In this document: positions 1 to 64,000 of the stretch, piece after piece
Layout: the number at the start of each line of letters is the position of its first letter
Position numbering within the stretch: position 1 is the first letter of the stretch
From: an uncultured Planctomycetia bacterium
GTDB taxonomy: Bacteria > Omnitrophota > Gorgyraeia > Duberdicusellales > 4484-171
Assembly: GCA_964455875.1 (NCBI GenBank)
Contig: CAYVYZ010000002.1
Location: forward strand, 655 to 64,654
DNA: 64,000 bases
Reading direction: 5' to 3'
The notes under the pieces: generated by a model
What the model was told of the DNA's origin: nothing
The model's database searches: none
What the model saw: the letters and a program-made list of their open reading frames with translations, nothing else
Translations under genes and position numbers: made by a program

Positions 1-917
1 AATTCTTTAGAGCAGTCCCACCCAATGTAATTTCTTCCTTTTTTATAAGCCACTTCCATACGACTATTATGTCCACAATTATGAACCACAACACCATTTG
101 CTATAAAATTATTAAATTCTTCTACTTCCATATTATAAACATCTATTTTTTCCGTTAATTTTTCTATTTTAATAAGTTTGTGGTTATAATTAAACTTATT
201 CCTTGAAATGTTTCCTACCGTGTTTTTATGAACACCAACAATTTTTCCAGATTGTTTATGTTTTTTTCTATAAAAAGCCATTAAAGAATCGTTTTCTTTT
301 AAATCCTTTGCTTCTTTCCAAGTTCCATCTAATAACATTACCTTATGATTTGGTGTAATCACCAATTCTTTTTCATTGTCTAAAGTTATTTTAATAACTT
401 TCGCATTTTTTCTTGTTTTCCTTATATTCCAAGCCTTTCTTAATTTAAGTTCTTTACCATCACAACAATATACGTATGTTTCTTTACCAACCAATGTTTT
501 TATAGGAACGTCTCCCTCAGGAATAGAAATCAGCGTATCTCCGCTAACACAAAAAGGGTCAAAAAACACTTCTCCTCTCTCAGTATAGAAATCTAGCAAC
601 TGTTCCAGTATATCTCTTGGGAACATACTAATAGCTCCTTTCCAACGAACATTCTGGTTTCTGGTGCTATAATCATAAATCTGTAGTGTTGGATTCCTGT
701 GTTCTTGAGATACTTTGTGCTGGCTTCTATCTGTTAAATCAAGTTTCTCACTGTGTTTAACAGGCCACACGCTATCAGGTATTCTACCAAATATGTTCAG
801 CAACCTTATCTTCCCAGCATAAGCGTCTGATTTACCTTTAAGTATCTTCTTCTTTTGCTCAGGGTTTACCTGGATTGGCTTTAAAAAATGTTTCCAGTCT
901 TTCAAGCATTTCACCAC
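1..917 (-). CDS. DNA methyltransferase (N6A/N4C-type), 5'-partial gene running off the window, interrupted by a mini-intein in motif I
   Basis: The minus-strand frame reads ...WKGAISMFPRDILEQLLDFYTERGEVFFDPF|[intein]|CGHNSRMEVAYKKGRNYIGWDCSKE. The DPF-xGxxx / ...A..GR.yIG.. pattern matches the SAM-binding motif I region of amino-methyltransferases. There is no in-frame ATG, so the start is probably GTG/TTG near 905-917 overlapping the 3' end of the upstream cupin gene. Neither the C-terminus nor the DPPY motif is inside the window. Confidence 0.45.
   Translation of the reverse strand, partial: MVKCLKDWKHFLKPIQVNPEQKKKILKGKSDAYAGKIRLLNIFGRIPDSVWPVKHSEKLDLTDRSQHKVSQEHRNPTLQIYDYSTRNQNVRWKGAISMFPRDILEQLLDFYTERGEVFFDPFCVSGDTLISIPEGDVPIKTLVGKETYVYCCDGKELKLRKAWNIRKTRKNAKVIKITLDNEKELVITPNHKVMLLDGTWKEAKDLKENDSLMAFYRKKHKQSGKIVGVHKNTVGNISRNKFNYNHKLIKIEKLTEKIDVYNMEVEEFNNFIANGVVVHNCGHNSRMEVAYKKGRNYIGWDCSKE
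78..551 (-). mobile_element. mini-intein of 158 aa with no homing-endonuclease domain, inserted between DPF and CGHNS of the methyltransferase
   Basis: Block A is CVSGDTLISIPEG. Block B is ELVITPNHKVMLLDGTWKEAKDLKENDSL (the T-x-x-H element). Blocks F/G are VYNMEVEEFNNFIANGVVVHN followed by a +1 Cys. All of this is continuous in one reading frame. Confidence 0.8.
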
Positions 918-1242
918 TTTTAATTATTCTATATGAATCATCGTCTTCGTGATGCGTTGAGAACTCTATGATTTCTGCGTCTGTCACACCACCAAACGAA
1001 TGAACAAGGCCGGGAGGTATATGAATTATTGCTCCTTCATCTAATACTTCATATTTTATTTCTCCATCCTGGACTGTCATCATACCAACCTTACCCTTAT
1101 TAACATAAAACGTTTCGTCTTTCTTTAAATGAAAATGAAGACTGCACATCATTCCTTTCTTAACCACGAGTTTCTTACCACAATACTGTTTGTTAACAAT
1201 CCATTCTTCATATCCCCACGTCTTATCAACCTTTTTTACCAT
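859..1242 (-). CDS. cupin-domain protein resembling the C-terminal domain of mannose-6-phosphate isomerase / GMP
   Basis: WGYEEW...CSLHFHLKKDETFYVNKG...IHIPPGLVHSF...IIEFSTHHEDDDSYRI fits the type-II PMI cupin signature. Confidence 0.6.
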   Translation of the reverse strand: MVKKVDKTWGYEEWIVNKQYCGKKLVVKKGMMCSLHFHLKKDETFYVNKGKVGMMTVQDGEIKYEVLDEGAIIHIPPGLVHSFGGVTDAEIIEFSTHHEDDDSYRIIKSGEMLERLETFFKANPGKP

Positions 1243-1315
1243 TTTAAATCCTCTTCTGTTAAATTAAATTTTTTTCATAATAATAACACACCGCACCTGT
1301 TACAAATGATTTCGT

Positions 1316-3298
1316 TCATTGAAACGGTATTCTCACCTCACATTCTGAACCATCACAATACTTATCAACTAATTCATGGGTGTCTCCTTTCAACCTTACT
1401 TTCTTAATCTTATTAATCTCGTTTTCATATTGTTCCTTCGTTAATGGTATGTAAGGTGCTTGTTTATACCCATGTTCTTTACGTGGTAAAAAACTAACAC
1501 CTTTCAACCTTACTTCGTATAATTCTAATATGTTTTTAATATCCTTCGCTTCTTCTGGTGAAAAATAAGCGGTAACGCTTACTTGGTTGTCTGCCCAATA
1601 AGTCTGAAGTTGTGCAACATTTTCTAGTTGTTCCCAAACACTTACTTGGTCAACACTCCTATCGAAAAACTCTTCTTTAACTGGGAAAGACACCACCATC
1701 GTGTTCTCACTATACTTATCTTTCTCAACTTTATAACCTGCTTCTTTAAGTTGTTTAAGCATAGGACTACCAGACTGAAACCTTATGTTTCTAATATAAT
1801 ACTCTGCCACAGGATAATGAACTCCGGGCGTCACACCAGCTAACAAACTAACAGTTCCGCTTGGTTTAACACTGGTTGTTTTAATTGAGTGTGGTATTCC
1901 AAGCCATTCAGAATATACTCTGTCCCAATACTGAATTTTTTCATATCCTTCTTCACAAGCCTGGAAAAACTTTCTTCTACCAAACTTCTTAAATGCTTGT
2001 GTGATACCACTAATACTACATCCAATACGCCTATTACGATTCATAACCCTATTAGTTAGTGGTTGATGGGTGGGAATAAGGGTTACTGTTTTAGCATACA
2101 TATAAGCGTATTTAAGCGTCTCAATCCATTCTTCCAAAGTCTCGTGTTTTGTAGGATATGTCTCTACTAAACAACATAATTCATATGGTTCTAGTGTTTG
2201 TTCCAAACAGGGATTCCCACCACCAGCACGATAATCTTTGTTATCTGGACGACAATTAATACGCGAATATTTTCTAGCGTTCTCAAGCCACTCATAGCCA
2301 GGTTCTCCATTCTTCGCTGTTCTATTAGCAACATCTGAATAATCCATTCCTATCTCTGCAAAAACACTATTATTACTCGCCCACCTGTGATTATAAATCT
2401 CTTCTTTATGTTTTTCTGGATTTTTTAAATCTAAAAAGGTTGTGTCGTTTGGGTCACCAAACATTATCTCCGCTGAGCGTCTAACGTTTCCAGACACAAC
2501 ACACTTTCCAACCAAGTTAAATATGTCTACAATATCTGCGCTGGTTATCTTTTGGCCTACTCTTCCATAAAGCAACTTTACTATGGATTCATACATTTCT
2601 TTAAGTGGTTCTGGGCCGCTGGCAGTCCCACCAAAACCATTTATGGGACTACCAAGTGGTCTAATACTGCTATAATCAACTTCTGAGGGTAATGCGTTCT
2701 TACCAACAAAAGCATTTAATACTGTTCTTAGTAAACCCACCCAACCTTCTCTCGTATCTGGAACTTTAAAAACATAGGTTTCGTCCACCTTTGGTTGCTG
2801 AATCGTGATTTTACCTGCTCCTTTGGTATCACCACCAACACCAACACCAAGCATGCTCATATCCATTAAAAAACAAAAAGGTTCTGCGAAGTCTGTGGAA
2901 ATGTTTTCTGTGGAAACAAACGCACAATTATTAAGGGCCGCGCCTCCGCGTTCATACACATAGTCTGTACCCATCATCCACAAACCACGACCAGGCGGAG
3001 TGAACTTAAACTCCCACATCAACTCAAACATTCTCTGAGCAGAGTTATTGGCCTTCTTCTGACTCCAAGGCAGCTTATTTTTATAACAATGTCTCTTCTG
3101 AATAGTGAAAACTCCTTCTACTACTCTCCGTAAAGTCTGCCAATACTCTTCTGTCTTACCATTAGGTAAGGGCCTTGCGTAAGTCCTTTTAAAAACCACA
3201 TATCCAAGAGGACCCCATTTAGGTTGCTTCCCTTTAAACTTATTAACAAAATCATTGTTTAACGTAAAAAATATTTTCTTGTCATCCATGTTAACCAA
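1316..3298 (-). CDS. nrdJ: ribonucleotide reductase, class II (adenosylcobalamin-dependent, NrdJ-like)
   Basis: The N-terminus reads FKRTYARPL...EEYWQTLRRVVEG. Other matches are GRGLWMMG, NNCAF and the finger-loop NPCLEQT. The C-terminus has a Cys pair (CDGSEC). At 660 aa the protein carries no intein. Confidence 0.8.
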   Translation of the reverse strand: MVNMDDKKIFFTLNNDFVNKFKGKQPKWGPLGYVVFKRTYARPLPNGKTEEYWQTLRRVVEGVFTIQKRHCYKNKLPWSQKKANNSAQRMFELMWEFKFTPPGRGLWMMGTDYVYERGGAALNNCAFVSTENISTDFAEPFCFLMDMSMLGVGVGGDTKGAGKITIQQPKVDETYVFKVPDTREGWVGLLRTVLNAFVGKNALPSEVDYSSIRPLGSPINGFGGTASGPEPLKEMYESIVKLLYGRVGQKITSADIVDIFNLVGKCVVSGNVRRSAEIMFGDPNDTTFLDLKNPEKHKEEIYNHRWASNNSVFAEIGMDYSDVANRTAKNGEPGYEWLENARKYSRINCRPDNKDYRAGGGNPCLEQTLEPYELCCLVETYPTKHETLEEWIETLKYAYMYAKTVTLIPTHQPLTNRVMNRNRRIGCSISGITQAFKKFGRRKFFQACEEGYEKIQYWDRVYSEWLGIPHSIKTTSVKPSGTVSLLAGVTPGVHYPVAEYYIRNIRFQSGSPMLKQLKEAGYKVEKDKYSENTMVVSFPVKEEFFDRSVDQVSVWEQLENVAQLQTYWADNQVSVTAYFSPEEAKDIKNILELYEVRLKGVSFLPRKEHGYKQAPYIPLTKEQYENEINKIKKVRLKGDTHELVDKYCDGSECEVRIPFQ

Positions 3299-3314
3299 CC
3301 TCGTTTAAAAAATT

Positions 3315-3566
3315 TTATTTCTTCTTACCATACTTTTCTAATAGTAAGACTAGAGCTTTTAGACACTTAACTATTCTATCGATACCAATATTTTTAGCAG
3401 TACCAAGCTTAGTAGATAGTATGATTGATTTAGCATTATACTTTTTTTCATTCAAAAAATCTTGAATGAGTTTCTCAGCGGTCTTCTTCAAGTATTCTCT
3501 TTCATACTTCTGACTAAGAGCAATCCTCTTACTATCTAACTTCTTTTTCTTCTTATTGTCTGGCAT
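3315..3566 (-). CDS. hypothetical small basic protein, possibly helix-turn-helix, that might be a clamp-loader accessory subunit
   Basis: An 83-aa ORF lying directly downstream of the clamp-loader gene. It is K-rich and contains a helix-turn-helix-like AKSIILSTKLGTAKNIGIDRIV segment. Confidence 0.35.
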   Translation of the reverse strand: MPDNKKKKKLDSKRIALSQKYEREYLKKTAEKLIQDFLNEKKYNAKSIILSTKLGTAKNIGIDRIVKCLKALVLLLEKYGKKK

Positions 3567-3576
3567 TTAACTCACC

Positions 3577-4488
3577 TCACAACACCTTCATAATACGACT
3601 AGCAATCGCCGCGAAACATATATTTGGGTCGAAAGATAAACTCATCTCCATCTGCCCGGTTGAAATAATCTCTGTTATCTCTGCTTTTGTTTTCACCGGC
3701 AAATCAGATTTGAAAAACATATCTTCTAAATCAACTAATAATTTATCATAATCTGGATGCCTGTTTGGTATTTCATATCTTATTTTACTCCACTCCTTAG
3801 CTCTTATGAGTTTATAGACTTCCTGAGATATTAGTTCTAACTCTTTCAGTTCCATCATGGTAATCTTCTTATCAGGATTAGAAGATAGTCGTTGTAATGT
3901 GTTAATACTTGTCCTAATATCTCCCTTGCTAATATCGGCAATCATGGTTAATATTAAATCTGTTGTCTTAATATCTTCTTTCTCAACGATAAATTTTAAC
4001 CTGTTTATTAACTCATTCTTATCAGGAGCAGTAAATTCAATTAGTGTAAACCTGCTTTGAATTGGTTCAGGAATTTTATGTAAATAATTACAAGTACATA
4101 GGAACCTTCCATTCCTAACGTATTGCTCCATCATGGCTCTTAAGGCAGCGAAAGCGTTAGCACTCATATAGTCAAACTCTTCAATCCAAATAAGTTTTGG
4201 CTTCCCCCCAACACTACTCTTAGAAGTGATAAAATTATAGACTGTTTCTCTAATAGTATCAACTCCTGTGGTGTCGCTACCATTAATCCTGAGCACATCA
4301 ATAGGTTTCAACATATCAATTATAATCTTAGCACATGTGGTTTTTCCTGTCCCAGGAGGCCCGAAAAACAATAAGTTGGGCATCTCCATAGGCTTCTCAA
4401 TAATGGTTTTCAGAGTAACTAAGTCTTTTACTCCAATCACTTCACTAAAATCTTTCGGCCTGTATTTTTCTATTAATGGTAAACTCAT
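3577..4488 (-). CDS. clamp-loader AAA+ ATPase, RFC small-subunit-like (gp44-like)
   Basis: EKYRPKDFSEVIG, the Walker A sequence FFGPPGTGKTT, a DExx Walker B (IWIEEFD) and the SRC-like sensor QSRFTLIEF. Confidence 0.8.
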   Translation of the reverse strand: MSLPLIEKYRPKDFSEVIGVKDLVTLKTIIEKPMEMPNLLFFGPPGTGKTTCAKIIIDMLKPIDVLRINGSDTTGVDTIRETVYNFITSKSSVGGKPKLIWIEEFDYMSANAFAALRAMMEQYVRNGRFLCTCNYLHKIPEPIQSRFTLIEFTAPDKNELINRLKFIVEKEDIKTTDLILTMIADISKGDIRTSINTLQRLSSNPDKKITMMELKELELISQEVYKLIRAKEWSKIRYEIPNRHPDYDKLLVDLEDMFFKSDLPVKTKAEITEIISTGQMEMSLSFDPNICFAAIASRIMKVL

Positions 4489-4546
4489 TTACACACCCTC
4501 ATATAAAATGTGTGGTAACACACTATTTTTTTTCTTCGGCAATTTT

Positions 4547-5269
4547 TTATTCTTTCATTACTATTGGCGCTATTATACAAATAAATTCCATGCTTCCTTC
4601 TTTCTCAATAGATATTAGTGGAACTCCTGCGCCAATCCTGAACTCAACCACCGTATCTAAAGCATTAAACAACGAAACAAACATAGGACCCACCGTTACT
4701 GAACCCGTTCCTTTACTTTTCAGGGGGTCAAAAGGAACTGTGTTAATAAAGAAATCTGATTCTCCTTTAACACCAACCTCGAAACTAAACACATCTTCTT
4801 CTTTCTTAATATCCACGTGGTTGATTTTGAGAACATCTAAATCACTAATGGTTCTCTGTATCTCCCTACTATCAAATATTATATTCGCACTCGTTTCAAT
4901 CTTTGGCATGTCACCACGATATATTATTTCTTTACAAACGGACTCTGACGCAAGAATAACATATATTTGCCTTCTATCATCAAATAATCTGATTATAAAG
5001 TCCTCTACTTTCTCTATTTCTATGATGTCGTTAAAGCTTTTCAAATACTTTATGAAAGAAGGCGTGTTCTTCACAAATATCTCGCCAATAGGTTCATACT
5101 CTACAAAAGCATCTTTTCCAAGGCTAGTCATAGTCATAGCTACGTTTCCTGGGTCTCTCACAGCAGATTTTAAACCTTCATCAGTAAAATTCAGGTTTAT
5201 AATCATTAATGCGCCATTCAAACTAGCTTTTCTCACAAAATCTTTCAATATGTTTGCTTTAACTTTCAT
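4547..5269 (-). CDS. sliding clamp, PCNA-like
   Basis: About 240 aa, immediately upstream of the clamp loader. The N-terminus MKVKANILKDFVRKASLNG...FVEYEPIGEIFVKN...IKYLKSF is PCNA-like. The start was trimmed to the second Met so that it abuts the upstream gene. Confidence 0.55.
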   Translation of the reverse strand: MKVKANILKDFVRKASLNGALMIINLNFTDEGLKSAVRDPGNVAMTMTSLGKDAFVEYEPIGEIFVKNTPSFIKYLKSFNDIIEIEKVEDFIIRLFDDRRQIYVILASESVCKEIIYRGDMPKIETSANIIFDSREIQRTISDLDVLKINHVDIKKEEDVFSFEVGVKGESDFFINTVPFDPLKSKGTGSVTVGPMFVSLFNALDTVVEFRIGAGVPLISIEKEGSMEFICIIAPIVMKE

Positions 5270-5273
5270 TTTA

Positions 5274-5714
5274 TCATAACTCCTTGGTTTTTTCAACTGC
5301 ACCTTTCATAATCTCAGAACTGCTTCTCACCTTCTTACCACCGGTTCCCCACACCATCTTAATACCCAACTCATTACATAAATTTATTTCTGGAACATCT
5401 TTCAATGTTCGTCTCTTATCTCCTCCAAGACAAAACACGTCTGGGTGGAAAACCTCTAGCTCTGTGCAAACAGACATATCTTTTGGGTTTTCATCGTGAA
5501 AACTAATTTTTACATCGTCAACATAACGCAACGCTTTCAAAATTTCTTTTCTGTCATTCTCTGACATAAAAACAAACCCCTTCTTCTTCTTAAGCCAGTT
5601 ATCATTATTTAATATGACTAGTAACGTGTCTCCATAATCTCTGGCTTCTTTTAAAAAATTGATATGTCCGACGTGCAAGGGGTCAAAACCTCCTGATACG
5701 GCTACTGTAACCAC
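5274..5714 (-). CDS. cytidylyl/adenylyltransferase-like nucleotidyltransferase (HldE domain II / TagD family)
   Basis: VAVSGGFDPLHVGHINFLKEA (an HxGH motif) followed by DTLLVILNND. Confidence 0.7.
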   Translation of the reverse strand: MVTVAVSGGFDPLHVGHINFLKEARDYGDTLLVILNNDNWLKKKKGFVFMSENDRKEILKALRYVDDVKISFHDENPKDMSVCTELEVFHPDVFCLGGDKRRTLKDVPEINLCNELGIKMVWGTGGKKVRSSSEIMKGAVEKTKEL

Positions 5715-5733
5715 TTTTAATCACCTTTTTTAC

Positions 5734-6024
5734 TTATTCTGCTTTCTTTTCTTCGGTTTTTACGTTAGGAGTCTGTTCTTCTTTTTTCTCTTCTACTTTC
5801 TTTTCTACCGCTTCCAATGTTCTTGGTTCTGCTGTCTTAATCTCAAGCTTAACCGTTTCGGCTTTTTTCTCGATTTCTTTAAGTTTGGTAGAAATAGGTT
5901 GAATGTTTTTTTCAATCATATTAACCCTTTCATCTATATATTTTGCGTAATTAATTAATTCGTTTATCTTATCTCTTACCTCTTTTTCCCTTAGTTGTGG
6001 CTCAATTTTTTCTTGTTCTACCAT
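5734..6024 (-). CDS. hypothetical coiled-coil protein
   Basis: A 96-aa ORF rich in K/E heptads. Confidence 0.4.
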   Translation of the reverse strand: MVEQEKIEPQLREKEVRDKINELINYAKYIDERVNMIEKNIQPISTKLKEIEKKAETVKLEIKTAEPRTLEAVEKKVEEKKEEQTPNVKTEEKKAE

Positions 6025-6056
6025 TTTCCCACCTTCCTTATTTTATAATCTTCTAA

Positions 6057-6260
6057 CTACCTTACCTTTTCTTTAAATATTATTCTTCCATTAGTTAAAT
6101 CTTTAATAACAAAATATTCGTCGTTTTCCCAATAAAAAGCTATTTTACCGCGTTTTTCCCTATCCAGAAATCTGGAAGACACCTCTCTAAATCCAGGTAA
6201 CCACACACCAACATAATTAATAAAATCTTCTCTACTAGCACACCTTCTTTCAGTTACCAT
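6057..6260 (-). CDS. hypothetical protein
   Basis: A 67-aa ORF in the co-oriented gene string. Confidence 0.35.
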   Translation of the reverse strand: MVTERRCASREDFINYVGVWLPGFREVSSRFLDREKRGKIAFYWENDEYFVIKDLTNGRIIFKEKVR

Positions 6261-6275
6261 TTTAAAAATATGTGG

Positions 6276-6419
6276 TTATTTTTCTAAATAACAAGTATAA
6301 CTACAGTAATCTAACACATACTCTTTGCCATTCTTAATCGCTGTTTTTCCCTTTGGTGGTTTGCTTTTATAAAAAAGTGTTCCACAAACCCTACACACAC
6401 AGTTTGGTTCTCGTTTCAT
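6276..6419 (-). CDS. small zinc-ribbon protein (47 aa)
   Basis: MKREPNCVCRVCG...DYCSYTC. The ATG overlaps the radA stop in an ATGA overlap. The ORF is below the track cutoff, so I translated it by hand. Confidence 0.35.
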   Translation of the reverse strand: MKREPNCVCRVCGTLFYKSKPPKGKTAIKNGKEYVLDYCSYTCYLEK

Positions 6420-7357
6420 TTTACATTCACGAATCCTTCTTTTTTAATAAAGAAATTACACTCATTGCTCGGTAAATTAGGACTATCCACTAGTTTAGCA
6501 TAAATACTTCCTCCTTTTCCAGGCCTCACGTATATTCTGAACGCGCTGTTATGACCAACTATATGACCTCCTACCGGTGTGGTGGGGTCTCCATAAAACT
6601 GAGCTGGATTGGCATGCACTTGATTAGTCACAAGCACAACCAAGTTATATAAATCAGCTATTTTAAGTAATTGGTGCATGTGCTTATTAAGTTTCTGCTG
6701 TCTCTCAGCCAGTGTGCCTCGCCCTACAAACTCTGACCTGAAATGAGAAGTAAGAGAGTCAATCACAAGAATCCTATAATTCTCACCATTCTTTTGCAAC
6801 ATCTTCTCAATCTCTTCCACTAACAGTATCTGGTGGTCAGAGTTATAAGCTCTGCTAACATAAATTCTGTTCATCGCATCATCAAAATCTAAGCCGTTTG
6901 CCTCAGCAAAATCTTTTATTCTGTCTGGTCTGAAGGTATTTTCGGTATCTAAGAAGATTGCCTTATTATCTTTGTTCTCAATTAATGCTCTTACAACAAG
7001 CAAGTGAGCTAACTGGGTTTTACCGGACCCGAACTGTCCATATACTTCGGTTATTACACCAGATTCAAAACCACCTTCCAACATACCGTCGAAATCGGAG
7101 CAGCCTGTTCCGATTTTCCGGATTTTGTCTCTGCGTTTTGCGAACTCTTTGGCTTTTTCAAAACCAAGCTTCAAGTTCTCCCTTGCTTGTTGTATGAGCT
7201 TTCTCGCGACGGATTCACTAATCCCTGCGATTGTGCTAACCTCAACAGGAGTTGTAACTGCTAATGACATCAATGTAGATATACCTGCGCTTTCCAGTTT
7301 TTCAATTGTGGTAGGACCCGCACCTTTTAATATTGATAATTCTGATTTTTTTGTCAT
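6416..7357 (-). CDS. radA: RadA/Rad51-family recombinase (archaeal/eukaryotic type)
   Basis: The N-terminal HhH domain reads GPTTIEKLESAGISTL...GISESVARKL. Walker A is GQFGSGKTQLAHLL, and LVIDSLTSHFR and VVLVTNQV are also present. Confidence 0.85.
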   Translation of the reverse strand: MTKKSELSILKGAGPTTIEKLESAGISTLMSLAVTTPVEVSTIAGISESVARKLIQQARENLKLGFEKAKEFAKRRDKIRKIGTGCSDFDGMLEGGFESGVITEVYGQFGSGKTQLAHLLVVRALIENKDNKAIFLDTENTFRPDRIKDFAEANGLDFDDAMNRIYVSRAYNSDHQILLVEEIEKMLQKNGENYRILVIDSLTSHFRSEFVGRGTLAERQQKLNKHMHQLLKIADLYNLVVLVTNQVHANPAQFYGDPTTPVGGHIVGHNSAFRIYVRPGKGGSIYAKLVDSPNLPSNECNFFIKKEGFVNVK

Positions 7358-7374
7358 TTTAAAAAAATGAATAC

Positions 7375-7420
7375 CCCACCAACAAAGACGTCCTTTGCTG
7401 GTTTTTTATGGGGTAGCGGC
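7375..7420. other. GC-rich extended hairpin, with further hairpins up to position 7500, in a 150-nt intergenic spacer
   Basis: ccccaccaacaaag-acgtc-ctttgctgg folds into a stem, followed by ttttttatgggg that closes an outer stem with the leading cccca. Further stems (gaatg...cattc) follow downstream. Confidence 0.35.
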
Positions 7421-7520
7421 AACATGGCCTTGCAATTTTTCTCCTTGCCATCATGTTGAATGACGCACATGGCATTCGTTCATCTTTCCAACATGATTAT
7501 CATTGATTATTCAATGAATA

Positions 7521-7865
7521 TTAATCTGTTCCTTTACTAATATCTTCAAGTATTTTAAGAGCTTCTTCAATAGTTTTTAATTTAGCGTCGAACATCCGTT
7601 CTTTATCAGACTGTCTTTCTTTAAGATTGGCTACTTTCTTCTCGGCTTTTTCCAACTCCCAGTCTAAATTCCTCTTCTCCCGGTCACATTCATCCTGATA
7701 TGCTTGTTTCTTGTCTTCAATAGAACTTCTTAAAGAGTCAACGGCTTGCTCGGCTTTCCTTATCTCATCAGCAAGTTGGAACTTAGCTGTCATTATATCC
7801 AGCTTCTTTGTAATTAATCTTTCTACAATACTATATCTACTTTGGCTTTCTCCCATAATAATCAC
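7521..7865 (-). CDS. hypothetical coiled-coil protein
   Basis: 114 aa, charged and heptad-rich. Confidence 0.4.
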   Translation of the reverse strand: MIIMGESQSRYSIVERLITKKLDIMTAKFQLADEIRKAEQAVDSLRSSIEDKKQAYQDECDREKRNLDWELEKAEKKVANLKERQSDKERMFDAKLKTIEEALKILEDISKGTD

Positions 7866-7866
7866 C

Positions 7867-8994
7867 TCATTGAATAGGGAAATCTTCTTCTAATAATTTA
7901 TCATACTTCTTATAACAACCATAAAGCTCTTTGCTAAGCCTATCGAATTCTTCTTGATTAAGTGAATATTCGGCAATGTATTTAAGTAAAACATTAAAGC
8001 TCCTATCATATCTCATCAAGGACTTTGGAAACTTAATAATATTTCTATCAACTTCATACTTAATACTTGTCAACGGGTTTTCCCTGAAATAATTAATCGT
8101 GGCTATTACATCCTTATAAGTATCTGCTTTTAAATTCACTATTCTTTCTACGTCAATCACTTTATCAAAACGAGTTGTTAATCTTCCTTCAAACACAAAA
8201 GGAATAAATCTGTTAGTGACTGCTTTTGTGAACATCTGGTCAAAATACTCTTGTGCTTTACCAGTATAATAACTTGGAAGATTATAAAACAACACCAAAC
8301 TTAACTTACTAATATCATATTGTTCTTGGGTTGTGTTCGTCTTTCTACTTCTTTTAGTATAAGTGTTAAAATAGGCGCCTGTTGCTAACAAGAACTCTTG
8401 CATCTGTATCTTCTCATCCTTCTTCAAATTACCAAGCTCGTTAAGAATAATAAGTTTATTCCTTAACACATATTCCAGTTTAGCCATAGTTGCCCCATAC
8501 AAGTTAGCCATAGAGTCAACTAAATGACCAATAATATTCATAACGGAGTCCTTGCCAAAACCAGCGTCTGTAGACACCCTGTAATTAACCCTATCTATAA
8601 ACGCCGCTAAAGCTATTATTTTATAAAGTAAGAAATGTAAAGGCTTGGTGTGTGAAAATTGTGGCATTATATCCACCAACTCTCTAAAACTCATCTTCTT
8701 TTCAGCGGGAATCTTGATAGAAGTGATGCCAATAATAAAATTAAATACGTCGTTCTTATAATCTTTTTCTATTGTTTCGGTAACTTTAAAAGGTAGTTGT
8801 TCAACATGTTCATCTAAAGCGAAGTATTGTTTAATTCCTTTCTCCATAAAGAAACCATAAAATTTTTCTCCATTAATAGTTATACACTTCTTCTTACTTA
8901 CAAGATTTTCATCTGTGAAGATGTCGCTATACAACTGATTATTAAAATAAGTTATACAATCGTTGTGAAACATAAACTCATCTTCTTCTTTCAT
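7867..8994 (-). CDS. hypothetical protein
   Basis: 375 aa. No motif was recognised and there is no Walker A. Confidence 0.45.
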   Translation of the reverse strand: MKEEDEFMFHNDCITYFNNQLYSDIFTDENLVSKKKCITINGEKFYGFFMEKGIKQYFALDEHVEQLPFKVTETIEKDYKNDVFNFIIGITSIKIPAEKKMSFRELVDIMPQFSHTKPLHFLLYKIIALAAFIDRVNYRVSTDAGFGKDSVMNIIGHLVDSMANLYGATMAKLEYVLRNKLIILNELGNLKKDEKIQMQEFLLATGAYFNTYTKRSRKTNTTQEQYDISKLSLVLFYNLPSYYTGKAQEYFDQMFTKAVTNRFIPFVFEGRLTTRFDKVIDVERIVNLKADTYKDVIATINYFRENPLTSIKYEVDRNIIKFPKSLMRYDRSFNVLLKYIAEYSLNQEEFDRLSKELYGCYKKYDKLLEEDFPIQ

Positions 8995-9003
8995 CGTCCC
9001 ACC

Positions 9004-9294
9004 TTAGAATAAATATTCTTCGTTTACACCTTTCTTAAAACTTATCTTGTCTTTTGGTTCTTTTGGTTTTAAAAGTTTTTTAATCTCAGAACCGCTTTTG
9101 TGTTTGGTGAAAGACTTTAAAATAGTGGCTTCCCCTTTCAAATCATATCTTATAAGCATGGTAACCCACAAATAACCATATTTGTCTGGTACAGGAATCT
9201 CTGTTTTTGTCTCTTCTGTTGGTTTCTCAATTGGTTTGTTGTTGAGTTTCTTTGGCTTCACTCCTTTTAACAGTTTTTCGTAAGGATTACTCAT
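9004..9294 (-). CDS. hypothetical protein
   Basis: 96 aa. Confidence 0.35.
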   Translation of the reverse strand: MSNPYEKLLKGVKPKKLNNKPIEKPTEETKTEIPVPDKYGYLWVTMLIRYDLKGEATILKSFTKHKSGSEIKKLLKPKEPKDKISFKKGVNEEYLF

Positions 9295-9295
9295 T

Positions 9296-9859
9296 TTAGC
9301 CTTTTAATAGTTTAAATAGTTCTTTAGCCCTTTCTTTAGTAATACTGTTTTCGTATACTGGTTGTTGAGATGCTTCTACAAATAAGTCTTCGTTTATATT
9401 ATATCCGCTTTTAAGCATCGCTTGTGTGTCTTTAACCAGCTTCATCTCTGTTGGTGTCATAGAAACACCATCACTCTCATAATCTGGTTTTCTTCCTTCA
9501 GATAACTTTTCGGCTTCATATCTCTTTATAAGCCTACCGCTTCTTCCTTCTTCAACGATTTTTCTAATAGCCACTTCAACATCAATATTTCCATTAGTTA
9601 ATTGAATAAGTTGTTTATTCAAGTTCTCTGTTGGAAAGAATATTACTTTCCCAGTGTATGGTGTTGGCATTGGTGTTCTTTCCTTTCCTTCTCTTACTTT
9701 AGCATTCTCCACGAAACCAAACCATAAATACCACTCACCAAATTTTCCTTGCCCAGTCTTCACTGGTGCGGCACAATCAAGTTTTATTTTGACCGGGTCT
9801 CCAAGTAAAGGAATATCTTTCAAATCAAGTATTGGATTAATCTCTTTTTCGTTTGGCAT
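9296..9859 (-). CDS. hypothetical protein, possibly an OB-fold or ssDNA-binding protein
   Basis: 187 aa. GQGKFGEWYLWFGFVEN is the only hint. Confidence 0.35.
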   Translation of the reverse strand: MPNEKEINPILDLKDIPLLGDPVKIKLDCAAPVKTGQGKFGEWYLWFGFVENAKVREGKERTPMPTPYTGKVIFFPTENLNKQLIQLTNGNIDVEVAIRKIVEEGRSGRLIKRYEAEKLSEGRKPDYESDGVSMTPTEMKLVKDTQAMLKSGYNINEDLFVEASQQPVYENSITKERAKELFKLLKG

Positions 9860-10157
9860 TTTCTTTTTCCTCCTTTATTTTATCCACACAATCTTGACAC
9901 AATCCTACGAATGCGATAACTCCCTTGTCTGTTTTAGATGCTTCTCTTAAATATAGTGGTTCTGATGTTATATCAACTTCTTTCTTACAACCAAAACAAA
10001 CACCATCTTCTTTCAGCTTTTTATTAACCGCATCCCATAGAAATCCCATCTCTCCTAAACTCTGTTCTACGGCTTTTTCATCGATTTTATCTATTTGAGT
10101 AACTTCCTTATTATCACTATCCTTTAAAAAATCATCCAGTTCTTTATCAGAAACCAT
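9837..10157 (-). CDS. hypothetical zinc-binding protein
   Basis: CFGC...CQDC pairs. Confidence 0.4.
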   Translation of the reverse strand: MVSDKELDDFLKDSDNKEVTQIDKIDEKAVEQSLGEMGFLWDAVNKKLKEDGVCFGCKKEVDITSEPLYLREASKTDKGVIAFVGLCQDCVDKIKEEKENAKRKRD

Positions 10158-10207
10158 TTTTTCTCACCTATTATAATGTCTTTTTATAACATCATTAAGG
10201 AATATTG

Positions 10208-10248
10208 GGGTCCCTCTTGAAAAAAACCCGGAGGTGGTAGAGGGACCC
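10208..10248. terminator. GC-rich hairpin (10-bp stem) abutting the glutaredoxin stop codon
   Basis: gggtccctct...agagggaccc, followed by ttttgg on the + strand and with a U-run inside the loop on the - strand. It is the strongest GC hairpin in this AT-rich block. Confidence 0.35.
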
Positions 10249-10499
10249 TAGGTTTTGGAGGGGCAATGAGTGTTATTAAACAAACTATCGTAAGTTTCTT
10301 GGTCGAAACCAATTATTTTCTTCTTACCTATAAAAAGAACAGGTATTTTCTTCTCACCTACTTTCTCTATAAAATCTTGTGGGTTATCCTGAATATTTAT
10401 AAAACTATAAAAAATTTTTTTCTCGTCTAAATATTTTTTTGCTAACAAACAAGCAGGACAATATTCTGCGCCATAAAGAGTAACTTTTTCAACATTCAT
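10248..10499 (-). CDS. glutaredoxin / NrdH-like redoxin
   Basis: VTLYGAEYCPACLLAKKYLDEKKI...IPVLFIGKKKIIGF. The start was trimmed to an internal Met that abuts the upstream gene. Confidence 0.7.
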   Translation of the reverse strand: MNVEKVTLYGAEYCPACLLAKKYLDEKKIFYSFINIQDNPQDFIEKVGEKKIPVLFIGKKKIIGFDQETYDSLFNNTHCPSKT

Positions 10500-10500
10500 T

Positions 10501-11277
10501 TTAATATTTTTTGAACTGGTTTTCAAACACATCGTAAGGAACAGCGTGTGAAATTCCTTGATTGTCATTATAAGAAATAACTATTCCAACAAACCTTAGT
10601 TCGTTTTTTCGCTTCACAAAAACAGGTCCTCCACTATAACCTCCTCTTACCACCTCGTCTAAACACACGCGAATTTCTCCGGTATCCTTATTATGTATTA
10701 TCGCGGTAATGTTGCTTTTTTTTATTACCCTGAATCTACCACCGGGGTAACCACCAATATAACACTCTTCGCCTATAATAAGGTTTTTATAAGATATTGG
10801 GGGTGTTCTGTATGCTTTGTACTTATCTTTTTTTGTGCTTATAATTGCGTAATCCTTTTCTAAGTCAAGTCTCTCAAGTTTTCCTTCAAGTGTTTCTCCA
10901 TACATATCCACAACAACCTTTTCATGTGATTGAACATCAGATAACAATGGGTGTTGTGGCTTAAGCAGGTGACCAGCAGTTATGTAATAACTTCTATTAC
11001 CCCCATCTTTAAAATTGTATAACGAACCAGATACCTTTCTATCGAAAAACACACCCCTGGCTTTTCCTGTTAAACGAACAGTAAATTTATATACATTCTC
11101 AAAAGCACTATTCCAACGTCTTAATCTATCGTTTTCGTCACGACTAACTTCTTGAAATTCTTGGTCTTGTTTTAAATAATTATCAAGAGTTTGTGTGTTA
11201 GCACCGTTTTCTGGCATATACGATGTTGACAAACCAATAATCGCGCAACCTATTAAAAACTTTTTTAACCTATTCAT
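10501..11277 (-). CDS. secreted trypsin-like (S1) serine protease, lipoprotein
   Basis: A signal peptide with a lipobox (MNRLKKFLIGCAIIG). TAGHLL is the His region and GGYSGGPVF is the GDSGGP-like Ser region. Confidence 0.65.
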   Translation of the reverse strand: MNRLKKFLIGCAIIGLSTSYMPENGANTQTLDNYLKQDQEFQEVSRDENDRLRRWNSAFENVYKFTVRLTGKARGVFFDRKVSGSLYNFKDGGNRSYYITAGHLLKPQHPLLSDVQSHEKVVVDMYGETLEGKLERLDLEKDYAIISTKKDKYKAYRTPPISYKNLIIGEECYIGGYPGGRFRVIKKSNITAIIHNKDTGEIRVCLDEVVRGGYSGGPVFVKRKNELRFVGIVISYNDNQGISHAVPYDVFENQFKKY

Positions 11278-11292
11278 TTGACCCTATAAATA

Positions 11293-11601
11293 TTATTTCT
11301 TCAATCTTTTGGCTTTACTCCCACTCTTCACTTTTTTTCTACCGCCAGAAGCCTGAAAGTTTTTACCTCTCTGATGCTTTTTTTCATGTATAGACCTTCC
11401 TTTTCCCTTAAGCTTATACTTTATTAAATTAGAAGGCGTATTATGAGTTCTGTCACCATCCTTATGATGAACTCCTTCACCAGGCTTGGCGTTTACTATT
11501 CTTCTGTAACTTCTTCTACCATCCTTGTACGCTGGGTTTTTCTTCCCTATCATAGCCCTAGAAATCTTTTTTCTTGTCGAAATTTTTTGAGGTCTTCCCA
11601 T
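11293..11601 (-). CDS. HNH endonuclease
   Basis: GRPQKISTRKKIS (NUMOD-like) together with VHHKDGDRTHNTPSNL (HNH). Confidence 0.6.
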   Translation of the reverse strand: MGRPQKISTRKKISRAMIGKKNPAYKDGRRSYRRIVNAKPGEGVHHKDGDRTHNTPSNLIKYKLKGKGRSIHEKKHQRGKNFQASGGRKKVKSGSKAKRLKK

Positions 11602-11752
11602 TTTAATCAACCAAAAATACACTAACAACAAACGTATAAACAAATTTTATACAAATAACATATTTTTATTGTTATTAACCATTCTGGGAATGATGCTAAA
11701 AAAATAAACAAATCACAATGATACCTAAAAGTTTTTTAATAAGACTCCTATC

Positions 11753-12043
11753 TCACATATTCCTAATTATTCGTTTTTGCCCACCACTAGCCATTAATCC
11801 CTTTGCTCGCTCCCTTTCATATATCTCTTCAGGAGACATATCGTCTTTCTTAGTTGTGGCTTGTTTATTAATATTGGCTTTATCGGGCAAAACACCAGTA
11901 GTCTTTACCGGACCTAAAAATTCTTTAAAATTAATATTGAGTGTCGCTTTAAGATTTTTAACGTTAAACTTAACTGCTTTAACACCGTTATAAGACCTTC
12001 TGATAAGGGCTTCAATATCGTCCTTATTTAACACGATTTCCAT
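11753..12043 (-). CDS. hypothetical protein
   Basis: The start is uncertain; the ORF was trimmed to an internal Met to avoid overlap. Confidence 0.3.
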   Translation of the reverse strand: MEIVLNKDDIEALIRRSYNGVKAVKFNVKNLKATLNINFKEFLGPVKTTGVLPDKANINKQATTKKDDMSPEEIYERERAKGLMASGGQKRIIRNM

Positions 12044-12086
12044 CTGTATCACCAATAGACATAATATACTATGATAGTTCTCATAT

Positions 12087-12440
12087 TTAAATCTTTCGGT
12101 TTGTATTAGGAGCACGCCTCAAATCCGTCTGTCCAGCTAATAACTCACAAACCCGTTCTTCACCTTCATTAGTGTAATTATCTGGGGTAAAACCACGTGT
12201 GCCAATCTCAAGATGAACTTCTTCATGAACCACTGTTTTTACTATCTCATCTATTAATTTATCTTCTTGTAAACAAACTCCTAATAATCTCCAGTAATCA
12301 TTACTAAGATTAATAATGGACTTATCTAATCTAACACAAGCTAATCCTTTAAACTCTTTTGGTTTAGAACCATTAACGGTTTTAAAATTATATTTCTTCA
12401 TATATTTGCTCATGTTGGTCGTGATGATGTGTTCTCTCAT
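12087..12440 (-). CDS. hypothetical protein with an HExxH motif, possibly a SprT-like metalloprotease
   Basis: VVHEEVHLEIG. Confidence 0.35.
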   Translation of the reverse strand: MREHIITTNMSKYMKKYNFKTVNGSKPKEFKGLACVRLDKSIINLSNDYWRLLGVCLQEDKLIDEIVKTVVHEEVHLEIGTRGFTPDNYTNEGEERVCELLAGQTDLRRAPNTNRKI

Positions 12441-12441
12441 T

Positions 12442-12765
12442 TTAAATTAAACCCACATCATTAATACTTTTATCGTCTATATAGACGTCGGCGGCTGGCT
12501 TGCCAAATATTAATTTATGATATTTCACACCCCATTCTTTTAACTGTTTCTTTGTTAGTTCGGTTAAATCCCTACCACTATCCATTCCTCTAGCAGTAAA
12601 ATAAATAATGGTGTGTCCCTCATCATAGAGTTTGTTCAGCTTTGCTATCTTATCTTTGAAAGGTTTTGCATCCGGGTAATCCCAATCTCCCTTCTTCTTA
12701 GTAGAGACTAACGAACAAATAGTGCCGTCAATATCTACACAATATCTAGTCAAGTTCTCACCCAC
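12442..12765 (-). CDS. HAD-superfamily phosphatase (5'-nucleotidase-like)
   Basis: YCVDIDGTIC (the DxDGT motif), IYFTARG and GKPAADVYIDDK. Confidence 0.6.
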   Translation of the reverse strand: MGENLTRYCVDIDGTICSLVSTKKKGDWDYPDAKPFKDKIAKLNKLYDEGHTIIYFTARGMDSGRDLTELTKKQLKEWGVKYHKLIFGKPAADVYIDDKSINDVGLI

Positions 12766-12770
12766 CGTTT

Positions 12771-13025
12771 CTATTCATCGTCTTCAGTATTGCTTACTTT
12801 AATATCAAGGTATTGGTTTGTGTGTTTATCATTAAAAACAGCAAAGTAATCTCTCAACTCATTAAATAAGTTTTTAAAAGCTATTTGCTCTGCCTTTGTT
12901 CCATTTTTATCATCTATAATTTCTGGAATTTCTATAACAAATTCTTTATGTCCTTCATCACTACTTGTTTCAACATAGTATCCGTTAATTGTCTTCTTAA
13001 TATGACATTCCCAATTATATTTCAT
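12771..13025 (-). CDS. hypothetical protein
   Basis: 84 aa. Confidence 0.35.
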   Translation of the reverse strand: MKYNWECHIKKTINGYYVETSSDEGHKEFVIEIPEIIDDKNGTKAEQIAFKNLFNELRDYFAVFNDKHTNQYLDIKVSNTEDDE

Positions 13026-13038
13026 TTTTTTCCCTCAC

Positions 13039-13392
13039 TCACAATTCATAATCTTCGTCTAATACCTCTAAAGCATCTAAATAAAATATTTCTAATTCTT
13101 CAGGATACTTCTTAGTTTTTTGTAGCGCCTCGGCTATCTCTTCTGTTTTTAATATTTCATAGATAGCGAAATTATCCAAGTCTAATATGTCCGCTCTCTT
13201 TCCGTTTTTAAAAATTGCTTCTGTAACGATTTTCCTACCGTCTTTTATCAACATATAGGCTACCTTACATTTCGCTAATTCGTGTTCTATGCTATTTGTA
13301 GTGTTTATACGCACAGAATTAATATCGACTCTAAAACTATTACTTAATAATCTCATACACCTATTTCTTCGTGCTTGTTTTTTAAAAACCAC
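13039..13392 (-). CDS. hypothetical protein, possibly a PD-(D/E)xK nuclease
   Basis: IEHE...RADILDLD...YEILK. Confidence 0.3.
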   Translation of the reverse strand: MVFKKQARRNRCMRLLSNSFRVDINSVRINTTNSIEHELAKCKVAYMLIKDGRKIVTEAIFKNGKRADILDLDNFAIYEILKTEEIAEALQKTKKYPEELEIFYLDALEVLDEDYEL

Positions 13393-13629
13393 TTTTAACC
13401 ATTTTAAAAAGAGTATTAGTCTTCAGTTATTCATTCATTCACCATCTCAAACCACAACTCATCTATTGCTTCCTTCTTTTCTTTCGTATTATCCATTTTT
13501 TCTTTTTTAGTCATTTTTATCTTCTTTTACTACATCTTTAAATACTTTTCAATATGTTGATATTCTATATCTCCAAACTAGGGTATATATTGTTTCTTCT
13601 TTTCACCCATGTTTTTCTTTTGGTTCTTT

Positions 13630-13824
13630 TTAGGCTCCTGCAACCATATGCGTCCCACATTTAGGACAAACCATTCCTGAACAGGGTACTCCTCTCTGGT
13701 GGGTTGCTTTTGTCCCGCAACTTGGGCAAACACAGTTTGTTGGTCCGCCAAAGCCTCGCCTTGGCAATCCTCTTCCTCCTCTTTGAGGACCTACCAACGG
13801 ACCTCTAGTGTTTCTTCCTGGCAT
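13630..13824 (-). CDS. CPxCG-type zinc-ribbon mini-protein with an RG-rich N-terminus
   Basis: A GC-rich island encodes MPGRNTRGPLVGPQRGGRGLPRRGFGG followed by CPSCG...CPKCG. Confidence 0.45.
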   Translation of the reverse strand: MPGRNTRGPLVGPQRGGRGLPRRGFGGPTNCVCPSCGTKATHQRGVPCSGMVCPKCGTHMVAGA

Positions 13825-13834
13825 TTTTTCACCT

Positions 13835-14632
13835 CTATATCTGTATTTGATTATTCTTTAATCTCCCACCAAACTTCCAATTACACAACCCCCACTCAGC
13901 CCCATAATTACTTCCAAGTAGCTTCATAGGTTTGCTGGGAAGTGTGTCAAGGGTAGACTCAAAAATATACCAGCCTTCACCCCAGTTAACTATTGGGTAT
14001 GAATGTCCAAATTTGGACCCGTCTTTCTTCCTCACATAACCACAAGCATTAAACACTTCATTAGCTTTGAACCCTGCTTCCTTTGCTAAGTCAAGAAAGA
14101 GGATTGTGCCGTCCTCACAATCGCCTTTGGTATAAGCGAGGCTAATCGTACTAAATCTCCAGTCCTCACCATCATCAAATTCATAAGTAAGAGCATTAAT
14201 AACATATTCCCAGATTTTCATAGCACACGCCTTCTTATCCTGTTGGTATAATGTTCTTAAATGATATTTGTCTGCTAACATCTTAATATGAGGAGTCACG
14301 CTATAGATATGTGTGGGTTGTAAAACTATTTGCTTCGACCCAGTCTTAGTGACTATCTTGCTTTTTGGTTGATAAGGCATCACATTATTTAAAAAATCAG
14401 GTTTTTCAATATTATTATCATTTAATTCTTGTTGTAAGTATTCTAAAGCATCGTTTAAGGCACCAATCTCGTTCTGGTTTTCCTCTATCTGAGCCTTTAA
14501 CGAATTAATCATATTATTTAAATCCTGAATAATATCTATATGCCTTTCCAGTTCATCAGAGGTATCGTATTTTACATCGCCTTTAAACAGAATTTTCCAA
14601 ATGAGGTCTTTTATGTTTAACATCATTAACAC
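13835..14632 (-). CDS. transglutaminase-like cysteine-protease domain protein with an N-terminal coiled coil
   Basis: GDCEDGTILFLDLAKEAGF...GHSYPIVNW...WYIFESTLD (Cys-His-Asp). Confidence 0.5.
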   Translation of the reverse strand: MLMMLNIKDLIWKILFKGDVKYDTSDELERHIDIIQDLNNMINSLKAQIEENQNEIGALNDALEYLQQELNDNNIEKPDFLNNVMPYQPKSKIVTKTGSKQIVLQPTHIYSVTPHIKMLADKYHLRTLYQQDKKACAMKIWEYVINALTYEFDDGEDWRFSTISLAYTKGDCEDGTILFLDLAKEAGFKANEVFNACGYVRKKDGSKFGHSYPIVNWGEGWYIFESTLDTLPSKPMKLLGSNYGAEWGLCNWKFGGRLKNNQIQI

Positions 14633-14846
14633 CGTTATACATTTTAACAGCTTCTATATGATAACAATGAGTATTCCTAATATTACCACAGCTACAAGTA
14701 TATTTGTCCTTCATAATATTATAAACAACATCATAAATTTCTCCAGAAAGTCCTTTCACAATATATCTTTTCCAAAATAACCCGTCATATAATAAGAAAA
14801 TGTTTTCACCCGTTACTAGCATCCTCGCTTTCTCTGTTTTCTTCAC
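14583..14846 (-). CDS. hypothetical Cys/His-rich protein
   Basis: CSCGNIRNTHCYH. Confidence 0.35.
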   Translation of the reverse strand: MKKTEKARMLVTGENIFLLYDGLFWKRYIVKGLSGEIYDVVYNIMKDKYTCSCGNIRNTHCYHIEAVKMYNGVNDVKHKRPHLENSV

Positions 14847-14914
14847 CTAAATCACCAGTTAAAATAAAGATGTGCTATAATATGTATGAAACTTCTTATT
14901 TATAAAGTTTTCGA

Positions 14915-14975
14915 AAAGAATTCGGATTATGCCTCAGGTTAATCCATAGCTTTCAATCATAATCCTTCTATAGGA
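14915..14975. other. inverted repeat inside a 220-nt intergenic spacer
   Basis: ggattatg ... cataatcc with a spacer of about 28 nt. The flanking DNA is A/T-rich. Confidence 0.25.
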
Positions 14976-15069
14976 TTTTTGCGCGGTTTTACAGTACCCA
15001 CTATAGTTTATAAACCTTTTTGTTTTTTTTTCACAGCCTACATTTAAGAAAATTTTTCTACACACCAGA

Positions 15070-15408
15070 CTAATAATAACAATATCTGGTCTTGGTTCTC
15101 CGCATATCTAAGATGTAATTGTATTTATCAAGCAAGGCGTCGATGTAATACCCCTTTCTCTCATAGAATTCTAATCTATCAAGGTATAACCTAGCATAAT
15201 CACTAACATCCTTAAAATAGGAATCTATGATTTTTAGAAGGAGCCAATCCATATACCATAAATCGTATTTATCAAGTATAACTTTTCTTTTCTTTAAATC
15301 ATTGAAGGTAAGCTTCTTTTCTTTTGGCTCTTTTTCCTTCATAGCCTCTTTTACAATTTCCATTAATGTTTTATTCTCCGGATTTCCCCCCACCTTAATC
15401 TTTCCCAT
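15070..15408 (-). CDS. hypothetical protein
   Basis: 112 aa. Confidence 0.35.
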   Translation of the reverse strand: MGKIKVGGNPENKTLMEIVKEAMKEKEPKEKKLTFNDLKKRKVILDKYDLWYMDWLLLKIIDSYFKDVSDYARLYLDRLEFYERKGYYIDALLDKYNYILDMRRTKTRYCYY

Positions 15409-15688
15409 AGTCCTTTAAACGGGAAAAATGAAGTTTATATAAAGGTTCGCCTACCTTACTTATTTTTTTGGTGAAAAAATAGAGGTTGCCCTTCTTGTCT
15501 TTATAAAAATAAATTCCGGCTACCTTGTTATAAAAGTGTAGCCCAACATCTACAAGCTCCTTTTTACTGAGCAATCCTTTTTCCTTAATCCTTTCTTCAA
15601 GGCTTTTACCACTAATTAAACCTGTCATTTCCCCTATAATATCTTTTAATATAACTTCTCCTATATAAAGCTTTTGATTCGGCGTCAT
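15395..15688 (-). CDS. hypothetical protein
   Basis: 97 aa. Confidence 0.35.
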   Translation of the reverse strand: MTPNQKLYIGEVILKDIIGEMTGLISGKSLEERIKEKGLLSKKELVDVGLHFYNKVAGIYFYKDKKGNLYFFTKKISKVGEPLYKLHFSRLKDYGKD

Positions 15689-15785
15689 TCTGACCTTTCT
15701 TCGCCTTCTTTCAGTTTAAAGAATCCGCTATCTCCTATTTCTTCCTTTATTTTTCTCTTTATTTGTTTTAGAAGGTAGTCAAAAC

Positions 15786-16124
15786 TCATTTTTTAAACCC
15801 ATCAAAGGTAACTCTGAGAGTTCCTTCATAGAAGGAGATGAAACTTGGAACAACATAATCAAAATCCTTCACAAATTTTTTGTTATCCTCAAGTATCTTA
15901 AATATTAGCTTGTCAAGGGCGTTGTTCAACATCATATATGGGATAGTAAATAGATTTCCTTCACTCATTTTACTAAAAGATAATATGTTTTTAAAAACAT
16001 CCTTTTTTATTTTTATTTCTAAATCAAAGGTGGAAACAAGCTTCATCTTCGGTTTAGAAAGAAAGTCCCTTACATTAATCCAATTGTGGGCGGTCGCAAA
16101 AATTTGAAATTTATCTTTAACCAT
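15786..16124 (-). CDS. hypothetical protein
   Basis: 112 aa. Confidence 0.35.
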   Translation of the reverse strand: MVKDKFQIFATAHNWINVRDFLSKPKMKLVSTFDLEIKIKKDVFKNILSFSKMSEGNLFTIPYMMLNNALDKLIFKILEDNKKFVKDFDYVVPSFISFYEGTLRVTFDGFKK

Positions 16125-16279
16125 TCTTTCACCTTTTTAATATCGTCTTTACTTATAGAAGAAAAAATTATTCCTAATGCAATAGGGAGTAATCCTATTC
16201 CGAATAAGAAATGTATTTTAAATAGGATGAGTATTCCTGCTATTGCCCCAAACACATTCCAATAATCCGTTTTATTCAT
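16070..16279 (-). CDS. hypothetical small membrane protein
   Basis: Two hydrophobic helices. Confidence 0.35.
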   Translation of the reverse strand: MNKTDYWNVFGAIAGILILFKIHFLFGIGLLPIALGIIFSSISKDDIKKVKEWLKINFKFLRPPTIGLM

Positions 16280-16349
16280 ATCCCCATATATGTTATTTCT
16301 ACTATATAAACTTTACGATTTTAGGATATGAAAAAGAAAAGAAGGAGAG

Positions 16350-16598
16350 TTAACCCCTCCTTCTTTTATATTGACTTCTTTTCTTTTCCTCTTCCATTTT
16401 CTCTAATACGGCGTCGAGAAATGCCTCTGTGTCGTCATCCTCATAATAGAAGGGGTCTCTCACCGTTCCAAGCTTATCTCTTGTTCCCAGTTGAGTATAA
16501 TTATATAATAGTTGGAAGAACCTCATATCTGGGTGTAATGTCCAGAGTTTCCCTATCTTATAAAGTATTCTTTCAATTCTTTTTGGGTCCTGTGCCAT
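16350..16598 (-). CDS. hypothetical protein
   Basis: 82 aa. Confidence 0.35.
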   Translation of the reverse strand: MAQDPKRIERILYKIGKLWTLHPDMRFFQLLYNYTQLGTRDKLGTVRDPFYYEDDDTEAFLDAVLEKMEEEKKRSQYKRRRG

Positions 16599-16611
16599 AA
16601 AAACACCCTAT

Positions 16612-16884
16612 TTACTTCTTTATTATTTCCTTCCAATTAGTTATTTTATCAGGAATATGGAGGAAGTGTTTCTTTAAAAATTTTTTATTCATAAACCAAT
16701 GCCCCGCCCCATTTTTATCATCATCTAAAACAACATCGTATAGTTCTTCCCCATATCGTATAAGAAAAAATGTTTTTTTCAGGTATTCCTCTATATCTTT
16801 CTCTGGGAACTCCCAATTACTTTTGTCCGTGCTTTTATTTAGTTTGAAACGCATACCTACTTTTAGTTTTTTTGGGAAAGACAT
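16612..16884 (-). CDS. NWK-tail family small protein (member 1)
   Basis: Ends in ...KITNWKEIIKK. Confidence 0.5.
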   Translation of the reverse strand: MSFPKKLKVGMRFKLNKSTDKSNWEFPEKDIEEYLKKTFFLIRYGEELYDVVLDDDKNGAGHWFMNKKFLKKHFLHIPDKITNWKEIIKK

Positions 16885-16952
16885 AAGACCACCTTTTCTG
16901 ATGAAAATAGTAGCAAGGAGCTACACCCCAGTGGGAGTGTATATCCTTGCTT

Positions 16953-17165
16953 TTACTGGTTTTGTCCTCTTTTGGATAAATCATAACGGAGTTCATACTC
17001 CCATTGGCAGAGTTTCCTATCAATAATATCTTCTATCTCATTAATAGCGTCCCCAACACTATCATATTTATCCTCATACCCATAATCACTTGCCTTTTTA
17101 TTAATCTCTATCATCCTCTTAACAAAATTGGTTATGTTAAGGGAGATATTTTTAATTTCTTCCAT
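16953..17165 (-). CDS. hypothetical protein
   Basis: 70 aa. Confidence 0.3.
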   Translation of the reverse strand: MEEIKNISLNITNFVKRMIEINKKASDYGYEDKYDSVGDAINEIEDIIDRKLCQWEYELRYDLSKRGQNQ

Positions 17166-17457
17166 TTTTTAACACCTGCTTCCAATTAGTAATAATGTTT
17201 TTTAGTTTAAGCCTACCACTTCTAACATAATACTTTCCTCCTTTAAATTCGTATTTTGGAACAGGTTCAAGTGGTTTGTTTTTATTACTCCTCCACATGA
17301 TAAATTCCACAAAATACCATTTCTCACCGGGGTTAATTTTAGGTAAATTACGACCGCCTATTCCTATAATTTTACCATAAGACCCTGTTTGAATACCACA
17401 AAGTTTTTCATCCTTACATACTTCAACCATATCACCTATTTTGAATTCTCCACACAT
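17152..17457 (-). CDS. NWK-tail family small protein (member 2)
   Basis: Has the FKIGDMVEV element and ends in ...ITNWKQVLKNGRN. Confidence 0.5.
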   Translation of the reverse strand: MCGEFKIGDMVEVCKDEKLCGIQTGSYGKIIGIGGRNLPKINPGEKWYFVEFIMWRSNKNKPLEPVPKYEFKGGKYYVRSGRLKLKNIITNWKQVLKNGRN

Positions 17458-17564
17458 AATATCACCTTTTAAAGAAGCTATGGTAGGCGAAGAAGTCTTC
17501 TTCGCCTACCAAAAAGCTCCAGAGGGGTTTTACAGGTTTAAGTTTTTAATTCCTCGCTATTTAA

Positions 17565-17909
17565 TCATCTACCTAATATGTTTTTCCAATTATCAATCCT
17601 TTCTATTAACTGATAAATATGTTTAACCCCATCATACCAAACATTTTTTCTTGGATCCCAACCTATATGCCAGGTGTTTCCATATCCAGGAACAGAAAGA
17701 CCTGCTCCATTTTCACCATCATCTCTTAAAACATTAGCAACATTCCCAGAAACACTATGAATTTTACCTGTAAAGCCTATTTTTAGTATTGTGCCATCCG
17801 AACTCACACTACAACCGCACACTCTCATCCCAGGACAAAGTTCTGTTATTTTTTTAATCGGTAATAACTCTCTTCCCTTAAATATTATTTTCTTTCTTTT
17901 TTGTAACAT
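17565..17909 (-). CDS. NWK-tail family small protein (member 3)
   Basis: Ends in ...IDNWKNILGR. The start was trimmed. Confidence 0.45.
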   Translation of the reverse strand: MLQKRKKIIFKGRELLPIKKITELCPGMRVCGCSVSSDGTILKIGFTGKIHSVSGNVANVLRDDGENGAGLSVPGYGNTWHIGWDPRKNVWYDGVKHIYQLIERIDNWKNILGR

Positions 17910-18780
17910 TTTCCTCCTCTCTTTTCTTAATAAAAACTTCAAGGCGTTGCTTACGCAAACTTTCTTCCCATTTTTCCTTCCCACTACAAATATCGGTATA
18001 AGAACACCACCGGCAACGACTACCCTCGTGCTTTGGGTAGTCGTTTAAAACCGTAGAACGAGTTTTATTATATACACCCAGAATGGTATTTCGGGCATAC
18101 ATAAGGAGCGATGGTGTTACCTCCACCAAATATTCCTCACCATACCTAAGGAAAATAACCCCCGCAAAATCAGGGGTTCTTTGGTTTTGGCTTTGGTATA
18201 GAAGGGAGTAGATAGCTAATTGCCTCTTATACTCCTCTGGTAAACCTATACCATACTTGGAACTTGTTTTGTAATCGCCTATAGTGAGTATACCGTTAAA
18301 ATCCTCTGAAACCCTATCAATAAAACCACAACATTTAAGTTTCTCGTCCTTTACATATAATTCTCTGAATTTAGGACGCAACAAGAACCAAGCGTGGGCA
18401 GAATTCTCTGCTTTTTCTGCCTGAATAAGAGCATCAACTTTACGCCTAAAACTAATAAGATATTCATTTAACATAAAAAGTATGTCGGAACGAAAAATGG
18501 ATAATTTGTCCTCTGCCAGCTCTAAATCCTTTATGTTTTGCTCATTATTATTCCACGCCTTCTCAAAACATTCCTTCATATGTTCTGCCATATCCTTCTT
18601 ATGATACTTAAAAAAGTATTCAAGCGCCTCATGAACAACACCCCCTTTTATTAAATGAATGTTTGGCTTAACCTTGATTTTAGCAATATAGGAATAAAAA
18701 TAGTTTCGTGGGCAACTAAGATAGGTGTTTATACTACTTGGGCTCAGAATTTTTTGCGGTTCAAGAATATTTGAACTCAT
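17878..18780 (-). CDS. Cas4/RecB-like PD-(D/E)xK exonuclease with a 4Fe-4S cysteine cluster
   Basis: SCPRNYFY at the N-terminus, then GFIDRV...IGDYKTS and QLAIYSLLY, with CRWCSYTDIC at the C-terminus. Confidence 0.65.
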   Translation of the reverse strand: MSSNILEPQKILSPSSINTYLSCPRNYFYSYIAKIKVKPNIHLIKGGVVHEALEYFFKYHKKDMAEHMKECFEKAWNNNEQNIKDLELAEDKLSIFRSDILFMLNEYLISFRRKVDALIQAEKAENSAHAWFLLRPKFRELYVKDEKLKCCGFIDRVSEDFNGILTIGDYKTSSKYGIGLPEEYKRQLAIYSLLYQSQNQRTPDFAGVIFLRYGEEYLVEVTPSLLMYARNTILGVYNKTRSTVLNDYPKHEGSRCRWCSYTDICSGKEKWEESLRKQRLEVFIKKREEENVTKKKENNI

Positions 18781-18815
18781 GGTTTCCCTTATTTCTTTTA
18801 ATTCAGATATTTTAA

Positions 18816-19127
18816 TCAGTCCCCCTTAATAACCTTTTTCCAATTACGGACAGGTTTTTTATTTTCTAACATCAGCCTTCTTTCGGTATTAGCCACTATA
18901 TTTTCATATTCCTCCTCAGAATAATTAATAACATTCTCCCCACAGTTGCCGCAATAAACATCATCTCCAAATTCGCCACTCTCACCGTCGTGATAATCTA
19001 TTTCACCGTAATCCACAACCTCACCTTCTTTATCAATATAAACTTCTTGTGTTCCGTAAGAAGTAACATCCTGTGTGGTTGTAAAGTTTTCTGCTTCTCC
19101 ACACTCCTCACAATAATACGGCATCAT
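18816..19127 (-). CDS. NWK-tail family protein (member 4) with an N-terminal zinc ribbon and an acidic middle
   Basis: CEECG...CGNCG, ending in ...VRNWKKVIKGD. Confidence 0.45.
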   Translation of the reverse strand: MMPYYCEECGEAENFTTTQDVTSYGTQEVYIDKEGEVVDYGEIDYHDGESGEFGDDVYCGNCGENVINYSEEEYENIVANTERRLMLENKKPVRNWKKVIKGD

Positions 19128-19920
19128 TACCACCTCCAAAAATAGAGCCTTCCACAACAGGTTCTTTTTCTAAATCGTATGATGTTTTCCTAATTTTAAC
19201 ATTTATAATATCATTAGCAGGAGCTTCTGTATTGCCTATATAAGTCTTAACATAATCTTTTCCTTTAATATAATTAACTATATTACTGACTATTTTCCCA
19301 GCGAGTTCATTATTTACTGGGGCACAAGCTTTCTCTCCACAGGCTAATTCAGTTACCTTTCCGTGTGTAAGTGATTTCTCATATTCTTCAACTTCCTTTT
19401 TTTCTCGGCAATCAATAAGATAGTGTCGCATATTGAACATTCCAATCCTACCATCAACCCAGATAATGGGATAATCTTTTAACTTATCAAACAACATTTT
19501 CCTTGCTTCAAAGGAATCAAAGAAACAACAATATATCGTGTCCGGTAAAGGAATGACTTCTGTTTCTTCATTTATTTCCTCGTTAATAGTTATAATGTTT
19601 GTTAATCCTGCTTCATTTTTTAAAATCTCAGCCATCGCCTCAACTTTAGGCATACCAATTTGTTGAAAATTGTATGCCTGTGGCGAAATGTTCTCACTAC
19701 TGACTTTATCCCTATCTATTAATTCAATATTTTTGAACCCTGTCTTTGCTAATATCCTTGCGACGTGGGAACCAACACTTCCAACACCGAAAACTTTAAT
19801 AGTGTATTGATTAATCTTATCAGGTATTAGTTTTGCCTGCCTGCTTAAATCAAGCTCATTTACCTCTTCTTCTTTTTCTTCTTCTTGCTTTTCTCCTTCT
19901 TTTTCGTTTTTTTCCTCCAT
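19108..19920 (-). CDS. E1-like adenylyltransferase (ThiF/MoeB/UbaA family)
   Basis: IKVFGVGSVGSHVARILAKTGFKNIELIDRDKVSSENISPQ is a Rossmann fold with the DxDxV..SNL.RQ-like element. A Cys pair, ACGEKAC, lies downstream. The poly-Glu N-terminus overlaps the upstream gene. Confidence 0.65.
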   Translation of the reverse strand: MEEKNEKEGEKQEEEKEEEVNELDLSRQAKLIPDKINQYTIKVFGVGSVGSHVARILAKTGFKNIELIDRDKVSSENISPQAYNFQQIGMPKVEAMAEILKNEAGLTNIITINEEINEETEVIPLPDTIYCCFFDSFEARKMLFDKLKDYPIIWVDGRIGMFNMRHYLIDCREKKEVEEYEKSLTHGKVTELACGEKACAPVNNELAGKIVSNIVNYIKGKDYVKTYIGNTEAPANDIINVKIRKTSYDLEKEPVVEGSIFGGGNDAVLL

Positions 19921-21458
19921 TTTTTCCCCTCCTTTTTAGTTTTACTCGTATCTGTCCTTGCTATAGATTTTGCGGAAAAATTATTTTTTTCTTCTGGTAA
20001 CCCATTATCATTAACTCCTGTTAAATCCATTAAGGTTTGTTCTTGGTATTCATCAATAATCCTATCCACTATTTTAGCAATATGAACTCCGAATACTTCA
20101 AGGCTATGCCAAGTTGGGTCAAGCATAAGACTTCCTAAAATGTGGTTTTCATTATCATAAACCGAAGCAACCTCACAATCTGGCGCCGCCTCGCTCCAAA
20201 CAACTTTTAAGTCCCTGTTAATTTCTAATTGATTAATAATGGTATCAACTAATTCGGGCTCATCATACACCACTATTTTATCCCCCTCCTTGTTTTGTTC
20301 AATAAATCCTCTTTTTGGTTGTTCCGTATTAACTTCCTGAATTAATTGTTGTAAGTTTTTATCACCGTAATCCCCGTTTTCTTCTTCTATTTTCTCTAAA
20401 TCACACCACTCCTTTAATAGGAGTTTATTATAATTAATGAATAATTGGAGGAGTTTCTTTCTAAATTTATTAAAACTTTTCGGCGCAGGCTGTAATTTAA
20501 ACACGGTTCTCGCACCATCCTTAAAAGTTAATTCTGTTGGGTTTGGCCTAACAACATCTCCAAGGAAATTATTAGGACGAATAGCGTTCTTTAATATTTG
20601 TTTGAAATCTTGCCCTGTTTTAACCACACAACCGCCGTGTTTAAACTCCATACTTACCTGCTCGTTCTCAGCAGGAGAGAATTCAAAACCGTAGCTGGTT
20701 TTTATAAGGTTATTATCTACATAGAGCCGTTGGTCTTTTCTTTCCTCTTCAACATTCCCAAAAAGTTTTTTAAGGGCCTCAACATCGCTTTCCAAAATCA
20801 CTTTCTCACTCCTATTATAATTATAGTTATAATTATAGTTATTGCCTCCGTGATAATAGGTGTGAGTATAAGGGAGAGCTTTACCGTAGTCAAACACCCC
20901 CCGAGAAACCGGTCTCTCAACAACACATTTTTTCTTTATTGCCTCACATATCCTTGCTAACTCTTTATCTTCTGGGGAACACTCATAAAATATGTTTATT
21001 CTTTCGTTTAGGATTGTAACTCTTATTGGGTTACGAATATCAATTCTTACCTCTTTCTTCATCTCTCCATTATCCCAAGCAGTTTGTAAGAAGATAAAGT
21101 AAGGACGCTTTGCGTCGGCATCCATAAAAGTATCAAAGGTTTCATCTTCATCGGTAGAAGAACAACTTGGGCTACCCCCTGGGTGACGGTGCCAATAAAA
21201 GTTTATTTTACCCAATTCTTTCGTTGGAACTTCCTGTATAATATTCTTCCACATCTCTCCTGTGAAATGAACCGTTGCTCCGGTAACATATTGTTTGGGA
21301 TAATAAAGCTTATCAACATAAAAATATTTATTTCCGTCAACGGTTCTAATTCTGACGGTGCCAACAGCCCCTATCTCTGTGTCTAAATGTTCGGTAAACC
21401 ACTTTATTTGCCTATGGACATTATAGGCTAACATTACATTTGCCTTAAACTCTGACAT
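19860..21458 (-). CDS. JAMM/MPN+ metalloprotease domain fused to a ~360-aa domain of unknown function
   Basis: TEIGAVGTV...YWHRHPGGSPSCSSTDED matches E...HxHx7Sx2D. An NYNYNYNYN linker follows, and the C-terminus is a poly-Lys tail. Confidence 0.65.
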   Translation of the reverse strand: MSEFKANVMLAYNVHRQIKWFTEHLDTEIGAVGTVRIRTVDGNKYFYVDKLYYPKQYVTGATVHFTGEMWKNIIQEVPTKELGKINFYWHRHPGGSPSCSSTDEDETFDTFMDADAKRPYFIFLQTAWDNGEMKKEVRIDIRNPIRVTILNERINIFYECSPEDKELARICEAIKKKCVVERPVSRGVFDYGKALPYTHTYYHGGNNYNYNYNYNRSEKVILESDVEALKKLFGNVEEERKDQRLYVDNNLIKTSYGFEFSPAENEQVSMEFKHGGCVVKTGQDFKQILKNAIRPNNFLGDVVRPNPTELTFKDGARTVFKLQPAPKSFNKFRKKLLQLFINYNKLLLKEWCDLEKIEEENGDYGDKNLQQLIQEVNTEQPKRGFIEQNKEGDKIVVYDEPELVDTIINQLEINRDLKVVWSEAAPDCEVASVYDNENHILGSLMLDPTWHSLEVFGVHIAKIVDRIIDEYQEQTLMDLTGVNDNGLPEEKNNFSAKSIARTDTSKTKKEGKKWRKKTKKKEKSKKKKKKKR

Positions 21459-21477
21459 TTTTTTCCCTCCGAGTGTT

Positions 21478-23049
21478 TTAAAACACTTTCATTCCTTTAA
21501 ATTTCTTAATATTAATGTTATAATCATCCGCTTTCATAAGCTTTCTTTGTTCGCCTGTTTTAATCCTATCTTTATCATTAATCATTATTCTGTTTCCTTT
21601 CTCATCCCAAATCGGATAACCGTGTTGTAACCTGTTATCATAAAAATCCCATATCTTAACATAAGCGCCTTCATTTCTATATGTTTTAATCCAAAACCAT
21701 AATAAGGTGGCTAAATCAACAAACTTATTAAAGGATAAACATTCATAAATCTTATTCCTCCCATCACCACTACCAAAGCAAGGAGTGCCACCATGGGAGT
21801 CAGCATGTGGGTGGGGATGTCCATCAATATCGGTTTCTCCCTTAACTTTGAAACCATCGGGGGTTATGACAATTTCTATCCAACCCAAGTAACAAATTCT
21901 CTTACCAAGCTTCTTCCCCATATCGCTCCTTTTGAAATTTGGTATTGTTATGGTAGCAGGCTTAAATTTAATACATATACCGTCGTATTGTAAATCAATT
22001 TCATCAACAAACGGTAATTTTTTCACCTTATTAACCTCATTAAATATGGTTTTGCCAGAGGTATTAATAGTATTGGATATAAATATTTTCTCCTGCTCTA
22101 AACGATTTAACCTATCAAATAACAGCCTAATATTATTTTCGTTACTTGAAATATCTCTTGTTATCCTTTTTTTATCCTGTTTTATTTCTTCTAACTTCTC
22201 CCTTGCTCTCTTTAAGAACCCAGAAATAAAAATCTTTTTTTGTAAGGTAGTAATATTGGTTTTGACAGGTTTAAGAGATTTTAAGACGGCAAACAAATCT
22301 TTTAATGGTTTTGATATTTCTGTTTGAAGGGGAAGAATTTTTCTTATTAAGAAAGGATTATAATATAGTCTTATCAGGTTTCTTTCTTTAAAATATCTTC
22401 CTATGAGAATATTGTTTCCTATCTTAATATCAATTATTTTTTCTCCTTCAAAAGGACTAATGAAGGGAGCTTCATAAACAACTTTAAATTCTTCTTTGTT
22501 AGGTATATCAGTTACATCCCCATATTTATTATACAACAAATCGTTCATCCTTGTATAGAATCCTGGTGGAACTTCCTTTTTAATTCTACCATCAACCCCG
22601 GTATCAAAGACAAGGGTAATCTTTTTATTAATAGTAGCATTTCTTTTAAGGTTAAAAATAGAAGTTACTACCTCAATACCAAGCTCCTTGAACTTTTTAT
22701 CTAAAAGCTTTAATATGAGGGGGTTTCCATCAAGTCCATTAAATTTCTCTTTATAATCAAACATATTTTTAAAGACGGTTTTAGAAACATCTTCGGGCCT
22801 CAGGCTCTTCATAGTTTTTACCTTTTTAATCAACCTATCAATTAATTTAATGGCTTCTCTTCCCTCATAATTAATTTCTTTATCATTCATCCTAATTTTT
22901 CCAAGTAATTCTTTGCCTTTTGTAAACTGAAAGGTTTCATTATCAAGCCATTTTTCCTTGCCTTTTTTTCCTAACTTATTCACCACAATCCTTAAAATAT
23001 TTTCTATTAAATAAGGGTTATCATCCTTAAATTTTTTCACTTTACTCAT
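21478..23049 (-). CDS. hypothetical large protein
   Basis: 523 aa. The only notable element is DGHPHPHADSHGGTPCFGSGDG. Confidence 0.45.
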   Translation of the reverse strand: MSKVKKFKDDNPYLIENILRIVVNKLGKKGKEKWLDNETFQFTKGKELLGKIRMNDKEINYEGREAIKLIDRLIKKVKTMKSLRPEDVSKTVFKNMFDYKEKFNGLDGNPLILKLLDKKFKELGIEVVTSIFNLKRNATINKKITLVFDTGVDGRIKKEVPPGFYTRMNDLLYNKYGDVTDIPNKEEFKVVYEAPFISPFEGEKIIDIKIGNNILIGRYFKERNLIRLYYNPFLIRKILPLQTEISKPLKDLFAVLKSLKPVKTNITTLQKKIFISGFLKRAREKLEEIKQDKKRITRDISSNENNIRLLFDRLNRLEQEKIFISNTINTSGKTIFNEVNKVKKLPFVDEIDLQYDGICIKFKPATITIPNFKRSDMGKKLGKRICYLGWIEIVITPDGFKVKGETDIDGHPHPHADSHGGTPCFGSGDGRNKIYECLSFNKFVDLATLLWFWIKTYRNEGAYVKIWDFYDNRLQHGYPIWDEKGNRIMINDKDRIKTGEQRKLMKADDYNINIKKFKGMKVF

Positions 23050-23117
23050 AATATCCCCTCCTTCTTTTTTTATAGGAGTATTTGAACATAAAAAAAAAAT
23101 AAAAAAGAGTTTTCGGC

Positions 23118-23495
23118 TTAAGCTGACTTAATCTCGGGTGAGATTATGTAAGTTTCGCCGTTAACAACCTCCGAAGAAAGTCTTACCGTTTCTCCTGTTG
23201 ATTTTGCGGTCACTGATTCCTTGCTGTCGTCAAATGTGTAACCTGATTGCTCAATAAGTTCCTCAACAGTAGCTCCTTCTGGCAACAAACAGGTTTCAAC
23301 GCCATTTACACCGATTCTTCCTATAGACGCTTCAATAGCGCCTTCTATTGGCCTACTCCTTCTCCTGCTGGTTGTTGTTCCAGAACCTTGTGCGTTATAG
23401 GCTCTGGTTATTGCTGCCTTTTGTCCGGGCAACAAGTCGTCAAAATCCTCGCCATACATTCTGTTGGCAAGGGCGTTCTTTGACATCCTTGGCAT
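23118..23495 (-). CDS. hypothetical protein with a possible C-terminal beta-grasp (ThiS/MoaD-like) segment
   Basis: ...EGATVEELIEQSGYTFDD...GETVRLSSEVVNGETYIISPEIKSA. There is no terminal Gly-Gly. The gene is locally GC-rich. Confidence 0.3.
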   Translation of the reverse strand: MPRMSKNALANRMYGEDFDDLLPGQKAAITRAYNAQGSGTTTSRRRSRPIEGAIEASIGRIGVNGVETCLLPEGATVEELIEQSGYTFDDSKESVTAKSTGETVRLSSEVVNGETYIISPEIKSA

Positions 23496-23555
23496 ATTAC
23501 CACCTCCAAGTTTTTTATGCCGTTGTTAAATCCCTACAACTCTTAGGGATAAACA

Positions 23556-24233
23556 TTATTTACGAATTTTAAGGACATCATATATTCCAAAAAACATACC
23601 ATTATACATCCTTCCGTAAGGAATTCTAACTAAAGCATAACCATTATTCCAAGCAACCTGCTGAATGTAAGACTCAATTTCGTAAAGGTCTTGATGAGTA
23701 TAAGCTACTTTCGTGCCTTTTCTATAACAGAATGTAAAGGCTAAAACACTATCATTAGCAGGAAGCTTATAATCAAAATATTTTTTAATATCCGACTTTG
23801 GATTAACCTCGCTATTCCCCTTAATAGAACAACAATAATCAAACCAAATACCGCCACACTTATTTTTCCCCTCTTTTTTAATCATATCAAAATAATCGCC
23901 TAACCACATATCGTATGTAGCATTATGATATTTTTTAATCTTATCAAAGGCGTTGGTAGGGTTTGGAACCTCCACTCTCTTAATACCATACTTTTTTAAT
24001 GTTTTAAGGGTTAATAGGGCTTCGCTTTCAAGCACTACAAAGAATTCTTTTCCCTTGTTTCTTAATTTAAAGGCTTCGGCAACTCTTTTATTGTTCTCTT
24101 TTTTTATTGGGTTTTTTGAAAGCTTCCTATCATATTTTTCTCTTTTTCTTTTCATCTTCGCCCCCTTATTTATCCAAAACCATTTTTTACCCATAATATC
24201 CCTCTTAATATGGTTTAATCTGTTTTTATTCAC
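23556..24233 (-). CDS. hypothetical protein
   Basis: 225 aa with a basic N-terminus. Confidence 0.4.
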   Translation of the reverse strand: MNKNRLNHIKRDIMGKKWFWINKGAKMKRKREKYDRKLSKNPIKKENNKRVAEAFKLRNKGKEFFVVLESEALLTLKTLKKYGIKRVEVPNPTNAFDKIKKYHNATYDMWLGDYFDMIKKEGKNKCGGIWFDYCCSIKGNSEVNPKSDIKKYFDYKLPANDSVLAFTFCYRKGTKVAYTHQDLYEIESYIQQVAWNNGYALVRIPYGRMYNGMFFGIYDVLKIRK

Positions 24234-24276
24234 TCTTGAATAGTAGTATTTATAAAGATTATGTTTTTAAATGGGA

Positions 24277-24510
24277 CTACACCTTAATCCTCTTTTTCCA
24301 ATTCTTTATTGGTGGCTCGTGCCTTCTTGCTATCATTTCGCCTGTAATAACATAACCGGCGTCAATATTATAGTAACGGTTAGTGGTAGTTGGTATTATA
24401 CCTGTAATAATAACTTTCTTTCCCGCAAGATTTTCGGAAATGTTTTTCTCTCTTAACTTTTTTTTGTTCTTTATTAATATCACTTCATCATATATTCTTA
24501 TATTACTCAT
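24277..24510 (-). CDS. NWK-tail family small protein (member 5)
   Basis: Ends in ...PPIKNWKKRIKV. Confidence 0.45.
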   Translation of the reverse strand: MSNIRIYDEVILIKNKKKLREKNISENLAGKKVIITGIIPTTTNRYYNIDAGYVITGEMIARRHEPPIKNWKKRIKV

Positions 24511-24538
24511 CTTCCTAAACTCCTCCTATTTTTTTTCA

Positions 24539-25162
24539 TTATAAGCCTTCCATTTTAAGTATTCTGCTTTTTTGACCTGAATGTTTATGAAATCCTTGTG
24601 GTATCTTAACAAGGTTACCATACTTTCTTCCCTCGTTCAACTCTGTTTGTTTTGGGAAAACCTCGTGATAACCAAGCCCAACCCTATTTAACCGTGATTT
24701 AACAAGCTTCTGCCCAAACGAAGCTTGAACAGGATTTTTAAAGAATATCCATATATGATAGCCACGCCTACCACTAAATTCAAGTATTCTGGGAAAATCT
24801 TCAAAAAGGTCAAAGATGATGTTGGCTTCTGCCTTGACCCGGCGTAATTCTGCCTCTTCTTCTTTGAACCCACATTTTGGACAAACCCATTTCCAATCCT
24901 TTTCATCAATATAAACTCCTTTATCACGGCACTTCTTACATTTCTTCTTAATATCAATATCAATACAAGCCCACTTAATAGTGTTGTCGTGATTAAGGCA
25001 GTATAGTCCATAAGTTTCTTTTCCTGACATATGATTTTCAATATCCTCAAGAGTTATTGGCCTTCTTTCTGGATAATAATAGCCACCGGGCTGTTGTTTA
25101 GCAAAAACATCTTTCCTATGAACAAAAATGTTAAATATTTCTTCTGCGGATAGCTTTATCAT
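24539..25162 (-). CDS. archaeo-eukaryotic primase-type primase-polymerase (PrimPol-like) with an inserted zinc ribbon
   Basis: CIDIDIKK (DxD), CKKCRD...CPKCG, GRRGYHIWIFF (sGxGyH) and LVKIP. Confidence 0.6.
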   Translation of the reverse strand: MIKLSAEEIFNIFVHRKDVFAKQQPGGYYYPERRPITLEDIENHMSGKETYGLYCLNHDNTIKWACIDIDIKKKCKKCRDKGVYIDEKDWKWVCPKCGFKEEEAELRRVKAEANIIFDLFEDFPRILEFSGRRGYHIWIFFKNPVQASFGQKLVKSRLNRVGLGYHEVFPKQTELNEGRKYGNLVKIPQGFHKHSGQKSRILKMEGL

Positions 25163-25401
25163 CTGTTTAACACCTCTCTCCAATTAATTTTGGCAGGAAT
25201 AAAATGCTTTGGGTCTTCAACAAAATCCCGTATCCAACCACCTTTTAAATCTCCTTCTATTTCTGGAAAATAATATAAAAAACCGTCGTGTTGAACCGTA
25301 TAAATTTTATCCTTAATAAAAAATTTGGAGGCTATACTATTTCCTGGATTAACACATTTCAGTTTTGTGCCTTCTTTATACTTGTGTTTTGGTTTCCACA
25401 T
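25159..25401 (-). CDS. NWK-tail family small protein (member 6)
   Basis: Ends in ...AKINWREVLNR. Confidence 0.45.
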   Translation of the reverse strand: MWKPKHKYKEGTKLKCVNPGNSIASKFFIKDKIYTVQHDGFLYYFPEIEGDLKGGWIRDFVEDPKHFIPAKINWREVLNR

Positions 25402-25469
25402 CTTTTAAACCCCATCAATTTTTTATAATATTTCTCTCCTATGTTTTTTTTGATTATATTCCTTTTTTA

Positions 25470-26234
25470 TCAATTCTTAAAAATGTTTGTTGCCCCCTCT
25501 TTTAGTAAATCTTCATAAGGGATAATTCTTCTTAACCGTGGTTGAAATGGTTTTTTATCAGGTGTTAAAAAACAATATTCTATTTCCGCATACGGTTTTT
25601 TATTAAGGAATTTTAAATAATTAAAAAATTCAACCAATTTTATTGAATTAGCCGAACACTTTACTTTAATACCGTTTCTACTTAACAAAAAAGCTCCTTT
25701 ACTCTTCCCTTTAATATGGGTTATTATGGGGAGTTTTTCTTCAATAAGCCTTTTACACTTATACATTACTTTACTATTCATATCTTTTAATACTAATCCT
25801 TCAGTATTGTTTTTAAGGACAAAATTCCACCCCTCCTCAAAAGTCTTAAATCTTTTAGGATAAGATAAGTGTTTAAACCCCTTTATTATTTCCTCTATTT
25901 TCATTCTTTTAGTCATAACATCTGCTTCCCTAAAATTTTTTCCTTCAAATTCTAAAATATCAAAGATATAATATTTTGTCCTCCCCCAATTAATTTTTTT
26001 ATTTAATAATAAAACATTCCCCCAAGGGATAGCGATTTCTCCTATAAAAAACCCATTAAGATTTTTTAATTCTTTTAATATGTGAGGAAACTTATGATTT
26101 TGATTAATCCACCTCTTATCAGATAACAACACTCCTTTATTGTAATAAACACACCCGCCATCAACTTTTTCCTCAATAAGGAAATTTTTTAATTTCTTTG
26201 CTTCCTCAACACCAATTTGTAATATTCCTGACAT
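25470..26234 (-). CDS. ATP-dependent DNA ligase, minimal type
   Basis: EEKVDGG (the KxDG motif), FIGEIA, YIFDIL, EGLVLKD and a lysine-rich motif V. Confidence 0.7.
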   Translation of the reverse strand: MSGILQIGVEEAKKLKNFLIEEKVDGGCVYYNKGVLLSDKRWINQNHKFPHILKELKNLNGFFIGEIAIPWGNVLLLNKKINWGRTKYYIFDILEFEGKNFREADVMTKRMKIEEIIKGFKHLSYPKRFKTFEEGWNFVLKNNTEGLVLKDMNSKVMYKCKRLIEEKLPIITHIKGKSKGAFLLSRNGIKVKCSANSIKLVEFFNYLKFLNKKPYAEIEYCFLTPDKKPFQPRLRRIIPYEDLLKEGATNIFKN

Positions 26235-26238
26235 CTTT

Positions 26239-26649
26239 TCATCTCATAAACTCAATAAACTTTTTACCTGAAATCTTTGCTCCCCATACAGGAGGGATTT
26301 CAAGCCTTTCTTTTATCAAATCATAAGATAGTCCTTCATCAACCATAGCCCTAATCCCAGGTAAAAAATAATTATTATAAAAATCTTCTCCTAATTTTTC
26401 AATAATTTTATTATAACTCCTATAACTAATAGTTTTTTTCTTTTTTCTTTCGGCACATCTTTTAAGATTAGAATAGGAAAAACCACCACCTCCACCTTTC
26501 CTCTTATGTTTCTTTGCTATTGCTCCCATAACAGCTATTAAATATCCGTATTCTTTGGCTTGGTTTTCATCTATTCCTTTTTTAATTGCCTGACAATAAT
26601 TATAGACGGCAAAAATGTCAAATTTTCCTATTAAAACATCCTCAAACAT
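26239..26649 (-). CDS. hypothetical protein
   Basis: 136 aa. Confidence 0.35.
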   Translation of the reverse strand: MFEDVLIGKFDIFAVYNYCQAIKKGIDENQAKEYGYLIAVMGAIAKKHKRKGGGGGFSYSNLKRCAERKKKKTISYRSYNKIIEKLGEDFYNNYFLPGIRAMVDEGLSYDLIKERLEIPPVWGAKISGKKFIEFMR

Positions 26650-26941
26650 TTTTTATCCTCCTCATTTTTTTATTTAATTTTTTTCCGATATCTCCCAACC
26701 CCTTGTCAATTTTGAGTATTTCTCTACCAAAACGGGTAACGGTCACCTTATCATCATAAAAATTTATTTCGGTGTTTTCAGCCTCAATATTTCTTTCGCA
26801 CTCTTCCCTATCAATACAATAATATTCCCCCAGTATTAATTGAAGGTTTGTTCGTGTAGAACCGTCCTCTTCCATAATAATTACTTCCCTACCATTACAA
26901 TTCTTACACCTCTTATTTGGGTTAGTAAAAATTTTAACCAT
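26642..26941 (-). CDS. hypothetical zinc-binding protein
   Basis: CKNCNG...C..REEC. Confidence 0.35.
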   Translation of the reverse strand: MVKIFTNPNKRCKNCNGREVIIMEEDGSTRTNLQLILGEYYCIDREECERNIEAENTEINFYDDKVTVTRFGREILKIDKGLGDIGKKLNKKMRRIKNV

Positions 26942-27080
26942 TTATATCACCTCGTTGCCAAGCCTTAAGTTCTTTTATTATTTCCTCAAAGCTAACAGGA
27001 CGAAAATCCCAAACATCAACCCCAACATTTTATAATATTCTCGTGCCCAAAATGATAATCCGAGGTAAACCAATACCTTT

Positions 27081-27698
27081 TTAGTCCTCAAAACTGAATT
27101 CTTTTTCCTTATCAAAACTGAATTCTTCTTCGCCTCCAATAATGAATAAGTCGTTGAAGGCAACATCTTTCCCATAACAAACATCAGCAAGGGATTTAAG
27201 AGTTTCCTCTTTCTGTTTCAGCTTTTTCTCATACTCTATCCCTTTATGAGTAACAAAATTGATTAACCTCATAACATCGTCCTCGTAAATATGTCCTTTA
27301 TAACTAATTCTACCAAGGCGACATACTAAACAACTAACAACCGTGTATTTCCCCTCTGCTGTTTTAAAAGGTTTTGACTCAACCCATATATGTCCCGGAC
27401 ATTCTTTCAGTTCTCTCATCAACTGCCTTTTAAAGTCAAGTTCGTCGGCATCCATTTTCTTTTCCACCTCCAACAAATCCTTTTTAATCTGTTCGTATAA
27501 TGGATTAGTATAGGGCTTTCTCTTAATAATGTATTTGGAAAGACAAACATTACAAATATAGTCCTTGTCTTTTGGAGAATAGGGGTCTTCCATCACAGGT
27601 TTCTCATCTTTCCAAATATCGCCGTTCTTACAACTATCACAATATTCCTCTTGTTCGTGTTTTGGTTTAACTAATCCGTTAATATGGTGTTTTATCAT
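27081..27698 (-). CDS. hypothetical Cys-rich protein with a C-terminal EFSF repeat
   Basis: CDSC...CNVC...CLVC, with the tail ...EEEFSFDKEKEFSFED. Confidence 0.45.
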   Translation of the reverse strand: MIKHHINGLVKPKHEQEEYCDSCKNGDIWKDEKPVMEDPYSPKDKDYICNVCLSKYIIKRKPYTNPLYEQIKKDLLEVEKKMDADELDFKRQLMRELKECPGHIWVESKPFKTAEGKYTVVSCLVCRLGRISYKGHIYEDDVMRLINFVTHKGIEYEKKLKQKEETLKSLADVCYGKDVAFNDLFIIGGEEEFSFDKEKEFSFED

Positions 27699-27901
27699 TT
27701 TGATATCCCTTTTATTATTGTTGTGTCTAAATACCTAAGGTTATAACCTTGTTTTACTAACCTCTTTTCTTCTTTCTTTATTTCTTTTACCAAGGCATTA
27801 ATCTTTTTCTTCCTTTCTTCTATACCCGCAGAAAGATAATAGGCATCCCTTATCATTCTACCGAGTTCTTCAAACGAACTATCATCCACTAAATTTTTCA
27901 T
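27695..27901 (-). CDS. hypothetical protein
   Basis: 68 aa. Confidence 0.3.
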   Translation of the reverse strand: MKNLVDDSSFEELGRMIRDAYYLSAGIEERKKKINALVKEIKKEEKRLVKQGYNLRYLDTTIIKGISK

Positions 27902-28259
27902 TTTTTAACACCTCCTATTACAAATTATAGCCCTTTCACATAACGGGCGAACATAACAAATATGTTTACCGTCTATTCTCTTTGATAAATCCTGTTTTTT
28001 AAACCATTTATTATAGGGTTATCAAAATATTTTTTTTATTCCTTCTTTTTCTTGTTCTTCTTCAGTTAAACTATTTATTAATTTTTCTGGGTTCCATAAC
28101 CACTCGTCCATTTTTACACCTCTCATTAAAGCTTTTTGCGGTGGTAAACTCACCATAAAAAGACTTTTTATTACCTATAAGTATAATTCTTTCTTCCTCA
28201 TCACATCTTTTAGCAATACTGCCTAATCTTTTCCTATCTTCATCTACCATTCTTTTCCC

Positions 28260-28553
28260 TCATAACAACTTATAGGTTTTCATAATCTTCCTTCTTAACT
28301 CATCGGTTAGTTTCCCTTTTATTTGTAAAGGTAACATAGCTAAAAAGGCAGCATAAATATTGGGAGCGTCAGGATTATACTTCATTTTTTCGGCAAGCTC
28401 AGGAAAAGCTTCTTGGTGTTTCTTAATAATGTAATGCCTCATCTTAACATCACAATAAAAAACTCCTTTAGCACTTGTCCTTGCCTTCTGATGCTCAAGC
28501 CCAAGCGGAGCTTGGTGTGGAAGCCCGGTATCTGGGTCTATTTGTTCATTCAT
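28260..28553 (-). CDS. hypothetical protein
   Basis: 97 aa. Confidence 0.35.
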   Translation of the reverse strand: MNEQIDPDTGLPHQAPLGLEHQKARTSAKGVFYCDVKMRHYIIKKHQEAFPELAEKMKYNPDAPNIYAAFLAMLPLQIKGKLTDELRRKIMKTYKLL

Positions 28554-28592
28554 TTTTTCTTATCCTCCATTTTCAGATTTCTATACGGGATA

Positions 28593-28874
28593 TTATTTTT
28601 TTAACACCTCTCTCCAATTAATTTTAATGTTATGTAATTTTAAGCATCCTTCCCAAAAAGTTTCTCTTTTAAAAACACCTCCAATTTGGAGCTCCTCCAT
28701 ATATTCAAAGTTATCTCTATGACGGAATTTTGATTTTGAGTTTTCCAAGGTTTTTAAAAAATATCCTGACTCTCCGGCACTGATTACTTCTAATATTAAT
28801 CCTTCTACATCACCACTAACTCCTCTTACTATATCACCTACTTTAAAGGTCATTTTCCAAGCACCTTCTTCCAA
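28593..28874 (-). CDS. NWK-tail family small protein (member 7)
   Basis: Has the FKVGDIVRG element and ends in ...IKINWREVLKK. Its 3' DNA is identical over 26 nt to that of member 6. Confidence 0.5.
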   Translation of the reverse strand: MEEGAWKMTFKVGDIVRGVSGDVEGLILEVISAGESGYFLKTLENSKSKFRHRDNFEYMEELQIGGVFKRETFWEGCLKLHNIKINWREVLKK

Positions 28875-29215
28875 TTAATTTGTTCCCTCTCAACCAATTC
28901 CACATCATCAGGATTAACAATACACCAACCTACCATATCCTTACCTTGAGAATATCCGACAGGCAAACTTCTCTTTTCCCTTCTTTCTTTTTCACCAAGA
29001 ATCCCATGTTTAGGAATTGTTAAATTATGAAATCTTTGTCCCCAAGCCAGAACGGTTAATACGCCATTACCTATACAATCCTTACACTTCATTCCATTCG
29101 CGGCGTCACAACCGCTCTTATCGCCTGTAATAATTACCTTGTCTCCGGGTTTAAACTTCATCAACTTCCACCTCGTGTTTGAAATGATATACAGGATAAA
29201 CCGTATCGTCCTCAA
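28850..29215 (-). CDS. NWK-tail family small protein (member 8)
   Basis: Has the FKPGDKVIITGD element and ends in ...QINWKKVLGK. Confidence 0.45.
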   Translation of the reverse strand: MRTIRFILYIISNTRWKLMKFKPGDKVIITGDKSGCDAANGMKCKDCIGNGVLTVLAWGQRFHNLTIPKHGILGEKERREKRSLPVGYSQGKDMVGWCIVNPDDVELVEREQINWKKVLGK

Positions 29216-29396
29216 ATAAGATTTCTTCTGGCACCCAGTTCTCAGCCTCCATCTTGGACTTTTCTAACGCCTCTATCAACCTTTCTTCTTCTCTTACACC
29301 GTAGCAATAAAGTTGGCGTAATACCTCGTCTGGGCTAACATTTTTCTCATATAATTCCCTAAGTTTATCCACCCAGGGCAGAGTTAATTTACTCAT
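29151..29396 (-). CDS. hypothetical acidic protein
   Basis: 81 aa. Confidence 0.35.
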   Translation of the reverse strand: MSKLTLPWVDKLRELYEKNVSPDEVLRQLYCYGVREEERLIEALEKSKMEAENWVPEEILFEDDTVYPVYHFKHEVEVDEV

Positions 29397-29414
29397 TTTA
29401 ACACCTCCATTTTT

Positions 29415-29711
29415 TCAGGGTTTTTTCAAAATAACCTTCCAATTAGTTATTCTAATTCCAACACCTTTCTTAATTATTTTAACAATTACATTGGCATCAT
29501 CGGTAGTAACATAAGAGCTGCCTAATGTATTTCGGCTTTCTTTGTGTTTTTTTATTGCTCCTTCCGGTGTAGGAGCCCATTCTCCCCATAACTCATTCTC
29601 TCCCCTTATACTTTTTATAATACAATAAGCTCTGAAATCCTTATCATTAACATATTTATCATTAACAAATTTCCATCCTATTAAATCTCCAACCGCAAAC
29701 ACCACTTTCAT
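29415..29711 (-). CDS. NWK-tail family small protein (member 9)
   Basis: Ends in ...RITNWKVILKKP. Its 3' DNA (ttccaattagttatt) is identical to that of member 1. Confidence 0.5.
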   Translation of the reverse strand: MKVVFAVGDLIGWKFVNDKYVNDKDFRAYCIIKSIRGENELWGEWAPTPEGAIKKHKESRNTLGSSYVTTDDANVIVKIIKKGVGIRITNWKVILKKP

Positions 29712-30076
29712 AACCTCAAAACTTCTGATAATTCTTGAAACACCTTCTTGGATATTTCGCCTTTCACAAATAATTTCTGAAGGTGTATAAATTTTTGTTT
29801 ATCCGTTTTAAGCTTTCTTGGATATATGCTGTGAAACAAACTACTCCTTAGAAGTCTTCTACCTTCTCTAAAAACTCTCTTATTCCCTTCCCGAACCGGC
29901 GTCATTCTGCCCCTCACAAATGGGCTCATTCTCTTATTTAGTTCTTTACGGACACAGAAATCGTATTTAGCTTCTGGGTGTTTATGATTAACGCCTTGTT
30001 CTTCACAAACTTGCCTGAATTTACGAAGAAACGCCGTTCTTTCGCTTTCACCGGGCATAGTGAGAATTCTAACCAT
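29708..30076 (-). CDS. hypothetical basic protein
   Basis: 122 aa, rich in R/K. Confidence 0.35.
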   Translation of the reverse strand: MVRILTMPGESERTAFLRKFRQVCEEQGVNHKHPEAKYDFCVRKELNKRMSPFVRGRMTPVREGNKRVFREGRRLLRSSLFHSIYPRKLKTDKQKFIHLQKLFVKGEISKKVFQELSEVLRL

Positions 30077-30167
30077 TTTTATCTCCTCCGTTTTTTTTAA
30101 ATGGTTTGGGTGTTACCCATTAAATAAGAGGGTTATCAGTAGTTCAAAAAAACCCATATGATAGGGA

Positions 30168-30335
30168 TTAATATAACCATTCCTCTTCTTCGTCATCATC
30201 ACCTTCTGGATATTTAATTTCTTTGGGAGGTTCCCCCCCAGAATTCTCTCTTTCTATATCTTCAACTAATTTATCAATCCTTCTCTCTATTTCCTCTTCG
30301 TTTTCTTCCTCATCAAAGATAAATTCCTCTGACAT
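30168..30335 (-). CDS. small acidic protein (55 aa) with an N-terminal EEFIFDEEE motif
   Basis: I translated it by hand: MSEEFIFDEEENEEEIERRIDKLVEDIERENSGGEPPKEIKYPEGDDDEEEEWLY. It is not in the ORF track because it is under 60 aa. Confidence 0.35.
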   Translation of the reverse strand: MSEEFIFDEEENEEEIERRIDKLVEDIERENSGGEPPKEIKYPEGDDDEEEEWLY

Positions 30336-30550
30336 ATGGGCACCTCCGAATAATATTTTAATTTTCTTTGAACCTCTGATTTTAGAGTTCCGTTTTTTTT
30401 ATAAACGAGGTAATCGTGATTAAGTATTGGGTGAAACATTTTAAACTACTCTTTTTTTTCTTTATAGGTTTTTATTGATTTATATCTTTATAAATGTTTC
30501 GTTTTTTAGAAACCGATAAAAAAGAATAGGAAAAAAAATAAAAAAAGTTT

Positions 30551-31240
30551 TTAACTAAATGAAAACTCACTCGGTCCTCTGGCTTTCTCTACTTGTTTAG
30601 CAAGGATTTCCTTTGCTTCACTAATTAGCTTCTCTGCTTTTTCGGCGCCAAACTTCTCGTTTGCTACTTTCCTAATGGTTTCTTCTTTTGTGCCGCCACT
30701 AAGCCCTTCCACTATCATATTGACATATTTTTCGTCGCCTGTTTCTCTTGGGGTTGTTGTATCTGTTGCTATTGGAACCGGAGCTACTTTCTGTGTTGCC
30801 TTTTTCACTATCTTTATTGGTTGTCCCAAGTATGGTTTTCCGTTAATAGTAACGGTCCATTTTGCTCTCTCGGCATCTGTTTTCCAATTACCCAAGCTCC
30901 CAATTCCTTCTTTGGGCATTCCTGTCATATCACACCAATAGTCTTCAAGGTCTTTTGTGTTTCTCAGGTCTATTTTGTTTGCCTGTAACCACTCCATTCC
31001 TTTTTGGTTTATCTTCAAATAAAGATAAACCCCAGGCTCTACTTTTCTTGGTGTTTGGGTGGCTTGACAAGTGCTTGTCTCGCCTGTTTCGTTGTTCTTA
31101 ACAACAACGGTTGCGTTAGGCATTTTAGCCATAGTTATCCCCTCCGTTTTTGTTTTTAGGTTTTGTTCGGAAACCAAACCTGCTTTTGGTTTCCAAAACT
31201 GGGATTGATTTCTGGCTTTATAAATGTTTTGGTTTTTCAT
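30551..31240 (-). CDS. hypothetical protein with a C-terminal EFSF motif
   Basis: Ends in ...ARGPSEFSFS. An alternative start exists at Met37 (31132). Confidence 0.4.
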   Translation of the reverse strand: MKNQNIYKARNQSQFWKPKAGLVSEQNLKTKTEGITMAKMPNATVVVKNNETGETSTCQATQTPRKVEPGVYLYLKINQKGMEWLQANKIDLRNTKDLEDYWCDMTGMPKEGIGSLGNWKTDAERAKWTVTINGKPYLGQPIKIVKKATQKVAPVPIATDTTTPRETGDEKYVNMIVEGLSGGTKEETIRKVANEKFGAEKAEKLISEAKEILAKQVEKARGPSEFSFS

Positions 31241-31671
31241 CGCCTGCTTTCCCAGTTTTTATATGCGAAATCATTAGCATAATCCTCTGACAGCATATAT
31301 ACCTCATACCATTTTTCTTTTCCCATAAGTTCGTGTAAGTGCCCTAATTCGTGTAGTAAAACAAATTTAAACCTGTCCCGGGACATATTATCAAACATTC
31401 CTATTGTTATTCTTGTTTTTCCACAATCCCAAAACTCAAAAACTCCTTCTCCACTACCTTGACCTCTAAACCTTACTTGGGCTGTGGTAAAATATATGTT
31501 AGTAAGCCCATTAAAATATTCTTCTGGCACCTCAGATAACACCTCGTTTATTAATGTCTTATTTAACCCATACTCATAACCGATATAATAACCTGATACC
31601 GGGTTTAACAAAAACAATATTGGTATTACCGATAAAATTATTTTCATCATTTTTTCTTCCCTCATAACCAT
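31237..31671 (-). CDS. secreted zinc metallopeptidase (HExxH)
   Basis: An N-terminal signal peptide (MMKIILSVIPILFLLNPVSG) and the motif LLHELGHLHE. Confidence 0.5.
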   Translation of the reverse strand: MVMREEKMMKIILSVIPILFLLNPVSGYYIGYEYGLNKTLINEVLSEVPEEYFNGLTNIYFTTAQVRFRGQGSGEGVFEFWDCGKTRITIGMFDNMSRDRFKFVLLHELGHLHELMGKEKWYEVYMLSEDYANDFAYKNWESRR

Positions 31672-31994
31672 ATAAGGTGGTTGTGTTCTTCTACTACTTC
31701 ACCCATAGCTTTTAAGGAGTCCAGAGTTTTTTCGCCGTATATCTTCACGAATTCGTGAGCCTGGGATAACTTCATATAATTAATTGCCTGTAATTCTTCT
31801 GCTTTTAACATATTATAAGCTATTAGGTGCTTACAAGTAACCCCTCGTATATTAAAATCCATACATTCGCAGGAAGTCCCTGTTACTAAATATCCTCTAA
31901 TAGTCATACTGCCGTCATCATTATAACTGAACTCACCCCTGGCTATTATTTGTTTTGCCTTTTCCTCTCTTGAAACAGAGTTATTCTGCCTCAT
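31662..31994 (-). CDS. SWIM zinc-finger protein
   Basis: CECMDFNIRGVTCKH (CxCxnCxH). Confidence 0.5.
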   Translation of the reverse strand: MRQNNSVSREEKAKQIIARGEFSYNDDGSMTIRGYLVTGTSCECMDFNIRGVTCKHLIAYNMLKAEELQAINYMKLSQAHEFVKIYGEKTLDSLKAMGEVVEEHNHLIWL

Positions 31995-32000
31995 TTTTTA

Positions 32001-32108
32001 TTCGTCCTCCTCTTCCATTCTTTCTTTGTCTCCGGGGCATCCTTTCTTATGGAATTGGTGCCTGAAATAAAAACTATATTCCATTCCGCAATATGGACAT
32101 CCCATTTT
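32001..32108 (-). CDS. CPxCG zinc-ribbon mini-protein (35 aa)
   Basis: I translated it by hand: MGCPYCGMEYSFYFRHQFHKKGCPGDKERMEEEDE. Confidence 0.3.
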
Positions 32109-32126
32109 TATCTCCTCTGTTTTTTT

Positions 32127-32504
32127 TTACTTTCCTTGTATTGGTTTTTTCTCGGTTTCACCATAATTACAAACATTACAACCCCAGAAAAATCCTTCAA
32201 CTTTCTTTAGTGGTCTTATGGCTCCTAAGATAAGTCGTTGGTAAGGCGTATTTACCGGGATTTTTTGTAAATACCCATCTTGACACATAGGGCATTTAAT
32301 CCATTCATTCACGAAGCCTGTTTCTTCTGCTATCCTTTCTTCTGGTGTTTTGGGTTTGTCAAATGAGAATTCTGGGTTTGACCCGGCGTCTTTCTGCCCC
32401 TCTATTTCTTCAAAGCTGAACTCGGGTTCAACTTCAAAGCTGAATTCGTGTTTCCTCTTCATTTTTTTTTCACCCCTCAAAGCTGAATTCGGGTTCGGTT
32501 TCAA
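32127..32504 (-). CDS. zinc-binding protein with an N-terminal triple EFSF motif
   Basis: HEFSFEVEPEFSFEE...NPEFSFDKPK, followed by CPMC...CNVC. Confidence 0.45.
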   Translation of the reverse strand: MKPNPNSALRGEKKMKRKHEFSFEVEPEFSFEEIEGQKDAGSNPEFSFDKPKTPEERIAEETGFVNEWIKCPMCQDGYLQKIPVNTPYQRLILGAIRPLKKVEGFFWGCNVCNYGETEKKPIQGK

Positions 32505-32727
32505 AGCTGAATTCGGGTTCTTTCGTTGTTTCAGGCTTCGTTTCTGCTTCTGCTTCTACGAGGGGGCTAATATCTAAATTGAGTATCCCCTCTATTTTTT
32601 GACACACTTTAAGGCCGTGCCCACAAGCTTTATCGCAGGCCTGAGCTAATTCTGGTTTTAGCTCGGTGCCGATATTAATCAAACCGTCTATCGGTGTGCC
32701 ACAGAACAAACAATTCATTCCTGACAT
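32470..32727 (-). CDS. Cys-rich protein with a C-terminal double EFSF motif
   Basis: CLFCG...C..AC, with the tail ...KEPEFSFETEPEFSFEG. Confidence 0.45.
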   Translation of the reverse strand: MSGMNCLFCGTPIDGLINIGTELKPELAQACDKACGHGLKVCQKIEGILNLDISPLVEAEAETKPETTKEPEFSFETEPEFSFEG

Positions 32728-32795
32728 TTTTTCGCCTCCACATTTTATTTTTTTTCTATTAAGAAGGTAGAAAAACTACTATTTAAATCTTTCGC

Positions 32796-32826
32796 AAAAC
32801 CAGCCGCTACTACTAAATAGTGATAC
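32796..32826. repeat. isolated copy of the CTACTACTAAATAGTGATA iteron motif
   Basis: gccgctactactaaatagtgatac matches the unit of the array at 35060-35295. Confidence 0.4.
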
Positions 32827-33085
32827 TTCACTACTCTATAATGATGACATAATAAAGGTGTATTAATTTATTAGTGGTTATAGCTTTTTACTACCATTAA
32901 GTATTAAAAATTTATATGGGTAAGCTATATCAGGAGTATATCAAATTCGCATTTCCGAGCTGTTCCTGGGGTGTTCCCACTATACCCTGACTCAAACTAC
33001 CTATTTACAGGAAAACCCTTTAAAACCCACGGAAACAAGCAAACCGAAAACAATAACTATCACTAATACCGTATATTGTCTTTAT

Positions 33086-33245
33086 TAAGAAAGGTGGGAA
33101 ATAAGTTGGATAAGCGGAATAAGGTGGAAAAAAGGTGAAAAAAGGCGGAAATAAGTGAAATAACGGATAGCGGGATAGCGGAATAGCGGGGGATGGCGGA
33201 ATGGTGGGGTAGCGGAATAATGGATAGCGGATAGCGGAATAAGGT
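33086..33245. repeat. polypurine tract of about 160 nt built from degenerate 8-10-nt tandem repeats (GGATAGCGG / GGAATAAGGTG)
   Basis: The + strand is almost exclusively A/G: ...cggatagcgggatagcggaatagcgggggatggcggaatggtggggtagcggaataatggatagcggatagcggaataaggtg. It is followed directly by a pyrimidine run, tccctcctcgcctcactccc. Confidence 0.6.
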
Positions 33246-33320
33246 GTCCCTCCTCGCCTCACTCCCAACCCTAAACAATAAAAACAGGTGTTACCACTAC
33301 TACATAATAAAGTTAGTGTT

Positions 33321-33410
33321 TGGGAAAGGCGCGGCGCGTTGGGAGGCGCCGCAGAAAAATTATAGCCGCGCCGCAAAGTTTTTTTATAGGCGCGCCGCAG
33401 AAAACTGTTA
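33321..33410. repeat. GC-rich palindromic box GGCGCGCCGCAGAAAA in three or four copies
   Basis: The copies are aggcgccgcagaaaaa, agccgcgccgcaaagttttt and aggcgcgccgcagaaaac, plus an inverted ggcgcggcgcg. Confidence 0.55.
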
Positions 33411-33500
33411 GCCGGAGAGATTTTCATATTTATGCCTATGATTATGATTGTGCCCACGGTTTTTCATATGGTTTTCCGATTTTTTTCCAAACGCCGTTCA
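33411..33500. promoter_or_regulatory. AT-rich stretch between two GC-repeat clusters, a candidate DNA-unwinding element
   Basis: ttttcatatttatgcctatgattatgattgtg...ggttttccgatttttttcc lies between the GC boxes on both sides. Confidence 0.3.
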
Positions 33501-33504
33501 TAGT

Positions 33505-33685
33505 GCTGGGCGCGGCAGAGAAAGATTGGGACAGGCGCGGCGCTGAAAGGCGCCAGTTCGTCAGGACCGAACCATCTAATCCATCCATCTATAGGCCAGA
33601 ATGACATCAGTTCAGGGAAAAGGCTCGGTCCACCTCGGCGCTGAAAGACGCCGGTTCACACGCAGCCTGTGTGAACCCGCCAAAC
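33505..33685. repeat. second GC-rich cluster of hairpin-forming repeats
   Basis: ggcgcTGAAAGgcgcc and cggcgCTGAAAGAcgccg (both with GAAA loops), the 10-bp near-complementary pair ggaccgaacc/ggctcggtcc, and the perfect palindrome ttcacac-gcagcct-gtgtgaa. Confidence 0.55.
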
Positions 33686-33790
33686 TCTGTCCTTAACCCA
33701 GATTTCACTAAATCTGAGTCCCTTTATTCTCTTCTTACATATCTTACATTTCTTGTTCTTCTCCCTTATTAATATTTGTTCTTCTTTCAT
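33659..33790 (-). CDS. small Cys2-His-Cys mini-protein (43 aa) ending inside the GC palindrome
   Basis: I translated it by hand: MKEEQILIREKNKKCKICKKRIKGLRFSEIWVKDRVWRVHTGCV. Confidence 0.25.
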
Positions 33791-33913
33791 CTTGTATCTC
33801 CCCCCAAACATTTTTTTGAGTATAGAGCGAAACCCCTGATTAATCCATCTGAGTTCATCTGGCGTTAATCAGATTAAAAAAATTCAAAAAAAACAGAGAG
33901 AAAGAGTTTTTAA

Positions 33914-34078
33914 TCATTTGTTTTTATAATGTTTTTGTGTTTGCTCTTTTATAGTCTTAAAAGTTAATTCTGTGATTTCTTTACTTGGCTTTATCATTTC
34001 TGGCGTTTTATAAAAGCACTCTTTACAATATCCACCAATAGTATTTTTGTATTCTTTACATTCTTTACATATTCTCAT
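33914..34078 (-). CDS. zinc-ribbon mini-protein (54 aa)
   Basis: I translated it by hand: MRICKECKEYKNTIGGYCKECFYKTPEMIKPSKEI... Confidence 0.35.
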   Translation of the reverse strand: MRICKECKEYKNTIGGYCKECFYKTPEMIKPSKEITELTFKTIKEQTQKHYKNK

Positions 34079-34147
34079 TCTTATCACGCTCCAGACTTTT
34101 ATTTTTTCGTTGTTATAAAAATAAAATAAAAAAATAAAAAAGTTTTT

Positions 34148-34717
34148 TTATTCAAAGTTAAAAGTTGTTTCTGGCTTGACTTTATAATAATTATAAAGTC
34201 TTTCTCTACTTGATTTATTGTTGAAGTTGTTGTTTATTACTTTTATAGTCTTTTCTGCGTCTGGTAATGGCTTACCAGATTTTTTAAGTTTCTCATAATA
34301 CTCGTTGTATTCGTTGATAAATCGCTGTTCTTTCTCTGTTAAGTCTTTTGTTGTGTCTGTTCTCGCTGGATTGGTTTCTGTTTCTGGTTTTCTTGGTTTT
34401 CGCTGGTATCCAACAGATTTTAGTATTCCACATTCAAAATCGTATTTGTTCGTTGCTTTAAAGTTTAGTGCTTTCATTAGATACTTAGCTTCTACTGGTG
34501 TAAATTGTGCGTTTATTGTTATCTCTCCAACGATACCAGAACGTTCTCGTGGTTTAAGTTGTTTATTCCATAATATACTTTCGTTTGTTTTTGCGTCTTT
34601 TAACTCGTATAGTTTTTGCTCAGCCATTTTATTTTTGCTCCAATATTCTTTTTTTAAGTCTATTATTAACCAATAAGCTTTTAAGCCATAAGAAAGTTTA
34701 AAACTTATGGCTCTCAT
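34148..34717 (-). CDS. hypothetical protein flanked by repeat arrays; its C-terminus is FNFE
   Basis: 189 aa (the start may be at the internal MAEQKLYEL). It ends in ...KPETTFNFE, and non-coding iterons lie on both sides. Confidence 0.4.
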   Translation of the reverse strand: MRAISFKLSYGLKAYWLIIDLKKEYWSKNKMAEQKLYELKDAKTNESILWNKQLKPRERSGIVGEITINAQFTPVEAKYLMKALNFKATNKYDFECGILKSVGYQRKPRKPETETNPARTDTTKDLTEKEQRFINEYNEYYEKLKKSGKPLPDAEKTIKVINNNFNNKSSRERLYNYYKVKPETTFNFE

Positions 34718-35059
34718 TAAGCTTATTAATTATTAAATAAGTATAATGCTACAACATATAAAGCTTATTTTTTCTGTTTTAAACCATATAAGTTTTATAC
34801 TCTTATATGATTAAGCTTTATGGTGTATTATGATAACAATTTTTAAGTTGTTATCGTTTGGTGTTGTTTTTCGCTGTTAATAAGTGAATTCTGTAAATAA
34901 AACTTTTTGTTGTTTGTTTTCGCTGGTGTTTTTGTTTCATACAACGAATTAATGAAAGCACATATTTAAATGTTTCGTTTTGGGCTGTATATAGATATAC
35001 ATAAAGCTATACTAAAAACTTTGGAGTAGTGACAAAAATCAGTTTATAAATATTTCGTT

Positions 35060-35295
35060 ATTTGTCACTACTAAAAAGTAATAACAAAGGCGCTACTACT
35101 ATATAGTGACAACAATATTGATACTATTAAAGAGTGATAACAAAGGCGCTACTACTAAAGAGTGATAACAATAAAGTAATTACTAAAGAGTAATAACAAG
35201 GCGTTATTACTAAATAGTGATAACAGAATGTCGCCATTTCAAAATAGTAACACACAACAATACTATAACCACTACTATATAGTGATAACACACAT
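35060..35295. repeat. iteron array of about nine degenerate direct repeats with a ~28-bp period
   Basis: The unit is (AGGCG)CTACTACTAAAGAGTGATAACAA. Copies start near 35064, 35093, 35128, 35150, 35178, 35205, 35241 and 35270. They abut one another with no unique spacers. Confidence 0.6.
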
Positions 35296-35433
35296 AACAA
35301 TATGAGAATAAGACATTATTCGTATAAACGGCGTTTAGAATAGTTTAATTACTATCTGGTAGTGATAAAATATACCTTCCCGAAATCTCGGGCTAAAATT
35401 TAAGAAATAACTGTGTTATGCACTTATTATTTT

Positions 35434-36480
35434 TTATTCAGAACTAGTTATTATCTTTCTTATTCTCTTAGCAGTGTTCTTTATGTGTTCCTCGGCTTCT
35501 TCGTCTGTTTTATTAGATACTTGGCTTACATACCTTTTTAGGTTAGCATAATGTAGTGGTAGTAGGTGTTTTGTTGTTTCTTCCGGGGTGTAATCATTGT
35601 TTTGTGCCGCCGCGATTAGTGTTAGAGGCCAGGTTCTTCTTCTTAGCGGGTTGTAGTTGTTTTTTTCTTCTAGGTTTTTTGTGTTCGGGATTAGTGTTTG
35701 TTCTTCTTTTTTCTGTGGTTCGCCTATAATGGTTGGTGTGATTACAGGGCCTAACCGCGGAGAGTGTTTGCGCATAACACGAAGGAGTGTGTTGTTCACT
35801 TCGTGGAACATCTGGGAGAGGTCTGTCGCTGGGTCTTTAACATTATGAATTTTGCTTCCGAGATGAGCCTGGGCTAACTCGAAGTTGTTAAGCAATGCGT
35901 TAAGAGTCATAAAAACATCTATTCCGAAGCCACGAACATCTCTGTCCCAGGGTAAAGACATCAAGTATTCGATGAATTTAACACTAAGTCCGAACTCTCC
36001 TCCGATGGGCTGACGGACGTTTATCCCGTAAAAACCGTAGATAAGAGGATAAACAATATGGTTGGTGATAGTCGCGTCAAACTTGTGCCTGGAATAAAGA
36101 GGGAGAACAAAATCGGCTCCGGCTAACACCGGCTCACAAAGATTCCTCACCCAAAAAGGCTTAATGCTGGTTAAATCAGCATCGACAACAATCACTGCCC
36201 TTGGGTGTAACTCCAAAACCAGGCTGAACAAATTAAAGAAGTTATTGCCTTTCCCCTTAACACCAGGCTCAGAAGATAAGTACTTCTTAGGAATACCTAA
36301 GGTGTTAGCCTTCAAAAACTCTTTACGAGTATTATCAGGACTACAATTATCAACGTTAACAATAAGAGAATTAAGATTAGAAAAATATTTGTTAAGCCCA
36401 ACAGCAACTACTTCTACCACACGCCTAATAGAGCTTTCTTCACAATAACTGGGAATACCGACGATAATATCAACACCCAT
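35434..36480 (-). CDS. glycosyltransferase, GT-A fold (GT2/GT81-like)
   Basis: DIIVGIPSYCEE...LIVNVDNCSPDNT...AVIVVDADL (the DxD motif). Confidence 0.6.
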   Translation of the reverse strand: MGVDIIVGIPSYCEESSIRRVVEVVAVGLNKYFSNLNSLIVNVDNCSPDNTRKEFLKANTLGIPKKYLSSEPGVKGKGNNFFNLFSLVLELHPRAVIVVDADLTSIKPFWVRNLCEPVLAGADFVLPLYSRHKFDATITNHIVYPLIYGFYGINVRQPIGGEFGLSVKFIEYLMSLPWDRDVRGFGIDVFMTLNALLNNFELAQAHLGSKIHNVKDPATDLSQMFHEVNNTLLRVMRKHSPRLGPVITPTIIGEPQKKEEQTLIPNTKNLEEKNNYNPLRRRTWPLTLIAAAQNNDYTPEETTKHLLPLHYANLKRYVSQVSNKTDEEAEEHIKNTAKRIRKIITSSE

Positions 36481-36544
36481 AAAAGAAATAATGTATCTTC
36501 ACCTATTTAAATGTTTCGATTAAAAAACAAGAAATCTTCTCGCC

Positions 36545-37168
36545 TTAAATGATTTTATCAGCTAAACCAAGTTTAACTGCTTCTTCGGCGCTCATATAAT
36601 AATCGTATTTCATTAACTCCCTAAGCTTTTTTCTAGTGAACTTAGGATGCTTTTTACGTATCTGAGCTAGATAAATGTTTTCCATGAGCTCGTTTATACG
36701 ATTAGTTTCTTCTGCGGCCCTAACAAAATCTTTAGTATGAACCTGGTCAGTAGCTTCTGTTCCGTAATGAATCATAACCCTGCAATTCTTAGATAAAACT
36801 CTCTCTTTACAAGCCTGTAAGATTATGCTTCCCATACTCCTACAACGACTATAAGCAATCATTTTAACAGGGCTCTTAAGAGTTCTGATGAACTCATAAA
36901 TAGCCATACCTGCGTCCCATTCACCACCATGACTATTCCAAATAAGAGTAATCGTCTTATGGTTTATTTGGTCTAACAAGTATAATCCTTTAATAAGCTG
37001 TTCTGCACTCCAATCATTCACTTCCATGCTTTCACCAGTACCAAGACCTAAATTAATACTGCTGTTAGCACCATAATAAATCGTTCTGGTCTTATAATCG
37101 ATGTTATATTCAAAAAAATACGCGATGTCCGTTTCAACCAATTTTCTTTTTACCATTTTAACACTCAC
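36545..37168 (-). CDS. ClpP-like serine protease (S14 family)
   Basis: ITLIWNSHGGEWDAGMAIYEFI...SRCRSMGSIILQAC...VMIHYG...MSAEEAVKLGLADKII. Confidence 0.65.
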   Translation of the reverse strand: MSVKMVKRKLVETDIAYFFEYNIDYKTRTIYYGANSSINLGLGTGESMEVNDWSAEQLIKGLYLLDQINHKTITLIWNSHGGEWDAGMAIYEFIRTLKSPVKMIAYSRCRSMGSIILQACKERVLSKNCRVMIHYGTEATDQVHTKDFVRAAEETNRINELMENIYLAQIRKKHPKFTRKKLRELMKYDYYMSAEEAVKLGLADKII

Positions 37169-38820
37169 CTTATTAATCCCATCTGAATCTTCCTAACCAA
37201 ATCAGATTCGTGTTTACTTTCACCAAATCCTTTATAAGGGTCAAAAACACCTCTACCGCCTCCCTCCGTAATAGCGAAAGGAACACTAGCGTTTTGGGTG
37301 GCTCTGTTAGCAAGAGCTAAAGCCATAACACAATCATCGTAAGCACCAACGCTTTCATACTTGTAATTACCTGCGGGAGTTTTCAACTCACAAAACTTAC
37401 CAAGTTCTTCCTCAATTACTCGCATCACATTAATACTTGTTTCGTCTCCTTGGGGAAAAATAATTTGTTCGTGCTCAAAACTAATAATAAGAAACTTGAT
37501 AAGATGTTCTTTTTTCTGACCCTTACCACCAGTAACAAAACTATCAATGTTAAGATTGTGTTTATCAACTAGTTCATCAATTAAGTCTTGACCAAAATTG
37601 TTTTGTTCAACCAAGATGTAAGGATGATTAAATCTTCTGCTAATCTCAGCGATTTTTTTTGCTTGTTCACTGATTTTTAAGCCTTTCTCGCGCCAAACAT
37701 GAACTATTTGTTTTTCGTTAGTAATAGTATTAAACGCCATGATTATCATAACAGAATAATCTGCGCTGGCACTACCACTACGAGCAACGTCAACACCACC
37801 AACAAACACCCAGTTTTTATCTCTCTTATCACTTTTTGGAAGCAAACAAATGTCTTTTCCCTTGCTCTTAGCAGGTTTTATAAGCCAGTCTGGGAAAAGA
37901 CTAGCGTCTCTACTAAAGAATTCTAATTGATACTCCCTAGAAAACTTAAGAGGGCCCATAGATAAACGTTTCTGCATTAAATCATTCCAAGTGAACCTAT
38001 CAGGACACTGAATAATTCTTTTCTCATAATCAAGAATAGCTGGGTATCTACGTATCACCCAGACACTTCCCTGTTTAACACGATTAGCTATAGTAGTAAA
38101 AATGTCTGTGTCTGTCTTAGGAGTACCAACAAGAATCATTTGTCCTTTACGATTTAAAAGCATTGGGTCTAATACCATATCAATATAATCTTCTATTTCT
38201 CTATCACTAAGCCTATTATCTGTTCTAAGAATATCATCGATGACTATTCTGTCAACATGCTGACCAAGAATCTCACTACCAATCCCTTTCACAAGGATAT
38301 AACCACCATTATAACCAATTGTTTCAACAGCCCATTTATTAGGATTCTTCTTACTGATTAACCACTCATTATTCTCGATAATAGACTTTAATTCTTCTAA
38401 TATACGGTTTGCTTGTTCTTGACTAGCACTAACAATTATAATCCTCCTATATTTAAATAAGAACATATCATAAATACTAAGAATTTCCGAGAAGAAAACA
38501 GATTTTCCATGTCCCCTAGCACAAAGAATAGCTAAATATCTGTTTTTCTTTACAAGTTTATCCCAAGAACGAAGAAGTTTGTTAAACCTAAAAGGTGCAG
38601 GAAAACCAATATCTGTTAGGGGGCCTATAATGAACTTACAGAAAAAATATAGACCTTTATCCTTATCATAACATAATTCTAATATTGACTTAAAAAGAAA
38701 AGCGTGTAATGTGTTCTTATCATACCTACTAAGTAAATTCTTGTAAGAGAGTTCTAGGTTTCCAGTTTTTTCAACTACCCAATCACAATAATCTTTGTAA
38801 ATATCCTCATACGTTCTCAT
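37165..38820 (-). CDS. terL: terminase large subunit
   Basis: Walker A ILCARGHGKSVFFS and Walker B RIVIDDIL. The nuclease domain has VGGVDVARSGSASADYSVMII and YDDCVMALALA. Confidence 0.85.
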   Translation of the reverse strand: MRTYEDIYKDYCDWVVEKTGNLELSYKNLLSRYDKNTLHAFLFKSILELCYDKDKGLYFFCKFIIGPLTDIGFPAPFRFNKLLRSWDKLVKKNRYLAILCARGHGKSVFFSEILSIYDMFLFKYRRIIIVSASQEQANRILEELKSIIENNEWLISKKNPNKWAVETIGYNGGYILVKGIGSEILGQHVDRIVIDDILRTDNRLSDREIEDYIDMVLDPMLLNRKGQMILVGTPKTDTDIFTTIANRVKQGSVWVIRRYPAILDYEKRIIQCPDRFTWNDLMQKRLSMGPLKFSREYQLEFFSRDASLFPDWLIKPAKSKGKDICLLPKSDKRDKNWVFVGGVDVARSGSASADYSVMIIMAFNTITNEKQIVHVWREKGLKISEQAKKIAEISRRFNHPYILVEQNNFGQDLIDELVDKHNLNIDSFVTGGKGQKKEHLIKFLIISFEHEQIIFPQGDETSINVMRVIEEELGKFCELKTPAGNYKYESVGAYDDCVMALALANRATQNASVPFAITEGGGRGVFDPYKGFGESKHESDLVRKIQMGLIR

Positions 38821-39029
38821 TGTTCTGTCTTTTTCTTTTTTGAAGTTTCCTTCTTTTTCTTTTCCTCTTCCTTTGTTTTTATATTAATAAATGGGTTGTC
38901 ATAATCTTCGATATTATCCAAACCAATTTTTTCAATAAGACATCCTAAACAATATGTGAATCTTTTACCTCCTCCCATTAATCTCATCACCCATGTATTA
39001 AAGTGTCCACATTTATTTTTTATTGCCAT
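38817..39029 (-). CDS. small zinc-ribbon protein upstream of terL
   Basis: CGHF...CLGC with a K/E-rich tail. It may be a terminase-associated protein. Confidence 0.3.
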   Translation of the reverse strand: MAIKNKCGHFNTWVMRLMGGGKRFTYCLGCLIEKIGLDNIEDYDNPFINIKTKEEEKKKKETSKKKKTEQ

Positions 39030-40095
39030 TTTTTATTACCTCTTTCATTTCCATTATTCTATGAATGAATGTGTGTTTGGTTAAAACCGTTCTCTGTCCA
39101 TTCCTACCAATTTTCTTACATAATTCTTCGTTTTTCAAAAGAAAGTCTATCATATCTATTAAACCATCTTCATCGTAATAAACTAATAGGTCTTCTTCTC
39201 CAGTAATTTTTTCTCCTTTCTTATTAATCTTAAACATATTTTCCATTCCTTTACAATAGGTGGTTAAATATAGACCTCCTGCGCACAAAACTCTATAGAG
39301 TCTTGCGCTGAAACCAAGCTCTATGTCTGGGTCTTGGTCTATACCAAGATTAATAATGGAAGCTTCTACAACCATACTATGAATAAGATTTATAGCTTGT
39401 TTGTTTGTATGAACTGTTTTTAATATTGGTGGTAGTAACTTCCATTCACACACAACAGGTCCCCAGATTTTCAGGTCAAACCCCTCTTCAGCCAGTCTTG
39501 TAAGTATTTTTACTCTATTAGAGTGTTGTTTTAAGAAACCAATACTACCAATAAACGTTACGTCAGAACCATACTTCTTCCTTTGATAAGCGTTTAAATA
39601 AACACCTTTATTCAGATTAGGATAACACCCCTCGTCTAAATACCTTACGTTTTCAAAACCAGCCTCTTTGAGTTTATCAGCCACTCCTTTTAAACTACAA
39701 AAAAAGTAATCATAAAATTTAATAGCTTCAAAAAACTCTGTTTGTTCCCAAATTGGTTTATCAACAAGATACTTATCAAAGAACCAATTAACTATTTTTG
39801 CTTTTGGAAATTTTTCTCTTAATTTTTTTAGTGTGTCCATATGAAGCTCTAATCCTTTAAAAACAATGATTAAATCATAATCTGTTTCAAAAACATCGAT
39901 TTCTTTTAAAATACGTGGTTGAGCATTAAATATTCCTTCTTTATTAACAATAACTCGGATATCTATACCATCAACTCTATAACCGCTTTCTTGAAAAGAT
40001 AGTGCTATATACCACGCAGTCTGCCTATCTTTGAAGCTACCAAGCAACAAAACATTCTCTTTTTCTTCTTTTTTCTTGTTCATGACCACCACCAA
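39013..40095 (-). CDS. glycosyltransferase, CgeB-like GT-B family
   Basis: SARLYRVLCAGGLYLTT...HTFIHRI. Confidence 0.5.
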   Translation of the reverse strand: MVVVMNKKKEEKENVLLLGSFKDRQTAWYIALSFQESGYRVDGIDIRVIVNKEGIFNAQPRILKEIDVFETDYDLIIVFKGLELHMDTLKKLREKFPKAKIVNWFFDKYLVDKPIWEQTEFFEAIKFYDYFFCSLKGVADKLKEAGFENVRYLDEGCYPNLNKGVYLNAYQRKKYGSDVTFIGSIGFLKQHSNRVKILTRLAEEGFDLKIWGPVVCEWKLLPPILKTVHTNKQAINLIHSMVVEASIINLGIDQDPDIELGFSARLYRVLCAGGLYLTTYCKGMENMFKINKKGEKITGEEDLLVYYDEDGLIDMIDFLLKNEELCKKIGRNGQRTVLTKHTFIHRIMEMKEVIKNGNKK

Positions 40096-41020
40096 TATCT
40101 TTTTTTAATTCTTCTGCTGTAACAGTTGCAGTTCCAAGCTTCCCAACAACGATGCCTGCGGCATGATTAGCAAGTATAGCACTTTCTTCAAGAGACAAAC
40201 CAGATACTAGTGCAAGAACTAATCCTGCTACAAAAGTGTCTCCGGCACCAGAAACATCATAAACTTTCTTTGCTTTAGTAGGAATATGTGTGTGTTTTTT
40301 TGTGTGTTTATCAAATATGGAAAGGCCTTCCGGTCCTCGTGTAACTATGACATTCGAATTTAATTTTCTTAATAGTTTCTTACCAATTTGTTTGATATTA
40401 TCTGCTCCACACATTTCTTTTGCTTCCTTCAAATTTGGTGTTACAACAAAAACTTTTTTAAACCAATTAGTATGTGCTGGTGTTGGGTCAACCACCACTT
40501 TCATCTGATTATTCTTCAACTCTTTCATAAGTCTTTGTGTTATCATGCCTTTGTTATAATCAGAAACTATTATCATATCAAAGTTGTTTTGCTTAGAGAA
40601 CTTTATAATCCCATTAATTAATTTTCCTGGTAAAGGATTACATACTTCCCAATCAATTCTTAATAATTGTTGTCCGTTAGCCATAGCTCTTGTTTTCTTA
40701 ATGGTAAGATAATCTTCTCTCTCTATCAGGTTTGGTATAATGTTGTGTGTTGCCAATAATTTTAGTAACATATCTTTTTCATTATCATTTCCTACTTGTC
40801 CTATAAGAGTGCACTTTCCTCCAAGGGAAGTGATGTTGCTAGCTAAATTTGCGGCGCCACCAGCACGATAATCTACTTTCTTAACATTTATAACCGGAAC
40901 AGGAGCTTCTGGGCTGATACGATTAACATCTCCAAAAAGATATTCGTCCACCATTAAATCTCCAATAACCAAAATATTGGCTTTATTGAACTTATTAATT
41001 GCTCCTATTAATTTTTTCAT
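40037..41020 (-). CDS. sugar kinase of the pfkB family, resembling D-beta-D-heptose 7-phosphate kinase (HldE/RfaE domain I)
   Basis: ILVIGDLMVDEYLFGDVNRISPEAPVPV and DVSGAGDTFVAGL. Confidence 0.7.
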   Translation of the reverse strand: MKKLIGAINKFNKANILVIGDLMVDEYLFGDVNRISPEAPVPVINVKKVDYRAGGAANLASNITSLGGKCTLIGQVGNDNEKDMLLKLLATHNIIPNLIEREDYLTIKKTRAMANGQQLLRIDWEVCNPLPGKLINGIIKFSKQNNFDMIIVSDYNKGMITQRLMKELKNNQMKVVVDPTPAHTNWFKKVFVVTPNLKEAKEMCGADNIKQIGKKLLRKLNSNVIVTRGPEGLSIFDKHTKKHTHIPTKAKKVYDVSGAGDTFVAGLVLALVSGLSLEESAILANHAAGIVVGKLGTATVTAEELKKDIGGGHEQEKRRKRECFVAW

Positions 41021-42096
41021 TTTCTCACTATAGACTCCATTATTTTAAGCATAGCTCTGGCAATATTGTCAAAACTACCGGTTTCTCTACCATGCACAAC
41101 ACCTTGTTTAAGTCTGTTTTTTATCACATCTCTCTTGAGAGACCTTACATAAGCTATTGTTTCTGCCAGACTAAACGGATTAGTGACATCACAGTAAAAA
41201 GGAAAATCACCATATAAATCATGAAGTATTTTAAAATCTCCACAAATAACGGGTTTTCCAACAAACATCCCTTCCAGGGGACTAAGACCAGCAATATATT
41301 CGGTGTTCTGTGGATATAAAAGCATCGCGCTGTTTTTAATAAGTTCGAACTTCTCTTTCTGGGTTATAAGGCTTTTGTGTTCAAATGGAATGTTGTTCTC
41401 TTCACACACTTTCTTTATAAGTTCTAACTCCCCCCTATCTCGTCCAATACAAAAATATTTTAAATCTGGTTTTAATAAAGCTAGGGCTTTGGCTACCATT
41501 AAACAATTCTTTTTTGGTGTGAGCCTGGAAATAGTAATAACGTAATCTCCTTCTATATCTAACCCAGCTCCTTCATACTCCGGAAACAAATCTGTTCCAG
41601 CAGGAATCACATGAGTATCAGGGAACCAGTGTTTAGTATACTTATAATATTCGTCCCTAGCTACATAAGTATTAAAAATTAGTGTGTCTGCTTGTTTTAA
41701 AACATCAAACCAAAAAGACCATTGTCGCATTCTCCACCTTTCTTCTTTCATAGCATCTGTTGGGACATCAAGTATCATTATTCCCCATGGTAATTTATAA
41801 ACTCTTGCTAGATAAGCTACTACCGGTGATATCGGTGTGTGTGAACCAAATATTAAATCAAACTTTTCTCTAGCAAACAAATCAAGAGTCTTACTATGCA
41901 TTTTCGCAGGCACAAAAAACTTCTCGTAATCTATGTTAATCCTTGTAAGATTTTCATGTGGCTCTATAGGATTATCTTTATCATATTCGTCTAGTTGTTG
42001 AACAACAGCGGTAACTTTATGACCCGCTCTACAAAAAGCGTTACAAAGCCCAATCACAAAATTCGCGCTTTCAGCACCAAAATATAATATGTTCAT
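41017..42096 (-). CDS. glycosyltransferase family 4-like (GT-B)
   Basis: GLSPLEGMFVGKPVICGD. Confidence 0.6.
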   Translation of the reverse strand: MNILYFGAESANFVIGLCNAFCRAGHKVTAVVQQLDEYDKDNPIEPHENLTRINIDYEKFFVPAKMHSKTLDLFAREKFDLIFGSHTPISPVVAYLARVYKLPWGIMILDVPTDAMKEERWRMRQWSFWFDVLKQADTLIFNTYVARDEYYKYTKHWFPDTHVIPAGTDLFPEYEGAGLDIEGDYVITISRLTPKKNCLMVAKALALLKPDLKYFCIGRDRGELELIKKVCEENNIPFEHKSLITQKEKFELIKNSAMLLYPQNTEYIAGLSPLEGMFVGKPVICGDFKILHDLYGDFPFYCDVTNPFSLAETIAYVRSLKRDVIKNRLKQGVVHGRETGSFDNIARAMLKIMESIVRK

Positions 42097-43970
42097 TCTA
42101 ATACCTCTTCAAACGATTTAACAATATAATCTAGGTCTTCCTGATTCAAGAATTGGTGGCAACCGATATAAAAAGTTTGTCTACCAATAAATTCTGCTAC
42201 TGGCAACTTATTTTCATATTCTTTTTTTAAATGAGCTAAGGATGGCATATCGAGTGGTAAACAACCATACATAGGCCTTGTTTCAATTCCTTTTTCTTCA
42301 AGAGCTTCCCTAAACTCCGCCCTGCTAATCACGTTCTTATCTTTAATCACTATTGGATAACCAAGGTAAGCAATATCCTTATCATATTTTGGTAATTGTA
42401 TAATACCCCTATCTTCATATTTTTTCAGTCGTTCATTAAGGTATTTTACATTATCGTTTCGTTTCTTAATAATATCGTTTATGGTTTTGAATTGTTCAAA
42501 AGCTAATCCTGCGGCGAACTCTGTAGACCTATAATTACCACTAATCATATCGTGATAATATCTTGGGTGTAAATCCCTTTCATCTCTAAACATTTTATCC
42601 TTAAAATATTGTTCGTCCTCTTTGAAATAACAGGACACCCTACCATTAGATTTAAGCTTGTCATAAATCCTGTATAAATCCGCATTATTAGTGTTGATTG
42701 TTCCCATCTCACCACATTGTATTGTGTGAGCTATGAAAAAAGAGCAAGCTGACCATAACCCCCAACTACCAAGCTTTTTGCCTTTATAAGTAGTCCCGTA
42801 ACCCTGACAATTATCCTCTATTACAGGAATACCGTGTTTATCAGCTATCTCTCTAATTTTATCAATTTCGCATGGTATTCCCATAATATGAACCGGCATA
42901 ACTGCTTTTATATCTGGGTGCTCTTTAAGAGTTTTTTCAAGAGCTTCCGGGGACATACCAAGAGTGTTTTGGTCTATATCTACAAACACTGGTTCGTTGC
43001 CTGTTAAATAAATGGCGTTAATAGTAGCCATATAAGTGAAGGGAGTAGTGGCTATTTTCCCTTTATTCTTAAAAAATTCGTTCATGGCTCTCAAACCAAC
43101 TATTAACGCTGATGTGCCAGAATTAGTAGTAGTACAATAATTTGTGCCGATATACTCTGCCCACAAAGCAGAGAACATCTCAGAGTATTTTCCTTCAGAT
43201 ATTCTTCCAGAATCAAGTATTTCGTTAATCCTATCCTTTTCTTCTTGAGTAATTTTTAAATCACCGGTTGGGATTCTATAAGACATTTTCTTCTTCCTCC
43301 ATAAATAAATTGTTTCTTTTTGAGTAGTATAATAATAAATTTTATCAAAGTTTTTTTCCATATAATCTTCGAATTCTTCTTTTACAAGTAAGTTCTTAGC
43401 TAAGTGTTGTGGTGTGTGCGCACCAACACTAAACATCATACCAGTTGTTAACATATATCCTCTTGGTTTCAATAACGATGATAAGTGTTTCATAGTTTCA
43501 AGTGGATTATCTAAATGCTCTAAAACATCTATGGTCATTATCACATCGTATTTTAACTTATTCATCATTTCTTCATCAATAAACGAAACCTGTTTTTTCA
43601 TATGTTTACAACAAAACTTAGCGAAATCTTGTGTTATTCCCGGAACATCATAATAGTAAACATTATGATTATCTGATAAAGCTATGCTTATGGCTCCTAT
43701 CCCACCACCAAAGTCTAATATATCAAGCCCTTTACACAAACCATTTATCGGGTGAATAACATTGTTTACTCGTTTATCATCACTAAAACCTAACAAACCA
43801 AATATTGTCGTGTCTGACTTCTCATAATATTTTTCTTTACCAAGCTTCCACCAATCTTCAACAGCTTTTTTTGGGTTTCTCCTAATCTTTTCATTTACTT
43901 CAAAACTATCTAAGTTGAAGAACACTTCTGCAAGTTTTTTCATAGTTCGAATCATATTTTCTCCCTCCAA
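42093..43970 (-). CDS. bifunctional SAM-dependent methyltransferase (N-terminal) and DegT/ArnB-type PLP sugar aminotransferase (C-terminal)
   Basis: LDFGGGIGAISIAL...YYDV is the class I MTase motif. RISEGKYSEMFSALWAEYIGTNYCTTTNSGTSAL is the aminotransferase part. Confidence 0.65.
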   Translation of the reverse strand: MEGENMIRTMKKLAEVFFNLDSFEVNEKIRRNPKKAVEDWWKLGKEKYYEKSDTTIFGLLGFSDDKRVNNVIHPINGLCKGLDILDFGGGIGAISIALSDNHNVYYYDVPGITQDFAKFCCKHMKKQVSFIDEEMMNKLKYDVIMTIDVLEHLDNPLETMKHLSSLLKPRGYMLTTGMMFSVGAHTPQHLAKNLLVKEEFEDYMEKNFDKIYYYTTQKETIYLWRKKKMSYRIPTGDLKITQEEKDRINEILDSGRISEGKYSEMFSALWAEYIGTNYCTTTNSGTSALIVGLRAMNEFFKNKGKIATTPFTYMATINAIYLTGNEPVFVDIDQNTLGMSPEALEKTLKEHPDIKAVMPVHIMGIPCEIDKIREIADKHGIPVIEDNCQGYGTTYKGKKLGSWGLWSACSFFIAHTIQCGEMGTINTNNADLYRIYDKLKSNGRVSCYFKEDEQYFKDKMFRDERDLHPRYYHDMISGNYRSTEFAAGLAFEQFKTINDIIKKRNDNVKYLNERLKKYEDRGIIQLPKYDKDIAYLGYPIVIKDKNVISRAEFREALEEKGIETRPMYGCLPLDMPSLAHLKKEYENKLPVAEFIGRQTFYIGCHQFLNQEDLDYIVKSFEEVLE

Positions 43971-44920
43971 AAATCAAGCACCTCTTTTATTGTGTCGGCA
44001 ACAGAAATTTCTGGTTTCCAATCTGGGCACACCGATTTAAACTTAGTGGTGTCTGGCACTTGCATATTAACATCTTTTGGTCTTAATAGTTTTTCATCAA
44101 CAATTACTTCTATTTCTCCCTTTTTAGGACTAAGAGAAATCATGTGTGCTAATACATGACCAACCATCCAGGTTTCTTCACCCCCAATATTATAAGCTTC
44201 ACCCCACTTACCATTATCTGTGAGCATCCAATAAGCTCTGACACAGTCTTTCACATTCATAATGGTTCTATGACTCTTAAGATTGCCAACATAAATTTTT
44301 GGTTCTTGCAATCCTTTCTCTATTTTAGCTATTTGTTTAGCAAAAGCAGAAACGAAAAAGACATCACCACGCCTCTTACCAGTATGAGTGAATGCCCGTG
44401 TAATAACGGTTTTTAAGCCATAACATTTATGATACATTCTTCCGGCTAGGTCTTGCCCTACTTTACTAAGAGCATATGGTGATAATGGGTCAAAAGGCTC
44501 TGACTCAGATGTTGGTGTGTTAACTTGATGACCGTAAACCTCTGAAGACGAACAAATCAATATGACAGCGTCTTTATTATATTTATTCACCGCCTCAAGT
44601 AAATTGATTGTCCCGATAATATTTGCTTCTATAGTAGCACTAGGAGCACTGAAAGAAGCAGGAACATAAGACTGTGCGGCTAAATGAAATATTTTGTTAA
44701 ACGAATACTCTTTGAACAATCTCTCAACATTATGGGAGTCTGTTAAATCACACTCAACCCAAATTATCCTATCAGATTTGATATGTTCCACGTTTTTCAT
44801 ACTACTAGTATGTGCTCGTTGCATACAACAAACCATATAATCAGGATGGTTCTCAAGAATGTATTCTATTAAATGTGAACCAACAAAACCATTAGCTCCT
44901 GTTATTAAAACTTTTTTCAT
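43952..44920 (-). CDS. NAD-dependent sugar epimerase/dehydratase (extended SDR)
   Basis: MKKVLITGANGFVGSHL and the YxxxK region. The start was trimmed to MKKVL. Confidence 0.7.
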   Translation of the reverse strand: MKKVLITGANGFVGSHLIEYILENHPDYMVCCMQRAHTSSMKNVEHIKSDRIIWVECDLTDSHNVERLFKEYSFNKIFHLAAQSYVPASFSAPSATIEANIIGTINLLEAVNKYNKDAVILICSSSEVYGHQVNTPTSESEPFDPLSPYALSKVGQDLAGRMYHKCYGLKTVITRAFTHTGKRRGDVFFVSAFAKQIAKIEKGLQEPKIYVGNLKSHRTIMNVKDCVRAYWMLTDNGKWGEAYNIGGEETWMVGHVLAHMISLSPKKGEIEVIVDEKLLRPKDVNMQVPDTTKFKSVCPDWKPEISVADTIKEVLDFWREKI

Positions 44921-45062
44921 TATAAATCCACCCATTCTTTTTCTACAAATATTTGTGCTTTTGGGCATCTAGAACAACCTCTTGAGTTGCCCATCTTATC
45001 ATACACCCAGTGATGAAAATTAAAAAAACAATCATACCTATGTAGCTTCATAGTTTTTCTTT

Positions 45063-45353
45063 TCATTCTATAATATCGTATGTTTTTTCAAAAATTTCTT
45101 TATCACAAGGATATTTTTCTCCATTTACTCCAAACATTAAATAGTCTCCTGGCTTCCCAAAAACAACACCTTCCATAGTAGTTACTTTAAAACCTCCTGG
45201 AAAATTTATTTGTACCGCTTTAACTACAATAGGTTTTTTTCTACACTTAATAATATCTTTTTCTTCCAACTTATCTAATGTTATTTCATCTGCATTAAAT
45301 AGCTCCATCTTAATCTCTTCCTTTAGCTTTAAAAATTTTTGGGTCTTGGTCAC
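45063..45353 (-). CDS. hypothetical protein
   Basis: 96 aa. Confidence 0.35.
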   Translation of the reverse strand: MTKTQKFLKLKEEIKMELFNADEITLDKLEEKDIIKCRKKPIVVKAVQINFPGGFKVTTMEGVVFGKPGDYLMFGVNGEKYPCDKEIFEKTYDIIE

Positions 45354-45810
45354 CCGCTGACTCAGTACCGTTTATTAATCCAACAATTTTATCTTCTAGT
45401 TTCTTTCTCAGCTTAATCCTATTGTTATTAGCACTTCTAGAGGCGTCCACCAAAAACTTAACCCTGTCAGGACTTGGTTTTGGTAATTTATTTAATTCTC
45501 TGAGCTCATATTCTGAAAACCAAATCTTTAAATGAGATATTATAAAAGCATCAATTAAAAAACTAAAAGACTCAACTATGTTTCCGCCTTCCTCAGGAAT
45601 ATTTATTCCTTCTTTTTTTAATAACTCTAATAATGTAACTTCTATCTCGTTCTTCAACTTAGCTCTTCTATCATTAGATTCTCTAGCATGTTTTACAATC
45701 TCGGTGAAATCTGTCCCAGTATTATACTGACCTAATTTTAACTCATAAAAGAAATTTTCTGTGTCGGCATCAATTAATAACTCTATTAAATCTAATAATT
45801 TTTTAATCAT
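45310..45810 (-). CDS. hypothetical protein
   Basis: 166 aa. Confidence 0.35.
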   Translation of the reverse strand: MIKKLLDLIELLIDADTENFFYELKLGQYNTGTDFTEIVKHARESNDRRAKLKNEIEVTLLELLKKEGINIPEEGGNIVESFSFLIDAFIISHLKIWFSEYELRELNKLPKPSPDRVKFLVDASRSANNNRIKLRKKLEDKIVGLINGTESAGDQDPKIFKAKGRD

Positions 45811-46495
45811 TTTTTCTCACCTTAAATTCTCTATCAAGATTAGTAGAAAACAAATATGTCGGAGTGGAATTAAACACTTTCTCATATTGTTTATACCCCA
45901 ACGGCTCTAATATTTTTGTAACATCTTTAAGCATTTTTTCAGTAGAACACTCTATAAATATATCGGGTTTCCATTTTTTTAACGATTTTATAGAGCCTTT
46001 TAATACTTCTAATTCGTATCCTTCTACATCTATCTTTATTAAAGTAATTTTTTCAAAATTGAAATCGTCAAGTTTAACTATTGGAACAATATATTCTCCT
46101 CTTTCATCATCTGTGAAACCACCCCCACTAGACCTCTTATCAAAATGGAACTTTTTTGTGCCACAAGTATTACCAAGAGATACGGAGTGTGGTTCTACAT
46201 TTTTAATATTATTCGCGTGTAAATTCAGTAATTGATGAAAAAACGTTCCAAAATAGGGTTCGAAAGAATGAACTTTATCAGCTACTTTTGAAAACGCTGT
46301 TGTGTGATTACCAATAGAAGAACCAACATCTATAAATATTCCTCCTTTATAATTATCCAGAATGAAGTTAATCATCTCTTCTTCATAATATCTATGGTTT
46401 GCCCACCATGATTGCTGAATATCTTCTGGATAGAATACTAAAAACTTAAAACCATCGACCTCACCATAAGGGATTTCAAATCTTAATTTTCTCAT
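45803..46495 (-). CDS. FkbM-family SAM methyltransferase
   Basis: IFIDVGSSIGNHTT and LIKIDVEGYELEVLKG. Confidence 0.6.
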   Translation of the reverse strand: MRKLRFEIPYGEVDGFKFLVFYPEDIQQSWWANHRYYEEEMINFILDNYKGGIFIDVGSSIGNHTTAFSKVADKVHSFEPYFGTFFHQLLNLHANNIKNVEPHSVSLGNTCGTKKFHFDKRSSGGGFTDDERGEYIVPIVKLDDFNFEKITLIKIDVEGYELEVLKGSIKSLKKWKPDIFIECSTEKMLKDVTKILEPLGYKQYEKVFNSTPTYLFSTNLDREFKVRKND

Positions 46496-46496
46496 T

Positions 46497-47564
46497 TTAA
46501 ACTCCTATATCTTTTTTAACTATATCTAATAAATATTTTTTGTTTTTCTCAATATCATATTTTTCTTCTGCTATAAATCTAGAATTATTTTTTAATAATG
46601 GTAATAATGATTTATTCATAATATTTACCATTTTGTTTTTTAAATCAATAGAATCTACTTCTGCCACTAACACGGAAATATCTGTATACTCTACTAAATT
46701 TGGTGTACAAAGATATCCGTTGATGCCTGTTTGAATAAACTCATTCATTGGTGGCATATCTACTGTAATAACAGGTATACCAAGAGCAAGTGATTCAAGT
46801 ATTGGTAAACCAACTGTTTCCCATTTGCTCGGTACAACAGTGCAATCTGCTTGCCTAAAAATTTCTAGGAACTCTTTTCTTGTAAGATTCTTATTTATCA
46901 ATTCAACGTTTTTTGGTATTTTTTTTAATATGATTGGGCGTTGTGATGTGATTATTAATTTAACATCATCTCTTTTAAGTTTGGTAAACGCCTTGAGAAC
47001 TTTATCAGTGTTTTTTCTATGATGAACACCACCCCACCCACCAGGGTGAAAAAACGTGAATTTTTCGTTTTTAGGTGGTTCATATTTCTGGAATTCGTTT
47101 TTAAAATCCACAGAATGCGGCACATAAGCATGATTTCTTACTTTATGCATTCTAAGAAACCTTTGATGTGTTTTAGTTGGGCAGATTAACCTATCATAGT
47201 CTTTTGTTAATGATTTTTTAAATCGTTCCATAACCAAATAACCATAAACAACACAACCAAGTTCTTTTGCTTCTCGCACAAGGTTTTGACCATCATCACC
47301 CCATTGATTATACTCATTAAAAATAACTAAATCAATTTTATTTTTTTTAATCCATTTTTTAAATACTTCTTTATCTATATGGTATCCTGGAACTTCTTCT
47401 ATATGTACATCAACTACTTTGAAATTTTCGTCAATCTCGTTTTTGCCTTGTTTAAGAATGTAGACATCGTATTCTGGTATGAGCATCTTACTCCATATTA
47501 GTGCCGCGTAAGCAAGTCCTCTACCCCATCCCCAAAATGTTGGCATACCAATTCTTTTCTTCAT
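46497..47564 (-). CDS. glycosyltransferase, GT-B (GT1/GT4-like)
   Basis: ETVGLPILESLALGIPVITVD. Confidence 0.6.
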   Translation of the reverse strand: MKKRIGMPTFWGWGRGLAYAALIWSKMLIPEYDVYILKQGKNEIDENFKVVDVHIEEVPGYHIDKEVFKKWIKKNKIDLVIFNEYNQWGDDGQNLVREAKELGCVVYGYLVMERFKKSLTKDYDRLICPTKTHQRFLRMHKVRNHAYVPHSVDFKNEFQKYEPPKNEKFTFFHPGGWGGVHHRKNTDKVLKAFTKLKRDDVKLIITSQRPIILKKIPKNVELINKNLTRKEFLEIFRQADCTVVPSKWETVGLPILESLALGIPVITVDMPPMNEFIQTGINGYLCTPNLVEYTDISVLVAEVDSIDLKNKMVNIMNKSLLPLLKNNSRFIAEEKYDIEKNKKYLLDIVKKDIGV

Positions 47565-47770
47565 TTTTTACTCTCCTTATAAATCTTATAGAGTTCGTAG
47601 AGCTCATCGATTAGTTTTCTAACATCCCTTAATTCTACCCTATCATTAGTAATCAAGAATTCTACTGGAAAATCAAGCTTGTCTTTAAGGTTGTTAAGTG
47701 CAACACTCAAACCACGTATTTGTTCTGGTGTGCCATCCACTACTGCAACATGAACAATTTTCACACTCAT
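47561..47770 (-). CDS. hypothetical protein
   Basis: 69 aa. Confidence 0.3.
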   Translation of the reverse strand: MSVKIVHVAVVDGTPEQIRGLSVALNNLKDKLDFPVEFLITNDRVELRDVRKLIDELYELYKIYKESKK

Positions 47771-47778
47771 AGTCTCAC

Positions 47779-48066
47779 CTATTCAATATCGGCGAATATT
47801 AAAGGTTTTTCAACTTCTTTTTTTATTTTCTTTCTTTTCTCTTTAACTTTCTCAAAATAACCAATCTCTTTCTTTATCCTATTTAATAATCTGTTTAATT
47901 GATGCTTGGTTGCGCGATAAGGAAGTTTTTTATATAATAATTTTTTGTTCTTATCATCGTCTTCATAATACCAGAAAAGCACAGCCCCCTTATTTAATGT
48001 CACTTTTCTAATATATGAAAGTGTTTCAATCTCTTTTCTTACCCAGTTATACAGAGTCATCTTCAA
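47779..48066 (-). CDS. hypothetical basic protein
   Basis: 95 aa. Confidence 0.3.
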   Translation of the reverse strand: MKMTLYNWVRKEIETLSYIRKVTLNKGAVLFWYYEDDDKNKKLLYKKLPYRATKHQLNRLLNRIKKEIGYFEKVKEKRKKIKKEVEKPLIFADIE

Positions 48067-48847
48067 ATTCGTTATCTAGTTTAAGAGATATTGATGCTGG
48101 GAAGAATCTGTTTTTAATAATATCGAAGTTTTCTCTGATACAATGGCCTCCAATCTTACCCGGTATATACTTTAAAATTGGGCGTATAAATTGTGATTCA
48201 CCGAGTTCTGTGTAACCATCGTTATAAATTTTGTTTGTTTTTGTATATACGCTTTCGAAGTCTAAACCATGTTCTTCACATAATTTATAAACATATTTCA
48301 TAAATAAAATATTCCAACCAAAATAAGATGTGCTTAACAGTTTTGCAGCCTCGCTTTCTTCTGGTTTTTTATAAACTTCTGTTTTTACCCCTAATTCTTT
48401 GAAATGAGCTACAGCTTTATCAACGGATGTTTTATTAGGGCCCGCGACTATCTTCTTAAATGTTCGTATGCTTTCGGTTAAGTTTGGGTGTCTACCCATA
48501 ATAGGCGAATGAACTACATCTGTATCAGTATACCTAAACACATCCATTGTTATACCAATATCTACTGTACTATTAATTATTGTTAGTTCTGGTGTATACT
48601 CCTTTATATAGGATACAATAGTAGATAAGAAGTTTGGTGTATAAGGTATACAAACGTGTAAGACTGTTATGGCAGGTATATCCTTTATTCCTTTAGCGTT
48701 TATTACCGCTCCGAAAGGTTCTTCGATATACCGATCCTCCTTATACGCGGTATCGCGTATATAGACTGTGTACTCGGTATTGTCCTTGTATAAACCCGCA
48801 ACTCCTTTACCGAGTTCTCCGAATCCGAGTATAAGTATGTTTTTCAT
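48047..48847 (-). CDS. nucleotide-sugar dehydrogenase-like protein (UDP-glucose/GDP-mannose dehydrogenase family, short form)
   Basis: An N-terminal Rossmann fold, MKNILILGFGELGKG, then KLLSTSYFGWNI and GGHCI (the catalytic-Cys context). Confidence 0.45.
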   Translation of the reverse strand: MKNILILGFGELGKGVAGLYKDNTEYTVYIRDTAYKEDRYIEEPFGAVINAKGIKDIPAITVLHVCIPYTPNFLSTIVSYIKEYTPELTIINSTVDIGITMDVFRYTDTDVVHSPIMGRHPNLTESIRTFKKIVAGPNKTSVDKAVAHFKELGVKTEVYKKPEESEAAKLLSTSYFGWNILFMKYVYKLCEEHGLDFESVYTKTNKIYNDGYTELGESQFIRPILKYIPGKIGGHCIRENFDIIKNRFFPASISLKLDNEFEDDSV

Positions 48848-49422
48848 TACGTATCACCTATGTTAAGCTTATCCGCTATTTTAGAATCTGCTTCTAATAT
48901 CTCACCGTCTACATCTATAACCGCGGCCTTGAACATTTCTTTCCTAATATCTTTCATCTGGGTATCCATATCGGTGGTTATCTCGTTATAGATAAAATTA
49001 ATATCCACACTTCCTTTTGGTTTCATATCGCCTGTTAACTTAGCGATGAGTTCTATGCCTTGCATTAGACGACCTACTAATTGATTATATGTAGCAAAAT
49101 CTTTTTCATCTTTAGCAGTATTCTTTACTTCTTCTACTTCTTTTAGTATAGCCTTTAAGGCGTTACCATAATCCATTGTAAGTTTCTTTATCTCAGAGGC
49201 TGTTCTTAAATCTCTCTGTATAAGAGCTTGTTGAGCTTGTTTTGTTTTCCTTATGAATTTCCTTATTGATTGAGCGGTAATATTAATTCCTTCTGAATTA
49301 AGACGTCTGGTAAGCGCTTCGACAGAAAATCTTGGTTTTTTCATTTCTTCATAAATCCTGTTCTGAAGTCCTAACTGTATTACTTTCAGCACATTGCCTT
49401 TCAGTTTAGCTTCTTGCTCCAT
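48847..49422 (-). CDS. hypothetical protein with a possible HTH, first gene of the leftward operon
   Basis: SVEALTRRLNSEGINITAQSIRKFIRK. It could be a regulator or a small terminase. Confidence 0.3.
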   Translation of the reverse strand: MEQEAKLKGNVLKVIQLGLQNRIYEEMKKPRFSVEALTRRLNSEGINITAQSIRKFIRKTKQAQQALIQRDLRTASEIKKLTMDYGNALKAILKEVEEVKNTAKDEKDFATYNQLVGRLMQGIELIAKLTGDMKPKGSVDINFIYNEITTDMDTQMKDIRKEMFKAAVIDVDGEILEADSKIADKLNIGDT

Positions 49423-49431
49423 TTTATCCTC

Positions 49432-49845
49432 CTATTTTTTTACTTTACGTTTTTTTCGTTCTTTCACCAAAAGCCCTCTTTCCTGGGCTCTGAAATACCA
49501 GAATTCTCGTCCTGTAAGCAAGTTCAAGAGTTTTTCATCTCTTTCACACGGCTCAATATTGATTTCTCCGAAAACATTAAGTAAATCAATATCTAATGTA
49601 TCTAAGTGTTCTACAAATATTTTAGAATTCATTAATCTTGCAAATTTAACATTATCGAGCATTCCAGGCACATAATAAGCGTATTTTCTACCCCTATAAT
49701 TCCTGTATAACATTCTTCCAAAGAGTGTATGATGAAAAAGCGTTCTTGCTAATTTATCTTTCGGTTTATACTCGATTATATAACCATACATAAACTCACC
49801 ACCCATATAAATAATATTTTCATACACTATAATATAACTTCTCAT
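49432..49845 (-). CDS. hypothetical protein
   Basis: 137 aa. Confidence 0.35.
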   Translation of the reverse strand: MRSYIIVYENIIYMGGEFMYGYIIEYKPKDKLARTLFHHTLFGRMLYRNYRGRKYAYYVPGMLDNVKFARLMNSKIFVEHLDTLDIDLLNVFGEINIEPCERDEKLLNLLTGREFWYFRAQERGLLVKERKKRKVKK

Positions 49846-49949
49846 ATATAAATTTTTCGTTTTAGTGTGTTATGGAGGCATGAGTCGTAAAAATTAAAAT
49901 ATTTTTAAACCAAAAACCGAAAACTTTAAATAGGAGAAGTTTCATATAT
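49846..49949. promoter_or_regulatory. divergent intergenic region marking the strand switch
   Basis: This is the only point where minus-strand and plus-strand gene blocks diverge. It is A/T-rich and has TATA-like runs (ttaaaatattttta). Confidence 0.4.
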
Positions 49950-51431
49950 ATGAATATACTATTTCATATACTAAGATTATTGTGGTCATATGTGAAAAAT
50001 ATGGGTGGGACGAGTAAAATGGATAAAGAATCATTAGTTAAATTAGAAAAAGCTGTGGGGGAAGGAGATATTTCTAAGGAACAGTTAAGTAAGGAGTTAA
50101 CAGAACAAGTAGAGGTTGCTAACGAGATTTTACAAAGGCAAGAAGAAGAACGACTTAAATCATCTATAACTAACCCAAGTGCAATAGCACTTTCAACTAC
50201 CCCAAAAGAAGCAGGAGAAGGACTGAACAGAGTTAGAAAAACAGTAAAACAACTTTTCACCTTATATTTAACAAATCAATTTATTGCCAGAGCTGTAAAT
50301 GTGCGGGCAGACACACTTATTTCCAGAGGATATGAGATTATCGGTGAAGATGCTAAAGGAGTTGAAGTCTGTAAGAAGCTCATAGAAAATAGTGGTGGAA
50401 TAAATTTATTCTGGCAACTCTCGGTAAATGTCGATATTGCAGGAGATGGTTTTTTAGAGAAAATTTATAATCTTAATAAAACAACCATCACACGATTAAA
50501 ACATGTTCACCCATTAACATTGTCATTTAGACGAGATAGGTTTGATAGAATTATTGTTGGTAGTGATAAAGAGCCAATAGGTTATGTTCAGTATTATGTT
50601 GATGAAGAGGGTGTAACCAGAGAAAAGAATGTTCCTAAAGACATAATTTCTCATTTAAAGTTTAACACCCTAGGGGACGAGTTTACCGGAGTAAGTATTT
50701 TACAACCTGTGTATGACACAGCAGTAAGATTAATGAATATGGAATACGCTGCCGCAGAAGCCGCTGTAAAGGCAGCAAATCCTTTACTCATAGCTAAGTG
50801 CAATACTAAATCTCCAATGCAAATAGCGCAGTGGGGGACAATACTTGGTAGGATTAGTGGAAAAGACCAAATATTTATTCCAGAGGGAATGGAAATAACA
50901 ATGTTGGCTCCTGAGCGACAAATATTTAGCGAGTATGCAGATTACTTTTTAAATGCGGTGGTTTCAGCTACAGGAGTGCCAAAAGCAGTATTACTTGGTG
51001 CTAGTGGTAGTGGTGGAAGTAATAGGGCAGAAGGAATTGTTTTAACAAGGCATTTTTACTCTTTGATTAGGAGTAACCAAAAATATATGGAAGGATTTTT
51101 CAATAAAATCTTCGAAGAATGTGCGGAACTTGGAAATTTTAAAGCTCCGAAATTAGTTTTTAATGATGTTGCAGAAGACGCTGGAACACTTGCCGCACAA
51201 TCTGCTGTGAACCTTTATAAAGCAGGTATCATTAATTTATCTGAAGCGCGGGCTATGATTGGTTTAGAGAAAAGCAACATATCTGGTTCAGACTTAAAAT
51301 CAGAGATTAAGAAATCAGATATGGAGACCTGGCACCCAGCAAGTCCTGGAAAACCAGCAGGAAGTCAAGCAGGTATAAAGAAAACACAAAAAATAAGCCC
51401 GATGTCAGAGGTGAGTCCTATTACAAAATGA
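49950..51431 (+). CDS. portal protein
   Basis: A 470-493-aa protein as the first gene of the structural block, two genes upstream of the protease, scaffold and MCP. The start may instead be at MDKES (50019). Confidence 0.55.
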   Translation: MNILFHILRLLWSYVKNMGGTSKMDKESLVKLEKAVGEGDISKEQLSKELTEQVEVANEILQRQEEERLKSSITNPSAIALSTTPKEAGEGLNRVRKTVKQLFTLYLTNQFIARAVNVRADTLISRGYEIIGEDAKGVEVCKKLIENSGGINLFWQLSVNVDIAGDGFLEKIYNLNKTTITRLKHVHPLTLSFRRDRFDRIIVGSDKEPIGYVQYYVDEEGVTREKNVPKDIISHLKFNTLGDEFTGVSILQPVYDTAVRLMNMEYAAAEAAVKAANPLLIAKCNTKSPMQIAQWGTILGRISGKDQIFIPEGMEITMLAPERQIFSEYADYFLNAVVSATGVPKAVLLGASGSGGSNRAEGIVLTRHFYSLIRSNQKYMEGFFNKIFEECAELGNFKAPKLVFNDVAEDAGTLAAQSAVNLYKAGIINLSEARAMIGLEKSNISGSDLKSEIKKSDMETWHPASPGKPAGSQAGIKKTQKISPMSEVSPITK

Positions 51432-51778
51432 GTAAAAAAAACAAGACCGAACAACTTATTAAAAAACTGGATAAGATGCTCACAGTTGGCGGTGCCGGAC
51501 CGTCTGTCTCACCTGACTCGTCCGGTAGTGGAAGGCTTCCACTATCGGACATTTTAATTACAAAAGATATTGATTTAAGTTCCTTGGACGAAAACCAACT
51601 TTATTTCGTTCATGTGATGCTTCATAAGTTTTATGCCACTGGGCGAAACAAACACTTATCCAAAGAAGATATTAAGTCTTTACATAACGAGATACGAAAA
51701 AAAATTAAACATGAAAACTTTGATACATTAGATATGGAAAATGGACACCACACAGGAAGTGATAGAAAGAGTGAATAA
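51428..51778 (+). CDS. hypothetical protein
   Basis: 116 aa. Confidence 0.35.
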   Translation: MSKKNKTEQLIKKLDKMLTVGGAGPSVSPDSSGSGRLPLSDILITKDIDLSSLDENQLYFVHVMLHKFYATGRNKHLSKEDIKSLHNEIRKKIKHENFDTLDMENGHHTGSDRKSE

Positions 51779-52343
51779 GTATTTAGCGCTGATTAGATAC
51801 AAATATTTAGGTCTAGAACGATTAAGAAGGGAAAATATGCTTAACGACTATTATGAGTCGCTTAACTCTTCGGCTTCAGAGGAAGTGTTTGTTAGTAGAC
51901 TAGAGGTAGCAGAACAATTATCAGAGAAATTGGTGTTACCACTAAAAGTTCGTGGGATTTTTTTAACAGAGGGCAAACCAAAAGCTAGGTATTACAAAGC
52001 AGAGGACCTTGAATTATCCACTAAAAATCCTCTTAATGCGAGTTTTCCTATAATGTTAGACCACGAAGATGATAAAGCTGGAAAAATAATTGGTAAAGTT
52101 GATAGAATTAAATATGACCCAAAAATTAAAGGTATTAGGTGGTGGGGACATATTAATGACCAAACATTTGCTTTAAATATTATAGATGGTGTGATAACTC
52201 AGGTTAGCGCAACCATTTACTCTGTACCACATTATGATAAAAAACTTGGTTTTACAACCTGGAAAGATTTAATTTTTAAAGAACTTTCACTTGTTATAAA
52301 TGGTTCCGAACCATTAAATATCATAGAAGTAGATAAGGGATAA
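51741..52343 (+). CDS. prohead protease, HK97-family (S78)-like
   Basis: FPIMLDHEDDKAGKIIGKVDRIKYDPKIKGIRWWGHIND...QVSATIYSV...KELSLVINGSEP. Confidence 0.5.
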   Translation: MDTTQEVIERVNKYLALIRYKYLGLERLRRENMLNDYYESLNSSASEEVFVSRLEVAEQLSEKLVLPLKVRGIFLTEGKPKARYYKAEDLELSTKNPLNASFPIMLDHEDDKAGKIIGKVDRIKYDPKIKGIRWWGHINDQTFALNIIDGVITQVSATIYSVPHYDKKLGFTTWKDLIFKELSLVINGSEPLNIIEVDKG

Positions 52344-52344
52344 A

Positions 52345-52587
52345 ATGCCATATAGCTCGGTTAAAGATGTACCAGAATATGTGAAGAAGTATAGTCCTGT
52401 TATTCAAAGGCAATGGATGCATGTATTCAATTCAGTTTATAAAAGAACTAGTAGTGAAAGACGAGCTTTTATGGCCGCCAATAGTGTATTAAAAAAGAGG
52501 TTTAAGCGTGCACGAAAACACAACGAATCTCATTCAGATTATTTCAATTATTTAATTGATTCGTATCTTGGAAACCTGGAAGGGTAA
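52345..52587 (+). CDS. hypothetical protein
   Basis: 80 aa. Confidence 0.35.
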   Translation: MPYSSVKDVPEYVKKYSPVIQRQWMHVFNSVYKRTSSERRAFMAANSVLKKRFKRARKHNESHSDYFNYLIDSYLGNLEG

Positions 52588-52604
52588 TAAAGAGGTAATA
52601 GAAA

Positions 52605-53750
52605 ATGAGCAACGATAATAATAAAATAGAAGAATTAAAAGAGAAGAAGTGGATTAATAAGGCTGATGTTGAAAAAGGCAAGTTTGAAAAGTGGTGTAAA
52701 GCTCATGGCTTTAAAGGAGTTAATCAAGCATGTGTTAATTTGGCCGCTAAGACTGGTGGACATGCCGCTAAAATGGCTTTGTTTGCTTGTAACATGCCTA
52801 ACAGCCCCTATACTTATCCTAAGAAGACAAAATATTCTAAGGAGGAAAACATAATGGCAAAAGAAAAGGAAGAACAATTATATAGGGATGTTAATCCTAA
52901 AAAACAACTTGCTTTAGCTAAAGAAAGAGAAGAAAAAGAGAAAGAAGTTAAAGAGGAGTCTGTTGAGGAAGCTAAGGAAGAAGTTGTTGAAGAAGTTTCT
53001 AATGCTGTTGTTGAAGAAAACCCCGAGGAAGAAGTTAAAGAGGAAGTTAAGGAAGAGGAAGAAAACGAAGAGCCAGAAGAGGAAAAAGATGGAGAACCAA
53101 AAGAGGAAAAAAAAGAAAAAGAAGAAGCAGAAGAAGAGCCTATCAATGAGTCTTCAGAGGAGAGGCCTGATGAAACTCTTTCAAAAGAAATAAAAGAAAC
53201 CAAAGAAGAGTTAGCAGTGATAAAAGAAGTTCGTGATGAACTTGTCAACCTATATTCAAAATATGGGAAACTAGAAAAACAAAAAGAAGCTCTTTTAAAG
53301 AAGATAGAGAAGCTGGAAAAAGAAAAATTAGAATTAAACGAGCAACTCAATATTTATAAAGAAAGAGAAGAAAAACTTAATGCTCAAAGACGTTTAGAAA
53401 GGTTGGAAAGGCTTTCTGCTAAGTTTAAATTACTCGGTCAAGAGAAGTCCGTAGAACAGCTAGCAGAGAAGGATGAAAAAACCATAGAGGAGTTTGAAGC
53501 TATTGTTGATTCAGCACTTGAAAAGGCTGGAGAAACTAAAGAGATGCCAGAAGTTACTACGCCTTCACAAGCTACGGGAGCAAAAGAAGAAGCAACCGAG
53601 GAAAGTAAGGAAGAACCAAAAGAAGAGAAGAGAGAAGAAGTTGCACAACCACCTGAACAGATGACTAATGAAGCGTTCTTTACAAACATATTAAAGAAGC
53701 TTACTAAAGAACAAATGAAAAGCAATAGGGGGAGAACCCTAATATTGTAA
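52605..53750 (+). CDS. scaffolding protein
   Basis: Extremely rich in E/K with coiled coils, and lying immediately upstream of the MCP. Confidence 0.55.
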   Translation: MSNDNNKIEELKEKKWINKADVEKGKFEKWCKAHGFKGVNQACVNLAAKTGGHAAKMALFACNMPNSPYTYPKKTKYSKEENIMAKEKEEQLYRDVNPKKQLALAKEREEKEKEVKEESVEEAKEEVVEEVSNAVVEENPEEEVKEEVKEEEENEEPEEEKDGEPKEEKKEKEEAEEEPINESSEERPDETLSKEIKETKEELAVIKEVRDELVNLYSKYGKLEKQKEALLKKIEKLEKEKLELNEQLNIYKEREEKLNAQRRLERLERLSAKFKLLGQEKSVEQLAEKDEKTIEEFEAIVDSALEKAGETKEMPEVTTPSQATGAKEEATEESKEEPKEEKREEVAQPPEQMTNEAFFTNILKKLTKEQMKSNRGRTLIL

Positions 53751-53783
53751 AAATCGAAAAATAATCATAACGAGGTTTAAAAA

Positions 53784-54779
53784 ATGGAAACAATGAAAAC
53801 ACCAGAACAATTAGCTACAGGAGTCACTATGATTGGAAGCTCTGGATGGGGCGGTCAAACTGGCGGAATAGGCAGTATAATGGGCAGCACATGGAGTGAG
53901 AGAATCATATTTGACGCACAACCTGATAGGGTATTATCCAAATACTTTATTGAATTCAACGACCTCATAGGTAACAACGATGTTACAATTGTTATCCCAA
54001 AGATTGGCGATGTTAATCTTATGGGTGGAAGGACTGGTTCTGAAGAAGGAATTGCTAGAGTTATGACCAAGTTCGATACTGCTGACAACATAACTGTTAG
54101 CTTAACATCAGCAGATGTAAAGCTAGGCGGATGCTCAGTTTCATTCGAAACTGCTTCTGCAACCAGAGTTAGCATAATCGAAATGGCTCACAAACAACTA
54201 GTAAGACAATATCTAAACACACTAGAAACAGATGCTAATGCAACTCTAGAAGGAGCAACAATAGGAGCCAGTAATGCAGGTTCAGTGTTTGGCGGAACTA
54301 CAGTGGCTAACAACTCAGCTATTACTAGTAATTTATCAGCAGGTGATGTTATTGATGTTGATAAAATAGTTGAGATGAAGATAATGCTACAAGAAAAAGA
54401 TTTCGCTAAGAAACCTGGAGAAGCCGTCCTAATATTACACCCAACCCAATTTAAGCAACTGTTGAAGAGTTCACAGTTTACAAACGCCGCTGAATTTGGA
54501 GGACCGACAGTTGTAAGAAAGGGGACAGTTGAAGAGTATATTGGAGTAATTATAGAAATATCAACCCTATGTACTTCTGCAACCCAAGGAGTGGCAGTAC
54601 ATTACTGTTATATGATTGACCCATCAGCAGCCGCTGGTATAGTGTGGAAAGAAAAAGCTAGAGTTAAAGTTGTTACAGAAGACGATGAAAGAAAACATAA
54701 GGTGCTCTTGGATGCTTGGTATAAAATGACCAGGATTAATGAGCAGGCTATTGTTATTGGCGTCTTCGCAGATAACTAA
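53784..54779 (+). CDS. major capsid protein (HK97-fold)
   Basis: 331 aa, lying after the protease and scaffold. It is rich in G/T/A/S, and a strong terminator follows it. Confidence 0.6.
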   Translation: METMKTPEQLATGVTMIGSSGWGGQTGGIGSIMGSTWSERIIFDAQPDRVLSKYFIEFNDLIGNNDVTIVIPKIGDVNLMGGRTGSEEGIARVMTKFDTADNITVSLTSADVKLGGCSVSFETASATRVSIIEMAHKQLVRQYLNTLETDANATLEGATIGASNAGSVFGGTTVANNSAITSNLSAGDVIDVDKIVEMKIMLQEKDFAKKPGEAVLILHPTQFKQLLKSSQFTNAAEFGGPTVVRKGTVEEYIGVIIEISTLCTSATQGVAVHYCYMIDPSAAAGIVWKEKARVKVVTEDDERKHKVLLDAWYKMTRINEQAIVIGVFADN

Positions 54780-54817
54780 ATTTAGTTGAGCAACGATAGA
54801 GATTTTAAAAACCTTTT

Positions 54818-54850
54818 AACAGGGTTAACACCCTGTTACTAGTTTTTTAT
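54818..54850 (+). terminator. intrinsic terminator after the MCP gene
   Basis: A 7-bp stem (aacaggg-ttaaca-ccctgtt) followed by actagTTTTTTat. Downstream lies the Shine-Dalgarno AAGGAGG and the ATG at 54877. Confidence 0.6.
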
Positions 54851-54876
54851 ACTAACGTTAAAAGGAGGAAGTTAAA

Positions 54877-55488
54877 ATGACAAAAATAGGAAGCAGAGAT
54901 GGTCACTATACAGTAAAAAAACTCACGGTTGATGACAAGGTACCAGTTAGTTATACGATTGCTCATTGTGCAGAAACTTCAACCACTGCTATACTTGCTG
55001 GTTGGGATGTAAGTGCAGGTACAGCCGCAAAGACTAATATAGACTTTTCAGCACAACCACCCTATCCGATGGTTCTTAGTGTTAACGCAGTAGCTGCCGG
55101 AACAGCAGATGATAGCGATACATTGTTATTCAAAGGATATGACGCAACAGGAAAGTACATTGAAGAAAACGTGGTGGTTTCTAGCACAGCAGGAACAAGC
55201 ACGGCAGCTCATACCTATACTAACAACGCTTTTTCATATTTGATAAGTGTTGAACCAGACGACGCACTACATAAATCAACCGATGTTAATATTGGTTGGA
55301 GAGCATATGATTTTGGACTGCCATATCCAATAGCAACAAGCGATGATGTGATAGCTTATACTACTGGTAGCACACACGCAACAACAGCCCCATATACAGT
55401 TAATGTGGCTTATAACAGAATATCCGATAGCAATTTAGGAGCAGGAAGTTCTGTTAGAGTGCTATACTTGTCTAGATTCCAAGAATAA
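54877..55488 (+). CDS. virion structural protein of unknown role (a decoration or fibre candidate)
   Basis: 203 aa, rich in T/S/A/G, with a strong SD, lying just after the MCP terminator. Confidence 0.4.
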   Translation: MTKIGSRDGHYTVKKLTVDDKVPVSYTIAHCAETSTTAILAGWDVSAGTAAKTNIDFSAQPPYPMVLSVNAVAAGTADDSDTLLFKGYDATGKYIEENVVVSSTAGTSTAAHTYTNNAFSYLISVEPDDALHKSTDVNIGWRAYDFGLPYPIATSDDVIAYTTGSTHATTAPYTVNVAYNRISDSNLGAGSSVRVLYLSRFQE

Positions 55489-55501
55489 GGGGGGTGTAAA
55501 A

Positions 55502-55687
55502 GTGGCTGATTATCCAAGTAAAAAACTAGTAGAACAACACATCCCAAAAACTAGGGGACATGTTGGCGTGGTCATCGATAGTAATATTGAAGGACGTGGT
55601 CCTGAAGCTAAGACCGTTCGAGCAGAAGGAAGAGGAAATAAGAAAGGAGCTGGTCATATTGGAGCTAGCAATGTGAATCACGCATAA
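55502..55687 (+). CDS. hypothetical small basic protein
   Basis: 61 aa; a T-rich tract follows at 55686-55720. Confidence 0.3.
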   Translation: MADYPSKKLVEQHIPKTRGHVGVVIDSNIEGRGPEAKTVRAEGRGNKKGAGHIGASNVNHA

Positions 55688-55755
55688 TTTTTTTATTTCC
55701 TTTTTATTTTTTTTTAATGATAGAAATAGTTAGATTAAAAAATGGGTGAGACAAA

Positions 55756-56922
55756 ATGTATGAATTAAGTGGAGTAGATAAAAAAAATAAGAGTGGTGGA
55801 GACCAGCAAGAACGAATTGAAGCACTAAGCCAGAAATTATTTGGTAAACCTGTAAAAGAAATAAAATACCTTTATGTAACGAATTACATTCACAAACAAT
55901 TATTAGATGAAGATTTAACAAGAACAGGACTTTATCAATGGATTAATGTTTTCAATGGTGAAGTAAAGTATCCTAGGGATGTCATAAACTATAATGATTA
56001 TGACATCGTCCATATTAATATGGCACCACAAGACGTCCATTTAATATATAAAGTAAGACAAGAAATAGGGGATAACTCAAAGACTAAGCTCGTGGTTAAC
56101 AACGATTTTACATCAGAGATGTGGGCTAGCTCGTATGATTTTCCACACACACTAGAAGCAATATTGAAGTATCCAGACATGATTTTTGGAACAGAATATT
56201 TTCAAGTAAGTGCTTTATCAGAGTTAGCGCATAGAAAAGTATACATTATACCGCATCCTGCAGATGTTAGAAGATTAAAAGCATTAACACCGTTACCAAA
56301 GAAACCAATAATTTCAACGATTTGGAGGCGATACGACAGGTTCGCTTATGTGCCAAGCCTTGTTGTTAGAAATCATGGTTTAACAACACAATTAATTGGT
56401 TATGACAAAGAGAAAGATAACAGATTTTTTATGACATCAACACTTTATGATTATGTGTTAGCAGGAACCAACTTTTTCGAGTTTTGTGACCAATTACGTG
56501 AAAGCAAAATAGTTTATGACCCATTTACTTTTCATAGTTATAGTAGAACAACAGTAGATACTGCGGCTATGGGAGTAGCTGTTGTTGGAAGCGACAGGAC
56601 ACAAAGTATGAAAATTTGTTATCCATACACTTGTGTCGACCCTTATGACGTATCCAGGGCAAGACAATTAATAAGAAGGTTGTTAGAAGACGAAGATTTT
56701 TATGAGTTGGTAGTCAAAACAGCTAAAGAAAAAGTGGAGTTTTACAATCACCAGAACTCAAGAGAAAGATTTTTAGTAGCGCTTCATGATTCAATTTATG
56801 GTAAAGAAGAAAAAAAAGAAGATATAAAAAAGAAGACCACTATCTCCAGAGGAAGAGGAGATGATGTGCTTGATTTACACGCAAATAGTATAACAAGAGG
56901 CAAGTCAAAGAATGAGCAATAA
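55756..56922 (+). CDS. glycosyltransferase-like protein (GT-B?) inside the structural block
   Basis: TVDTAAMGVAVVGSD looks like a GT-B C-terminal motif, but the call is weak. Confidence 0.35.
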   Translation: MYELSGVDKKNKSGGDQQERIEALSQKLFGKPVKEIKYLYVTNYIHKQLLDEDLTRTGLYQWINVFNGEVKYPRDVINYNDYDIVHINMAPQDVHLIYKVRQEIGDNSKTKLVVNNDFTSEMWASSYDFPHTLEAILKYPDMIFGTEYFQVSALSELAHRKVYIIPHPADVRRLKALTPLPKKPIISTIWRRYDRFAYVPSLVVRNHGLTTQLIGYDKEKDNRFFMTSTLYDYVLAGTNFFEFCDQLRESKIVYDPFTFHSYSRTTVDTAAMGVAVVGSDRTQSMKICYPYTCVDPYDVSRARQLIRRLLEDEDFYELVVKTAKEKVEFYNHQNSRERFLVALHDSIYGKEEKKEDIKKKTTISRGRGDDVLDLHANSITRGKSKNEQ

Positions 56923-57023
56923 AAAAACCAAAGAAAAAATAAGGACTAAATTAGAAATTAATAAGTTTTCACTAGGTTACATTTGGTTAAGACTTAAAAA
57001 GATTTTTAGTTAGGATTTTAAAA

Positions 57024-57377
57024 ATGGGACACATATTAGGAGTTCACTTCAAAGATTTTCAAAAATTATGTAAGAATCACAGAATTTATTATTATAAAGG
57101 AGAGGGTTTTTATGACTTGCATTTCATATCGGATGGGTTGATTGTTAAAACAACAATATTAGAGTCTCAAATAACAAACCCTGCTCAATTTTTTGCTGAC
57201 AAGATGTTTTATGGGGCAATACAATTAACGTTTCAACTCCCAGACCCAGATTATGATGCGGTTGTTAAAGTTGAAGGCGTAAAAATGCCTTTGGAGTCAC
57301 CGATTAAAATTAAGGAAAACTTACCAGAGGAAGTTAAAAGAACAAATATTCAACGGGAAGGTGTTGAAGAAGAATAA
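57024..57377 (+). CDS. hypothetical protein
   Basis: 117 aa. Confidence 0.35.
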   Translation: MGHILGVHFKDFQKLCKNHRIYYYKGEGFYDLHFISDGLIVKTTILESQITNPAQFFADKMFYGAIQLTFQLPDPDYDAVVKVEGVKMPLESPIKIKENLPEEVKRTNIQREGVEEE

Positions 57378-57379
57378 AT

Positions 57380-57700
57380 ATGGCGACTATCCAAGATAGA
57401 CATAATCCATCACGGAAAGTAACTGTAACTGCCAACGGTGAATTAAAGATTATTGGCAACCAGCCTGATGGTAGTATACGGGTTACTGAAACAGGTGATG
57501 AATCTAAGATTATAGATGATGTGTCATCTACAAACATTACATTTTTTTGTTATGCGCCTCCAGGAACCGATGTTGGAAGCGCGGCTTGGAAGATTAAAAT
57601 CATTGATGAAACCGGAGGATATCCGGTGGTTAAATACGCAGATGGCGACGATGAGTATGACAACATCGCCGCTGATAGAAACAATTTATCATATTCATAA
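57380..57700 (+). CDS. hypothetical structural protein
   Basis: 106 aa. Confidence 0.35.
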   Translation: MATIQDRHNPSRKVTVTANGELKIIGNQPDGSIRVTETGDESKIIDDVSSTNITFFCYAPPGTDVGSAAWKIKIIDETGGYPVVKYADGDDEYDNIAADRNNLSYS

Positions 57701-57840
57701 ATAGGTAACACGCCATAGATTTGGCATATTGCCAAATAGTGCAAATTAAGATGTTACATAATAGATTTGATTAGAAAACAAACTATTTCATGCTACTTCT
57801 TAATTTGCAAAAGGCTATAATTAAAATAGGTGAATAACAT

Positions 57841-58071
57841 ATGAAAATACTAGATGTTAATAAGAACGAAAGAAACATAATAGATGGTAGTTTAAAAGTA
57901 ATTTCTCATGAGGTACCTGCTACAGGGCCTCATGCTAAAGAAGGAGAAACTATAAGTAAAAAATTTGTGCAGGTTATGATTAAACCTCATTTTGATACAA
58001 GAAGCCCGTACCCACAATTCATTCCATTAGACAAATTCAAGGAATTAAACCCAGATATTAAGTTGGAGTAA
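57841..58071 (+). CDS. hypothetical protein
   Basis: 76 aa. Confidence 0.3.
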   Translation: MKILDVNKNERNIIDGSLKVISHEVPATGPHAKEGETISKKFVQVMIKPHFDTRSPYPQFIPLDKFKELNPDIKLE

Positions 58072-58077
58072 TAATGT

Positions 58078-58353
58078 ATGAAAAAACCAGTATTGTCACA
58101 CCCAAGATATGTAAGGAAAGGTAAATGCCTTAGATGTGGATTTTGTTGTTTAAATGAAAATTGTGAACATTTTGAATGGATAGAAAAAGACGGTAAGAAA
58201 ATCGCTAACTGTAAGATATTCGGAAAACCCGAAAGACCTGAAAAGTGTGTTAATTTTCCGCAAGCACCTCCGTTGCTTAATCCCAAATGCGGTTATTATT
58301 TTTTAGATACATGGGAAAACAACAGGAAAGTTAAGATGGGAGGAGATTTGTAA
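58078..58353 (+). CDS. CxxCxxCC metal-binding domain protein (YkgJ/UPF0153-like)
   Basis: CLRCGFCC...C...C. Confidence 0.45.
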   Translation: MKKPVLSHPRYVRKGKCLRCGFCCLNENCEHFEWIEKDGKKIANCKIFGKPERPEKCVNFPQAPPLLNPKCGYYFLDTWENNRKVKMGGDL

Positions 58354-60383
58354 TGGCAGTAACGGTCGGAGTAACAGGAAACGTATTAACTATAAATACT
58401 TGCGAGGATGCAAGTCAATGGTTAGGAGAAACCCCGGTTGATGTAACAGATTTTTATAAAGAAGGAAGTCAGTGTGTTGGATTTACGGTCAGAGGTGTAG
58501 GAAATAACGATGTTACAATTAGTGGTAACTGGAATCTTTCGGGCAAACACCTTAGGTTCTGGTTAATGACTGTTGCTCTTAAAGAACTCGATACGGAAGC
58601 GAATGGTGGGGTTCAGGTAATTTTAGGAGATGGCTCGAATACAGGGTACTACACCGTTTTGGGAGGAGACACATACCCCGGTGGTTGGTATAATATTGTT
58701 CTTGATTGCGATAGAACACCTGACGCGGGTTCTCAACCCACATTAACATCTATTACAACCATCGGAGTTAGGTTTAAACATACCGCTAGCGCAAAAAACG
58801 CTCAAAACACATGGATAGATATGGTTCATTGTTGTGATGGTCTTTATGCCTACGGAGATGATGGAGGAAGCAGTTTTGATTTTGATGATATACTATCAGC
58901 AGACGAAGACATTACAAATGGTGGTTGGGGTGTTATAAGAAAAATAGGAGGCATTTATTACCTAACAGGTAAACTCGTTTTCGGTGATAGTTCAGGCACA
59001 AATTCATGTGATTTTACAGACACTAATAAAATAATTGTTTTCGAGAATAGACGAGTAGATTCAGGACTTTATGGAATAGAATTAGTAGATAATGGCACAG
59101 GCACCACTCAATTTCAATTAGGAACGAAATCAGGAGATAGGGGCGTGTCGGGTTGTGTCATATCTACAGAAAGTACTACACAAACTCCTAAATGGTATTT
59201 CGATGCTAAAACAGATACAGATGTTGATAATTGTAAATTATACGGCTGTACATTCCTTGATTCATCAACATTTGATTTACCTTTAAATGCCTCTAATGTT
59301 GAATCATTGAGTTGTACTTTTGAAGGATGTGGGGTAATTACACCTCAGACATCAAAAATGGAATATTGTAATTTCATTTCAGCAAAATCAGATGCTATGA
59401 CCATTAGTAGCACAACACTCAACGTCAAGTATTGCAATTTTATTAATCCTACTGATAACGCTATACAGATAACTTCGACAGGCGCCTATCAATTCTATGA
59501 TATGGTCTTTTCGGGTACAGGTGTGTCGGGTCCTTATGATATAGAGAATACCACAGCAGGATTAGTTACAATTCAGAATAATGGGGTTTCTAATGCTCAA
59601 TATTCAAATGAGACAGGAGGAGGAACAACTGAATTTCAGTCAACTAAAACTGTTTCGGTTCATGTAGAAGACCAAAGTGGTAATGCTATACAAGGTGCTC
59701 AAGTTTATATTCAGAAAGCCACTCCAGACGTATATACTGGTTCTGCTGCCGCAGATACTACTGGTAGCACAGCTTTCATTGTTAGAGAATCACTTGCGGC
59801 AGACATACCGGCTACTGGATGGATAAAAGTTAGAGACAATAGTGAAAACACAGAACAATTATACAGATATTCTAGTAAGGACAGCACCGCTAAAAAATTC
59901 ATTTTTAATACTAAGATTGGTCCTACTCCTTGTACGGGCACCGGTACAGGAACTAATATGGAAGATACTAATAATGACTTAACCGCATTAAATATTGTTG
60001 AAGGAGATACTATTAGGAATGAGACTGATAAGAGTTGGGCGACGGTGATAAAAGTTGCTAGCGCGGATAACATTTATACTACTCAACTAGTTGGTGGGGA
60101 AGATAATACTTGGACTAGTGGAGATAATTATTCTCTTCATAACCTAGCAACAACTTATAGTTCTGCAGACACCGTTTATGTGCCAATAATGAATGAAGAG
60201 ACAGATGTTGCTGGAAGCACATCGATGTCATATAATTACAGCACTGATGTTCCAATAACGGTTAGAATAAGGTTATCACCTTCTGGTAGCACCAGATATT
60301 TACCTTATAAAACCAGCGGAACAATAACAAACAGGGGTTATGAGGTAACAGCAGTATTAATAGAAGATGATATTGCTACATAA
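58353..60383 (+). CDS. beta-helix tail fibre or tailspike-like protein
   Basis: Repetitive C..F/N-ladder segments (CTFEGCGVITP...YCNFISAK...YCNFINPT). Its C-terminal module is shared with the 60694 gene. Confidence 0.5.
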   Translation: MAVTVGVTGNVLTINTCEDASQWLGETPVDVTDFYKEGSQCVGFTVRGVGNNDVTISGNWNLSGKHLRFWLMTVALKELDTEANGGVQVILGDGSNTGYYTVLGGDTYPGGWYNIVLDCDRTPDAGSQPTLTSITTIGVRFKHTASAKNAQNTWIDMVHCCDGLYAYGDDGGSSFDFDDILSADEDITNGGWGVIRKIGGIYYLTGKLVFGDSSGTNSCDFTDTNKIIVFENRRVDSGLYGIELVDNGTGTTQFQLGTKSGDRGVSGCVISTESTTQTPKWYFDAKTDTDVDNCKLYGCTFLDSSTFDLPLNASNVESLSCTFEGCGVITPQTSKMEYCNFISAKSDAMTISSTTLNVKYCNFINPTDNAIQITSTGAYQFYDMVFSGTGVSGPYDIENTTAGLVTIQNNGVSNAQYSNETGGGTTEFQSTKTVSVHVEDQSGNAIQGAQVYIQKATPDVYTGSAAADTTGSTAFIVRESLAADIPATGWIKVRDNSENTEQLYRYSSKDSTAKKFIFNTKIGPTPCTGTGTGTNMEDTNNDLTALNIVEGDTIRNETDKSWATVIKVASADNIYTTQLVGGEDNTWTSGDNYSLHNLATTYSSADTVYVPIMNEETDVAGSTSMSYNYSTDVPITVRIRLSPSGSTRYLPYKTSGTITNRGYEVTAVLIEDDIAT

Positions 60384-60388
60384 GTTAG

Positions 60389-60661
60389 ATGGAGGAATTA
60401 AAAATGCGTACGGACGATATTAAAAGACAATATTTTATAAATAATGATTATAAGGGGTTAAAAAGAGGTAAAAGAATTATGTTAACAAGAAAGGAGGCTA
60501 AACCACTTATTAATAACAGGGTGTTATTACCTTTTCGTGTTGCTGTAAGGCAAGGATTGGTAAAACCCACAAATGATGTTAGTTTCGTTGAGGAGGAACT
60601 AGAAGCAACAGTGAAAAAAATAAAGGGGGCTAAAAAGTCTTCAAGACGAAAAAAAGAATAA
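60389..60661 (+). CDS. hypothetical basic protein
   Basis: 90 aa. Confidence 0.3.
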   Translation: MEELKMRTDDIKRQYFINNDYKGLKRGKRIMLTRKEAKPLINNRVLLPFRVAVRQGLVKPTNDVSFVEEELEATVKKIKGAKKSSRRKKE

Positions 60662-60693
60662 ATTAAAAATATGAAAAATAAAAGGAGGAAAAA

Positions 60694-63345
60694 ATGGCTA
60701 TTGGCGACGATTTTACGATAGACTACACGAACAAAAGAATATATCATTCAAGCGGTTCTACTGTTTATACGGTTAACGAACTTTATTCGTATTTACAGGA
60801 TACCTTTGATGAGTTAGTTCAAATGGATGACGAGGTGCCGATGAGCGCACAGACACCAACAGCTTATCGTATGATAAATGGTTGGTGGTTAGATATTAGT
60901 GAGCTTAGTCAAGCACATAAGTATTTAAAAGAAGGAGCAATAGAAACCAGTGGTTACGCTCACCCAACAAATCCGAACGGGATAAGGCTGCTTAAATTAG
61001 ATGGAACTTCTGGTTTAACAGCTAATGATATAGGGAAAACCGTGGAAGGAGTTACAACTGGAGACACAGGAACCTTACTAGGGTACGACACAACTCTGAA
61101 CTACCTTTGGGTAAGATGTGATGCCGCAGATGATTTGTTTGACAATACCTCTGAGGATATAAATGTAGACTCTGTTCTATGTGGAGCAATGAATGGAGTA
61201 GCTTCAACTAGTGGAGAAGAGTTATACGCAAACGTTTATACTCTGGGTACCATAGAATCAACGCCTGCCCCACAGATATATATTTTTCAGGCTGGGTCTG
61301 CTATTGCTGAGTGGAGTACATTATCTAATTGGGATAGGGGACATATTGATGTCCTTATTCAAGTTAAAGAGATGGGAACAGAAATAGATGGGGCACAAAT
61401 AACTGTTTTCGCCAGACAGCAAGGAGACCTGTTTGACCACTTCGAGATTGACTTATCAAACGGTGGTCGTAACGCAGTTCCATTGTCTACTCAAGCAGAT
61501 ATTAACAACACAACCCCAGACTACTATATTTTCTATGATAATGGTAACGGAACAAATTTCCAACCTTATGAAATCATACAAGATAGCTCTTCGTATGATT
61601 GGCAAGCAGAGGTTGTGACACAAGATGAGTGGACATCAGGAGTTGGTGTTCTTGGTATCAGAGGAGTTAAAGGTACTCCCGCAGATGGAGACTCGTTTAT
61701 TGGTTCAACAAGCGGAGCAACAGGAGATATTAATGCTAGTGGAACAGGAGTTCTTGGAACAGGTTACATAGCTTATAAAAACTGGTCTTCAGATTTTGCA
61801 ACAGGAGAACATATAGTTGGAAGCACGAGTTCAGCTAAGAGAAGACTTATTGGTATTTATGAAGATGTGTCAGACACTTCCGGTTATTTGCTTTATGATA
61901 CCAGTAGTGGTTTTACAGGAGCTAACCGTAGTGCTTTCTATAAACTATTTGAAGCAGATGAAAGACTTATTTCAACTAGTGGAGACGCCTATGCAAGCAC
62001 AGCACCAACAGAAGCCGTTGCAGGATTTGACGATATAACAGTAGCATTCGTTAATGGAACATGCGCTTATGGTACAAGCTCAGGAACATTTATCTATGGA
62101 GAAAGAGTAACATGGGGTAGTGATGAAGGAATCATCTTATATGATGATGGTTCTGGTGTGATGACTCTTGGAAATTGCTCTACAACCGCTTTTACTGGTA
62201 GTGTTGTTGGTGATATTTCTGGTGCAGAAAGAGCTGTTAATGGAAGAACATTAACGTCTGAACACACCATGAATAAAGCGTTTACACAGCAAACAGCTTA
62301 TCCATATGACATCATTATTGAGTGCGGTTCCATCTATGAAGCAGGCAGAACACTTGACCAAGTATATGAGTATCTGAAGTTTATAACCCAAGAAGACTCA
62401 ACGTTTTCAATGCATACTGTCGTATCAGGTGTTATTACCCCACTTGATGGAGAAGAATACATTCAAGCTTATACCGGCTACACACCAAAGAAGCAGGCAC
62501 CTTTCGGAACATTCGCAGGAGGAGTATTTTTTGGTGCTCAAGGAGTATGGCTGGAAGGAATGGACTCTAGTGATAATGAAAACTTCTCTTTGATAGATAG
62601 TAATGGTACGGTTAGAAACCCACCCACACAAGCAACCATGACAGTTACTTCATTGGTTTCTGGTGATAGGGTCGCAGTATTCCTTACATCAGGAGGAGAA
62701 ATAAATAAGACGCAGTATAACAGCATGGATTCTGGTAATAATGCAGGAAATACAACGTTTGTTATTGAAGAAGCTATAGCACAAGACACACCTAATAGTG
62801 GTAAAATAAGAGTTGTTGACGACGACTATTCAGCTTTTAAAGAACACAGGTATAGATATGCTAGTTGGAGTGGAAGCACGTTTAACCTTGTAACTGGGGC
62901 ATCTGGTAGTGCTAGCGCACAATCTAGTGGAGACGATTTATGGGATGACAGTGCAGATTTTGGCGGAACAGACGACGTCGAAGTTGGAGATGTGATTAGG
63001 AATACCACTGATGGTAGTTTTGGATACATTTATGATATTGCAAGCGCAACCAAACTAAGTGCTAAGTTATTTAATGGAACAAACAACGACTTTGGAGCTA
63101 ACGACAGTTATTACACCAACGTGTTAGGAACCACATATGATGATGGTGATACTGCTTATGTACCACTAATTGATGAAGAAGCGACTGGCACAAGCGTAGA
63201 AGAAACAGTTCTTTACTCTACAGACAGAACAGTGTTGATTAGGGTAAGAAAGAAAGGAATACTTCCATTTGAGACTACTGGTAACTTTACAAGCGCCGGA
63301 CTAACAGTATCTGCAATTAGAACAACAGACTCTATAGTATCATAA
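60694..63345 (+). CDS. large fibre or receptor-binding protein, paralogous at its C-terminus to the 58353 gene
   Basis: 883 aa. The tail ...DTAYVPLIDEEATGTS...TDRTVLIRVRKKG... parallels ...DTVYVPIMNEETDVAGS...VPITVRIRLSPSG. Confidence 0.5.
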   Translation: MAIGDDFTIDYTNKRIYHSSGSTVYTVNELYSYLQDTFDELVQMDDEVPMSAQTPTAYRMINGWWLDISELSQAHKYLKEGAIETSGYAHPTNPNGIRLLKLDGTSGLTANDIGKTVEGVTTGDTGTLLGYDTTLNYLWVRCDAADDLFDNTSEDINVDSVLCGAMNGVASTSGEELYANVYTLGTIESTPAPQIYIFQAGSAIAEWSTLSNWDRGHIDVLIQVKEMGTEIDGAQITVFARQQGDLFDHFEIDLSNGGRNAVPLSTQADINNTTPDYYIFYDNGNGTNFQPYEIIQDSSSYDWQAEVVTQDEWTSGVGVLGIRGVKGTPADGDSFIGSTSGATGDINASGTGVLGTGYIAYKNWSSDFATGEHIVGSTSSAKRRLIGIYEDVSDTSGYLLYDTSSGFTGANRSAFYKLFEADERLISTSGDAYASTAPTEAVAGFDDITVAFVNGTCAYGTSSGTFIYGERVTWGSDEGIILYDDGSGVMTLGNCSTTAFTGSVVGDISGAERAVNGRTLTSEHTMNKAFTQQTAYPYDIIIECGSIYEAGRTLDQVYEYLKFITQEDSTFSMHTVVSGVITPLDGEEYIQAYTGYTPKKQAPFGTFAGGVFFGAQGVWLEGMDSSDNENFSLIDSNGTVRNPPTQATMTVTSLVSGDRVAVFLTSGGEINKTQYNSMDSGNNAGNTTFVIEEAIAQDTPNSGKIRVVDDDYSAFKEHRYRYASWSGSTFNLVTGASGSASAQSSGDDLWDDSADFGGTDDVEVGDVIRNTTDGSFGYIYDIASATKLSAKLFNGTNNDFGANDSYYTNVLGTTYDDGDTAYVPLIDEEATGTSVEETVLYSTDRTVLIRVRKKGILPFETTGNFTSAGLTVSAIRTTDSIVS

Positions 63346-63394
63346 AACTAATTTTTTATTTTTTATTTTATTTTTTTAGAACAGGGGCTAGTAA

Positions 63395-64000
63395 ATGGTT
63401 AATTTTGAATATGATAAAGTATCCAAAATTATAACGATACCTGATACGCAAGATTCTGTAACTATACAGGCTTTAATAGATGATATTAGGGATTTTGAGG
63501 ATGAGTTACATAACATGGAAACCTATAAGATAGCCGATGCAAGCGGTAAACAAGACCTTGGTGGAGGCACAGCGGTAGGTATAACACTTACACTTATAGA
63601 CTGGAAATTAAAGTTTGCAGATAGGCCGGGCCCAGATTATGTTCTTTGTAGTGTTTCGGGTGGTAATCTTGTTAGATACGATACTACCACACAGACATAT
63701 GGGAATCCTATTGAGCCTTCTGAATACGTGACAGTAAGTTTAACAGCATCTTCATCGGCCACTATATCCACCGTGGAACTTGAAGAATTGAATTATAATG
63801 GGAGTGTTTTTATTGATAGTGTTGGGGGGACAAGCGGAACTACTTATCCCATTGGAACAATGGCTAGCCCAGTAGACAACATATCTGATGCAAGAACGAT
63901 TGCGGATAGTTATGGAATCGAAGTTTTCCATATTCACGGAAGCGTCACGCTTGACACTAATTATGATAGTTTTATATTCGTGTCTGATAGTCCTGCTAAG
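63395..64000 (+). CDS. structural protein, 3'-partial, probably fibre or baseplate related
   Basis: The ATG is at 63395 (MVNFEYDKVSKIITIPDTQDS...) and the ORF stays open to the window end. Confidence 0.4.
   Translation, partial: MVNFEYDKVSKIITIPDTQDSVTIQALIDDIRDFEDELHNMETYKIADASGKQDLGGGTAVGITLTLIDWKLKFADRPGPDYVLCSVSGGNLVRYDTTTQTYGNPIEPSEYVTVSLTASSSATISTVELEELNYNGSVFIDSVGGTSGTTYPIGTMASPVDNISDARTIADSYGIEVFHIHGSVTLDTNYDSFIFVSDSPAK

Follow-up and report, generated by a model that had tools for sequence, protein, structure and literature searches.

The window (the whole stretch of DNA analysed, 64,000 nucleotides long) carries at 551..78, on its minus strand, a real class-1 mini-intein with Cys1, TPNH and a terminal HN followed by Cys+1. 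Its host is a methyltransferase gene that runs off the window edge. We consider it likely that this gene encodes a stand-alone viral methyltransferase whose motif I holds a self-splicing mini-intein derived from an HNH-NUMOD3-HTH intein lineage.

Between a stop at 926-924 and the edge of the window, the minus-strand frame is open for 307 codons. The intein features within it are:

78..551, minus strand: class-1 mini-intein of 158 aa, placed by profile matches, alignment with the DnaB mini-intein and the empty allele P0001
551-525, minus strand: intein block A, CVSGDTLIS
359-345, minus strand: intein block B, ITPNH
143-93, minus strand: intein block F, DVYNMEVEEFNNFIANG
92-78, minus strand: intein block G, VVVHN

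The intein opens with CVSGDT and closes with VVVHN, followed by a Cys at 77-75, and the splicing residues are all there: Cys1 (551-549), TPNH (356-345), His-Asn (83-78) and Cys+1 (77-75). Measured against the Pfam and NCBIfam cut-offs, it matches PF14890 (Intein_splicing) with 82.8 bits (cut-off 35.8), TIGR01445 with 44.7 bits (24.5) and TIGR01443 with 28.4 bits (15.6). With PF01555 (N6_N4_Mtase) also above its cut-off for the host, the claim of an earlier note on this DNA that a mini-intein splits motif I of a DNA methyltransferase is upheld. In phmmer, residues 2-157 align with two structures of the Ssp DnaB mini-intein (6frg and 1mi8), which supports a predicted HINT fold; in the AF2 model of the precursor, pLDDT is below 50 over the intein because the alignment there has no depth. 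Both boundaries are fixed by the intein-free allele P0001, and the GC content of the intein, 27.8%, falls within the lowest 2.9% of 474-nt windows. Block F departs from the canonical pattern at two positions: VYNMEV has Asn at a position that is Asp in many inteins, and FNNF has Asn at one that is His in many. The same residues occur in endonuclease-bearing relatives, so they are probably tolerated. From its sequence, the protein is predicted to splice.

All intein blocks had been placed within 158 aa lacking an endonuclease, and a Pfam profile search indeed finds no in-frame match to HNH, LAGLIDADG or another nuclease inside the window intein, whose linker between the splicing halves is ~35 aa long. 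The other two sense frames across it are closed by many stops. A hidden antisense endonuclease was considered and rejected, since neither antisense ORF (376-588, 203-358) matches a Pfam family. The length itself had been called notably compact, a judgement we do not share: it is ordinary for a mini-intein, and a GyrB example of 123 aa has been described (PMC6390638). No second intein was found in the window by phmmer of the intein against all six-frame ORFs.

The host gene, correctly described before as only partly in the window, extends 173 codons past its edge, SPPYW included. We recovered the remainder from metagenome contigs with the same DNA as the window; the complete gene lies at L001 8268-9701. 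Its parts within the window are:

552..905, minus strand: N-extein, 118 aa from TTG905, placed by PF01555 and the 2zie alignment
629-585, minus strand: motif X, SMFPRDILEQLLDFY, in the N-extein
572-552, minus strand: beta-1 strand and first half of motif I, EVFFDPF
77-54, minus strand: Cys+1 with the rest of motif I, CGHNSRME, opening the C-extein
1..77, minus strand: C-extein within the window (full gene on L001, DNA identical to the window)
32-15, minus strand: motif II, NYIGWD, in the C-extein

DPF and (C)GHNS flank the insertion point, which lies in the SAM-binding loop that constitutes motif I. Against PF01555, the extein portion inside the window scores 28.3 bits unspliced and 44.2 bits once the intein is removed in silico. 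Completed and spliced, the full-length protein is still a methyltransferase by profile search and reaches 75.1 bits (cut-off 26.7), in two swapped pieces: residues 54-149 match profile positions 116-217, and the C-terminal half matches positions 1-110. The beta-class protein TTHA0409 (PDB 2zie) aligns alike, query 170-275 with chain 24-138 and query 96-149 with chain 218-271. In both comparisons the half-domains are reversed with respect to the beta-class order (IV-VIII, TRD, X, I-III). The earlier note had looked in vain for DPPY upstream of the intein, and neither DPPY nor SPPY is there; motif IV, FIFSSPPYW, stands downstream, beyond the window edge, with SPPYW 69 residues past the splice junction. 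Since SPPYW follows motif I, the extein is a beta-class PF01555 enzyme in circularly permuted form: motifs X and I-III lead, and IV-VIII follow. The suggestion that motif I comes first is thereby borne out. The permuted order is common to more than 400 homologues and to existing PHROG families; the spliced protein is colinear with phrog_498 ('DNA methyltransferase') and phrog_12517.

In a family alignment of 85 homologues, D120, G124 and SPP (S192-P194) are invariant, and H125-M129 of GHNSRM and Y195-W196 of SPPYW nearly so. Motif I reads DPF(C/A)GHNS: its first Gly is invariant, and an Asn takes the place of the second Gly of G-x-G throughout the family. The AF2 model of the intein-free allele (pLDDT 89.3) puts the insertion site in the loop between beta-1 (residues 117-120) and helix A (127-134), and its best sequential structural match in Foldseek is the tRNA methyltransferase Trm11, at a TM of ~0.45. 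Given that match and the G-H-N of motif I, it is from sequence family and context that we infer DNA to be the substrate.

A non-ATG start inside the 3' end of the cupin gene had been proposed, and this part of the earlier reading stands. Two of its details do not: the distance from the stop to the intein is 124 codons rather than 122, and the stretch, said to hold no Met, contains a single in-frame ATG at 626-624 (the Met of AISMFPRD). As this ATG is inside the conserved motif X, it cannot be the start. The start region comprises:

859..1242, minus strand: upstream neighbour, a 127-aa cupin gene (Cupin_1, Cupin_2, phrog_7851)
915-917 and 912-914, minus strand: GTG codons, alternative starts picked by gene callers
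911..915, minus strand: Shine-Dalgarno-like GGTGA, 5 nt upstream of TTG905
903..905, minus strand: TTG, likeliest start by homologue alignment and GGTGA, giving MKDWKHFLKP

In the intein-free allele L005, a TAA immediately precedes the GTG-GTG pair, so that the possible starts are only GTG917, GTG914 and TTG905. Most likely it is TTG905, which aligns exactly with the ATG starts (MSDWKD) of two homologue genes examined (MKDWK versus MSDWK); homologues open with MSDWKD, MDDWKD or MNEWKD at this position. GGTGA is the genome's usual Shine-Dalgarno sequence, a Shine-Dalgarno-like tetramer preceding 27 of the 47 ATG genes in the window against a background of 11%. It is found for TTG905, where it is conserved in L005, and not for GTG917 or GTG914. 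A start at TTG905, with GGTGA 5 nt upstream, would explain the missing ATG. The last 47 nt of the cupin gene overlap the methyltransferase start, and the cupin is not part of the methyltransferase: it lies upstream in L001-L005 and is missing from the syntenic relatives L006, L008 and L009. In relatives without an upstream cupin, the methyltransferase is a stand-alone gene of 316-325 aa.

The intein-bearing allele is consistent across six independent assemblies (L001, L002, L003, L004, L011 and the window). Over 1300 nt, L001, L002 and L004 have no mismatch to the window and L003 has two; L011 encodes an ORF identical to the window methyltransferase. The intein-free allele (P0001, at L005 493-1455), 97% identical in protein, reads DPF-AGHNS with no gap across the junction. 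At the nucleotide level the pair is ~97-98% identical and differs in a tract of ~100 nt around the site: 15 of the 25 differences fall within 60 nt on either side of the insertion (binomial P = 2.7e-8), synonymous changes among them. This tract is the trace that would be expected of gene conversion at intein gain or loss, an event whose direction we infer. The cluster could also reflect, in part, adaptation of the extein to the intein and not conversion. A Cys directly before GHNS is natural in intein-free relatives (DLTCGHNS in P0019, DPSCGHNS in P0020), and the spliced product therefore resembles natural variants.

The same motif I site is occupied by endonuclease-bearing inteins in P0123, P0126, P0157, P0127, P0130, L012, L013 and L014, with 53-69% identity to the window intein over its 158 residues. 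In more distant family members, the inteins at this site are 231-314 aa long and built of HNH, NUMOD3 and HTH modules, NUMOD3 scoring above cut-off and HNH_3, in four of them, just below it. These relatives were found by an exhaustive representative search; with only the intein as query, a word-indexed homologue search yielded one weak match and missed even its own cluster. A scan of IMG/VR with the intein gave one distant match (37% identity), and the degenerate pattern GVHKNTVGNI had no match in IMG/VR or in GTDB genomes. Alignment with the inteins of P0123, P0126, P0127, P0130, L013 and L014 locates a putative scar in the linker:

192..263, minus strand: probable scar of the lost homing endonuclease, by alignment with the same-site inteins of 231-314 aa

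There, KHKQSG (263-246) abuts KIVGVHKNTVGNISRNKF (245-192), which corresponds to the last helix of the former HTH module; HNH, NUMOD3 and the first HTH helices are missing between the two. The module deleted relative to the allelic inteins amounts to 73-156 aa. By this alignment, the window intein is a clean in-frame deletion derivative that has kept one HTH helix.

The carrier is a tailed virus of ~65 kb with archaeal-type replication genes. It encodes TerL, a portal and a major capsid protein, as well as RadA, a class II RNR and an RFC-like ATPase. Relatives share the RFC - RNR - methyltransferase synteny. The neighbours of the methyltransferase (the cupin, the class II RNR and small ORFs with no Pfam match) differ among relatives. 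None of them is an adjacent cognate restriction endonuclease, and the enzyme behaves as an orphan viral methyltransferase. ORF 4547-5302 might be taken for PCNA from its position next to the RFC-like gene, but it has no Pfam match, and the label is rejected. Megablast of window positions 1-25000 against GenBank phages gave no match, and ARAGORN found no tRNA genes in the window. The sole taxonomic label comes from a homologue with 72% identity, carried by a MAG contig of 3 kb named Promethearchaeota. A possible identity with the published Guaymas 'Fenrir' Asgard viruses (10.1101/2021.07.29.454249) is a lead suggested by gene content and the pairing of JGI samples.

We propose the following pathway for the gene and its product. 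Standing alone in a viral replication and nucleotide-metabolism module, the gene would be translated from TTG905 into a precursor of 473 aa, or from GTG914 into one of 477 aa, in which the mini-intein splits the Rossmann-fold loop between beta-1 and helix A, that is, motif I. Splicing would take the standard four-step route: Cys1 undergoes an N-S acyl shift, trans-thioesterification to Cys+1 follows, the C-terminal Asn cyclises, and an S-N shift ends the sequence. Ligation of DPF to CGHNSRME would restore the cofactor loop, and the unspliced precursor should be inactive. The mature protein of ~315 aa probably methylates the virus's own DNA, the presumed target being N4 of cytosine or N6 of adenine. 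The intein itself would not be an ancient minimal form: it would descend from the HNH + NUMOD3 + HTH lineage at exactly the same site, the nuclease having been lost by in-frame deletion with one HTH helix remaining, and a near-identical virus carries the empty site.

Could the intein instead be a dead remnant, unable to splice, that leaves an inactive precursor and a gene heading for loss? Without a homing endonuclease, no selfish maintenance of the window intein is possible; residues F:4 and F:13 are non-canonical, and an intein-free allele is in circulation. We nevertheless rate decay of this kind as decidedly unlikely: Cys1, the block B Thr and His, the terminal His-Asn and Cys+1 are intact, six independent assemblies, drawn from different samples, all have the ORF unbroken and differ by no more than one amino acid, relatives with a full endonuclease have the same F-block residues, and the extein keeps all family-invariant positions. 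A further alternative is a non-splicing domain that the mature enzyme retains, as with ShiLan in actinophage methylases. Phage methylases do have such insertions, with hidden HNH genes (PMC11855218), but this reading is very improbable here. Unlike ShiLan, the insert scores above the cut-offs of three intein HMMs, and no splicing residue is missing from it; its antisense ORFs are without a Pfam match, and a domain of 158 aa within the cofactor loop would block SAM binding.

On the side of the extein, the alternative is an RNA (Trm11/Trm14-like) or small-molecule amino-methyltransferase that uses (D/S)PPY chemistry on a substrate other than DNA. The top Foldseek matches, archaeal Trm11 and other canonical-order class I methyltransferases, would fit such an enzyme, as would the canonical motif order, the unusual GHNS of motif I and weak matches to UPF0020 and Trm14. 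We find it unlikely, however, since PF01555 scores 75 bits against 15 for UPF0020, the latter below cut-off (PF01170, 15.4 bits, cut-off 22.3; Trm14_Arch gives 15.6 bits against a cut-off of 280), and Foldseek is biased against beta-class targets here because it aligns a permuted query sequentially. The best PDB sequence matches are DNA methyltransferases (TTHA0409, the N4-cytosine enzymes 8s9n/8s9m, CcrM, MboIIA and RsrI), the string SPPYW..GDEPEQLG is common to the extein and TTHA0409, the PHROG matches are DNA methyltransferase families, and the gene is located in a viral replication module. Finally, the earlier note had offered a fusion or frameshift with the neighbouring gene, and the non-ATG start might stem from a frameshift in the assembly or from programmed frameshifting that fuses the cupin to the methyltransferase, with the two ORFs overlapping by 47-59 nt and no ATG before motif X. 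The chance of this is close to negligible: six independent assemblies agree, the diverged allele L005 has the same arrangement, the Shine-Dalgarno and TTG align with the Shine-Dalgarno and ATG of homologues, some relatives lack the cupin altogether, and close homologues are all stand-alone at 316-325 aa.

Returning to the preferred reading of a stand-alone, intein-bearing viral methyltransferase, we suggest, as a tentative extension that we would not yet bet on, that this permuted methyltransferase family, found in uncultivated viruses that have archaeal-type replication genes and may be Asgard-associated, is a hot spot for inteins that has so far gone undescribed. Insertions appear to occupy at least four sites: one in motif I, one immediately ahead of SPPY, one immediately behind SPPYW, and one preceding CFAxQ. 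At motif I, a single HNH-NUMOD3-HTH lineage would form a complete decay series from ~310 through 231 to 158 aa and then to the empty site. If so, the allele pair preserves the natural trace of an intein homing or loss event in the recent past, and nucleases of related inteins may still mobilise the mini-intein in trans at co-infection.

Altogether, the case illustrates a known phenomenon cleanly and does not represent a new kind of system, and the current understanding of inteins and methyltransferases is unchanged. Empty, mini-intein and HNH-bearing alleles at one site make a compact natural system for the homing cycle, and the small Cys/Cys mini-intein is a possible source for protein engineering. 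For annotation, the gene should be treated as intact: its motifs are permuted in order, its likely start is TTG, and its product is predicted to be spliced. Pipelines may otherwise report a weak or truncated gene.

Closest to this case are the inteins found in PF01555 DNA methylases (DNMT-1 and DNMT-2) of mycobacteriophages and other actinobacteriophages (Kelley et al. 2016, PMC5050341; 10.1101/2025.01.02.630785). They share with the present case a PF01555 host in tailed viruses, insertion in a conserved functional motif and intein-free alleles in close relatives. The sites differ: the intein of Brocalys gp61 (331 aa) lies in motif X (HV/CPLQF), ~25 aa before DPFGGLGT, and that of Bobi gp73 (327 aa) at AWLYG/SGFPKS, whereas here it is motif I. 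The SAM-binding loop is thus an added insertion site for PF01555 methylase inteins, distinct from the two mycobacteriophage sites checked. Our case also has an HNH lineage, a permuted host subfamily and archaeal-type viral replication genes, which extends methylase inteins from actinophages to tailed viruses of this type. In the 2025 survey, non-canonical endonucleases sit in host proteins other than methylases (10.1101/2025.01.02.630785). Inteins that carry an HNH homing endonuclease in frame go back to Dalgaard et al. 1997, as cited in that survey (10.1101/2025.01.02.630785). The parental lineage resembles them, with HNH, NUMOD3 and HTH between the splicing halves (P0126, P0127, P0130, L013, L014), whereas the window copy is without HNH, NUMOD3 and most of the HTH module.

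Among natural and engineered mini-inteins, those of Ssp/Npu DnaB, Pho RadA and Mtu RecA (1mi8, 6frg, 4o1r, 2lqm) are likewise endonuclease-free class-1 HINT domains of ~140-170 aa with Cys1, TxxH and HN plus a nucleophile, and the window intein aligns end to end with the DnaB mini-intein. It differs from them in its low sequence similarity (E ~1e-6) and in the 18-aa HTH vestige retained in its linker. The best solved sequence relative of the extein is TTHA0409 of Thermus thermophilus (2zie, 2zif, 2zig), a putative beta-class enzyme. Both have SPPYW..(G)xxPxQLG and motifs X and I, but the half-domain order is swapped between them, and motif I is GTG in TTHA0409 and GHN here.

The leftmost genes of the window lie on the minus strand, where an open frame of 307 codons runs from a stop codon at 926-924 to the window edge. 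It is laid out as follows:

Upstream of 551, minus strand: end of the N-extein; the open frame reads ...AISMFPRDILEQLLDFYTERGEVFFDPF, then enters the intein
551 to 78, minus strand: intein of 158 aa, reading CVSGDT...ITPNH...DVYNMEVEEFNNFIANGVVVHN
Downstream of 78, minus strand: start of the C-extein, reading CGHNSRMEVAYKKGRNYIGWDCSKE and leaving the window at its edge

The insert exceeds the curated cut-offs of three intein profiles: PF14890 Intein_splicing from Pfam (82.8 bits, cut-off 35.8), and TIGR01445 intein_Nterm (44.7 bits, cut-off 24.5) and TIGR01443 intein_Cterm (28.4 bits, cut-off 15.6) from NCBIfam. By phmmer, residues 2-157 align from end to end with the Ssp DnaB mini-intein of known structure, and none of the class-1 catalytic positions is missing: the insert has Cys1, the block B Thr and His, a terminal His-Asn and Cys+1. 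No endonuclease domain turned up in the intein's own frame; many stop codons close the other two sense frames of the intein DNA, and two antisense ORFs inside it have no Pfam match. The GC content of the intein is 27.8%, among the lowest 2.9% of equal-sized windows (extein: 36%). In an AF2 model of the precursor, pLDDT is below 50 over the intein and uninformative there, so its HINT fold is predicted from sequence. Altogether, the element is confirmed as a genuine but ordinary mini-intein, whose splicing we infer.

The earlier note, made from the window sequence, was right about the intein, its position and length, and the missing endonuclease domain. It counted 122 codons upstream of the intein where there are 124, and saw no Met in a frame that has one ATG, at 626-624; that codon lies inside conserved motif X and is ruled out as a start. 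Its description of the intein as compact does not hold, 158 aa being an ordinary size for a mini-intein; a GyrB mini-intein of 123 aa has been reported (PMC6390638).

An exact look-up of the adjoining cupin protein led to four contigs, one from each of four samples, three matching the window exactly over the 1300 nt compared and the fourth with 2 differences. They run past the window edge and encode a 477-aa product (as called from the GTG at 914); a fifth contig encodes an identical ORF. By protein look-ups, the window is part of a contig of 65,191 bp. The part of the extein beyond the edge is thereby completed as ...LVEGDSRKIDEPDNSVDFIFSSPPYWNLEWYGDEPEQLG...NVNDFR...HEHLLVFLKP. The DPPY-type motif IV, correctly reported as absent upstream of the intein, is thus present as SPPYW, 69 residues past the splice junction.

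The spliced protein matches the methyltransferase profile PF01555 (N6_N4_Mtase) with 75.1 bits, bearing out the methyltransferase first proposed, in two pieces of swapped order: residues 54-149 correspond to profile positions 116-217, and positions 1-110 fall in the C-terminal half. Its closest solved relative, beta-class TTHA0409 (2zie), shows the same swap (query 170-275 on chain 24-138; query 96-149 on chain 218-271). These matches identify a permuted beta-type methyltransferase, with motifs X and I-III followed by IV-VIII, as in the first of the two alternatives of the earlier note, that motif I comes first. Permuted order is a trait of the family: the search gave 429 homologues, mostly 300-325 aa long. 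Across an alignment of 85 sequences, D120, G124 and the SPP of motif IV (S192-P194) are invariant; residues H125-M129 within GHNSRM and Y195-W196 within SPPYW are nearly so. The enzyme is colinear with phrog_12517 and with phrog_498, annotated 'DNA methyltransferase', and the permuted order is therefore already known.

The intein-free allele gave a confident AF2 model (pLDDT 89.3, pTM 0.86), which places the insertion point in the predicted cofactor-binding loop, between strand beta-1 (117-120) and helix 127-134. Foldseek matched this model to canonical-order class I methyltransferases, archaeal Trm11 first (TM ~0.45), as expected for a permuted query since Foldseek aligns sequentially; with low probability, the substrate may be something other than DNA. 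N4-cytosine enzymes typically have the serine of SPPY, which suggests N4-cytosine as the candidate target base, and PDB matches of the extein include the N4-cytosine methyltransferases 8s9n and 8s9m.

The second alternative was a fusion or frameshift with the neighbouring gene, which the methyltransferase start overlaps:

859 to 1242, minus strand: cupin gene, matching phrog_7851 'cysteine dioxygenase' (E = 3e-32)

A TAA stands immediately before GTG-GTG in the intein-free allele, which limits the start to GTG917, GTG914 or TTG905 (named by window position). A Shine-Dalgarno-like tetramer lies 4-13 nt 5' of 27 of the 47 ATG genes in the window, compared with 11% of random positions; among the candidates only TTG905 has one (GGTGA, then 5 nt). 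Its product begins MKDWKHFLKP, and the homologous genes on contigs L006 and L008 read AGGTG, 6 nt, then ATG, giving MSDWKD. We consider TTG905 most likely to be the start of a stand-alone viral gene, overlapping the cupin gene by 47 nt; a GTG or TTG start inside the cupin 3' end had been anticipated. On syntenic contigs L006, L008 and L009 an RFC-like ATPase and a class II ribonucleotide reductase (RNR) precede the methyltransferase, with no cupin gene upstream. Together with the agreement of six assemblies, this rules out fusion and frameshift. The cupin gene occurs with both the intein-bearing and the intein-free allele, and is absent from L006, L008 and L009.

The intein-free allele (protein P0001, contig L005) comes from another sample; it is 97% identical over its full length and reads DPF-A-GHNS. 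Over the cupin and methyltransferase DNA it differs from the window at 38 of 1344 nt (~97% identity), and homology stops directly past the methyltransferase stop codon. This abrupt end in otherwise ~97%-identical virus contigs (L005 from 1456, intein-bearing L001 from 9702) is a mosaic breakpoint. Within the spliced gene (960 nt), 15 of the 25 differences fall no more than 60 nt from the insertion point (binomial P = 2.7e-8), and the changes are both synonymous and non-synonymous. Such clustering would be expected if the flanks were co-converted at intein gain, or if the intein was lost by recombination with an intein-free allele; adaptation of the extein may have a share in it. Since Cys directly before GHNS occurs in the intein-free relatives P0019 and P0020, the spliced product resembles a normal family member.

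An exhaustive search with the intein as query returned 4973 relatives. The best non-self matches (P0123, P0126, P0157, P0127, P0130) sit at exactly the same site in the same methyltransferase family, and a degenerate DNA scan added contigs L012, L013 and L014. These inteins are 231-314 aa long and 53-69% identical to the window intein across its 158 residues; four carry HNH_3 slightly under the cut-off, two carry NUMOD3 above its own cut-off, and an HTH module is also present. The window intein lacks everything between ...KHKQSG and KIVGVHKNTVGNI..., strings shared verbatim with the full-length relatives. It therefore derives by deletion from a homing intein of the HNH type. One helix of the homing module is left:

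245 to 192, minus strand: HTH helix scar

The P0123 intein (231 aa), having lost only the NUMOD3 part, looks like an intermediate in this decay.

Further inteins occur in relatives. P0127 (1027 aa) has a LAGLIDADG intein directly after SPPYW; P0130 (1373 aa) has one just before SPPY (after ...CYT, starting with C and ending in GN before SPPYW) and another before CFASQ. With the P0130 boundaries read by eye, this small enzyme would have at least four insertion sites. Several intein relatives outside the family have hosts that look, by eye, like RNRs (P0208, P0243); the P0208 mini-intein is 53% identical over the N-terminal half. The RNR of the window is itself intein-free.

The gene content identifies the window as a tailed virus, which also encodes an RFC-like ATPase and RadA/Rad51:

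1316 to 3298, minus strand: class II RNR
4547 to 5302, minus strand: ORF of 251 aa adjoining the RFC-like clamp-loader gene, in sliding-clamp position; no Pfam match
37165 to 38820: large terminase
39013 to 44968, minus strand: what looks like a sugar-modification cluster
42093 to 43970: fusion of a SAM methyltransferase domain and a DegT/DnrJ/EryC1 aminotransferase (625 aa), in that putative cluster
49950 to 51431: portal
53784 to 54779: major head protein

Strands switch divergently at 49845-49950: replication, metabolism and terminase genes to the left are all on the minus strand, the portal, head and downstream genes to the right on the plus strand. The window has no tRNA genes by ARAGORN, and four large ORFs of 523-883 aa (58353-63345, plus strand; 19860-23049, minus strand) lack any Pfam or PHROG hit at E <= 0.001. 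Megablast of positions 1-25000 against GenBank phages gave no match to the virus. Near-identical copies occur in the paired JGI samples 3300021468 and 3300021471 (L003, L004) and several ENA assemblies; the pairing recalls the Guaymas Basin sample pairs of the 'Fenrir' and 'Nidhogg' Asgard viruses (10.1101/2021.07.29.454249). A 72%-identical methyltransferase on a 3-kb MAG contig is labelled Promethearchaeota, a pointer towards an Asgard host that we do not count as evidence.

Mycobacteriophages and other actinobacteriophages are already known to carry inteins in their PF01555 methylases (PMC5050341; 10.1101/2025.01.02.630785), and in-frame HNH inteins are known, though called rare (10.1101/2025.01.02.630785). 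The ShiLan insertion of phage methylases is non-splicing and has no splicing domains, unlike the window insert (PMC11855218). The intein of Brocalys gp61 lies in motif X (between HV and CPLQF), ~25 aa before DPFGGLGT, and that of Bobi gp73 between AWLYG and SGFPKS, whereas the window intein splits motif I. By these sequences the motif I site appears new, being different from the two actinophage sites checked. What is noteworthy is where the insertion lies, that a decay series is preserved, and that intein-bearing and intein-free alleles form a pair with a conversion-like tract.

Follow-up and report, generated by a model that had tools for sequence, protein, structure and literature searches.

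The analyzed window, i.e. the 64,000-nt stretch of DNA that makes up ~98% of a 65-kb metagenomic contig (not closed), probably derives from an uncultured head-tailed (Caudoviricetes-type) archaeal virus, which most likely infects a DPANN host of the Woesearchaeota/Nanoarchaeota lineage and replicates its DNA as proposed below. The virus belongs to a large uncultured family. It encodes a mini-MCM-like ATPase, a PrimPol, PCNA, an RFC small-subunit-like clamp loader, a DNA ligase, a Cas4/Dna2-like nuclease, RadA and a class II ribonucleotide reductase (RNR), as well as an HK97-type packaging and head module (Table 1). The presence of a BRE+TATA-like motif, the lack of enrichment of sigma-70 and Bacteroidota promoters, the kinship of RadA and the match of the capsid protein to an Altiarchaeum virus together led us to consider it an archaeal tailed virus, probably of a DPANN host. 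A previous sequence-only reading had proposed either an archaeal tailed virus or a phage with captured archaeal-type modules, and had held that the host could not be assigned from sequence. The archaeal-type RadA, RFC and PCNA and the promoter data support the first alternative, while the statement on the host was too pessimistic, given the ~20-fold enrichment of the BRE/TATA-like motif and a RadA nearest to those of Woesearchaeota/Nanoarchaeota.

Near-complete replisomes have previously been described in archaeal tailed viruses (magroviruses, haloviruses), while DPANN archaea are a little-studied host group. The same replication set is carried by magroviruses and large haloviruses (PMC5434244; bioRxiv 10.1101/2025.02.15.638363), and in this respect the window is not exceptional among archaeal tailed viruses.

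Table 1. Features distinguished in the window
Feature	Position	Strand	Basis or remark
N6/N4 DNA methyltransferase with ~157-aa mini-intein (about 78-548)	1..896	-	ORF runs off window start
Class II (adenosylcobalamin) ribonucleoside-triphosphate reductase	1316..3298	-	TIGR02505 RTPR
Clamp-loader ATPase, RFC small-subunit type	3577..4488	-	single subunit only
Very divergent PCNA sliding clamp	4547..5302	-	profile vs PDB
RadA recombinase with N-terminal helix-hairpin-helix domain	6416..7357	-	
Mini-MCM-like AAA+ ATPase, 375 aa, conserved	7867..8994	-	fold
Conserved replication-module protein, 187 aa	9296..9859	-	41-51% identical in L003-L006
Trypsin-like serine protease, N-terminal lipobox-like signal (FLIGC)	10501..11277	-	
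Zinc-ribbon mini-protein, 64 aa, two CPxCG motifs	13630..13824	-	motif scan
Cas4/Dna2-like PD-(D/E)XK nuclease, 4-Cys (Fe-S type) pattern	17878..18780	-	
ThiF/E1-like adenylyltransferase	19108..19920	-	Pfam ThiF 91.4 bits
532-aa protein, N-terminal JAMM-like motif (HRHPGGSPSCSSTD = HxHx7Sx2D)	19860..21458	-	motif read from sequence
Archaeo-eukaryotic primase (AEP) domain, PrimPol type, inserted zinc ribbon	24539..25183	-	
Minimal ATP-dependent DNA ligase, 254 aa	25470..26234	-	
Seven iterons, six at about 28-nt spacing, consensus GCGCTACTACTAWAKAGTGATAACA	35059..35290	.	repeat family D2
BRE+TATA-like motif CGAAANNTTTAWA, example copy	36506..36518	-	
CGAAANNTTTAWA, further exact copies	12086, 14901, 30489, 32782, 34965, 35045, 49847	-	
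CGAAANNTTTAWA, further exact copy	49918	+	
ClpP-like prohead protease	36545..37168	-	Pfam CLP_protease 108 bits
Terminase large subunit (TerL)	37165..38820	-	Terminase_6C 22.9 bits; phrog_38 TerL 196 bits
Portal	49950..51431	+	Pfam Portal_Mu 36.7 bits; phrog_9232 portal
Probable scaffold	52605..53750	+	predicted from position and composition
HK97-type major capsid protein (MCP)	53784..54779	+	Phage_capsid_2 33.6 bits; phrog_544 major head protein

Genome organization

The coding share of the window is ~88%, with many small ORFan genes, and its GC content is 0.35 (median of 0.37 in Nanoarchaeota loci). All replication genes lie on the minus strand. A 5-nt Shine-Dalgarno (SD) core precedes 44 of the 94 genes (7.7% at control positions), in agreement with the strong SD sites noted previously. 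No tRNA, ribosomal or housekeeping genes are present in the window, and no integrase was found among the window proteins scanned against family libraries.

The window contains no DNA polymerase gene. In related loci L003 and L005, as well as in the P0012 contigs, a family B polymerase (PolB) gene is located 2-3 kb beyond that of the RNR. Since the syntenic relatives encoding PolB are found on contigs of 87-115 kb, the 65-kb contig is probably a partial viral genome.

DNA replication and recombination genes

The sequence-only reading had recognized a RadA/Rad51 protein with a helix-hairpin-helix domain rather than UvsX/RecA, and this was confirmed by matches to Pfam Rad51 (255 bits) and HHH_5 (31 bits) and by scores exceeding the NCBIfam RadA equivalog cut-offs (407 against 259 and 395 against 361). 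The predicted clamp loader, containing Pfam AAA (64 bits) and RFC1-5 lid (31 bits) domains, scored highest in PDB against the archaeal RFC small subunit (133/131 bits), followed by eukaryotic RFC2-5 (107-127 bits); T4 gp44 reached 78 bits and bacterial gamma/tau 44 bits. It also matched the clamp loader family phrog_168 (198 bits), and the RFC small subunit was its best NCBIfam family, but with a score (177) below the cut-off (303).

The PCNA-like protein, whose true start is probably the ATG at 5269, gave no Pfam or PHROG match as a single sequence, and its NCBIfam sliding clamp score (31.9 bits) was below the cut-off of 207. Nevertheless, a profile of five sequences including the syntenic homologues (A1) retrieved only PCNAs among the PDB matches listed (60/60; best E 3e-10), which span positions 16-231 of the 233 in the profile, i.e. 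nearly its full length. RadA, PCNA and RFC are all of the archaeal/eukaryotic type, apart from UvsX, gp45 and gp44; the grouping with these phage proteins that would have contradicted the sequence-only reading was not observed.

The PrimPol and the minimal ligase were likewise correctly predicted. The former matches Pfam AEP-TOTE (82.5 bits), the DNA primase family phrog_5362 (97 bits) and PADLOC PrimPol (110 bits), with NCBIfam PrimPol_Msp (143 bits) below its cut-off of 200. The single-sequence match of the ligase is weak (27.4 bits against a Pfam cut-off of 26.2), but a 37-sequence profile (A6) identified ATP-dependent DNA ligases in PDB, including the LigD ligase domain (E 1e-22), the minimal ligase 4d05 and archaeal and human enzymes. 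The residues of motifs I, III, IV and V are invariant (K23/G26 of KxDG, E66, E145-G146-K150, K159/K161). The Cas4-like Fe-S nuclease was also substantiated, by Pfam PDDEXK_1 (87.4 bits) and Dna2 (30.2 bits), a PADLOC Cas4 match and a 1+3 Cys pattern read in the sequence; its TIGR00372 cas4 score (62.8 bits) is slightly below the cut-off of 65.

The class II RNR exceeds the TIGR02505 RTPR equivalog cut-off (392 against 340 bits), matches Pfam RNR_Alpha and RNR-II_ins_dom, and is 69-70% identical in related loci L003-L006. The gene is real, but lies outside the segment 3577-26234 in which it had been placed.

The 375-aa protein encoded beside RadA has the fold of a mini-MCM-like AAA+ ATPase and is a candidate replicative helicase. 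This seventh part of the replication set was absent from the sequence-only reading. As regards the conserved 187-aa protein, its profile gave no PDB match and its single-sequence AF2 model had a pLDDT of 45.6; that it is an SSB is only a guess.

Packaging and head genes

The HK97-type head module attributed to 3577-26234 exists, but it is located at 36545-54779, outside that segment. No tail gene was recognized in the window. A comparison of the MCP with 50,697 deposited records of phages and viruses gave a single match, an Altiarchaeum virus. The best TerL matches among isolates and cultured viruses were Bacteroides phages (DAC; 27%), and no TerL relatives were found in 185,579 GTDB species genomes.

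Promoter motifs and repeats

The motif CGAAANNTTTAWA, first spotted by eye in this same window, occurs there in nine exact copies (0.43 ± 0.70 in shuffled sequences, with 0 of 100 shuffles reaching nine), all co-oriented with downstream genes; for six of them the next ORF starts 19-54 nt downstream. Nine more copies, eight on the coding strand, were found in related viral loci totalling 109 kb, a test that is only partly independent, since these loci are kin of the virus in the window. The extended consensus there is AAWCGAAACATTTAWATAG, and in six cases an ORF begins 36-55 nt past the motif, usually behind an SD site. No enrichment was observed across cellular Nanoarchaeota loci amounting to 487 kb (four matches) or in the Altiarchaeum virus. 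The motif agrees with the BRE described in haloarchaea (CGAAA; PMC2151090) and Methanocaldococcus jannaschii (MRCCGAAAAG, followed by TWTATATA; PMC2602779). We thus regard the CGAAACATTTAAATAG sites as putative, BRE/TATA-like archaeal TBP/TFB promoters.

The iterons (Table 1), with one additional copy at 32801-32828, form a candidate origin or operator array.

The promoter data also bear on the possibility that the window comes from a bacteriophage, e.g. of Bacteroidota, which acquired RadA, PCNA, RFC, MCM and AEP by horizontal transfer; we consider this highly improbable. Sigma-70 promoters (79 against 72.9 expected, and 67 against 71.7) and Bacteroidota promoters (2 against 3.2) occur at chance level, while the BRE/TATA motif is enriched and co-oriented with genes. 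RadA shares 50-58% identity with its counterparts in cellular Nanoarchaeota and no more than 30% with RecA/UvsX of any phage, and the MCP matches an archaeal virus only, although the TerL matches mentioned above would fit a Bacteroides phage. The bin of one mini-MCM homologue carries the name of a flavobacterium, Oceanihabitans sediminis, but this label concerns one 5.8-kb contig and the same protein is present on a 26-kb metagenome scaffold. A bacterial host would also be consistent with some hairpin-plus-T terminators (21 against 9.5 expected, 3001-23000), the ADP-heptose genes, the SD sites and the lipobox protease. However, SD sites and lipoboxes are found in archaea too, and the presence of a lipobox does not by itself point to a bacterium.

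Related viral loci and host

The gene order mini-MCM, RadA, PCNA, RFC, RNR is conserved in four IMG/VR contigs (43-109 kb; 34-75% protein identity) as well as in ENA contigs (45-115 kb) whose content is virus-like. Homologues of RadA, TerL and the mini-MCM occur on contigs of identical sizes (83,332; 111,430; 115,514), which indicates that they share the same contigs, and identical TerL and RadA proteins were recovered in independent assemblies from several samples. This linkage of the replication module with TerL in independent 83-115 kb assemblies argues against a Nanoarchaeota chromosomal region or provirus, a plasmid, or a chimera of a cellular replication island and a phage head module. 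Such an origin is extremely unlikely, even though the contig, of metagenomic origin, is not closed, tail genes were not recognized and RadA passes cellular equivalog cut-offs. The gene content and coding density of the window, the scan for integrases and the missing TerL relatives in GTDB genomes speak against it, as does the genomic context of cellular RadA (tRNA endonuclease, FEN1, Trm5), which is wholly unlike that in the window.

All named close homologues of RadA are from Woesearchaeota/Nanoarchaeota (56-58%), one of them verified in a cellular context; the best match among isolates was to haloarchaeal tailed viruses. At least 599 GTDB RadA loci were confirmed, in a sample biased towards the Woesearchaeota group by the patterns from a viral/Woesearchaeota alignment used to pick it. 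Of the top 80 (50-57%), 52 are labelled Woese-, Nano- or Pacearchaeota and 21 'Methanosarcinales', the latter being 69-93% identical to the former. The window RadA belongs to a clade of 81 sequences, with virus-like context checked for a subset, that is separate from cellular RadAs (98/100 NJ bootstrap). It may have been captured once from a Nanoarchaeota-like lineage and then diversified along with the virus family.

A tailed archaeal virus replicating in the same way, but with a non-DPANN host (a methanogen, ANME, Thermoplasmatota or Asgard archaeon of the same sediments) and a RadA horizontally acquired from a Nanoarchaeota-like source, is unlikely. All named top RadA matches and the 80 best GTDB loci fall within the Nanoarchaeota group, with no non-DPANN RadA nearer, the 81-member viral clade suggests long association and not recent transfer, and the only MCP relative is that of a virus infecting Altiarchaeum, which is likewise a small uncultured archaeon. 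Nevertheless, the host lineage is deduced from a single gene, RadA, for which that of Pyrococcus furiosus still scores 329 bits in PDB; moreover, the exact BRE/TATA consensus, CGAAA-NN-TTTAWATA, is that described in methanogens and haloarchaea (PMC2602779, PMC2151090), and it showed no enrichment in the Nanoarchaeota loci sampled.

Proposed replication of the virus

In the favoured DPANN host, viral genes would be transcribed by the host RNA polymerase with TBP/TFB from the BRE/TATA promoters. The MCM-like ATPase may unwind DNA, with priming by the AEP, and the viral PCNA, loaded by RFC, would tether a family B polymerase. The latter would either come from a viral gene past the contig end, as relatives have, or be supplied by the host. 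Lagging-strand maturation could fall to the ligase and nuclease, with dNTPs presumably supplied by the RNR. By analogy with UvsX in T4, RadA might drive recombination-dependent replication and the formation of concatemers feeding the terminase.

Other predicted genes

The lipobox protease was verified by a Pfam Trypsin_2 match (45.4 bits) and a lipobox-like LIGC read directly from the sequence. Of the several CPxCG mini-proteins proposed, only the 64-aa one is strict, others having plain CxxC pairs; its Pfam zinc-ribbon matches are weak and all below cut-off. Since Pfam, PADLOC and PDB gave no match for the 532-aa protein, its JAMM-like motif is only a lead. The match of the ThiF-like protein to the CBASS Cap2 'E1-E2' profiles is confined to their E1 part. 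ADP-heptose (RfaE-type) genes are also present in the window. The methyltransferase ORF matches Pfam Intein_splicing (80.6 bits) and N6_N4_Mtase (28.7 bits), and its homologue in locus L006 is intein-free, aligning on either side of the insert.

Genome organization and virion genes

The AT-rich window (GC 0.31-0.40) is about 88% coding and is divided into a leftward and a rightward gene block. A contig of 65,191 bp is on record that encodes exactly this RadA protein, and the window thus covers nearly all of that contig. Whole-window scans revealed neither tRNA genes nor Rfam matches, and megablast of the region against 50,697 deposited phage/virus records returned no nucleotide-level relative. 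The coordinates of the distinguished features are summarized below.

Main features distinguished in the window, with the basis of each assignment
Feature	Position	Strand	Basis
Leftward gene block	1-49845	-	ORF layout
Class II RNR (RTPR)	1316-3298		TIGR02505, 392.3 bits (cut-off 340.05)
RFC-like ATPase	3577-4488		AAA+ module and RCF1-5-like_lid (Pfam)
PCNA	4547-5302		Family profile against PDB
RadA	6416-7357		Rad51 domain (255 bits) and HhH domain
Mini-MCM (375 aa)	7867-8994	-	
ORFs with NW[KR]xx[ILV] motif	16612-16884, 17152-17457, 17565-17984, 18816-19157, 24277-24510, 25159-25401, 28593-28874, 28850-29215, 29415-29711	-	
Ligase	25470-26234		Pfam, 27.4 bits (cut-off 26.2); 37-member family profile
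Prohead protease	36545-37168		Head module
TerL	37165-38820		Head module
Rightward gene block	49950-64000	+	ORF layout
Portal	49950-51431		Head module
MCP, HK97-type	53784-54779		Head module

The sequence-only reading of this DNA had proposed a tailed virus with an HK97-type head module, and the hallmarks of Caudoviricetes (TerL, portal, HK97-type MCP and prohead protease) are indeed present. No tail gene was recognized, the scanned ORFs between positions 54877 and 63345 giving no match to tail families (tube, sheath, tape measure, podovirus tail). All of the genes named in that reading exist. The interval 3577-26234 to which they had been assigned contains the replication genes, but the class II RNR gene and the head module lie outside it. 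Strict CPxCG motifs occur in only one mini-protein, and not in several as had been thought. The described strength of the Shine-Dalgarno (SD) sites is confirmed by SD cores upstream of 44 of the 94 genes, compared with 7.7% of control sites. Directly 3′ of the MCP gene, a 9-bp hairpin followed by a T-run (54817-54838) resembles a classical attenuator/terminator.

A DNA polymerase gene was not found in the window by tblastn with the PolB proteins of its relatives. In the syntenic relatives L003 and L005 and in the P0012 contigs (further relatives), a family B polymerase is encoded a few kb past RNR or NrdD. The corresponding position in the window is occupied by genes for a cupin and an intein-containing methyltransferase, the latter running off the contig end; the contig is therefore probably incomplete and represents a partial genome.

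An ORF-poor segment (32740-35430) is a candidate origin or regulatory region. Seven iterons occupy 35059-35290, six of which are spaced by about 28 nt, and a further copy lies at 32801-32828. Degenerate short repeats form a GC-rich block at 33090-33660, and two BRE/TATA-like sites are also present; no Rfam match was found within the segment.

Replication and recombination proteins

The recombinase had been identified as RadA/Rad51 with an N-terminal HhH domain rather than UvsX/RecA. The protein exceeds the NCBIfam equivalog cut-offs for RadA (NF003301, 407.3 bits against 259; TIGR02236, 394.9 against 361.15), while the Dmc1, Rad51, RadB and RecA models each scored under their own cut-offs (RecA, 49 bits). 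It is composed of an HHH_5 domain (residues 10-60) and a Rad51 domain (residues 75-310) with the Walker A motif GQFGSGKT at residue 107, and it matches Pyrococcus RadA with 329 bits. All close homologues that carry an organism name originate from Woesearchaeota or Nanoarchaeota (56-58% identity), and one of these was confirmed to lie among cellular genes (RPA, FEN1, tRNA endonuclease).

Among the best 80 GTDB RadA loci (50-57% identity), a sample biased by the search patterns used for its collection, 52 are labelled Woese-, Nano- or Pacearchaeota. Another 21 bear the label “Methanosarcinales”. We weighed this label as a sign of a different host but discounted it, since the RadAs concerned are 69-93% identical to the RadAs labelled Woesearchaeota or Nanoarchaeota and interleaved with them. 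In a neighbour-joining tree rooted with halovirus RadA, 81 RadAs separate from the cellular ones in 98 of 100 bootstraps; the genomic context of this clade is virus-like in the subset that was checked. The best RadA matches among isolate viruses come from haloarchaeal tailed viruses (30-32.5% identity, 94% coverage).

The clamp ORF alone has no match in Pfam or PHROG. A profile built from the window protein and its four syntenic homologues retrieved PCNA in 60 of the 60 PDB matches listed (best E 3e-10), with a nearly end-to-end alignment (profile positions 16-231 on residues 23-255). The protein lies under curated cut-offs (31.9 bits against 207 for the NCBIfam sliding clamp; Pfam PCNA_N/C unmatched), and it is thus, by sequence, a very divergent member of the family. 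The loader ATPase scores highest with archaeal RFCS in PDB (133 and 131 bits), followed by eukaryotic RFC2-5 (107-127), T4 gp44 (78) and bacterial gamma/tau (44). With 177 bits it stays below the NF001679 equivalog cut-off of 303, the alignment covering residues 5-211 only, and its SRC motif reads SRF. The proposed pairing of a PCNA-like clamp with an RFC-like loader is therefore upheld, both proteins being closest to PCNA/RFCS. Only a single RFC-like gene was found; a second loader subunit (RFC-large or gp62-like) was not recognized among the scanned window proteins, and the clamp-loader partner may be host-encoded or unrecognizable.

The single ligase sequence retrieved nothing from PDB with phmmer and was resolved only with a profile of 37 family members, which matches ATP-dependent DNA ligases with E values of 1e-22 to 1e-12 and RNA ligases with about 3e-3. 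Residues K23, G26, E66, E145, G146, K150, K159 and K161 (KxDG, EGLVxK and the motif V lysines) are invariant, and motifs I, III, IV and V are thereby accounted for, in agreement with a minimal ATP-dependent ligase. The predicted AEP PrimPol is clear from Pfam AEP-TOTE (82.5 bits; cut-off 27) and PADLOC PrimPol (110 bits), and DxD (DIDI) and sxH (YHIW) motifs can be read in its sequence; it reaches 143 of the 200 bits required by NCBIfam PrimPol_Msp because the AEP domain alone is present.

The nuclease that had been described as a Cas4-like Fe-S protein combines a PDDEXK_1 core (87.4 bits) with four cysteines that fit an Fe-S cluster (C23 and those of CRWCSYTDIC near the C-terminus). Its TIGR00372 score of 62.8 bits falls slightly under the cut-off of 65, and this PD-(D/E)XK nuclease, which has no CRISPR context, is “Cas4-like” only. 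The class II RNR, also expected, passes the RTPR equivalog cut-off. A conserved 187-aa protein was considered as an SSB candidate and is left unassigned (no PDB match with the family profile; an unusable single-sequence AlphaFold2 model, pLDDT 45.6).

A miniature MCM-like ATPase

The 375-aa product of the gene beside radA (here called mini-MCM) has no match in Pfam, PHROGs or PADLOC, and its conservation across the relatives equals that of RadA and TerL. The AlphaFold2 model based on a 40-sequence alignment is confident (pLDDT 89, pTM 0.86). In a Foldseek comparison with PDB, MCMs were top-ranked (SsoMCM, E 1e-8), with MoxR and BrxL scoring almost equally. The nearest known systems are the MCM helicases of archaea and eukaryotes and the MCM-like proteins that mobile elements carry (e.g. 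BrxL). The protein has the pre-sensor-1 beta-hairpin and the full catalytic motif set of the MCM-type AAA+ fold. Arranged in the order typical of AAA+ proteins, its invariant residues are Walker A K148, Walker B N185/E186, the beta-hairpin, sensor 1 N238, the “NRF” arginine R262 and the sensor 2 arginines R328/R331.

The full-length MCM chains matched in PDB comprise 459-707 residues. An N-terminal beta-domain (residues 36-92) is present in the 375-aa protein, but the protein does not show the full set of MCM marks formed by a Pfam MCM match, an N-terminal zinc-finger/OB domain and a C-terminal winged helix. We interpret this protein as a miniature MCM-like ATPase and a candidate replicative helicase, with putative helicase activity.

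Promoter-like motifs and the putative host

Upstream regions in the window repeatedly carry the motif CGAAA-NN-TTTAWA(TA), with candidate promoter sites CGAAACATTTAAATAG. Nine exact copies are present against 0.43 ± 0.70 in shuffled sequences, none of 100 shuffles reaching nine, for a motif that was first noticed in the same sequence. All copies are co-oriented with genes, and the single plus-strand copy is located at the start of the plus-strand module. Related viral loci (109 kb) contain nine further copies, eight of them on the coding strand, with the extended consensus AAWCGAAACATTTAWATAG; in six cases an ORF starts 36-55 nt downstream, usually behind an SD site. The haloarchaeal BRE is CGAAA (PMC2151090), and in M. 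jannaschii MRCCGAAAAG is followed by TWTATATA (PMC2602779). Judged from its sequence, the motif matches an archaeal BRE plus TATA box.

Bacterial promoter types occur at chance level, both sigma-70-type promoters (79 against 72.9; 67 against 71.7) and the Bacteroidota consensus (2 against 3.2). A Bacteroides phage region contained no copy of the BRE/TATA motif, a weak control given the expectation of only 0.05. Neither the cellular Nanoarchaeota loci (487 kb) nor the Altiarchaeum virus showed enrichment of the motif, which is therefore a feature of this virus family and not of DPANN archaea in general.

A bacterial host would accord with the best TerL matches among isolates, which are Bacteroides phages (27%), and we counted these against an archaeal host. 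The family contig L097 (GCA_033719995.1, JAWWDI010000101.1, 5,785 bp), which encodes a mini-MCM homologue, belongs to an assembly labelled Oceanihabitans sediminis (Flavobacteriaceae). This is the sole bacterial label seen and, the contig being short, probably a binning artefact; we took it as weak evidence against an archaeal host. A GTDB scan with a 22-sequence TerL alignment found no relative, and hence neither MAG co-binning nor provirus evidence, a result that we also counted against an archaeal host. Among deposited viruses, an MCP relative could be detected in the Altiarchaeum virus alone. The archaeal tailed virus that the sequence-only reading had put forward as one of its alternatives is supported by the BRE/TATA motif, the affinity of RadA and the viral relatives. 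We regard an archaeal virus as very probable and lean, with less assurance, towards a DPANN/Nanoarchaeota host.

Relatives and the virus family

The gene order mini-MCM, RadA, PCNA, RFC, RNR is common to four IMG/VR contigs (43-109 kb; 34-75% protein identity). ENA contigs carrying RadA homologues (45-115 kb) have virus-like content, including genes for Cas4-like nucleases, RFC, NrdD with inteins, homing endonucleases and 7-deazaguanine synthesis. Homologues of RadA, TerL and mini-MCM were found on contigs of the same sizes (83,332, 111,430 and 115,514), so these genes are physically linked. Independent assemblies of several JGI, ENA and Logan samples yielded identical proteins for both TerL and RadA, an argument against a chimera. 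Our literature search found no description of this virus family, and since its coverage was incomplete, novelty is unproven.

Inteins are frequent in the family: they occur in RNR (L005, 13015-16023; L006), in the 582-aa RadA of L006 (the loci concerned in this syntenic relative are 4484-6229 and 11012-14947) and, as Pfam intein/LAGLIDADG domains, in many TerL homologues. In the window, the N6/N4 DNA methyltransferase gene (1-896) contains a mini-intein of about 157 aa (approximately 78-548) directly after the “DPF” residues of the alignment; the L006 homologue is intein-free. The syntenic relatives encode, between RNR and PolB, a conserved protein of about 500 aa that the window lacks (L003 15174-16667, L004 14224-15795, L005 16037-17578); a Walker-A-like GDSGGGKS and an LSDGQ motif, recognized by eye, suggest that it is a putative ABC-type ATPase. 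A 7-deazaguanine DNA-modification set (QueC/D/E, FolE) is present in relatives (contig L095, 9344-12565) and absent from the window.

Proposed replication strategy and comparison with known viruses

The established roles of these protein families suggest how the virus might replicate. Host RNA polymerase with TBP/TFB would transcribe from the BRE/TATA promoters, the MCM-like ATPase would unwind DNA and the AEP would prime it. RFC would load the viral PCNA, tethering a B-family polymerase that may be viral (encoded beyond the contig end) or host-derived. The ligase and the Cas4/Dna2-like nuclease could process Okazaki fragments or DNA ends, and RadA would drive recombination-dependent replication and the formation of concatemers, which the terminase would package into HK97-type heads. 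dNTPs would come from the class II RNR, which would suit anoxic sediment.

Near-complete replisomes have already been described in large archaeal tailed viruses. Those of Marine Group II Euryarchaeota, known as magroviruses (Philosof et al. 2017; PMC5434244), likewise have dsDNA genomes (65-100 kb), an HK97-type head module and a near-complete archaeal-type replisome with sliding clamp, RFC, AEP, MCM and RadA-like ATPase, as well as ATP-dependent ligase(s), nucleases and PolB. Both groups frequently contain inteins and homing endonucleases. The replication proteins of magroviruses have been reported to be very divergent, whereas RadA here is full and highly conserved (57% to cellular); the MCM here is a 375-aa miniature and the probable host lineage differs. 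Searches of deposited viruses with RadA, MCP and TerL returned no magrovirus; the collection may lack magrovirus records.

The archaeal Caudoviricetes HCTV-1, HCTV-5, HVTV-1 (~102-105 kb) and DHTV-1/-2, with genomes of about 100 kb, share RadA, PCNA, RFC, primase and ligase with the present virus and also encode PolB (bioRxiv 10.1101/2025.02.15.638363). RadA identity to these haloviruses is only 30-32%, their MCPs show no detectable similarity, and the sole TerL link to haloarchaeal viruses, PhiCh1, is weak (23-24% identity, E 1e-11 to 3e-12). Halovirus genomes are GC-rich; GC is 35% here, and environment and host differ as well.

The T4-type replisome (gp45 clamp, gp44/62 loader, UvsX) follows a like logic of virus-encoded clamp, loader and recombinase, and the set found here would similarly support recombination-dependent replication and concatemer packaging by the large terminase. 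The proteins of the present set are, however, of archaeal/eukaryotic type, and no gp62-like subunit was recognized. The Altiarchaeum virus Altivir_8_HURL (BK059162; Rahlff et al. 2021, PMC8324899), which infects an uncultured small archaeon, has an MCP with 22.7% identity over 82% of the protein (E 2e-6) and also encodes MCM, portal, protease and terminase; it differs in its 22.6-kb circular genome, full-length MCM (778 aa) and lack of annotated RadA/PCNA/RFC.

Less expected here are the probable DPANN host, the near-cellular conservation of RadA in a large monophyletic viral clade and the miniature MCM-like protein. Taken jointly, the data allow a picture that we offer only tentatively and consider rather doubtful as a whole: tailed viruses with genomes of 65-115 kb would form a large family, as yet undescribed, that infects ultra-small DPANN archaea (Woesearchaeales and relatives) and brings a nearly self-sufficient archaeal replisome into reduced-genome hosts. 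This would include a previously unrecognized mini-MCM of 375 aa, one of the smallest helicases of MCM type, a PCNA divergent enough to use a non-PIP docking peptide (the recurrent C-terminal NWKxxL or the EFSF motifs) and a virus-encoded E1/JAMM ubiquitin-like module.

Viruses of DPANN archaea, whose hosts are episymbionts with reduced genomes, are barely characterized. How a virus replicates in so minimal a cell would be illustrated by a family equipped with helicase, primase, clamp, loader, ligase, recombinase and RNR of its own, and the magrovirus/halovirus replisome pattern would thereby extend to another archaeal superphylum. As the general phenomenon has been published, the gain would be incremental and not conceptual. 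Classification, host prediction and biochemistry have concrete handles in the family-wide promoter consensus, the monophyletic clade of viral RadAs and mini-MCM.

Accessory genes

Nine small proteins (77-139 aa) encoded on the minus strand between positions 16612 and 29711 share the C-terminal motif NW[KR]xx[ILV] (e.g. ITNWKEIIKK), which may serve all of them for docking or targeting. Eight of the nine were scanned and matched no significant Pfam family. An acidic “EFSF” peptide occurs in eight copies at the termini of four ORFs (27081-27698, 30551-31240, 32127-32504 and 32470-32727). No canonical PIP box was found at the termini of any window protein, so the peptide is a candidate for another kind of motif that binds the clamp or a partner.

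A four-gene cluster (19108-23495) encodes a ThiF/E1-like enzyme, a 532-aa protein with an exact JAMM motif (HxHx7Sx2D), a 523-aa protein and a 125-aa protein of possible beta-grasp fold that lacks a C-terminal GG and has no significant Pfam match. The JAMM domain is a motif-level lead: the 532-aa protein has no counterpart in Pfam, PADLOC or PDB, nor relatives in IMG/VR by pattern scan. The cluster, in which only the E1 is database-supported, may be a virus-encoded ubiquitin-like modification module.

A large sugar-modification island (39013-48847, plus 5274-5714 and 35434-36480), with the TerL and protease genes embedded beside it, encodes several glycosyltransferases, a fused methyltransferase/aminotransferase-like protein, a UDP-glucose/GDP-mannose-dehydrogenase-like protein and, judged by eye, a probable NAD-dependent sugar epimerase/dehydratase. 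Both halves of the ADP-heptose pathway are represented (RfaE domain I, 40037-41020; domain II, 5274-5714).

A 265-aa protein (13835-14632) has, after a coiled-coil segment, a weak transglutaminase-core match (19 bits, below the cut-off); it may be an enzyme acting on the cell wall or in lysis. Two small proteins (14583-14846 and 31662-31994) contain, by eye, SWIM-like CxC...CxH zinc fingers.

Follow-up and report, generated by a model that had tools for sequence, protein, structure and literature searches.

Nine small genes that share a C-terminal tail

Nine small genes lie on the minus strand of the 64-kb stretch of viral DNA analysed here (hereafter the window), and all nine end in [IV]-x-N-W-[KR]-x-x-[IL], 6-9 residues before the stop. 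The preliminary description had reported this tail, and our analysis confirms that the observation is real and larger than first reported. All nine ORFs exist, although the low coordinates given for them correspond to their stop codons, and their tails are NWKEIIKK, NWKQVLKNGRN, NWKNILGR, NWKKVIKGD, NWKKRIKV, NWREVLNR, NWREVLKK, NWKKVLGK and NWKVILKKP. Of 15 NW[KR] tripeptides in all six-frame ORFs of at least 30 aa in the window, nine sit 8-11 residues from the C-terminus of these ORFs. Among the 11 occurrences in real genes, 9 fall in the last ~6% of residues (binomial P of about 3e-10). Furthermore, NW, WR, SW and WK are the four most enriched dipeptides in the last 12 residues of genes in the window and five relatives, at 5-11 fold.

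The first of these genes (16612-16884, 90 aa) ends in DKITNWKEIIKK, encoded at 16612-16644. Its orthologue in L001, one of the related virus loci (designated by L numbers throughout), keeps the tail as KITNWKQIIKR, and the ATG of the next gene is 37 nt after the TGG, so that this tail is not the Shine-Dalgarno (SD) site. The second (17152-17457, 101 aa, protein P0001) has an N-terminal FKIGDMV element and ends in IITNWKQVLKNGRN (17152-17193); its body homologue L132_4592 carries the flavour of its own genome, NNWREEMKN. Here the downstream ATG lies inside the tail, and CAG-GTG at +2/+3 (positions counted from the W) forms an AGGTG SD. The third (17565-17909, 114 aa from the called start, with the longest ORF running to 17984) ends in ERIDNWKNILGR (17565-17597) and is followed by about 100 nt of intergenic DNA, so no downstream gene is coupled to it. 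The fourth (18816-19127, 103 aa, P0127) is a double zinc-ribbon and acidic protein with the tail PVRNWKKVIKGD (18816-18851). In all 8 full-length orthologues of this protein the body is conserved, the linker varies in length and sequence, and the tail is kept. An AlphaFold2 model (mean pLDDT 80) shows a beta body at residues 1-68, a helix at 71-88 and a short helix at 96-100 (WKKVI), predicted at a pLDDT of only 54-59 and detached from the body.

The fifth gene (24277-24510, 77 aa; tail PPIKNWKKRIKV at 24277-24309) lies directly downstream of the AEP primase-polymerase gene. The sixth (25159-25401, 80 aa) ends in AKINWREVLNR (25159-25191) and has a body homologue, L129_2290, that ends in INWKKRIQD; it overlaps the primase gene by ATGA, and GAG-GTG at +2/+3 serves as its SD. 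The seventh (28593-28853, 86 aa from the ATG of MTFKVGD) ends in IKINWREVLKK (28593-28625) and shares 26 identical nt with the tail of the sixth, although their bodies are unrelated. The eighth (28850-29161, 103 aa from the ATG of MKFKPGD; tail EQINWKKVLGK at 28850-28882) overlaps the start of the seventh by ATGA. Finally, the ninth (29415-29711, 98 aa; tail IRITNWKVILKKP at 29415-29450) is followed by a gene that has its own separate GGAGGTG SD.

Some details of the preliminary description had to be corrected. The lengths of 77-139 aa use the longest possible start, and likely true lengths for the third, fourth, seventh and eighth proteins are those given above. The shared DNA core AATTGGARR is only mildly over-represented (13 matches against 6.9 expected); the signal is frame plus position and not a DNA repeat, and the 26 nt shared by the sixth and seventh tails are the one long DNA identity. 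The claim that the bodies are unrelated is mostly right. However, the proteins at 17152, 17565, 28593 and 28850 share a weak N-terminal FKxGDxV element.

The tail is found across a clade of tailed viruses

To assess how widespread the tail is, we looked for it in related genomes, and recovered 162 W-type tails on small ORFs in 15 genome groups of a clade of tailed viruses, probably of DPANN archaea. In these viruses, a fifth to nearly half of the small genes near the replication module end in the tag, and the richest genomes have 11-29 tagged ORFs per roughly 20 kb. Indeed, L214 has 16-29 tagged ORFs, depending on the filter and on whether L241, from the same contig, is pooled; L128 has 11 in 21 kb, and L231 has 19 of 49 ORFs. 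One lineage, L216, has replaced NW[KR] with KTLMDLKI on the same body families, its zinc-ribbon and SH3-like bodies among them, and carries this alternative tail on 19 of 42 ORFs. In contrast, about 1.1 Mb of cellular DPANN loci gave only 9 isolated, unrelated matches. We found no published description of such a tag.

The preliminary description had named in advance an outcome that would overturn it, namely that the tail belongs to one known domain family with homologous bodies. This is not what we observed. BLAST clustering of 178 tagged proteins yielded 84 body clusters, 63 of them singletons, and the bodies include zinc ribbons, a PARP-type zinc finger and three proteins with transmembrane helices. 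About half of them (86 of 178) start with a [K]FK[VI]GDxV-like, SH3-like strand, and the largest cluster has 36 members.

Selection acts on the peptide and not on the DNA

The other outcome named beforehand as fatal, conservation restricted to the DNA with no synonymous change, was not borne out either. Ser at -1 is encoded by AGT/AGC and by TCT/TCG, Thr at -2 by ACT/ACA/ACG/ACC, Arg at +1 by AGA/AGG/CGG and Arg at +3 by AGG/AGA/CGA/CGG. Codon identity at identical residues is at or near random expectation: 53% observed against 51% expected in L214, 49% against 55% in L215 and 48% against 41% in L216. The window and L128 show a modest excess of shared codons (66% against 48% and 58% against 48%), and some recent duplication or exchange therefore occurs, but recurrent recombination at the 3′ DNA, which had been proposed as a possibility, is not supported. 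Part of the +2/+3 flavour is nevertheless dual coding, since all three translationally coupled tails in the window have NAG-GTG, an AGGTG SD, at those codons, and tagged genes are coupled to a downstream ATG more often than untagged small ORFs (73% against 48%).

Tails are homogeneous within a genome and differ between genomes

We next compared tails within and between genomes. Within-genome similarity exceeds between-genome similarity both upstream of the W (7.36 against 2.36) and downstream of it (10.33 against 6.24), with permutation p at or below 5e-4. A tail is also closer to the tails of non-homologous neighbours (19.2) than to that of its own body homologue in another genome (8.3), and this holds in 87% of 53 comparisons (Wilcoxon p 1.5e-8). 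The tag, which the preliminary description saw in a single genome, is clade-wide and evolves in concert within each genome. Tail net charge ranges from +2.2 to -1.75 between genomes, which argues against membrane or nucleic acid as the target and for a protein surface that changes in step.

Candidate receptors encoded by the virus

Two candidate receptors were identified in the window, although no binding partner was demonstrated for the tag and neither candidate was tested. The first is a virus-encoded PCNA sliding clamp (4547-5302, minus strand). A phmmer search against PDB matched it to 1rwz at 1.2e-5, and a profile of five orthologues matched 3p91 at 1.9e-10 and 1rwz at 7.5e-9 over nearly the full length. 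It is the fastest-evolving replication protein, only 34-40% identical between relatives, while RFC is 51-59%, RadA 71-75% and RNR about 69% identical. An RFC-like clamp loader is also encoded (3577-4488, minus strand; Pfam AAA plus RCF1-5-like lid; phrog_168 'clamp loader' at 4e-58). However, the tag lacks two defining features of the PIP box, as it has no Gln and position 8 is K/R rather than aromatic, and the usual clamp clients encoded here (ligase, primase-polymerase and nuclease) do not carry it. No PCNA was found on the L214 and L216 contigs by a pattern search, an absence that such a search leaves undecided.

The second candidate is a conserved four-gene block (19108-23495, minus strand) that comprises a beta-grasp-like 125-aa protein (23118-23495), an unknown 523-aa protein (21478-23049), a 532-aa protein with an N-terminal JAB/MPN motif (19860-21458) and a ThiF/E1 (19108-19920; PF00899 at 6e-26). 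The E..HxH..S..D residues are invariant in eight JAB orthologues. The block is present, and syntenic, in every related locus that covers the region, including the KTLMDLKI lineage, and tagged genes flank it on both sides. An E2-like HPH..C motif in the 523-aa protein has no statistical support (hhalign probability 0.14%), and this protein had no Pfam or PDB hit. A scan for charge covariation was confounded by phylogeny and singled out no receptor.

Alternative explanations

Taken together, the interpretation given in the preliminary description is partly supported: its general reading of a shared targeting or docking tag, and in particular of a binding motif for a common hub, is the one that the evidence favours, while its specific candidates fare less well. 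Among these, a degron is the least doubtful. The tag is C-terminal, short, exposed and present on many unrelated proteins, as ssrA or MuA-type tags are, K/R follows W in most tails, and it could mark early accessory proteins for timed destruction by the host proteasome with PAN or Cdc48, by host Lon, or by the ClpP-family protease of the virus (36545-37168; PF00574, 5e-31). A trypsin-like peptidase is also encoded (10501-11277), but it is absent from the relatives. Nevertheless, no Clp-type unfoldase was found among the larger ORFs of the window that were scanned, in which the clamp loader is the only AAA+ protein found, and the acidic flavours in relatives do not resemble Clp degrons. Moreover, host proteolytic machinery is conserved, so that fast drift between genomes, including charge inversion and the switch to KTLMDLKI, is unexpected for a host-read degron. 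Capsid cargo loading is unlikely. In this view the tag would bind the inside of the HK97-type capsid, the scaffold or the portal, so that the small proteins are delivered with the DNA, and the architecture of a short terminal peptide, a flexible linker and diverse cargo co-evolving with the shell does match in a tailed virus with a terminase and a portal. Yet tagged genes sit among the primase, ligase, nuclease and Ubl genes rather than in the structural block at 49.9-64 kb, where no gene carries the tag, ten to thirty different cargo proteins would be unprecedented, and three tagged proteins have transmembrane helices.

It is similarly unlikely that the tail acts as a nascent peptide in the ribosome exit tunnel, slowing termination so that the ribosome re-initiates on the overlapping downstream gene. 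Selection on amino acids, a distance to the stop that is short and fixed in some genomes (W+5 in L214 and W+4 in L231), the frequent coupling described above (against an untagged baseline that includes spurious ORFs) and the ATGA overlap in 61 of 143 tagged genes would fit. On the other hand, 27% of tagged genes have no coupled downstream gene, including genes at the end of an operon and 5-6 of the 9 in the window, the distance from W to the stop varies from 6 to 11 codons across the first 38 tails, and the exit tunnel is a conserved host structure, which fits poorly with genome-specific flavours and the W-to-M replacement. About as unlikely is that the tail is the conserved C-terminal helix of a single divergent fold, an SH3-like barrel plus helix expanded by tandem duplication. 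Despite the shared SH3-like strand, the tandem arrangement of many tagged genes and weak pairwise body similarities in the window, the same tail occurs on the zinc-ribbon and acidic family behind a linker of variable length, on a PARP-type zinc finger, on transmembrane proteins and on many singletons, and orthologous bodies carry different tails in different genomes. Conservation at the DNA or RNA level (an SD or translation-initiation region, promoter, terminator or recombination joint) is already largely refuted. In 3-4 of the 9 window tails the downstream SD and start codon do lie inside the tail, the tail DNA AATTGGAGAGAGGTGTTAAA resembles an intergenic ribosome-binding site, AAAATGGAGGTGTTAAAATG, and one pair shares the 26 nt mentioned above. 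But synonymous sites are randomised, Ser, Thr and Arg are kept through codon-family switches, all tails are in one reading frame, AATTGGARR is only mildly over-represented, and in L130 and L215 the SD is made by later GG codons while the W-K motif lies upstream.

Comparison with known systems

PIP-box and other clamp-binding peptides (of archaeal and eukaryotic PCNA clients, and the C-terminal clamp-binding tails of phage T4 gp43, gp33 and gp55) are likewise short, often at the extreme C-terminus behind a flexible linker, form about one helical turn with a hydrophobic-x-x-aromatic spacing (here I-x-x-W), and are shared by many unrelated proteins that dock on one hub. Besides the PIP-box features that it lacks, the tag differs in having an extra conserved hydrophobic residue at +4 and acidic flavours in some genomes, and in being carried by 10-30 small proteins of unknown function. 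Encapsulin cargo-loading peptides, bacterial microcompartment encapsulation peptides and the capsid-targeting sequence of T4 internal proteins are also short terminal peptides that are joined by a poorly conserved linker to functionally diverse proteins of one genome and co-vary with their receptor shell. Here, however, the tagged genes are in the replication and accessory module and not next to shell genes, the sequence is unrelated to the Gly/Leu-rich cargo-loading consensus, membrane proteins are among the tagged, and the number of tagged proteins is far larger.

In poxvirus ANK/PRANC proteins, and in F-box, SOCS-box and H-box substrate adaptors, many paralogous or unrelated target-binding bodies of one viral genome end in the same C-terminal docking element, which plugs into a single ubiquitin-type machine, and in our case a Ubl/JAB/E1 module lies in the middle of the tagged genes. 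Those elements are folded domains of 40-50 aa that dock on host Skp1 or Elongin, not 9-residue peptides, and no link between the tag and the Ubl module has been shown. Lastly, C-terminal tails are recognised by E1-like enzymes (the Ubl-GG tail, and the CD-NTase tail used by Cap2/Cap3 in type II CBASS), and an E1 (ThiF) and a JAB peptidase are encoded here together with proteins that share a defined, disordered C-terminal tail. The tails described here do not end in Gly or Ala and carry extensions of variable length, and adenylation or conjugation is pure conjecture.

A putative address tag

Our data establish that the tag exists, that it is selected as a peptide, that it is modular, occurring on different bodies behind variable linkers, that it evolves in concert within genomes and that its charge varies; that it is a helix binding a protein groove, and that its receptor is virus-encoded, is inferred. 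The explanation that we favour, and that we hold to be only somewhat more likely than not, is that the tail is a short address tag of about nine residues, with consensus K-I-T-N-W-[RK]-x-x-[IL], appended at the extreme C-terminus of many otherwise unrelated small accessory proteins of this virus clade. It is most likely an N-capped one- to two-turn amphipathic helix that presents I(-3), W(0) and I/L(+4) on one face. As for the receptor, we consider the two viral candidates about equally likely, each only tentatively: the fast-evolving PCNA clamp, the classic hub for C-terminal peptides, and the beta-grasp/523-aa/JAB/ThiF-E1 module, around which the tagged genes are always clustered; E1 and JAB enzymes typically act on C-terminal tails. 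The remaining probability, which is the larger share, goes to a host protein or another viral protein. In this view, all tagged proteins of one genome would dock through the tag onto one and the same protein receptor, and tag and receptor would co-evolve, keeping the tag uniform within a genome while it drifts between genomes, in one lineage as far as K-T-L-M-D-L-K-I.

Gene content of the contig

The 64-kb window is most of a roughly 65-kb contig of a tailed virus, with no near match among deposited phage genomes. Genes run on the minus strand from about 49.4 kb down to 0, and on the plus strand from 49.9 kb onwards. Recognizable genes are those of a large terminase (37165-38820), a portal protein (49950-51431), a class II ribonucleotide reductase (RNR, 1316-3298), an archaeal-type RadA (6416-7357), a PD-(D/E)XK nuclease (17878-18780), an AEP primase-polymerase (24539-25183), a ThiF/E1 protein (19108-19920) and a ClpP-family protease (36545-37168), together with a faint match to an ATP-dependent ligase (25470-26234). 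No DNA polymerase other than the small AEP primase-polymerase was recognized among the ORFs scanned. A large sugar-modification cluster lies at 39013-48847 on the minus strand, upstream of the terminase and in the same orientation, and includes a methyltransferase fused to a DegT-type aminotransferase (42093-43970) and glycosyltransferases (46497-47564, 35434-36480). A cytidylyltransferase-like gene lies at 5274-5714.

A common tail on nine small proteins

To assess whether the shared C-terminal tail noticed in the preliminary description was real, we re-examined the nine minus-strand ORFs, here named by their lower coordinate. The observation held, since all nine end as had been written there. 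Of the 15 NW[KR] tripeptides found in all six-frame ORFs of at least 30 aa, nine lie 8-11 residues from the end of these ORFs and two others lie in other real genes. The chance of 9 of 11 falling in the last ~6% of residues is, by our arithmetic, about 3e-10. An unbiased count of dipeptides in the window plus five relatives placed NW, WR, SW and WK at the top of C-terminal enrichment, at 5-11 fold. As a DNA word, in contrast, the motif is unremarkable: AATTGGARR occurs 13 times against 6.9 expected, and one of the four extra copies is in another reading frame inside member 28593. The starts of four members had to be corrected, giving 17565-17909, 18816-19127, 28593-28853 and 28850-29161. None of the nine has a Pfam or PHROG family. 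A homologue search of 5.8 billion proteins with member 17152 found only the protein itself and one 82%-identical relative. The bodies are ORFans.

The tail is a property of a whole virus clade

To find out how widespread the tail is, we collected syntenic relatives from ENA, JGI, NCBI and IMG/VR (designated by L numbers), using as anchors the neighbouring nuclease, which alone has more than 120 homologues, a 523-aa protein of unknown function, RadA and PCNA. The 523-aa protein and PCNA found nothing in IMG/VR as single-protein queries, and alignment queries were needed. Almost every relative carries many small ORFs with the same kind of tail. L128 has 11 in 21 kb, with C-terminal ends such as KIKSWRELLK and KNWREYIE; L130 has 7, of the type [ND]WK[DES][KY][IL]..; L214 has 16-29, ending in KITNW[KR][EDQK]R[IL][IKR]; L215 has 10, of the type [IV]TNW[KR][KR]E[LIVM]..; L225 has 14, of the type [NS]W[KR]KRI..; L231 has 19 among 49 ORFs, which end in I[ND]WRxEL, exactly at +4 relative to the Trp; L229 has 7, ending in EI[ND]WQxEL[KE]; L228 has 4, of the type IT[ND]W[EQ]KE[IL]..; and L232 has 11, of the type LSWKE[KR]M... 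On the other hand, L217 has few tags. Pooling 15 genome groups gives 162 tails with the consensus K-I-T-N-W-[RK]-[EK]-[RE]-[IL].

Two other ways of finding relatives were of no use. A search of IMG/VR with a degenerate DNA pattern of the tail returned 120 hits that were mostly random, with short upstream ORFs. A profile of the last 30 residues, run against 1.84 billion representative proteins, gave only three hits passing E 0.001, which from their lengths (80, 77 and 103 aa) are most likely the window's own proteins, this profile being too short to reach further.

About 1.1 Mb of cellular loci fetched with the same nuclease profile yielded only nine isolated, dissimilar matches. Nearly all of these loci are Woesearchaeota or Nanoarchaeota MAGs, and the closest cellular homologues of the viral nuclease (31-48% identity; L133-L212) are almost all in Woesearchaeota, Nanoarchaeota or Micrarchaeota MAGs. 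Several records titled 'uncultured Methanosarcinales' sit among them and may be mislabelled bins, while L133, a 4.3-kb 'Micrarchaeota' contig, carries a tag-like tail, INNWNDILIK, and is probably viral. Together with the archaeal-type RadA, a PTH2 gene in L130 and TATA-like intergenic boxes, the cellular loci suggest a DPANN archaeal host, which is an inference and not a demonstration. In some relatives RNR and RadA are much longer than in the window and match the window proteins in separate pieces (L246 13015-16026; L247 11012-14950 and 4484-6232; L132 from 20073): RNR has 1003 and 1312 aa, against 660 aa in the window, and RadA has 582 aa and at least 668 aa, against 313 aa. The L132 RadA has weak intein and LAGLIDADG hits, and these are probably inteins.

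Selection acts on the peptide

The preliminary description had set as its main criterion for refutation that conservation might exist at the DNA level only, with no synonymous changes. We therefore examined codon usage within the tails, and the answer is that conservation is at the peptide level. Ser at -1 is encoded by AGT/AGC (4) and by TCT/TCG (4), Arg at +1 by AGA, AGG and CGG, and position +4 uses ATA, TTA, ATT, TTG, ATG and CTT. In L214 and L215, Thr at -2 uses all four ACN codons, and in L214 Arg at +3 uses AGG, AGA, CGA and CGG. Where two tails of one genome have the same residue, the frequency of using the same codon equals the expectation from codon usage, with 53% against 51% in L214, which has the most uniform tails, 49% against 55% in L215 and 48% against 41% in L216. 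There is a modest excess in the window (66% against 48%) and in L128 (58% against 48%). All tails share a single frame. Gene conversion, a DNA repeat, or a promoter, terminator or Shine-Dalgarno (SD) signal therefore cannot explain the conservation.

There is nevertheless a real dual-coding component. In the three window members whose stop overlaps the next start (17152, 25159 and 28850), codons +2/+3 read NAG-GTG, which is an AGGTG SD about 8 nt before the ATG. In L130 and L215 the SD is supplied by Gly-Gly codons further downstream, while W-K stays upstream. Tagged genes are coupled to a downstream ATG more often than other small ORFs (73% against 48%), although the untagged set includes spurious ORFs. 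Tails at operon ends, or followed by a separate SD, keep the full motif.

The tagged bodies are largely unrelated

It had also been anticipated that the tail might prove to be a feature of one domain family, so that the bodies would be homologous after all. Comparison of the regions upstream of the tail did not bear this out: the 178 tagged proteins fall into 84 BLAST clusters at E below 1e-3, of which 63 are singletons. About half do begin with a [K]FK[VI]GDxV-like strand, and many end their body with (D/E)LEL just before the tag, which suggests fast-diverging SH3-like barrels that multiplied in tandem. The SH3-like fold rests on the motif alone, since an AlphaFold2 model of member 17152, with the window's paralogues as its alignment, had an unusable mean pLDDT of 48. 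The same tag also sits on a double zinc-ribbon and acidic family (window member 18816), a PARP-type zinc-finger protein, three proteins with transmembrane helices, and many singletons.

In the zinc-ribbon family the body is conserved, the linker varies in length and sequence, and all eight full-length orthologues keep the tag. AlphaFold2 of the window member (mean pLDDT 80) predicts a beta body, a long helix, a loop, and then a five-residue helix, W-K-K-V-I, at pLDDT 54-59, which is the signature of a linear motif rather than of part of a fold. A Foldseek search of the PDB with this model (18816-19127) gave as best hit the anti-CRISPR AcrVIA2 (E 0.016, probability 0.96, 25-28% identity), but with a TM-score of only 0.24-0.35 and an rmsd of 9-10 Å. 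It is thus only a weak hint that tagged proteins could be anti-defence effectors.

A second recurrent C-terminal motif, acidic and aromatic, was seen on the minus strand of the window at 27081-27698, 30551-31240, 32470-32727 and 34148-34717, where the proteins end in EEEFSFDKEKEFSFED, GPSEFSFS, EPEFSFETEPEFSFEG and ETTFNFE. Possible counterparts in relatives end in EEDEELFGFL (L132), EEVEFL and RFIEFL (L221), and YLEVV, ILEVI and IMEVI (L227). This may be a second tag class for a different receptor, and it recalls the acidic C-terminal tips of single-stranded-DNA-binding proteins.

Tails evolve in concert within each genome

Our key new result is that tails are more alike within a genome than between genomes. 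This holds upstream of the Trp (BLOSUM sum 7.36 against 2.36), which is outside any SD influence, and also downstream (10.33 against 6.24), both with a permutation p at or below 5e-4. The number of residues after +4 is also genome-specific, being 0 in L231, 1 in L214, 2-3 in the window and about 4 in L130. For proteins whose bodies are homologous across genomes, the tail resembles the tails of non-homologous proteins of its own genome (19.2) far more than the tail of its homologue elsewhere (8.3). This was so in 87% of 53 comparisons, which are not independent (Wilcoxon p 1.5e-8).

The extreme case is a sister lineage, L216 (IMGVR_UViG_3300031952_000008) together with L237-L239. It has the same nuclease (43% identity) and the same Ubl/JAB/E1 block, described below, but no NW tails. 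Instead, 15-19 small ORFs end in [PK]K[TNS]LMDL[KVE][IVFL], including the zinc-ribbon orthologue (PKTLMSLEVKDDS) and SH3-type bodies. When the tails are aligned on Thr(-2) and Ile(+4), N-W-K has become L-M-D.

Net tail charge ranges from +2.2 (L214, L226) to -1.75 (L228). A constant anionic target such as membrane or nucleic acid is therefore unlikely, and we rejected both a membrane-targeting helix and a nucleic-acid-binding tail because several genomes have net-acidic tails. A protein surface that changes in step is the simplest explanation.

A proposed docking tag and its candidate receptors

The residue pattern is an N-cap residue (N, S, D or T), then W, then a basic residue, often E at the third helical position, and a hydrophobic residue at +4. 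With I at -3, this fits a one- to two-turn amphipathic helix that presents I, W and I/L on one face. While the conservation of the peptide, its presence on unrelated bodies and its concerted evolution come directly from the sequence comparisons, the helix is inferred from sequence and from the AlphaFold2 models, and we read the tail from there as a docking tag for one receptor per genome. The interpretation put forward in the preliminary description, a shared targeting or docking tag, is in this sense supported in part, although several of its specific candidates fit less well. Two virus-encoded receptors stand out as candidates, but the receptor is still open; no complex of either with a tail was modelled, and binding, including that to the groove under the PCNA interdomain connector loop, was not assayed.

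The first candidate is a viral PCNA. The 251-aa protein at 4547-5302 (minus strand) is divergent, without a Pfam hit and recognized only against PDB sequences, where it matches archaeal PCNA structures (1.2e-5 alone, and 1.9e-10 as a five-sequence profile, over nearly the full length). It lies next to an RFC-like clamp loader (3577-4488, minus strand). Clamps are the textbook hub for short C-terminal helical peptides, and T4 uses such tails on small proteins. This PCNA is also the fastest-evolving replication protein, with 34-40% identity between relatives against 51-75% for RFC, RadA, RNR and a 375-aa protein. On the other hand, the tag lacks two defining features of the PIP-box (PCNA-interacting peptide). 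No conserved Gln was apparent at -6, the equivalent of PIP position 1, in tails inspected by eye but not tabulated, whereas the tabulated -5 and -4 are mostly K, L and P. Position +1, the equivalent of PIP position 8, where a second aromatic or hydrophobic residue is expected, is R or K in 145 of 162 tails, the rest being Q, E, T or N. The tag does have the h-x-x-a spacing of an aliphatic residue at position 4 and an aromatic residue at position 7, with I or V at -3 in 103 of 162 tails and W at 0 in all 162 by construction of the search, M taking this position in the KTLMDLKI lineage. Moreover, the ligase, primase and nuclease lack the tag, membrane proteins carry it, and the PCNA gene lies 11-24 kb away from the tagged genes.

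The other candidate is a conserved ubiquitin-like four-gene block at 19108-23495 (minus strand). It comprises a 125-aa ThiS/MoaD-like beta-grasp protein, the unknown 523-aa protein with an invariant HPH..C, a 532-aa protein with an intact JAB motif, and ThiF/E1. The beta-grasp assignment concerns the C-terminal half of the 125-aa protein and rests on our reading of the sequence plus a weak SLBB hit; this protein ends in PEIKSA rather than GG. The block is present in every locus that covers the region, including the KTLMDLKI lineage, and tagged genes flank it on both sides. L235 has the block but no tag in 5 kb. E1 and JAB enzymes are readers of C-terminal tails by trade. There is, however, nothing direct in favour of this candidate, and the tails do not end in Gly. 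An E2-like reading of the 523-aa protein is not supported, since hhalign aligned its HPH..C to the HPN..C loop of UbcH5B at a probability of only 0.14%, and neither Pfam nor the PDB gave any support. Searches of PDB sequences with the JAB-containing, 375-aa and 225-aa proteins found nothing.

To discriminate between receptors, we scanned for charge covariation between tail position +3 and columns of seven conserved proteins. The strongest anticorrelated columns were in the primase, ThiF and the nuclease. However, the R-type and E-type genomes look like two clades, because charge at +3 correlates about as strongly with columns of unrelated proteins, and we rejected this confounded result as evidence.

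Alternative explanations

A degron, one of the candidates of the preliminary description, remains possible. A ClpP-family protease (PF00574, 5e-31) lies at 36545-37168 on the minus strand, between the large terminase and a glycosyltransferase and not next to the portal or capsid genes, which lie on the other strand, and it is unclear whether it is a prohead protease or a true Clp-type protease. No Clp-type unfoldase was found among the proteins scanned, and the rapid drift of the tag argues against a conserved host reader. Compared with the non-polar LAA-like or basic RRKKAI-like extreme C-terminus of Clp-type degrons (ssrA-like or MuA-like), the window's tails are basic and hydrophobic but those of L228, L229 and L231 are acidic, a mixed picture that decides neither for nor against a Clp degron. 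Processing of the tail by a trypsin-like peptidase cutting after W-K/R was rejected, because the peptidase in question (10501-11277, minus strand; PF13365, 1.8e-11) is absent from all relatives examined. A weak transglutaminase-like protein at 13835-14632 (minus strand) is conserved in L128 and L131.

Capsid loading had also been proposed, and the architecture of a short terminal peptide shared by diverse proteins behind a variable linker does fit an encapsulin-type cargo-loading peptide or a T4-type capsid-targeting sequence. However, all nine window genes lie at 16.6-29.7 kb among replication and Ubl genes and none in the structural block at 49.9-64 kb, and neither the number of tagged proteins nor the three with transmembrane helices fits this reading; presence in particles was not examined. 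A nascent-peptide role in termination and re-initiation would explain the peptide-level selection, the proximity to the stop and the coupling bias, but not the uncoupled members, the variable spacing or the genome-specific flavours. Descent from one fold family and a DNA signal are both contradicted by the data, the former by the variable linkers, the body clusters and the different tails on homologous bodies, and the latter by the randomized synonymous sites.

Discussion

Short terminal docking and targeting peptides are already known, and the tag works like a PIP-type hub motif, or like a cargo or encapsulation peptide, but by the features tested it belongs to neither. In the open-access literature searched, we found no description of a virus that puts one such peptide on 10-30 unrelated small proteins, keeps it uniform within each genome, and lets it drift between genomes to the point of full replacement. 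It is unusual in its breadth (a fifth to nearly half of the ORFs in the best-covered loci), in its concerted within-genome evolution across non-homologous proteins, and in its complete replacement in one lineage.

A more speculative reading, which is unlikely but not excluded, is that these viruses run their own protein-addressing system, in which a lineage-specific C-terminal 'zip code', written onto a fifth to nearly half of the accessory proteome, is read by a dedicated, co-evolving, virus-encoded reader. In its furthest version the reader is the beta-grasp/523-aa/JAB/ThiF-E1 module, which would process, adenylate or conjugate every tagged protein through its tail, as a viral counterpart of Cap2/Cap3 acting on the CD-NTase tail but with dozens of substrates, or would alternatively use the tagged proteins as interchangeable substrate adaptors.

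The tag is also a clean natural example of concerted evolution of a linear motif across non-homologous proteins. If the docking-tag reading is right, it offers a natural series of orthogonal tag and receptor pairs (NW[KR]-R type, NW[KR]-E type, WQxEL and KTLMDLKI) that could be used as tools, and a single experiment with a tail peptide would identify the hub through which a large share of the accessory proteome acts. It would also give a first functional handle on a large block of ORFan genes in viruses of DPANN archaea, where almost nothing is annotated.
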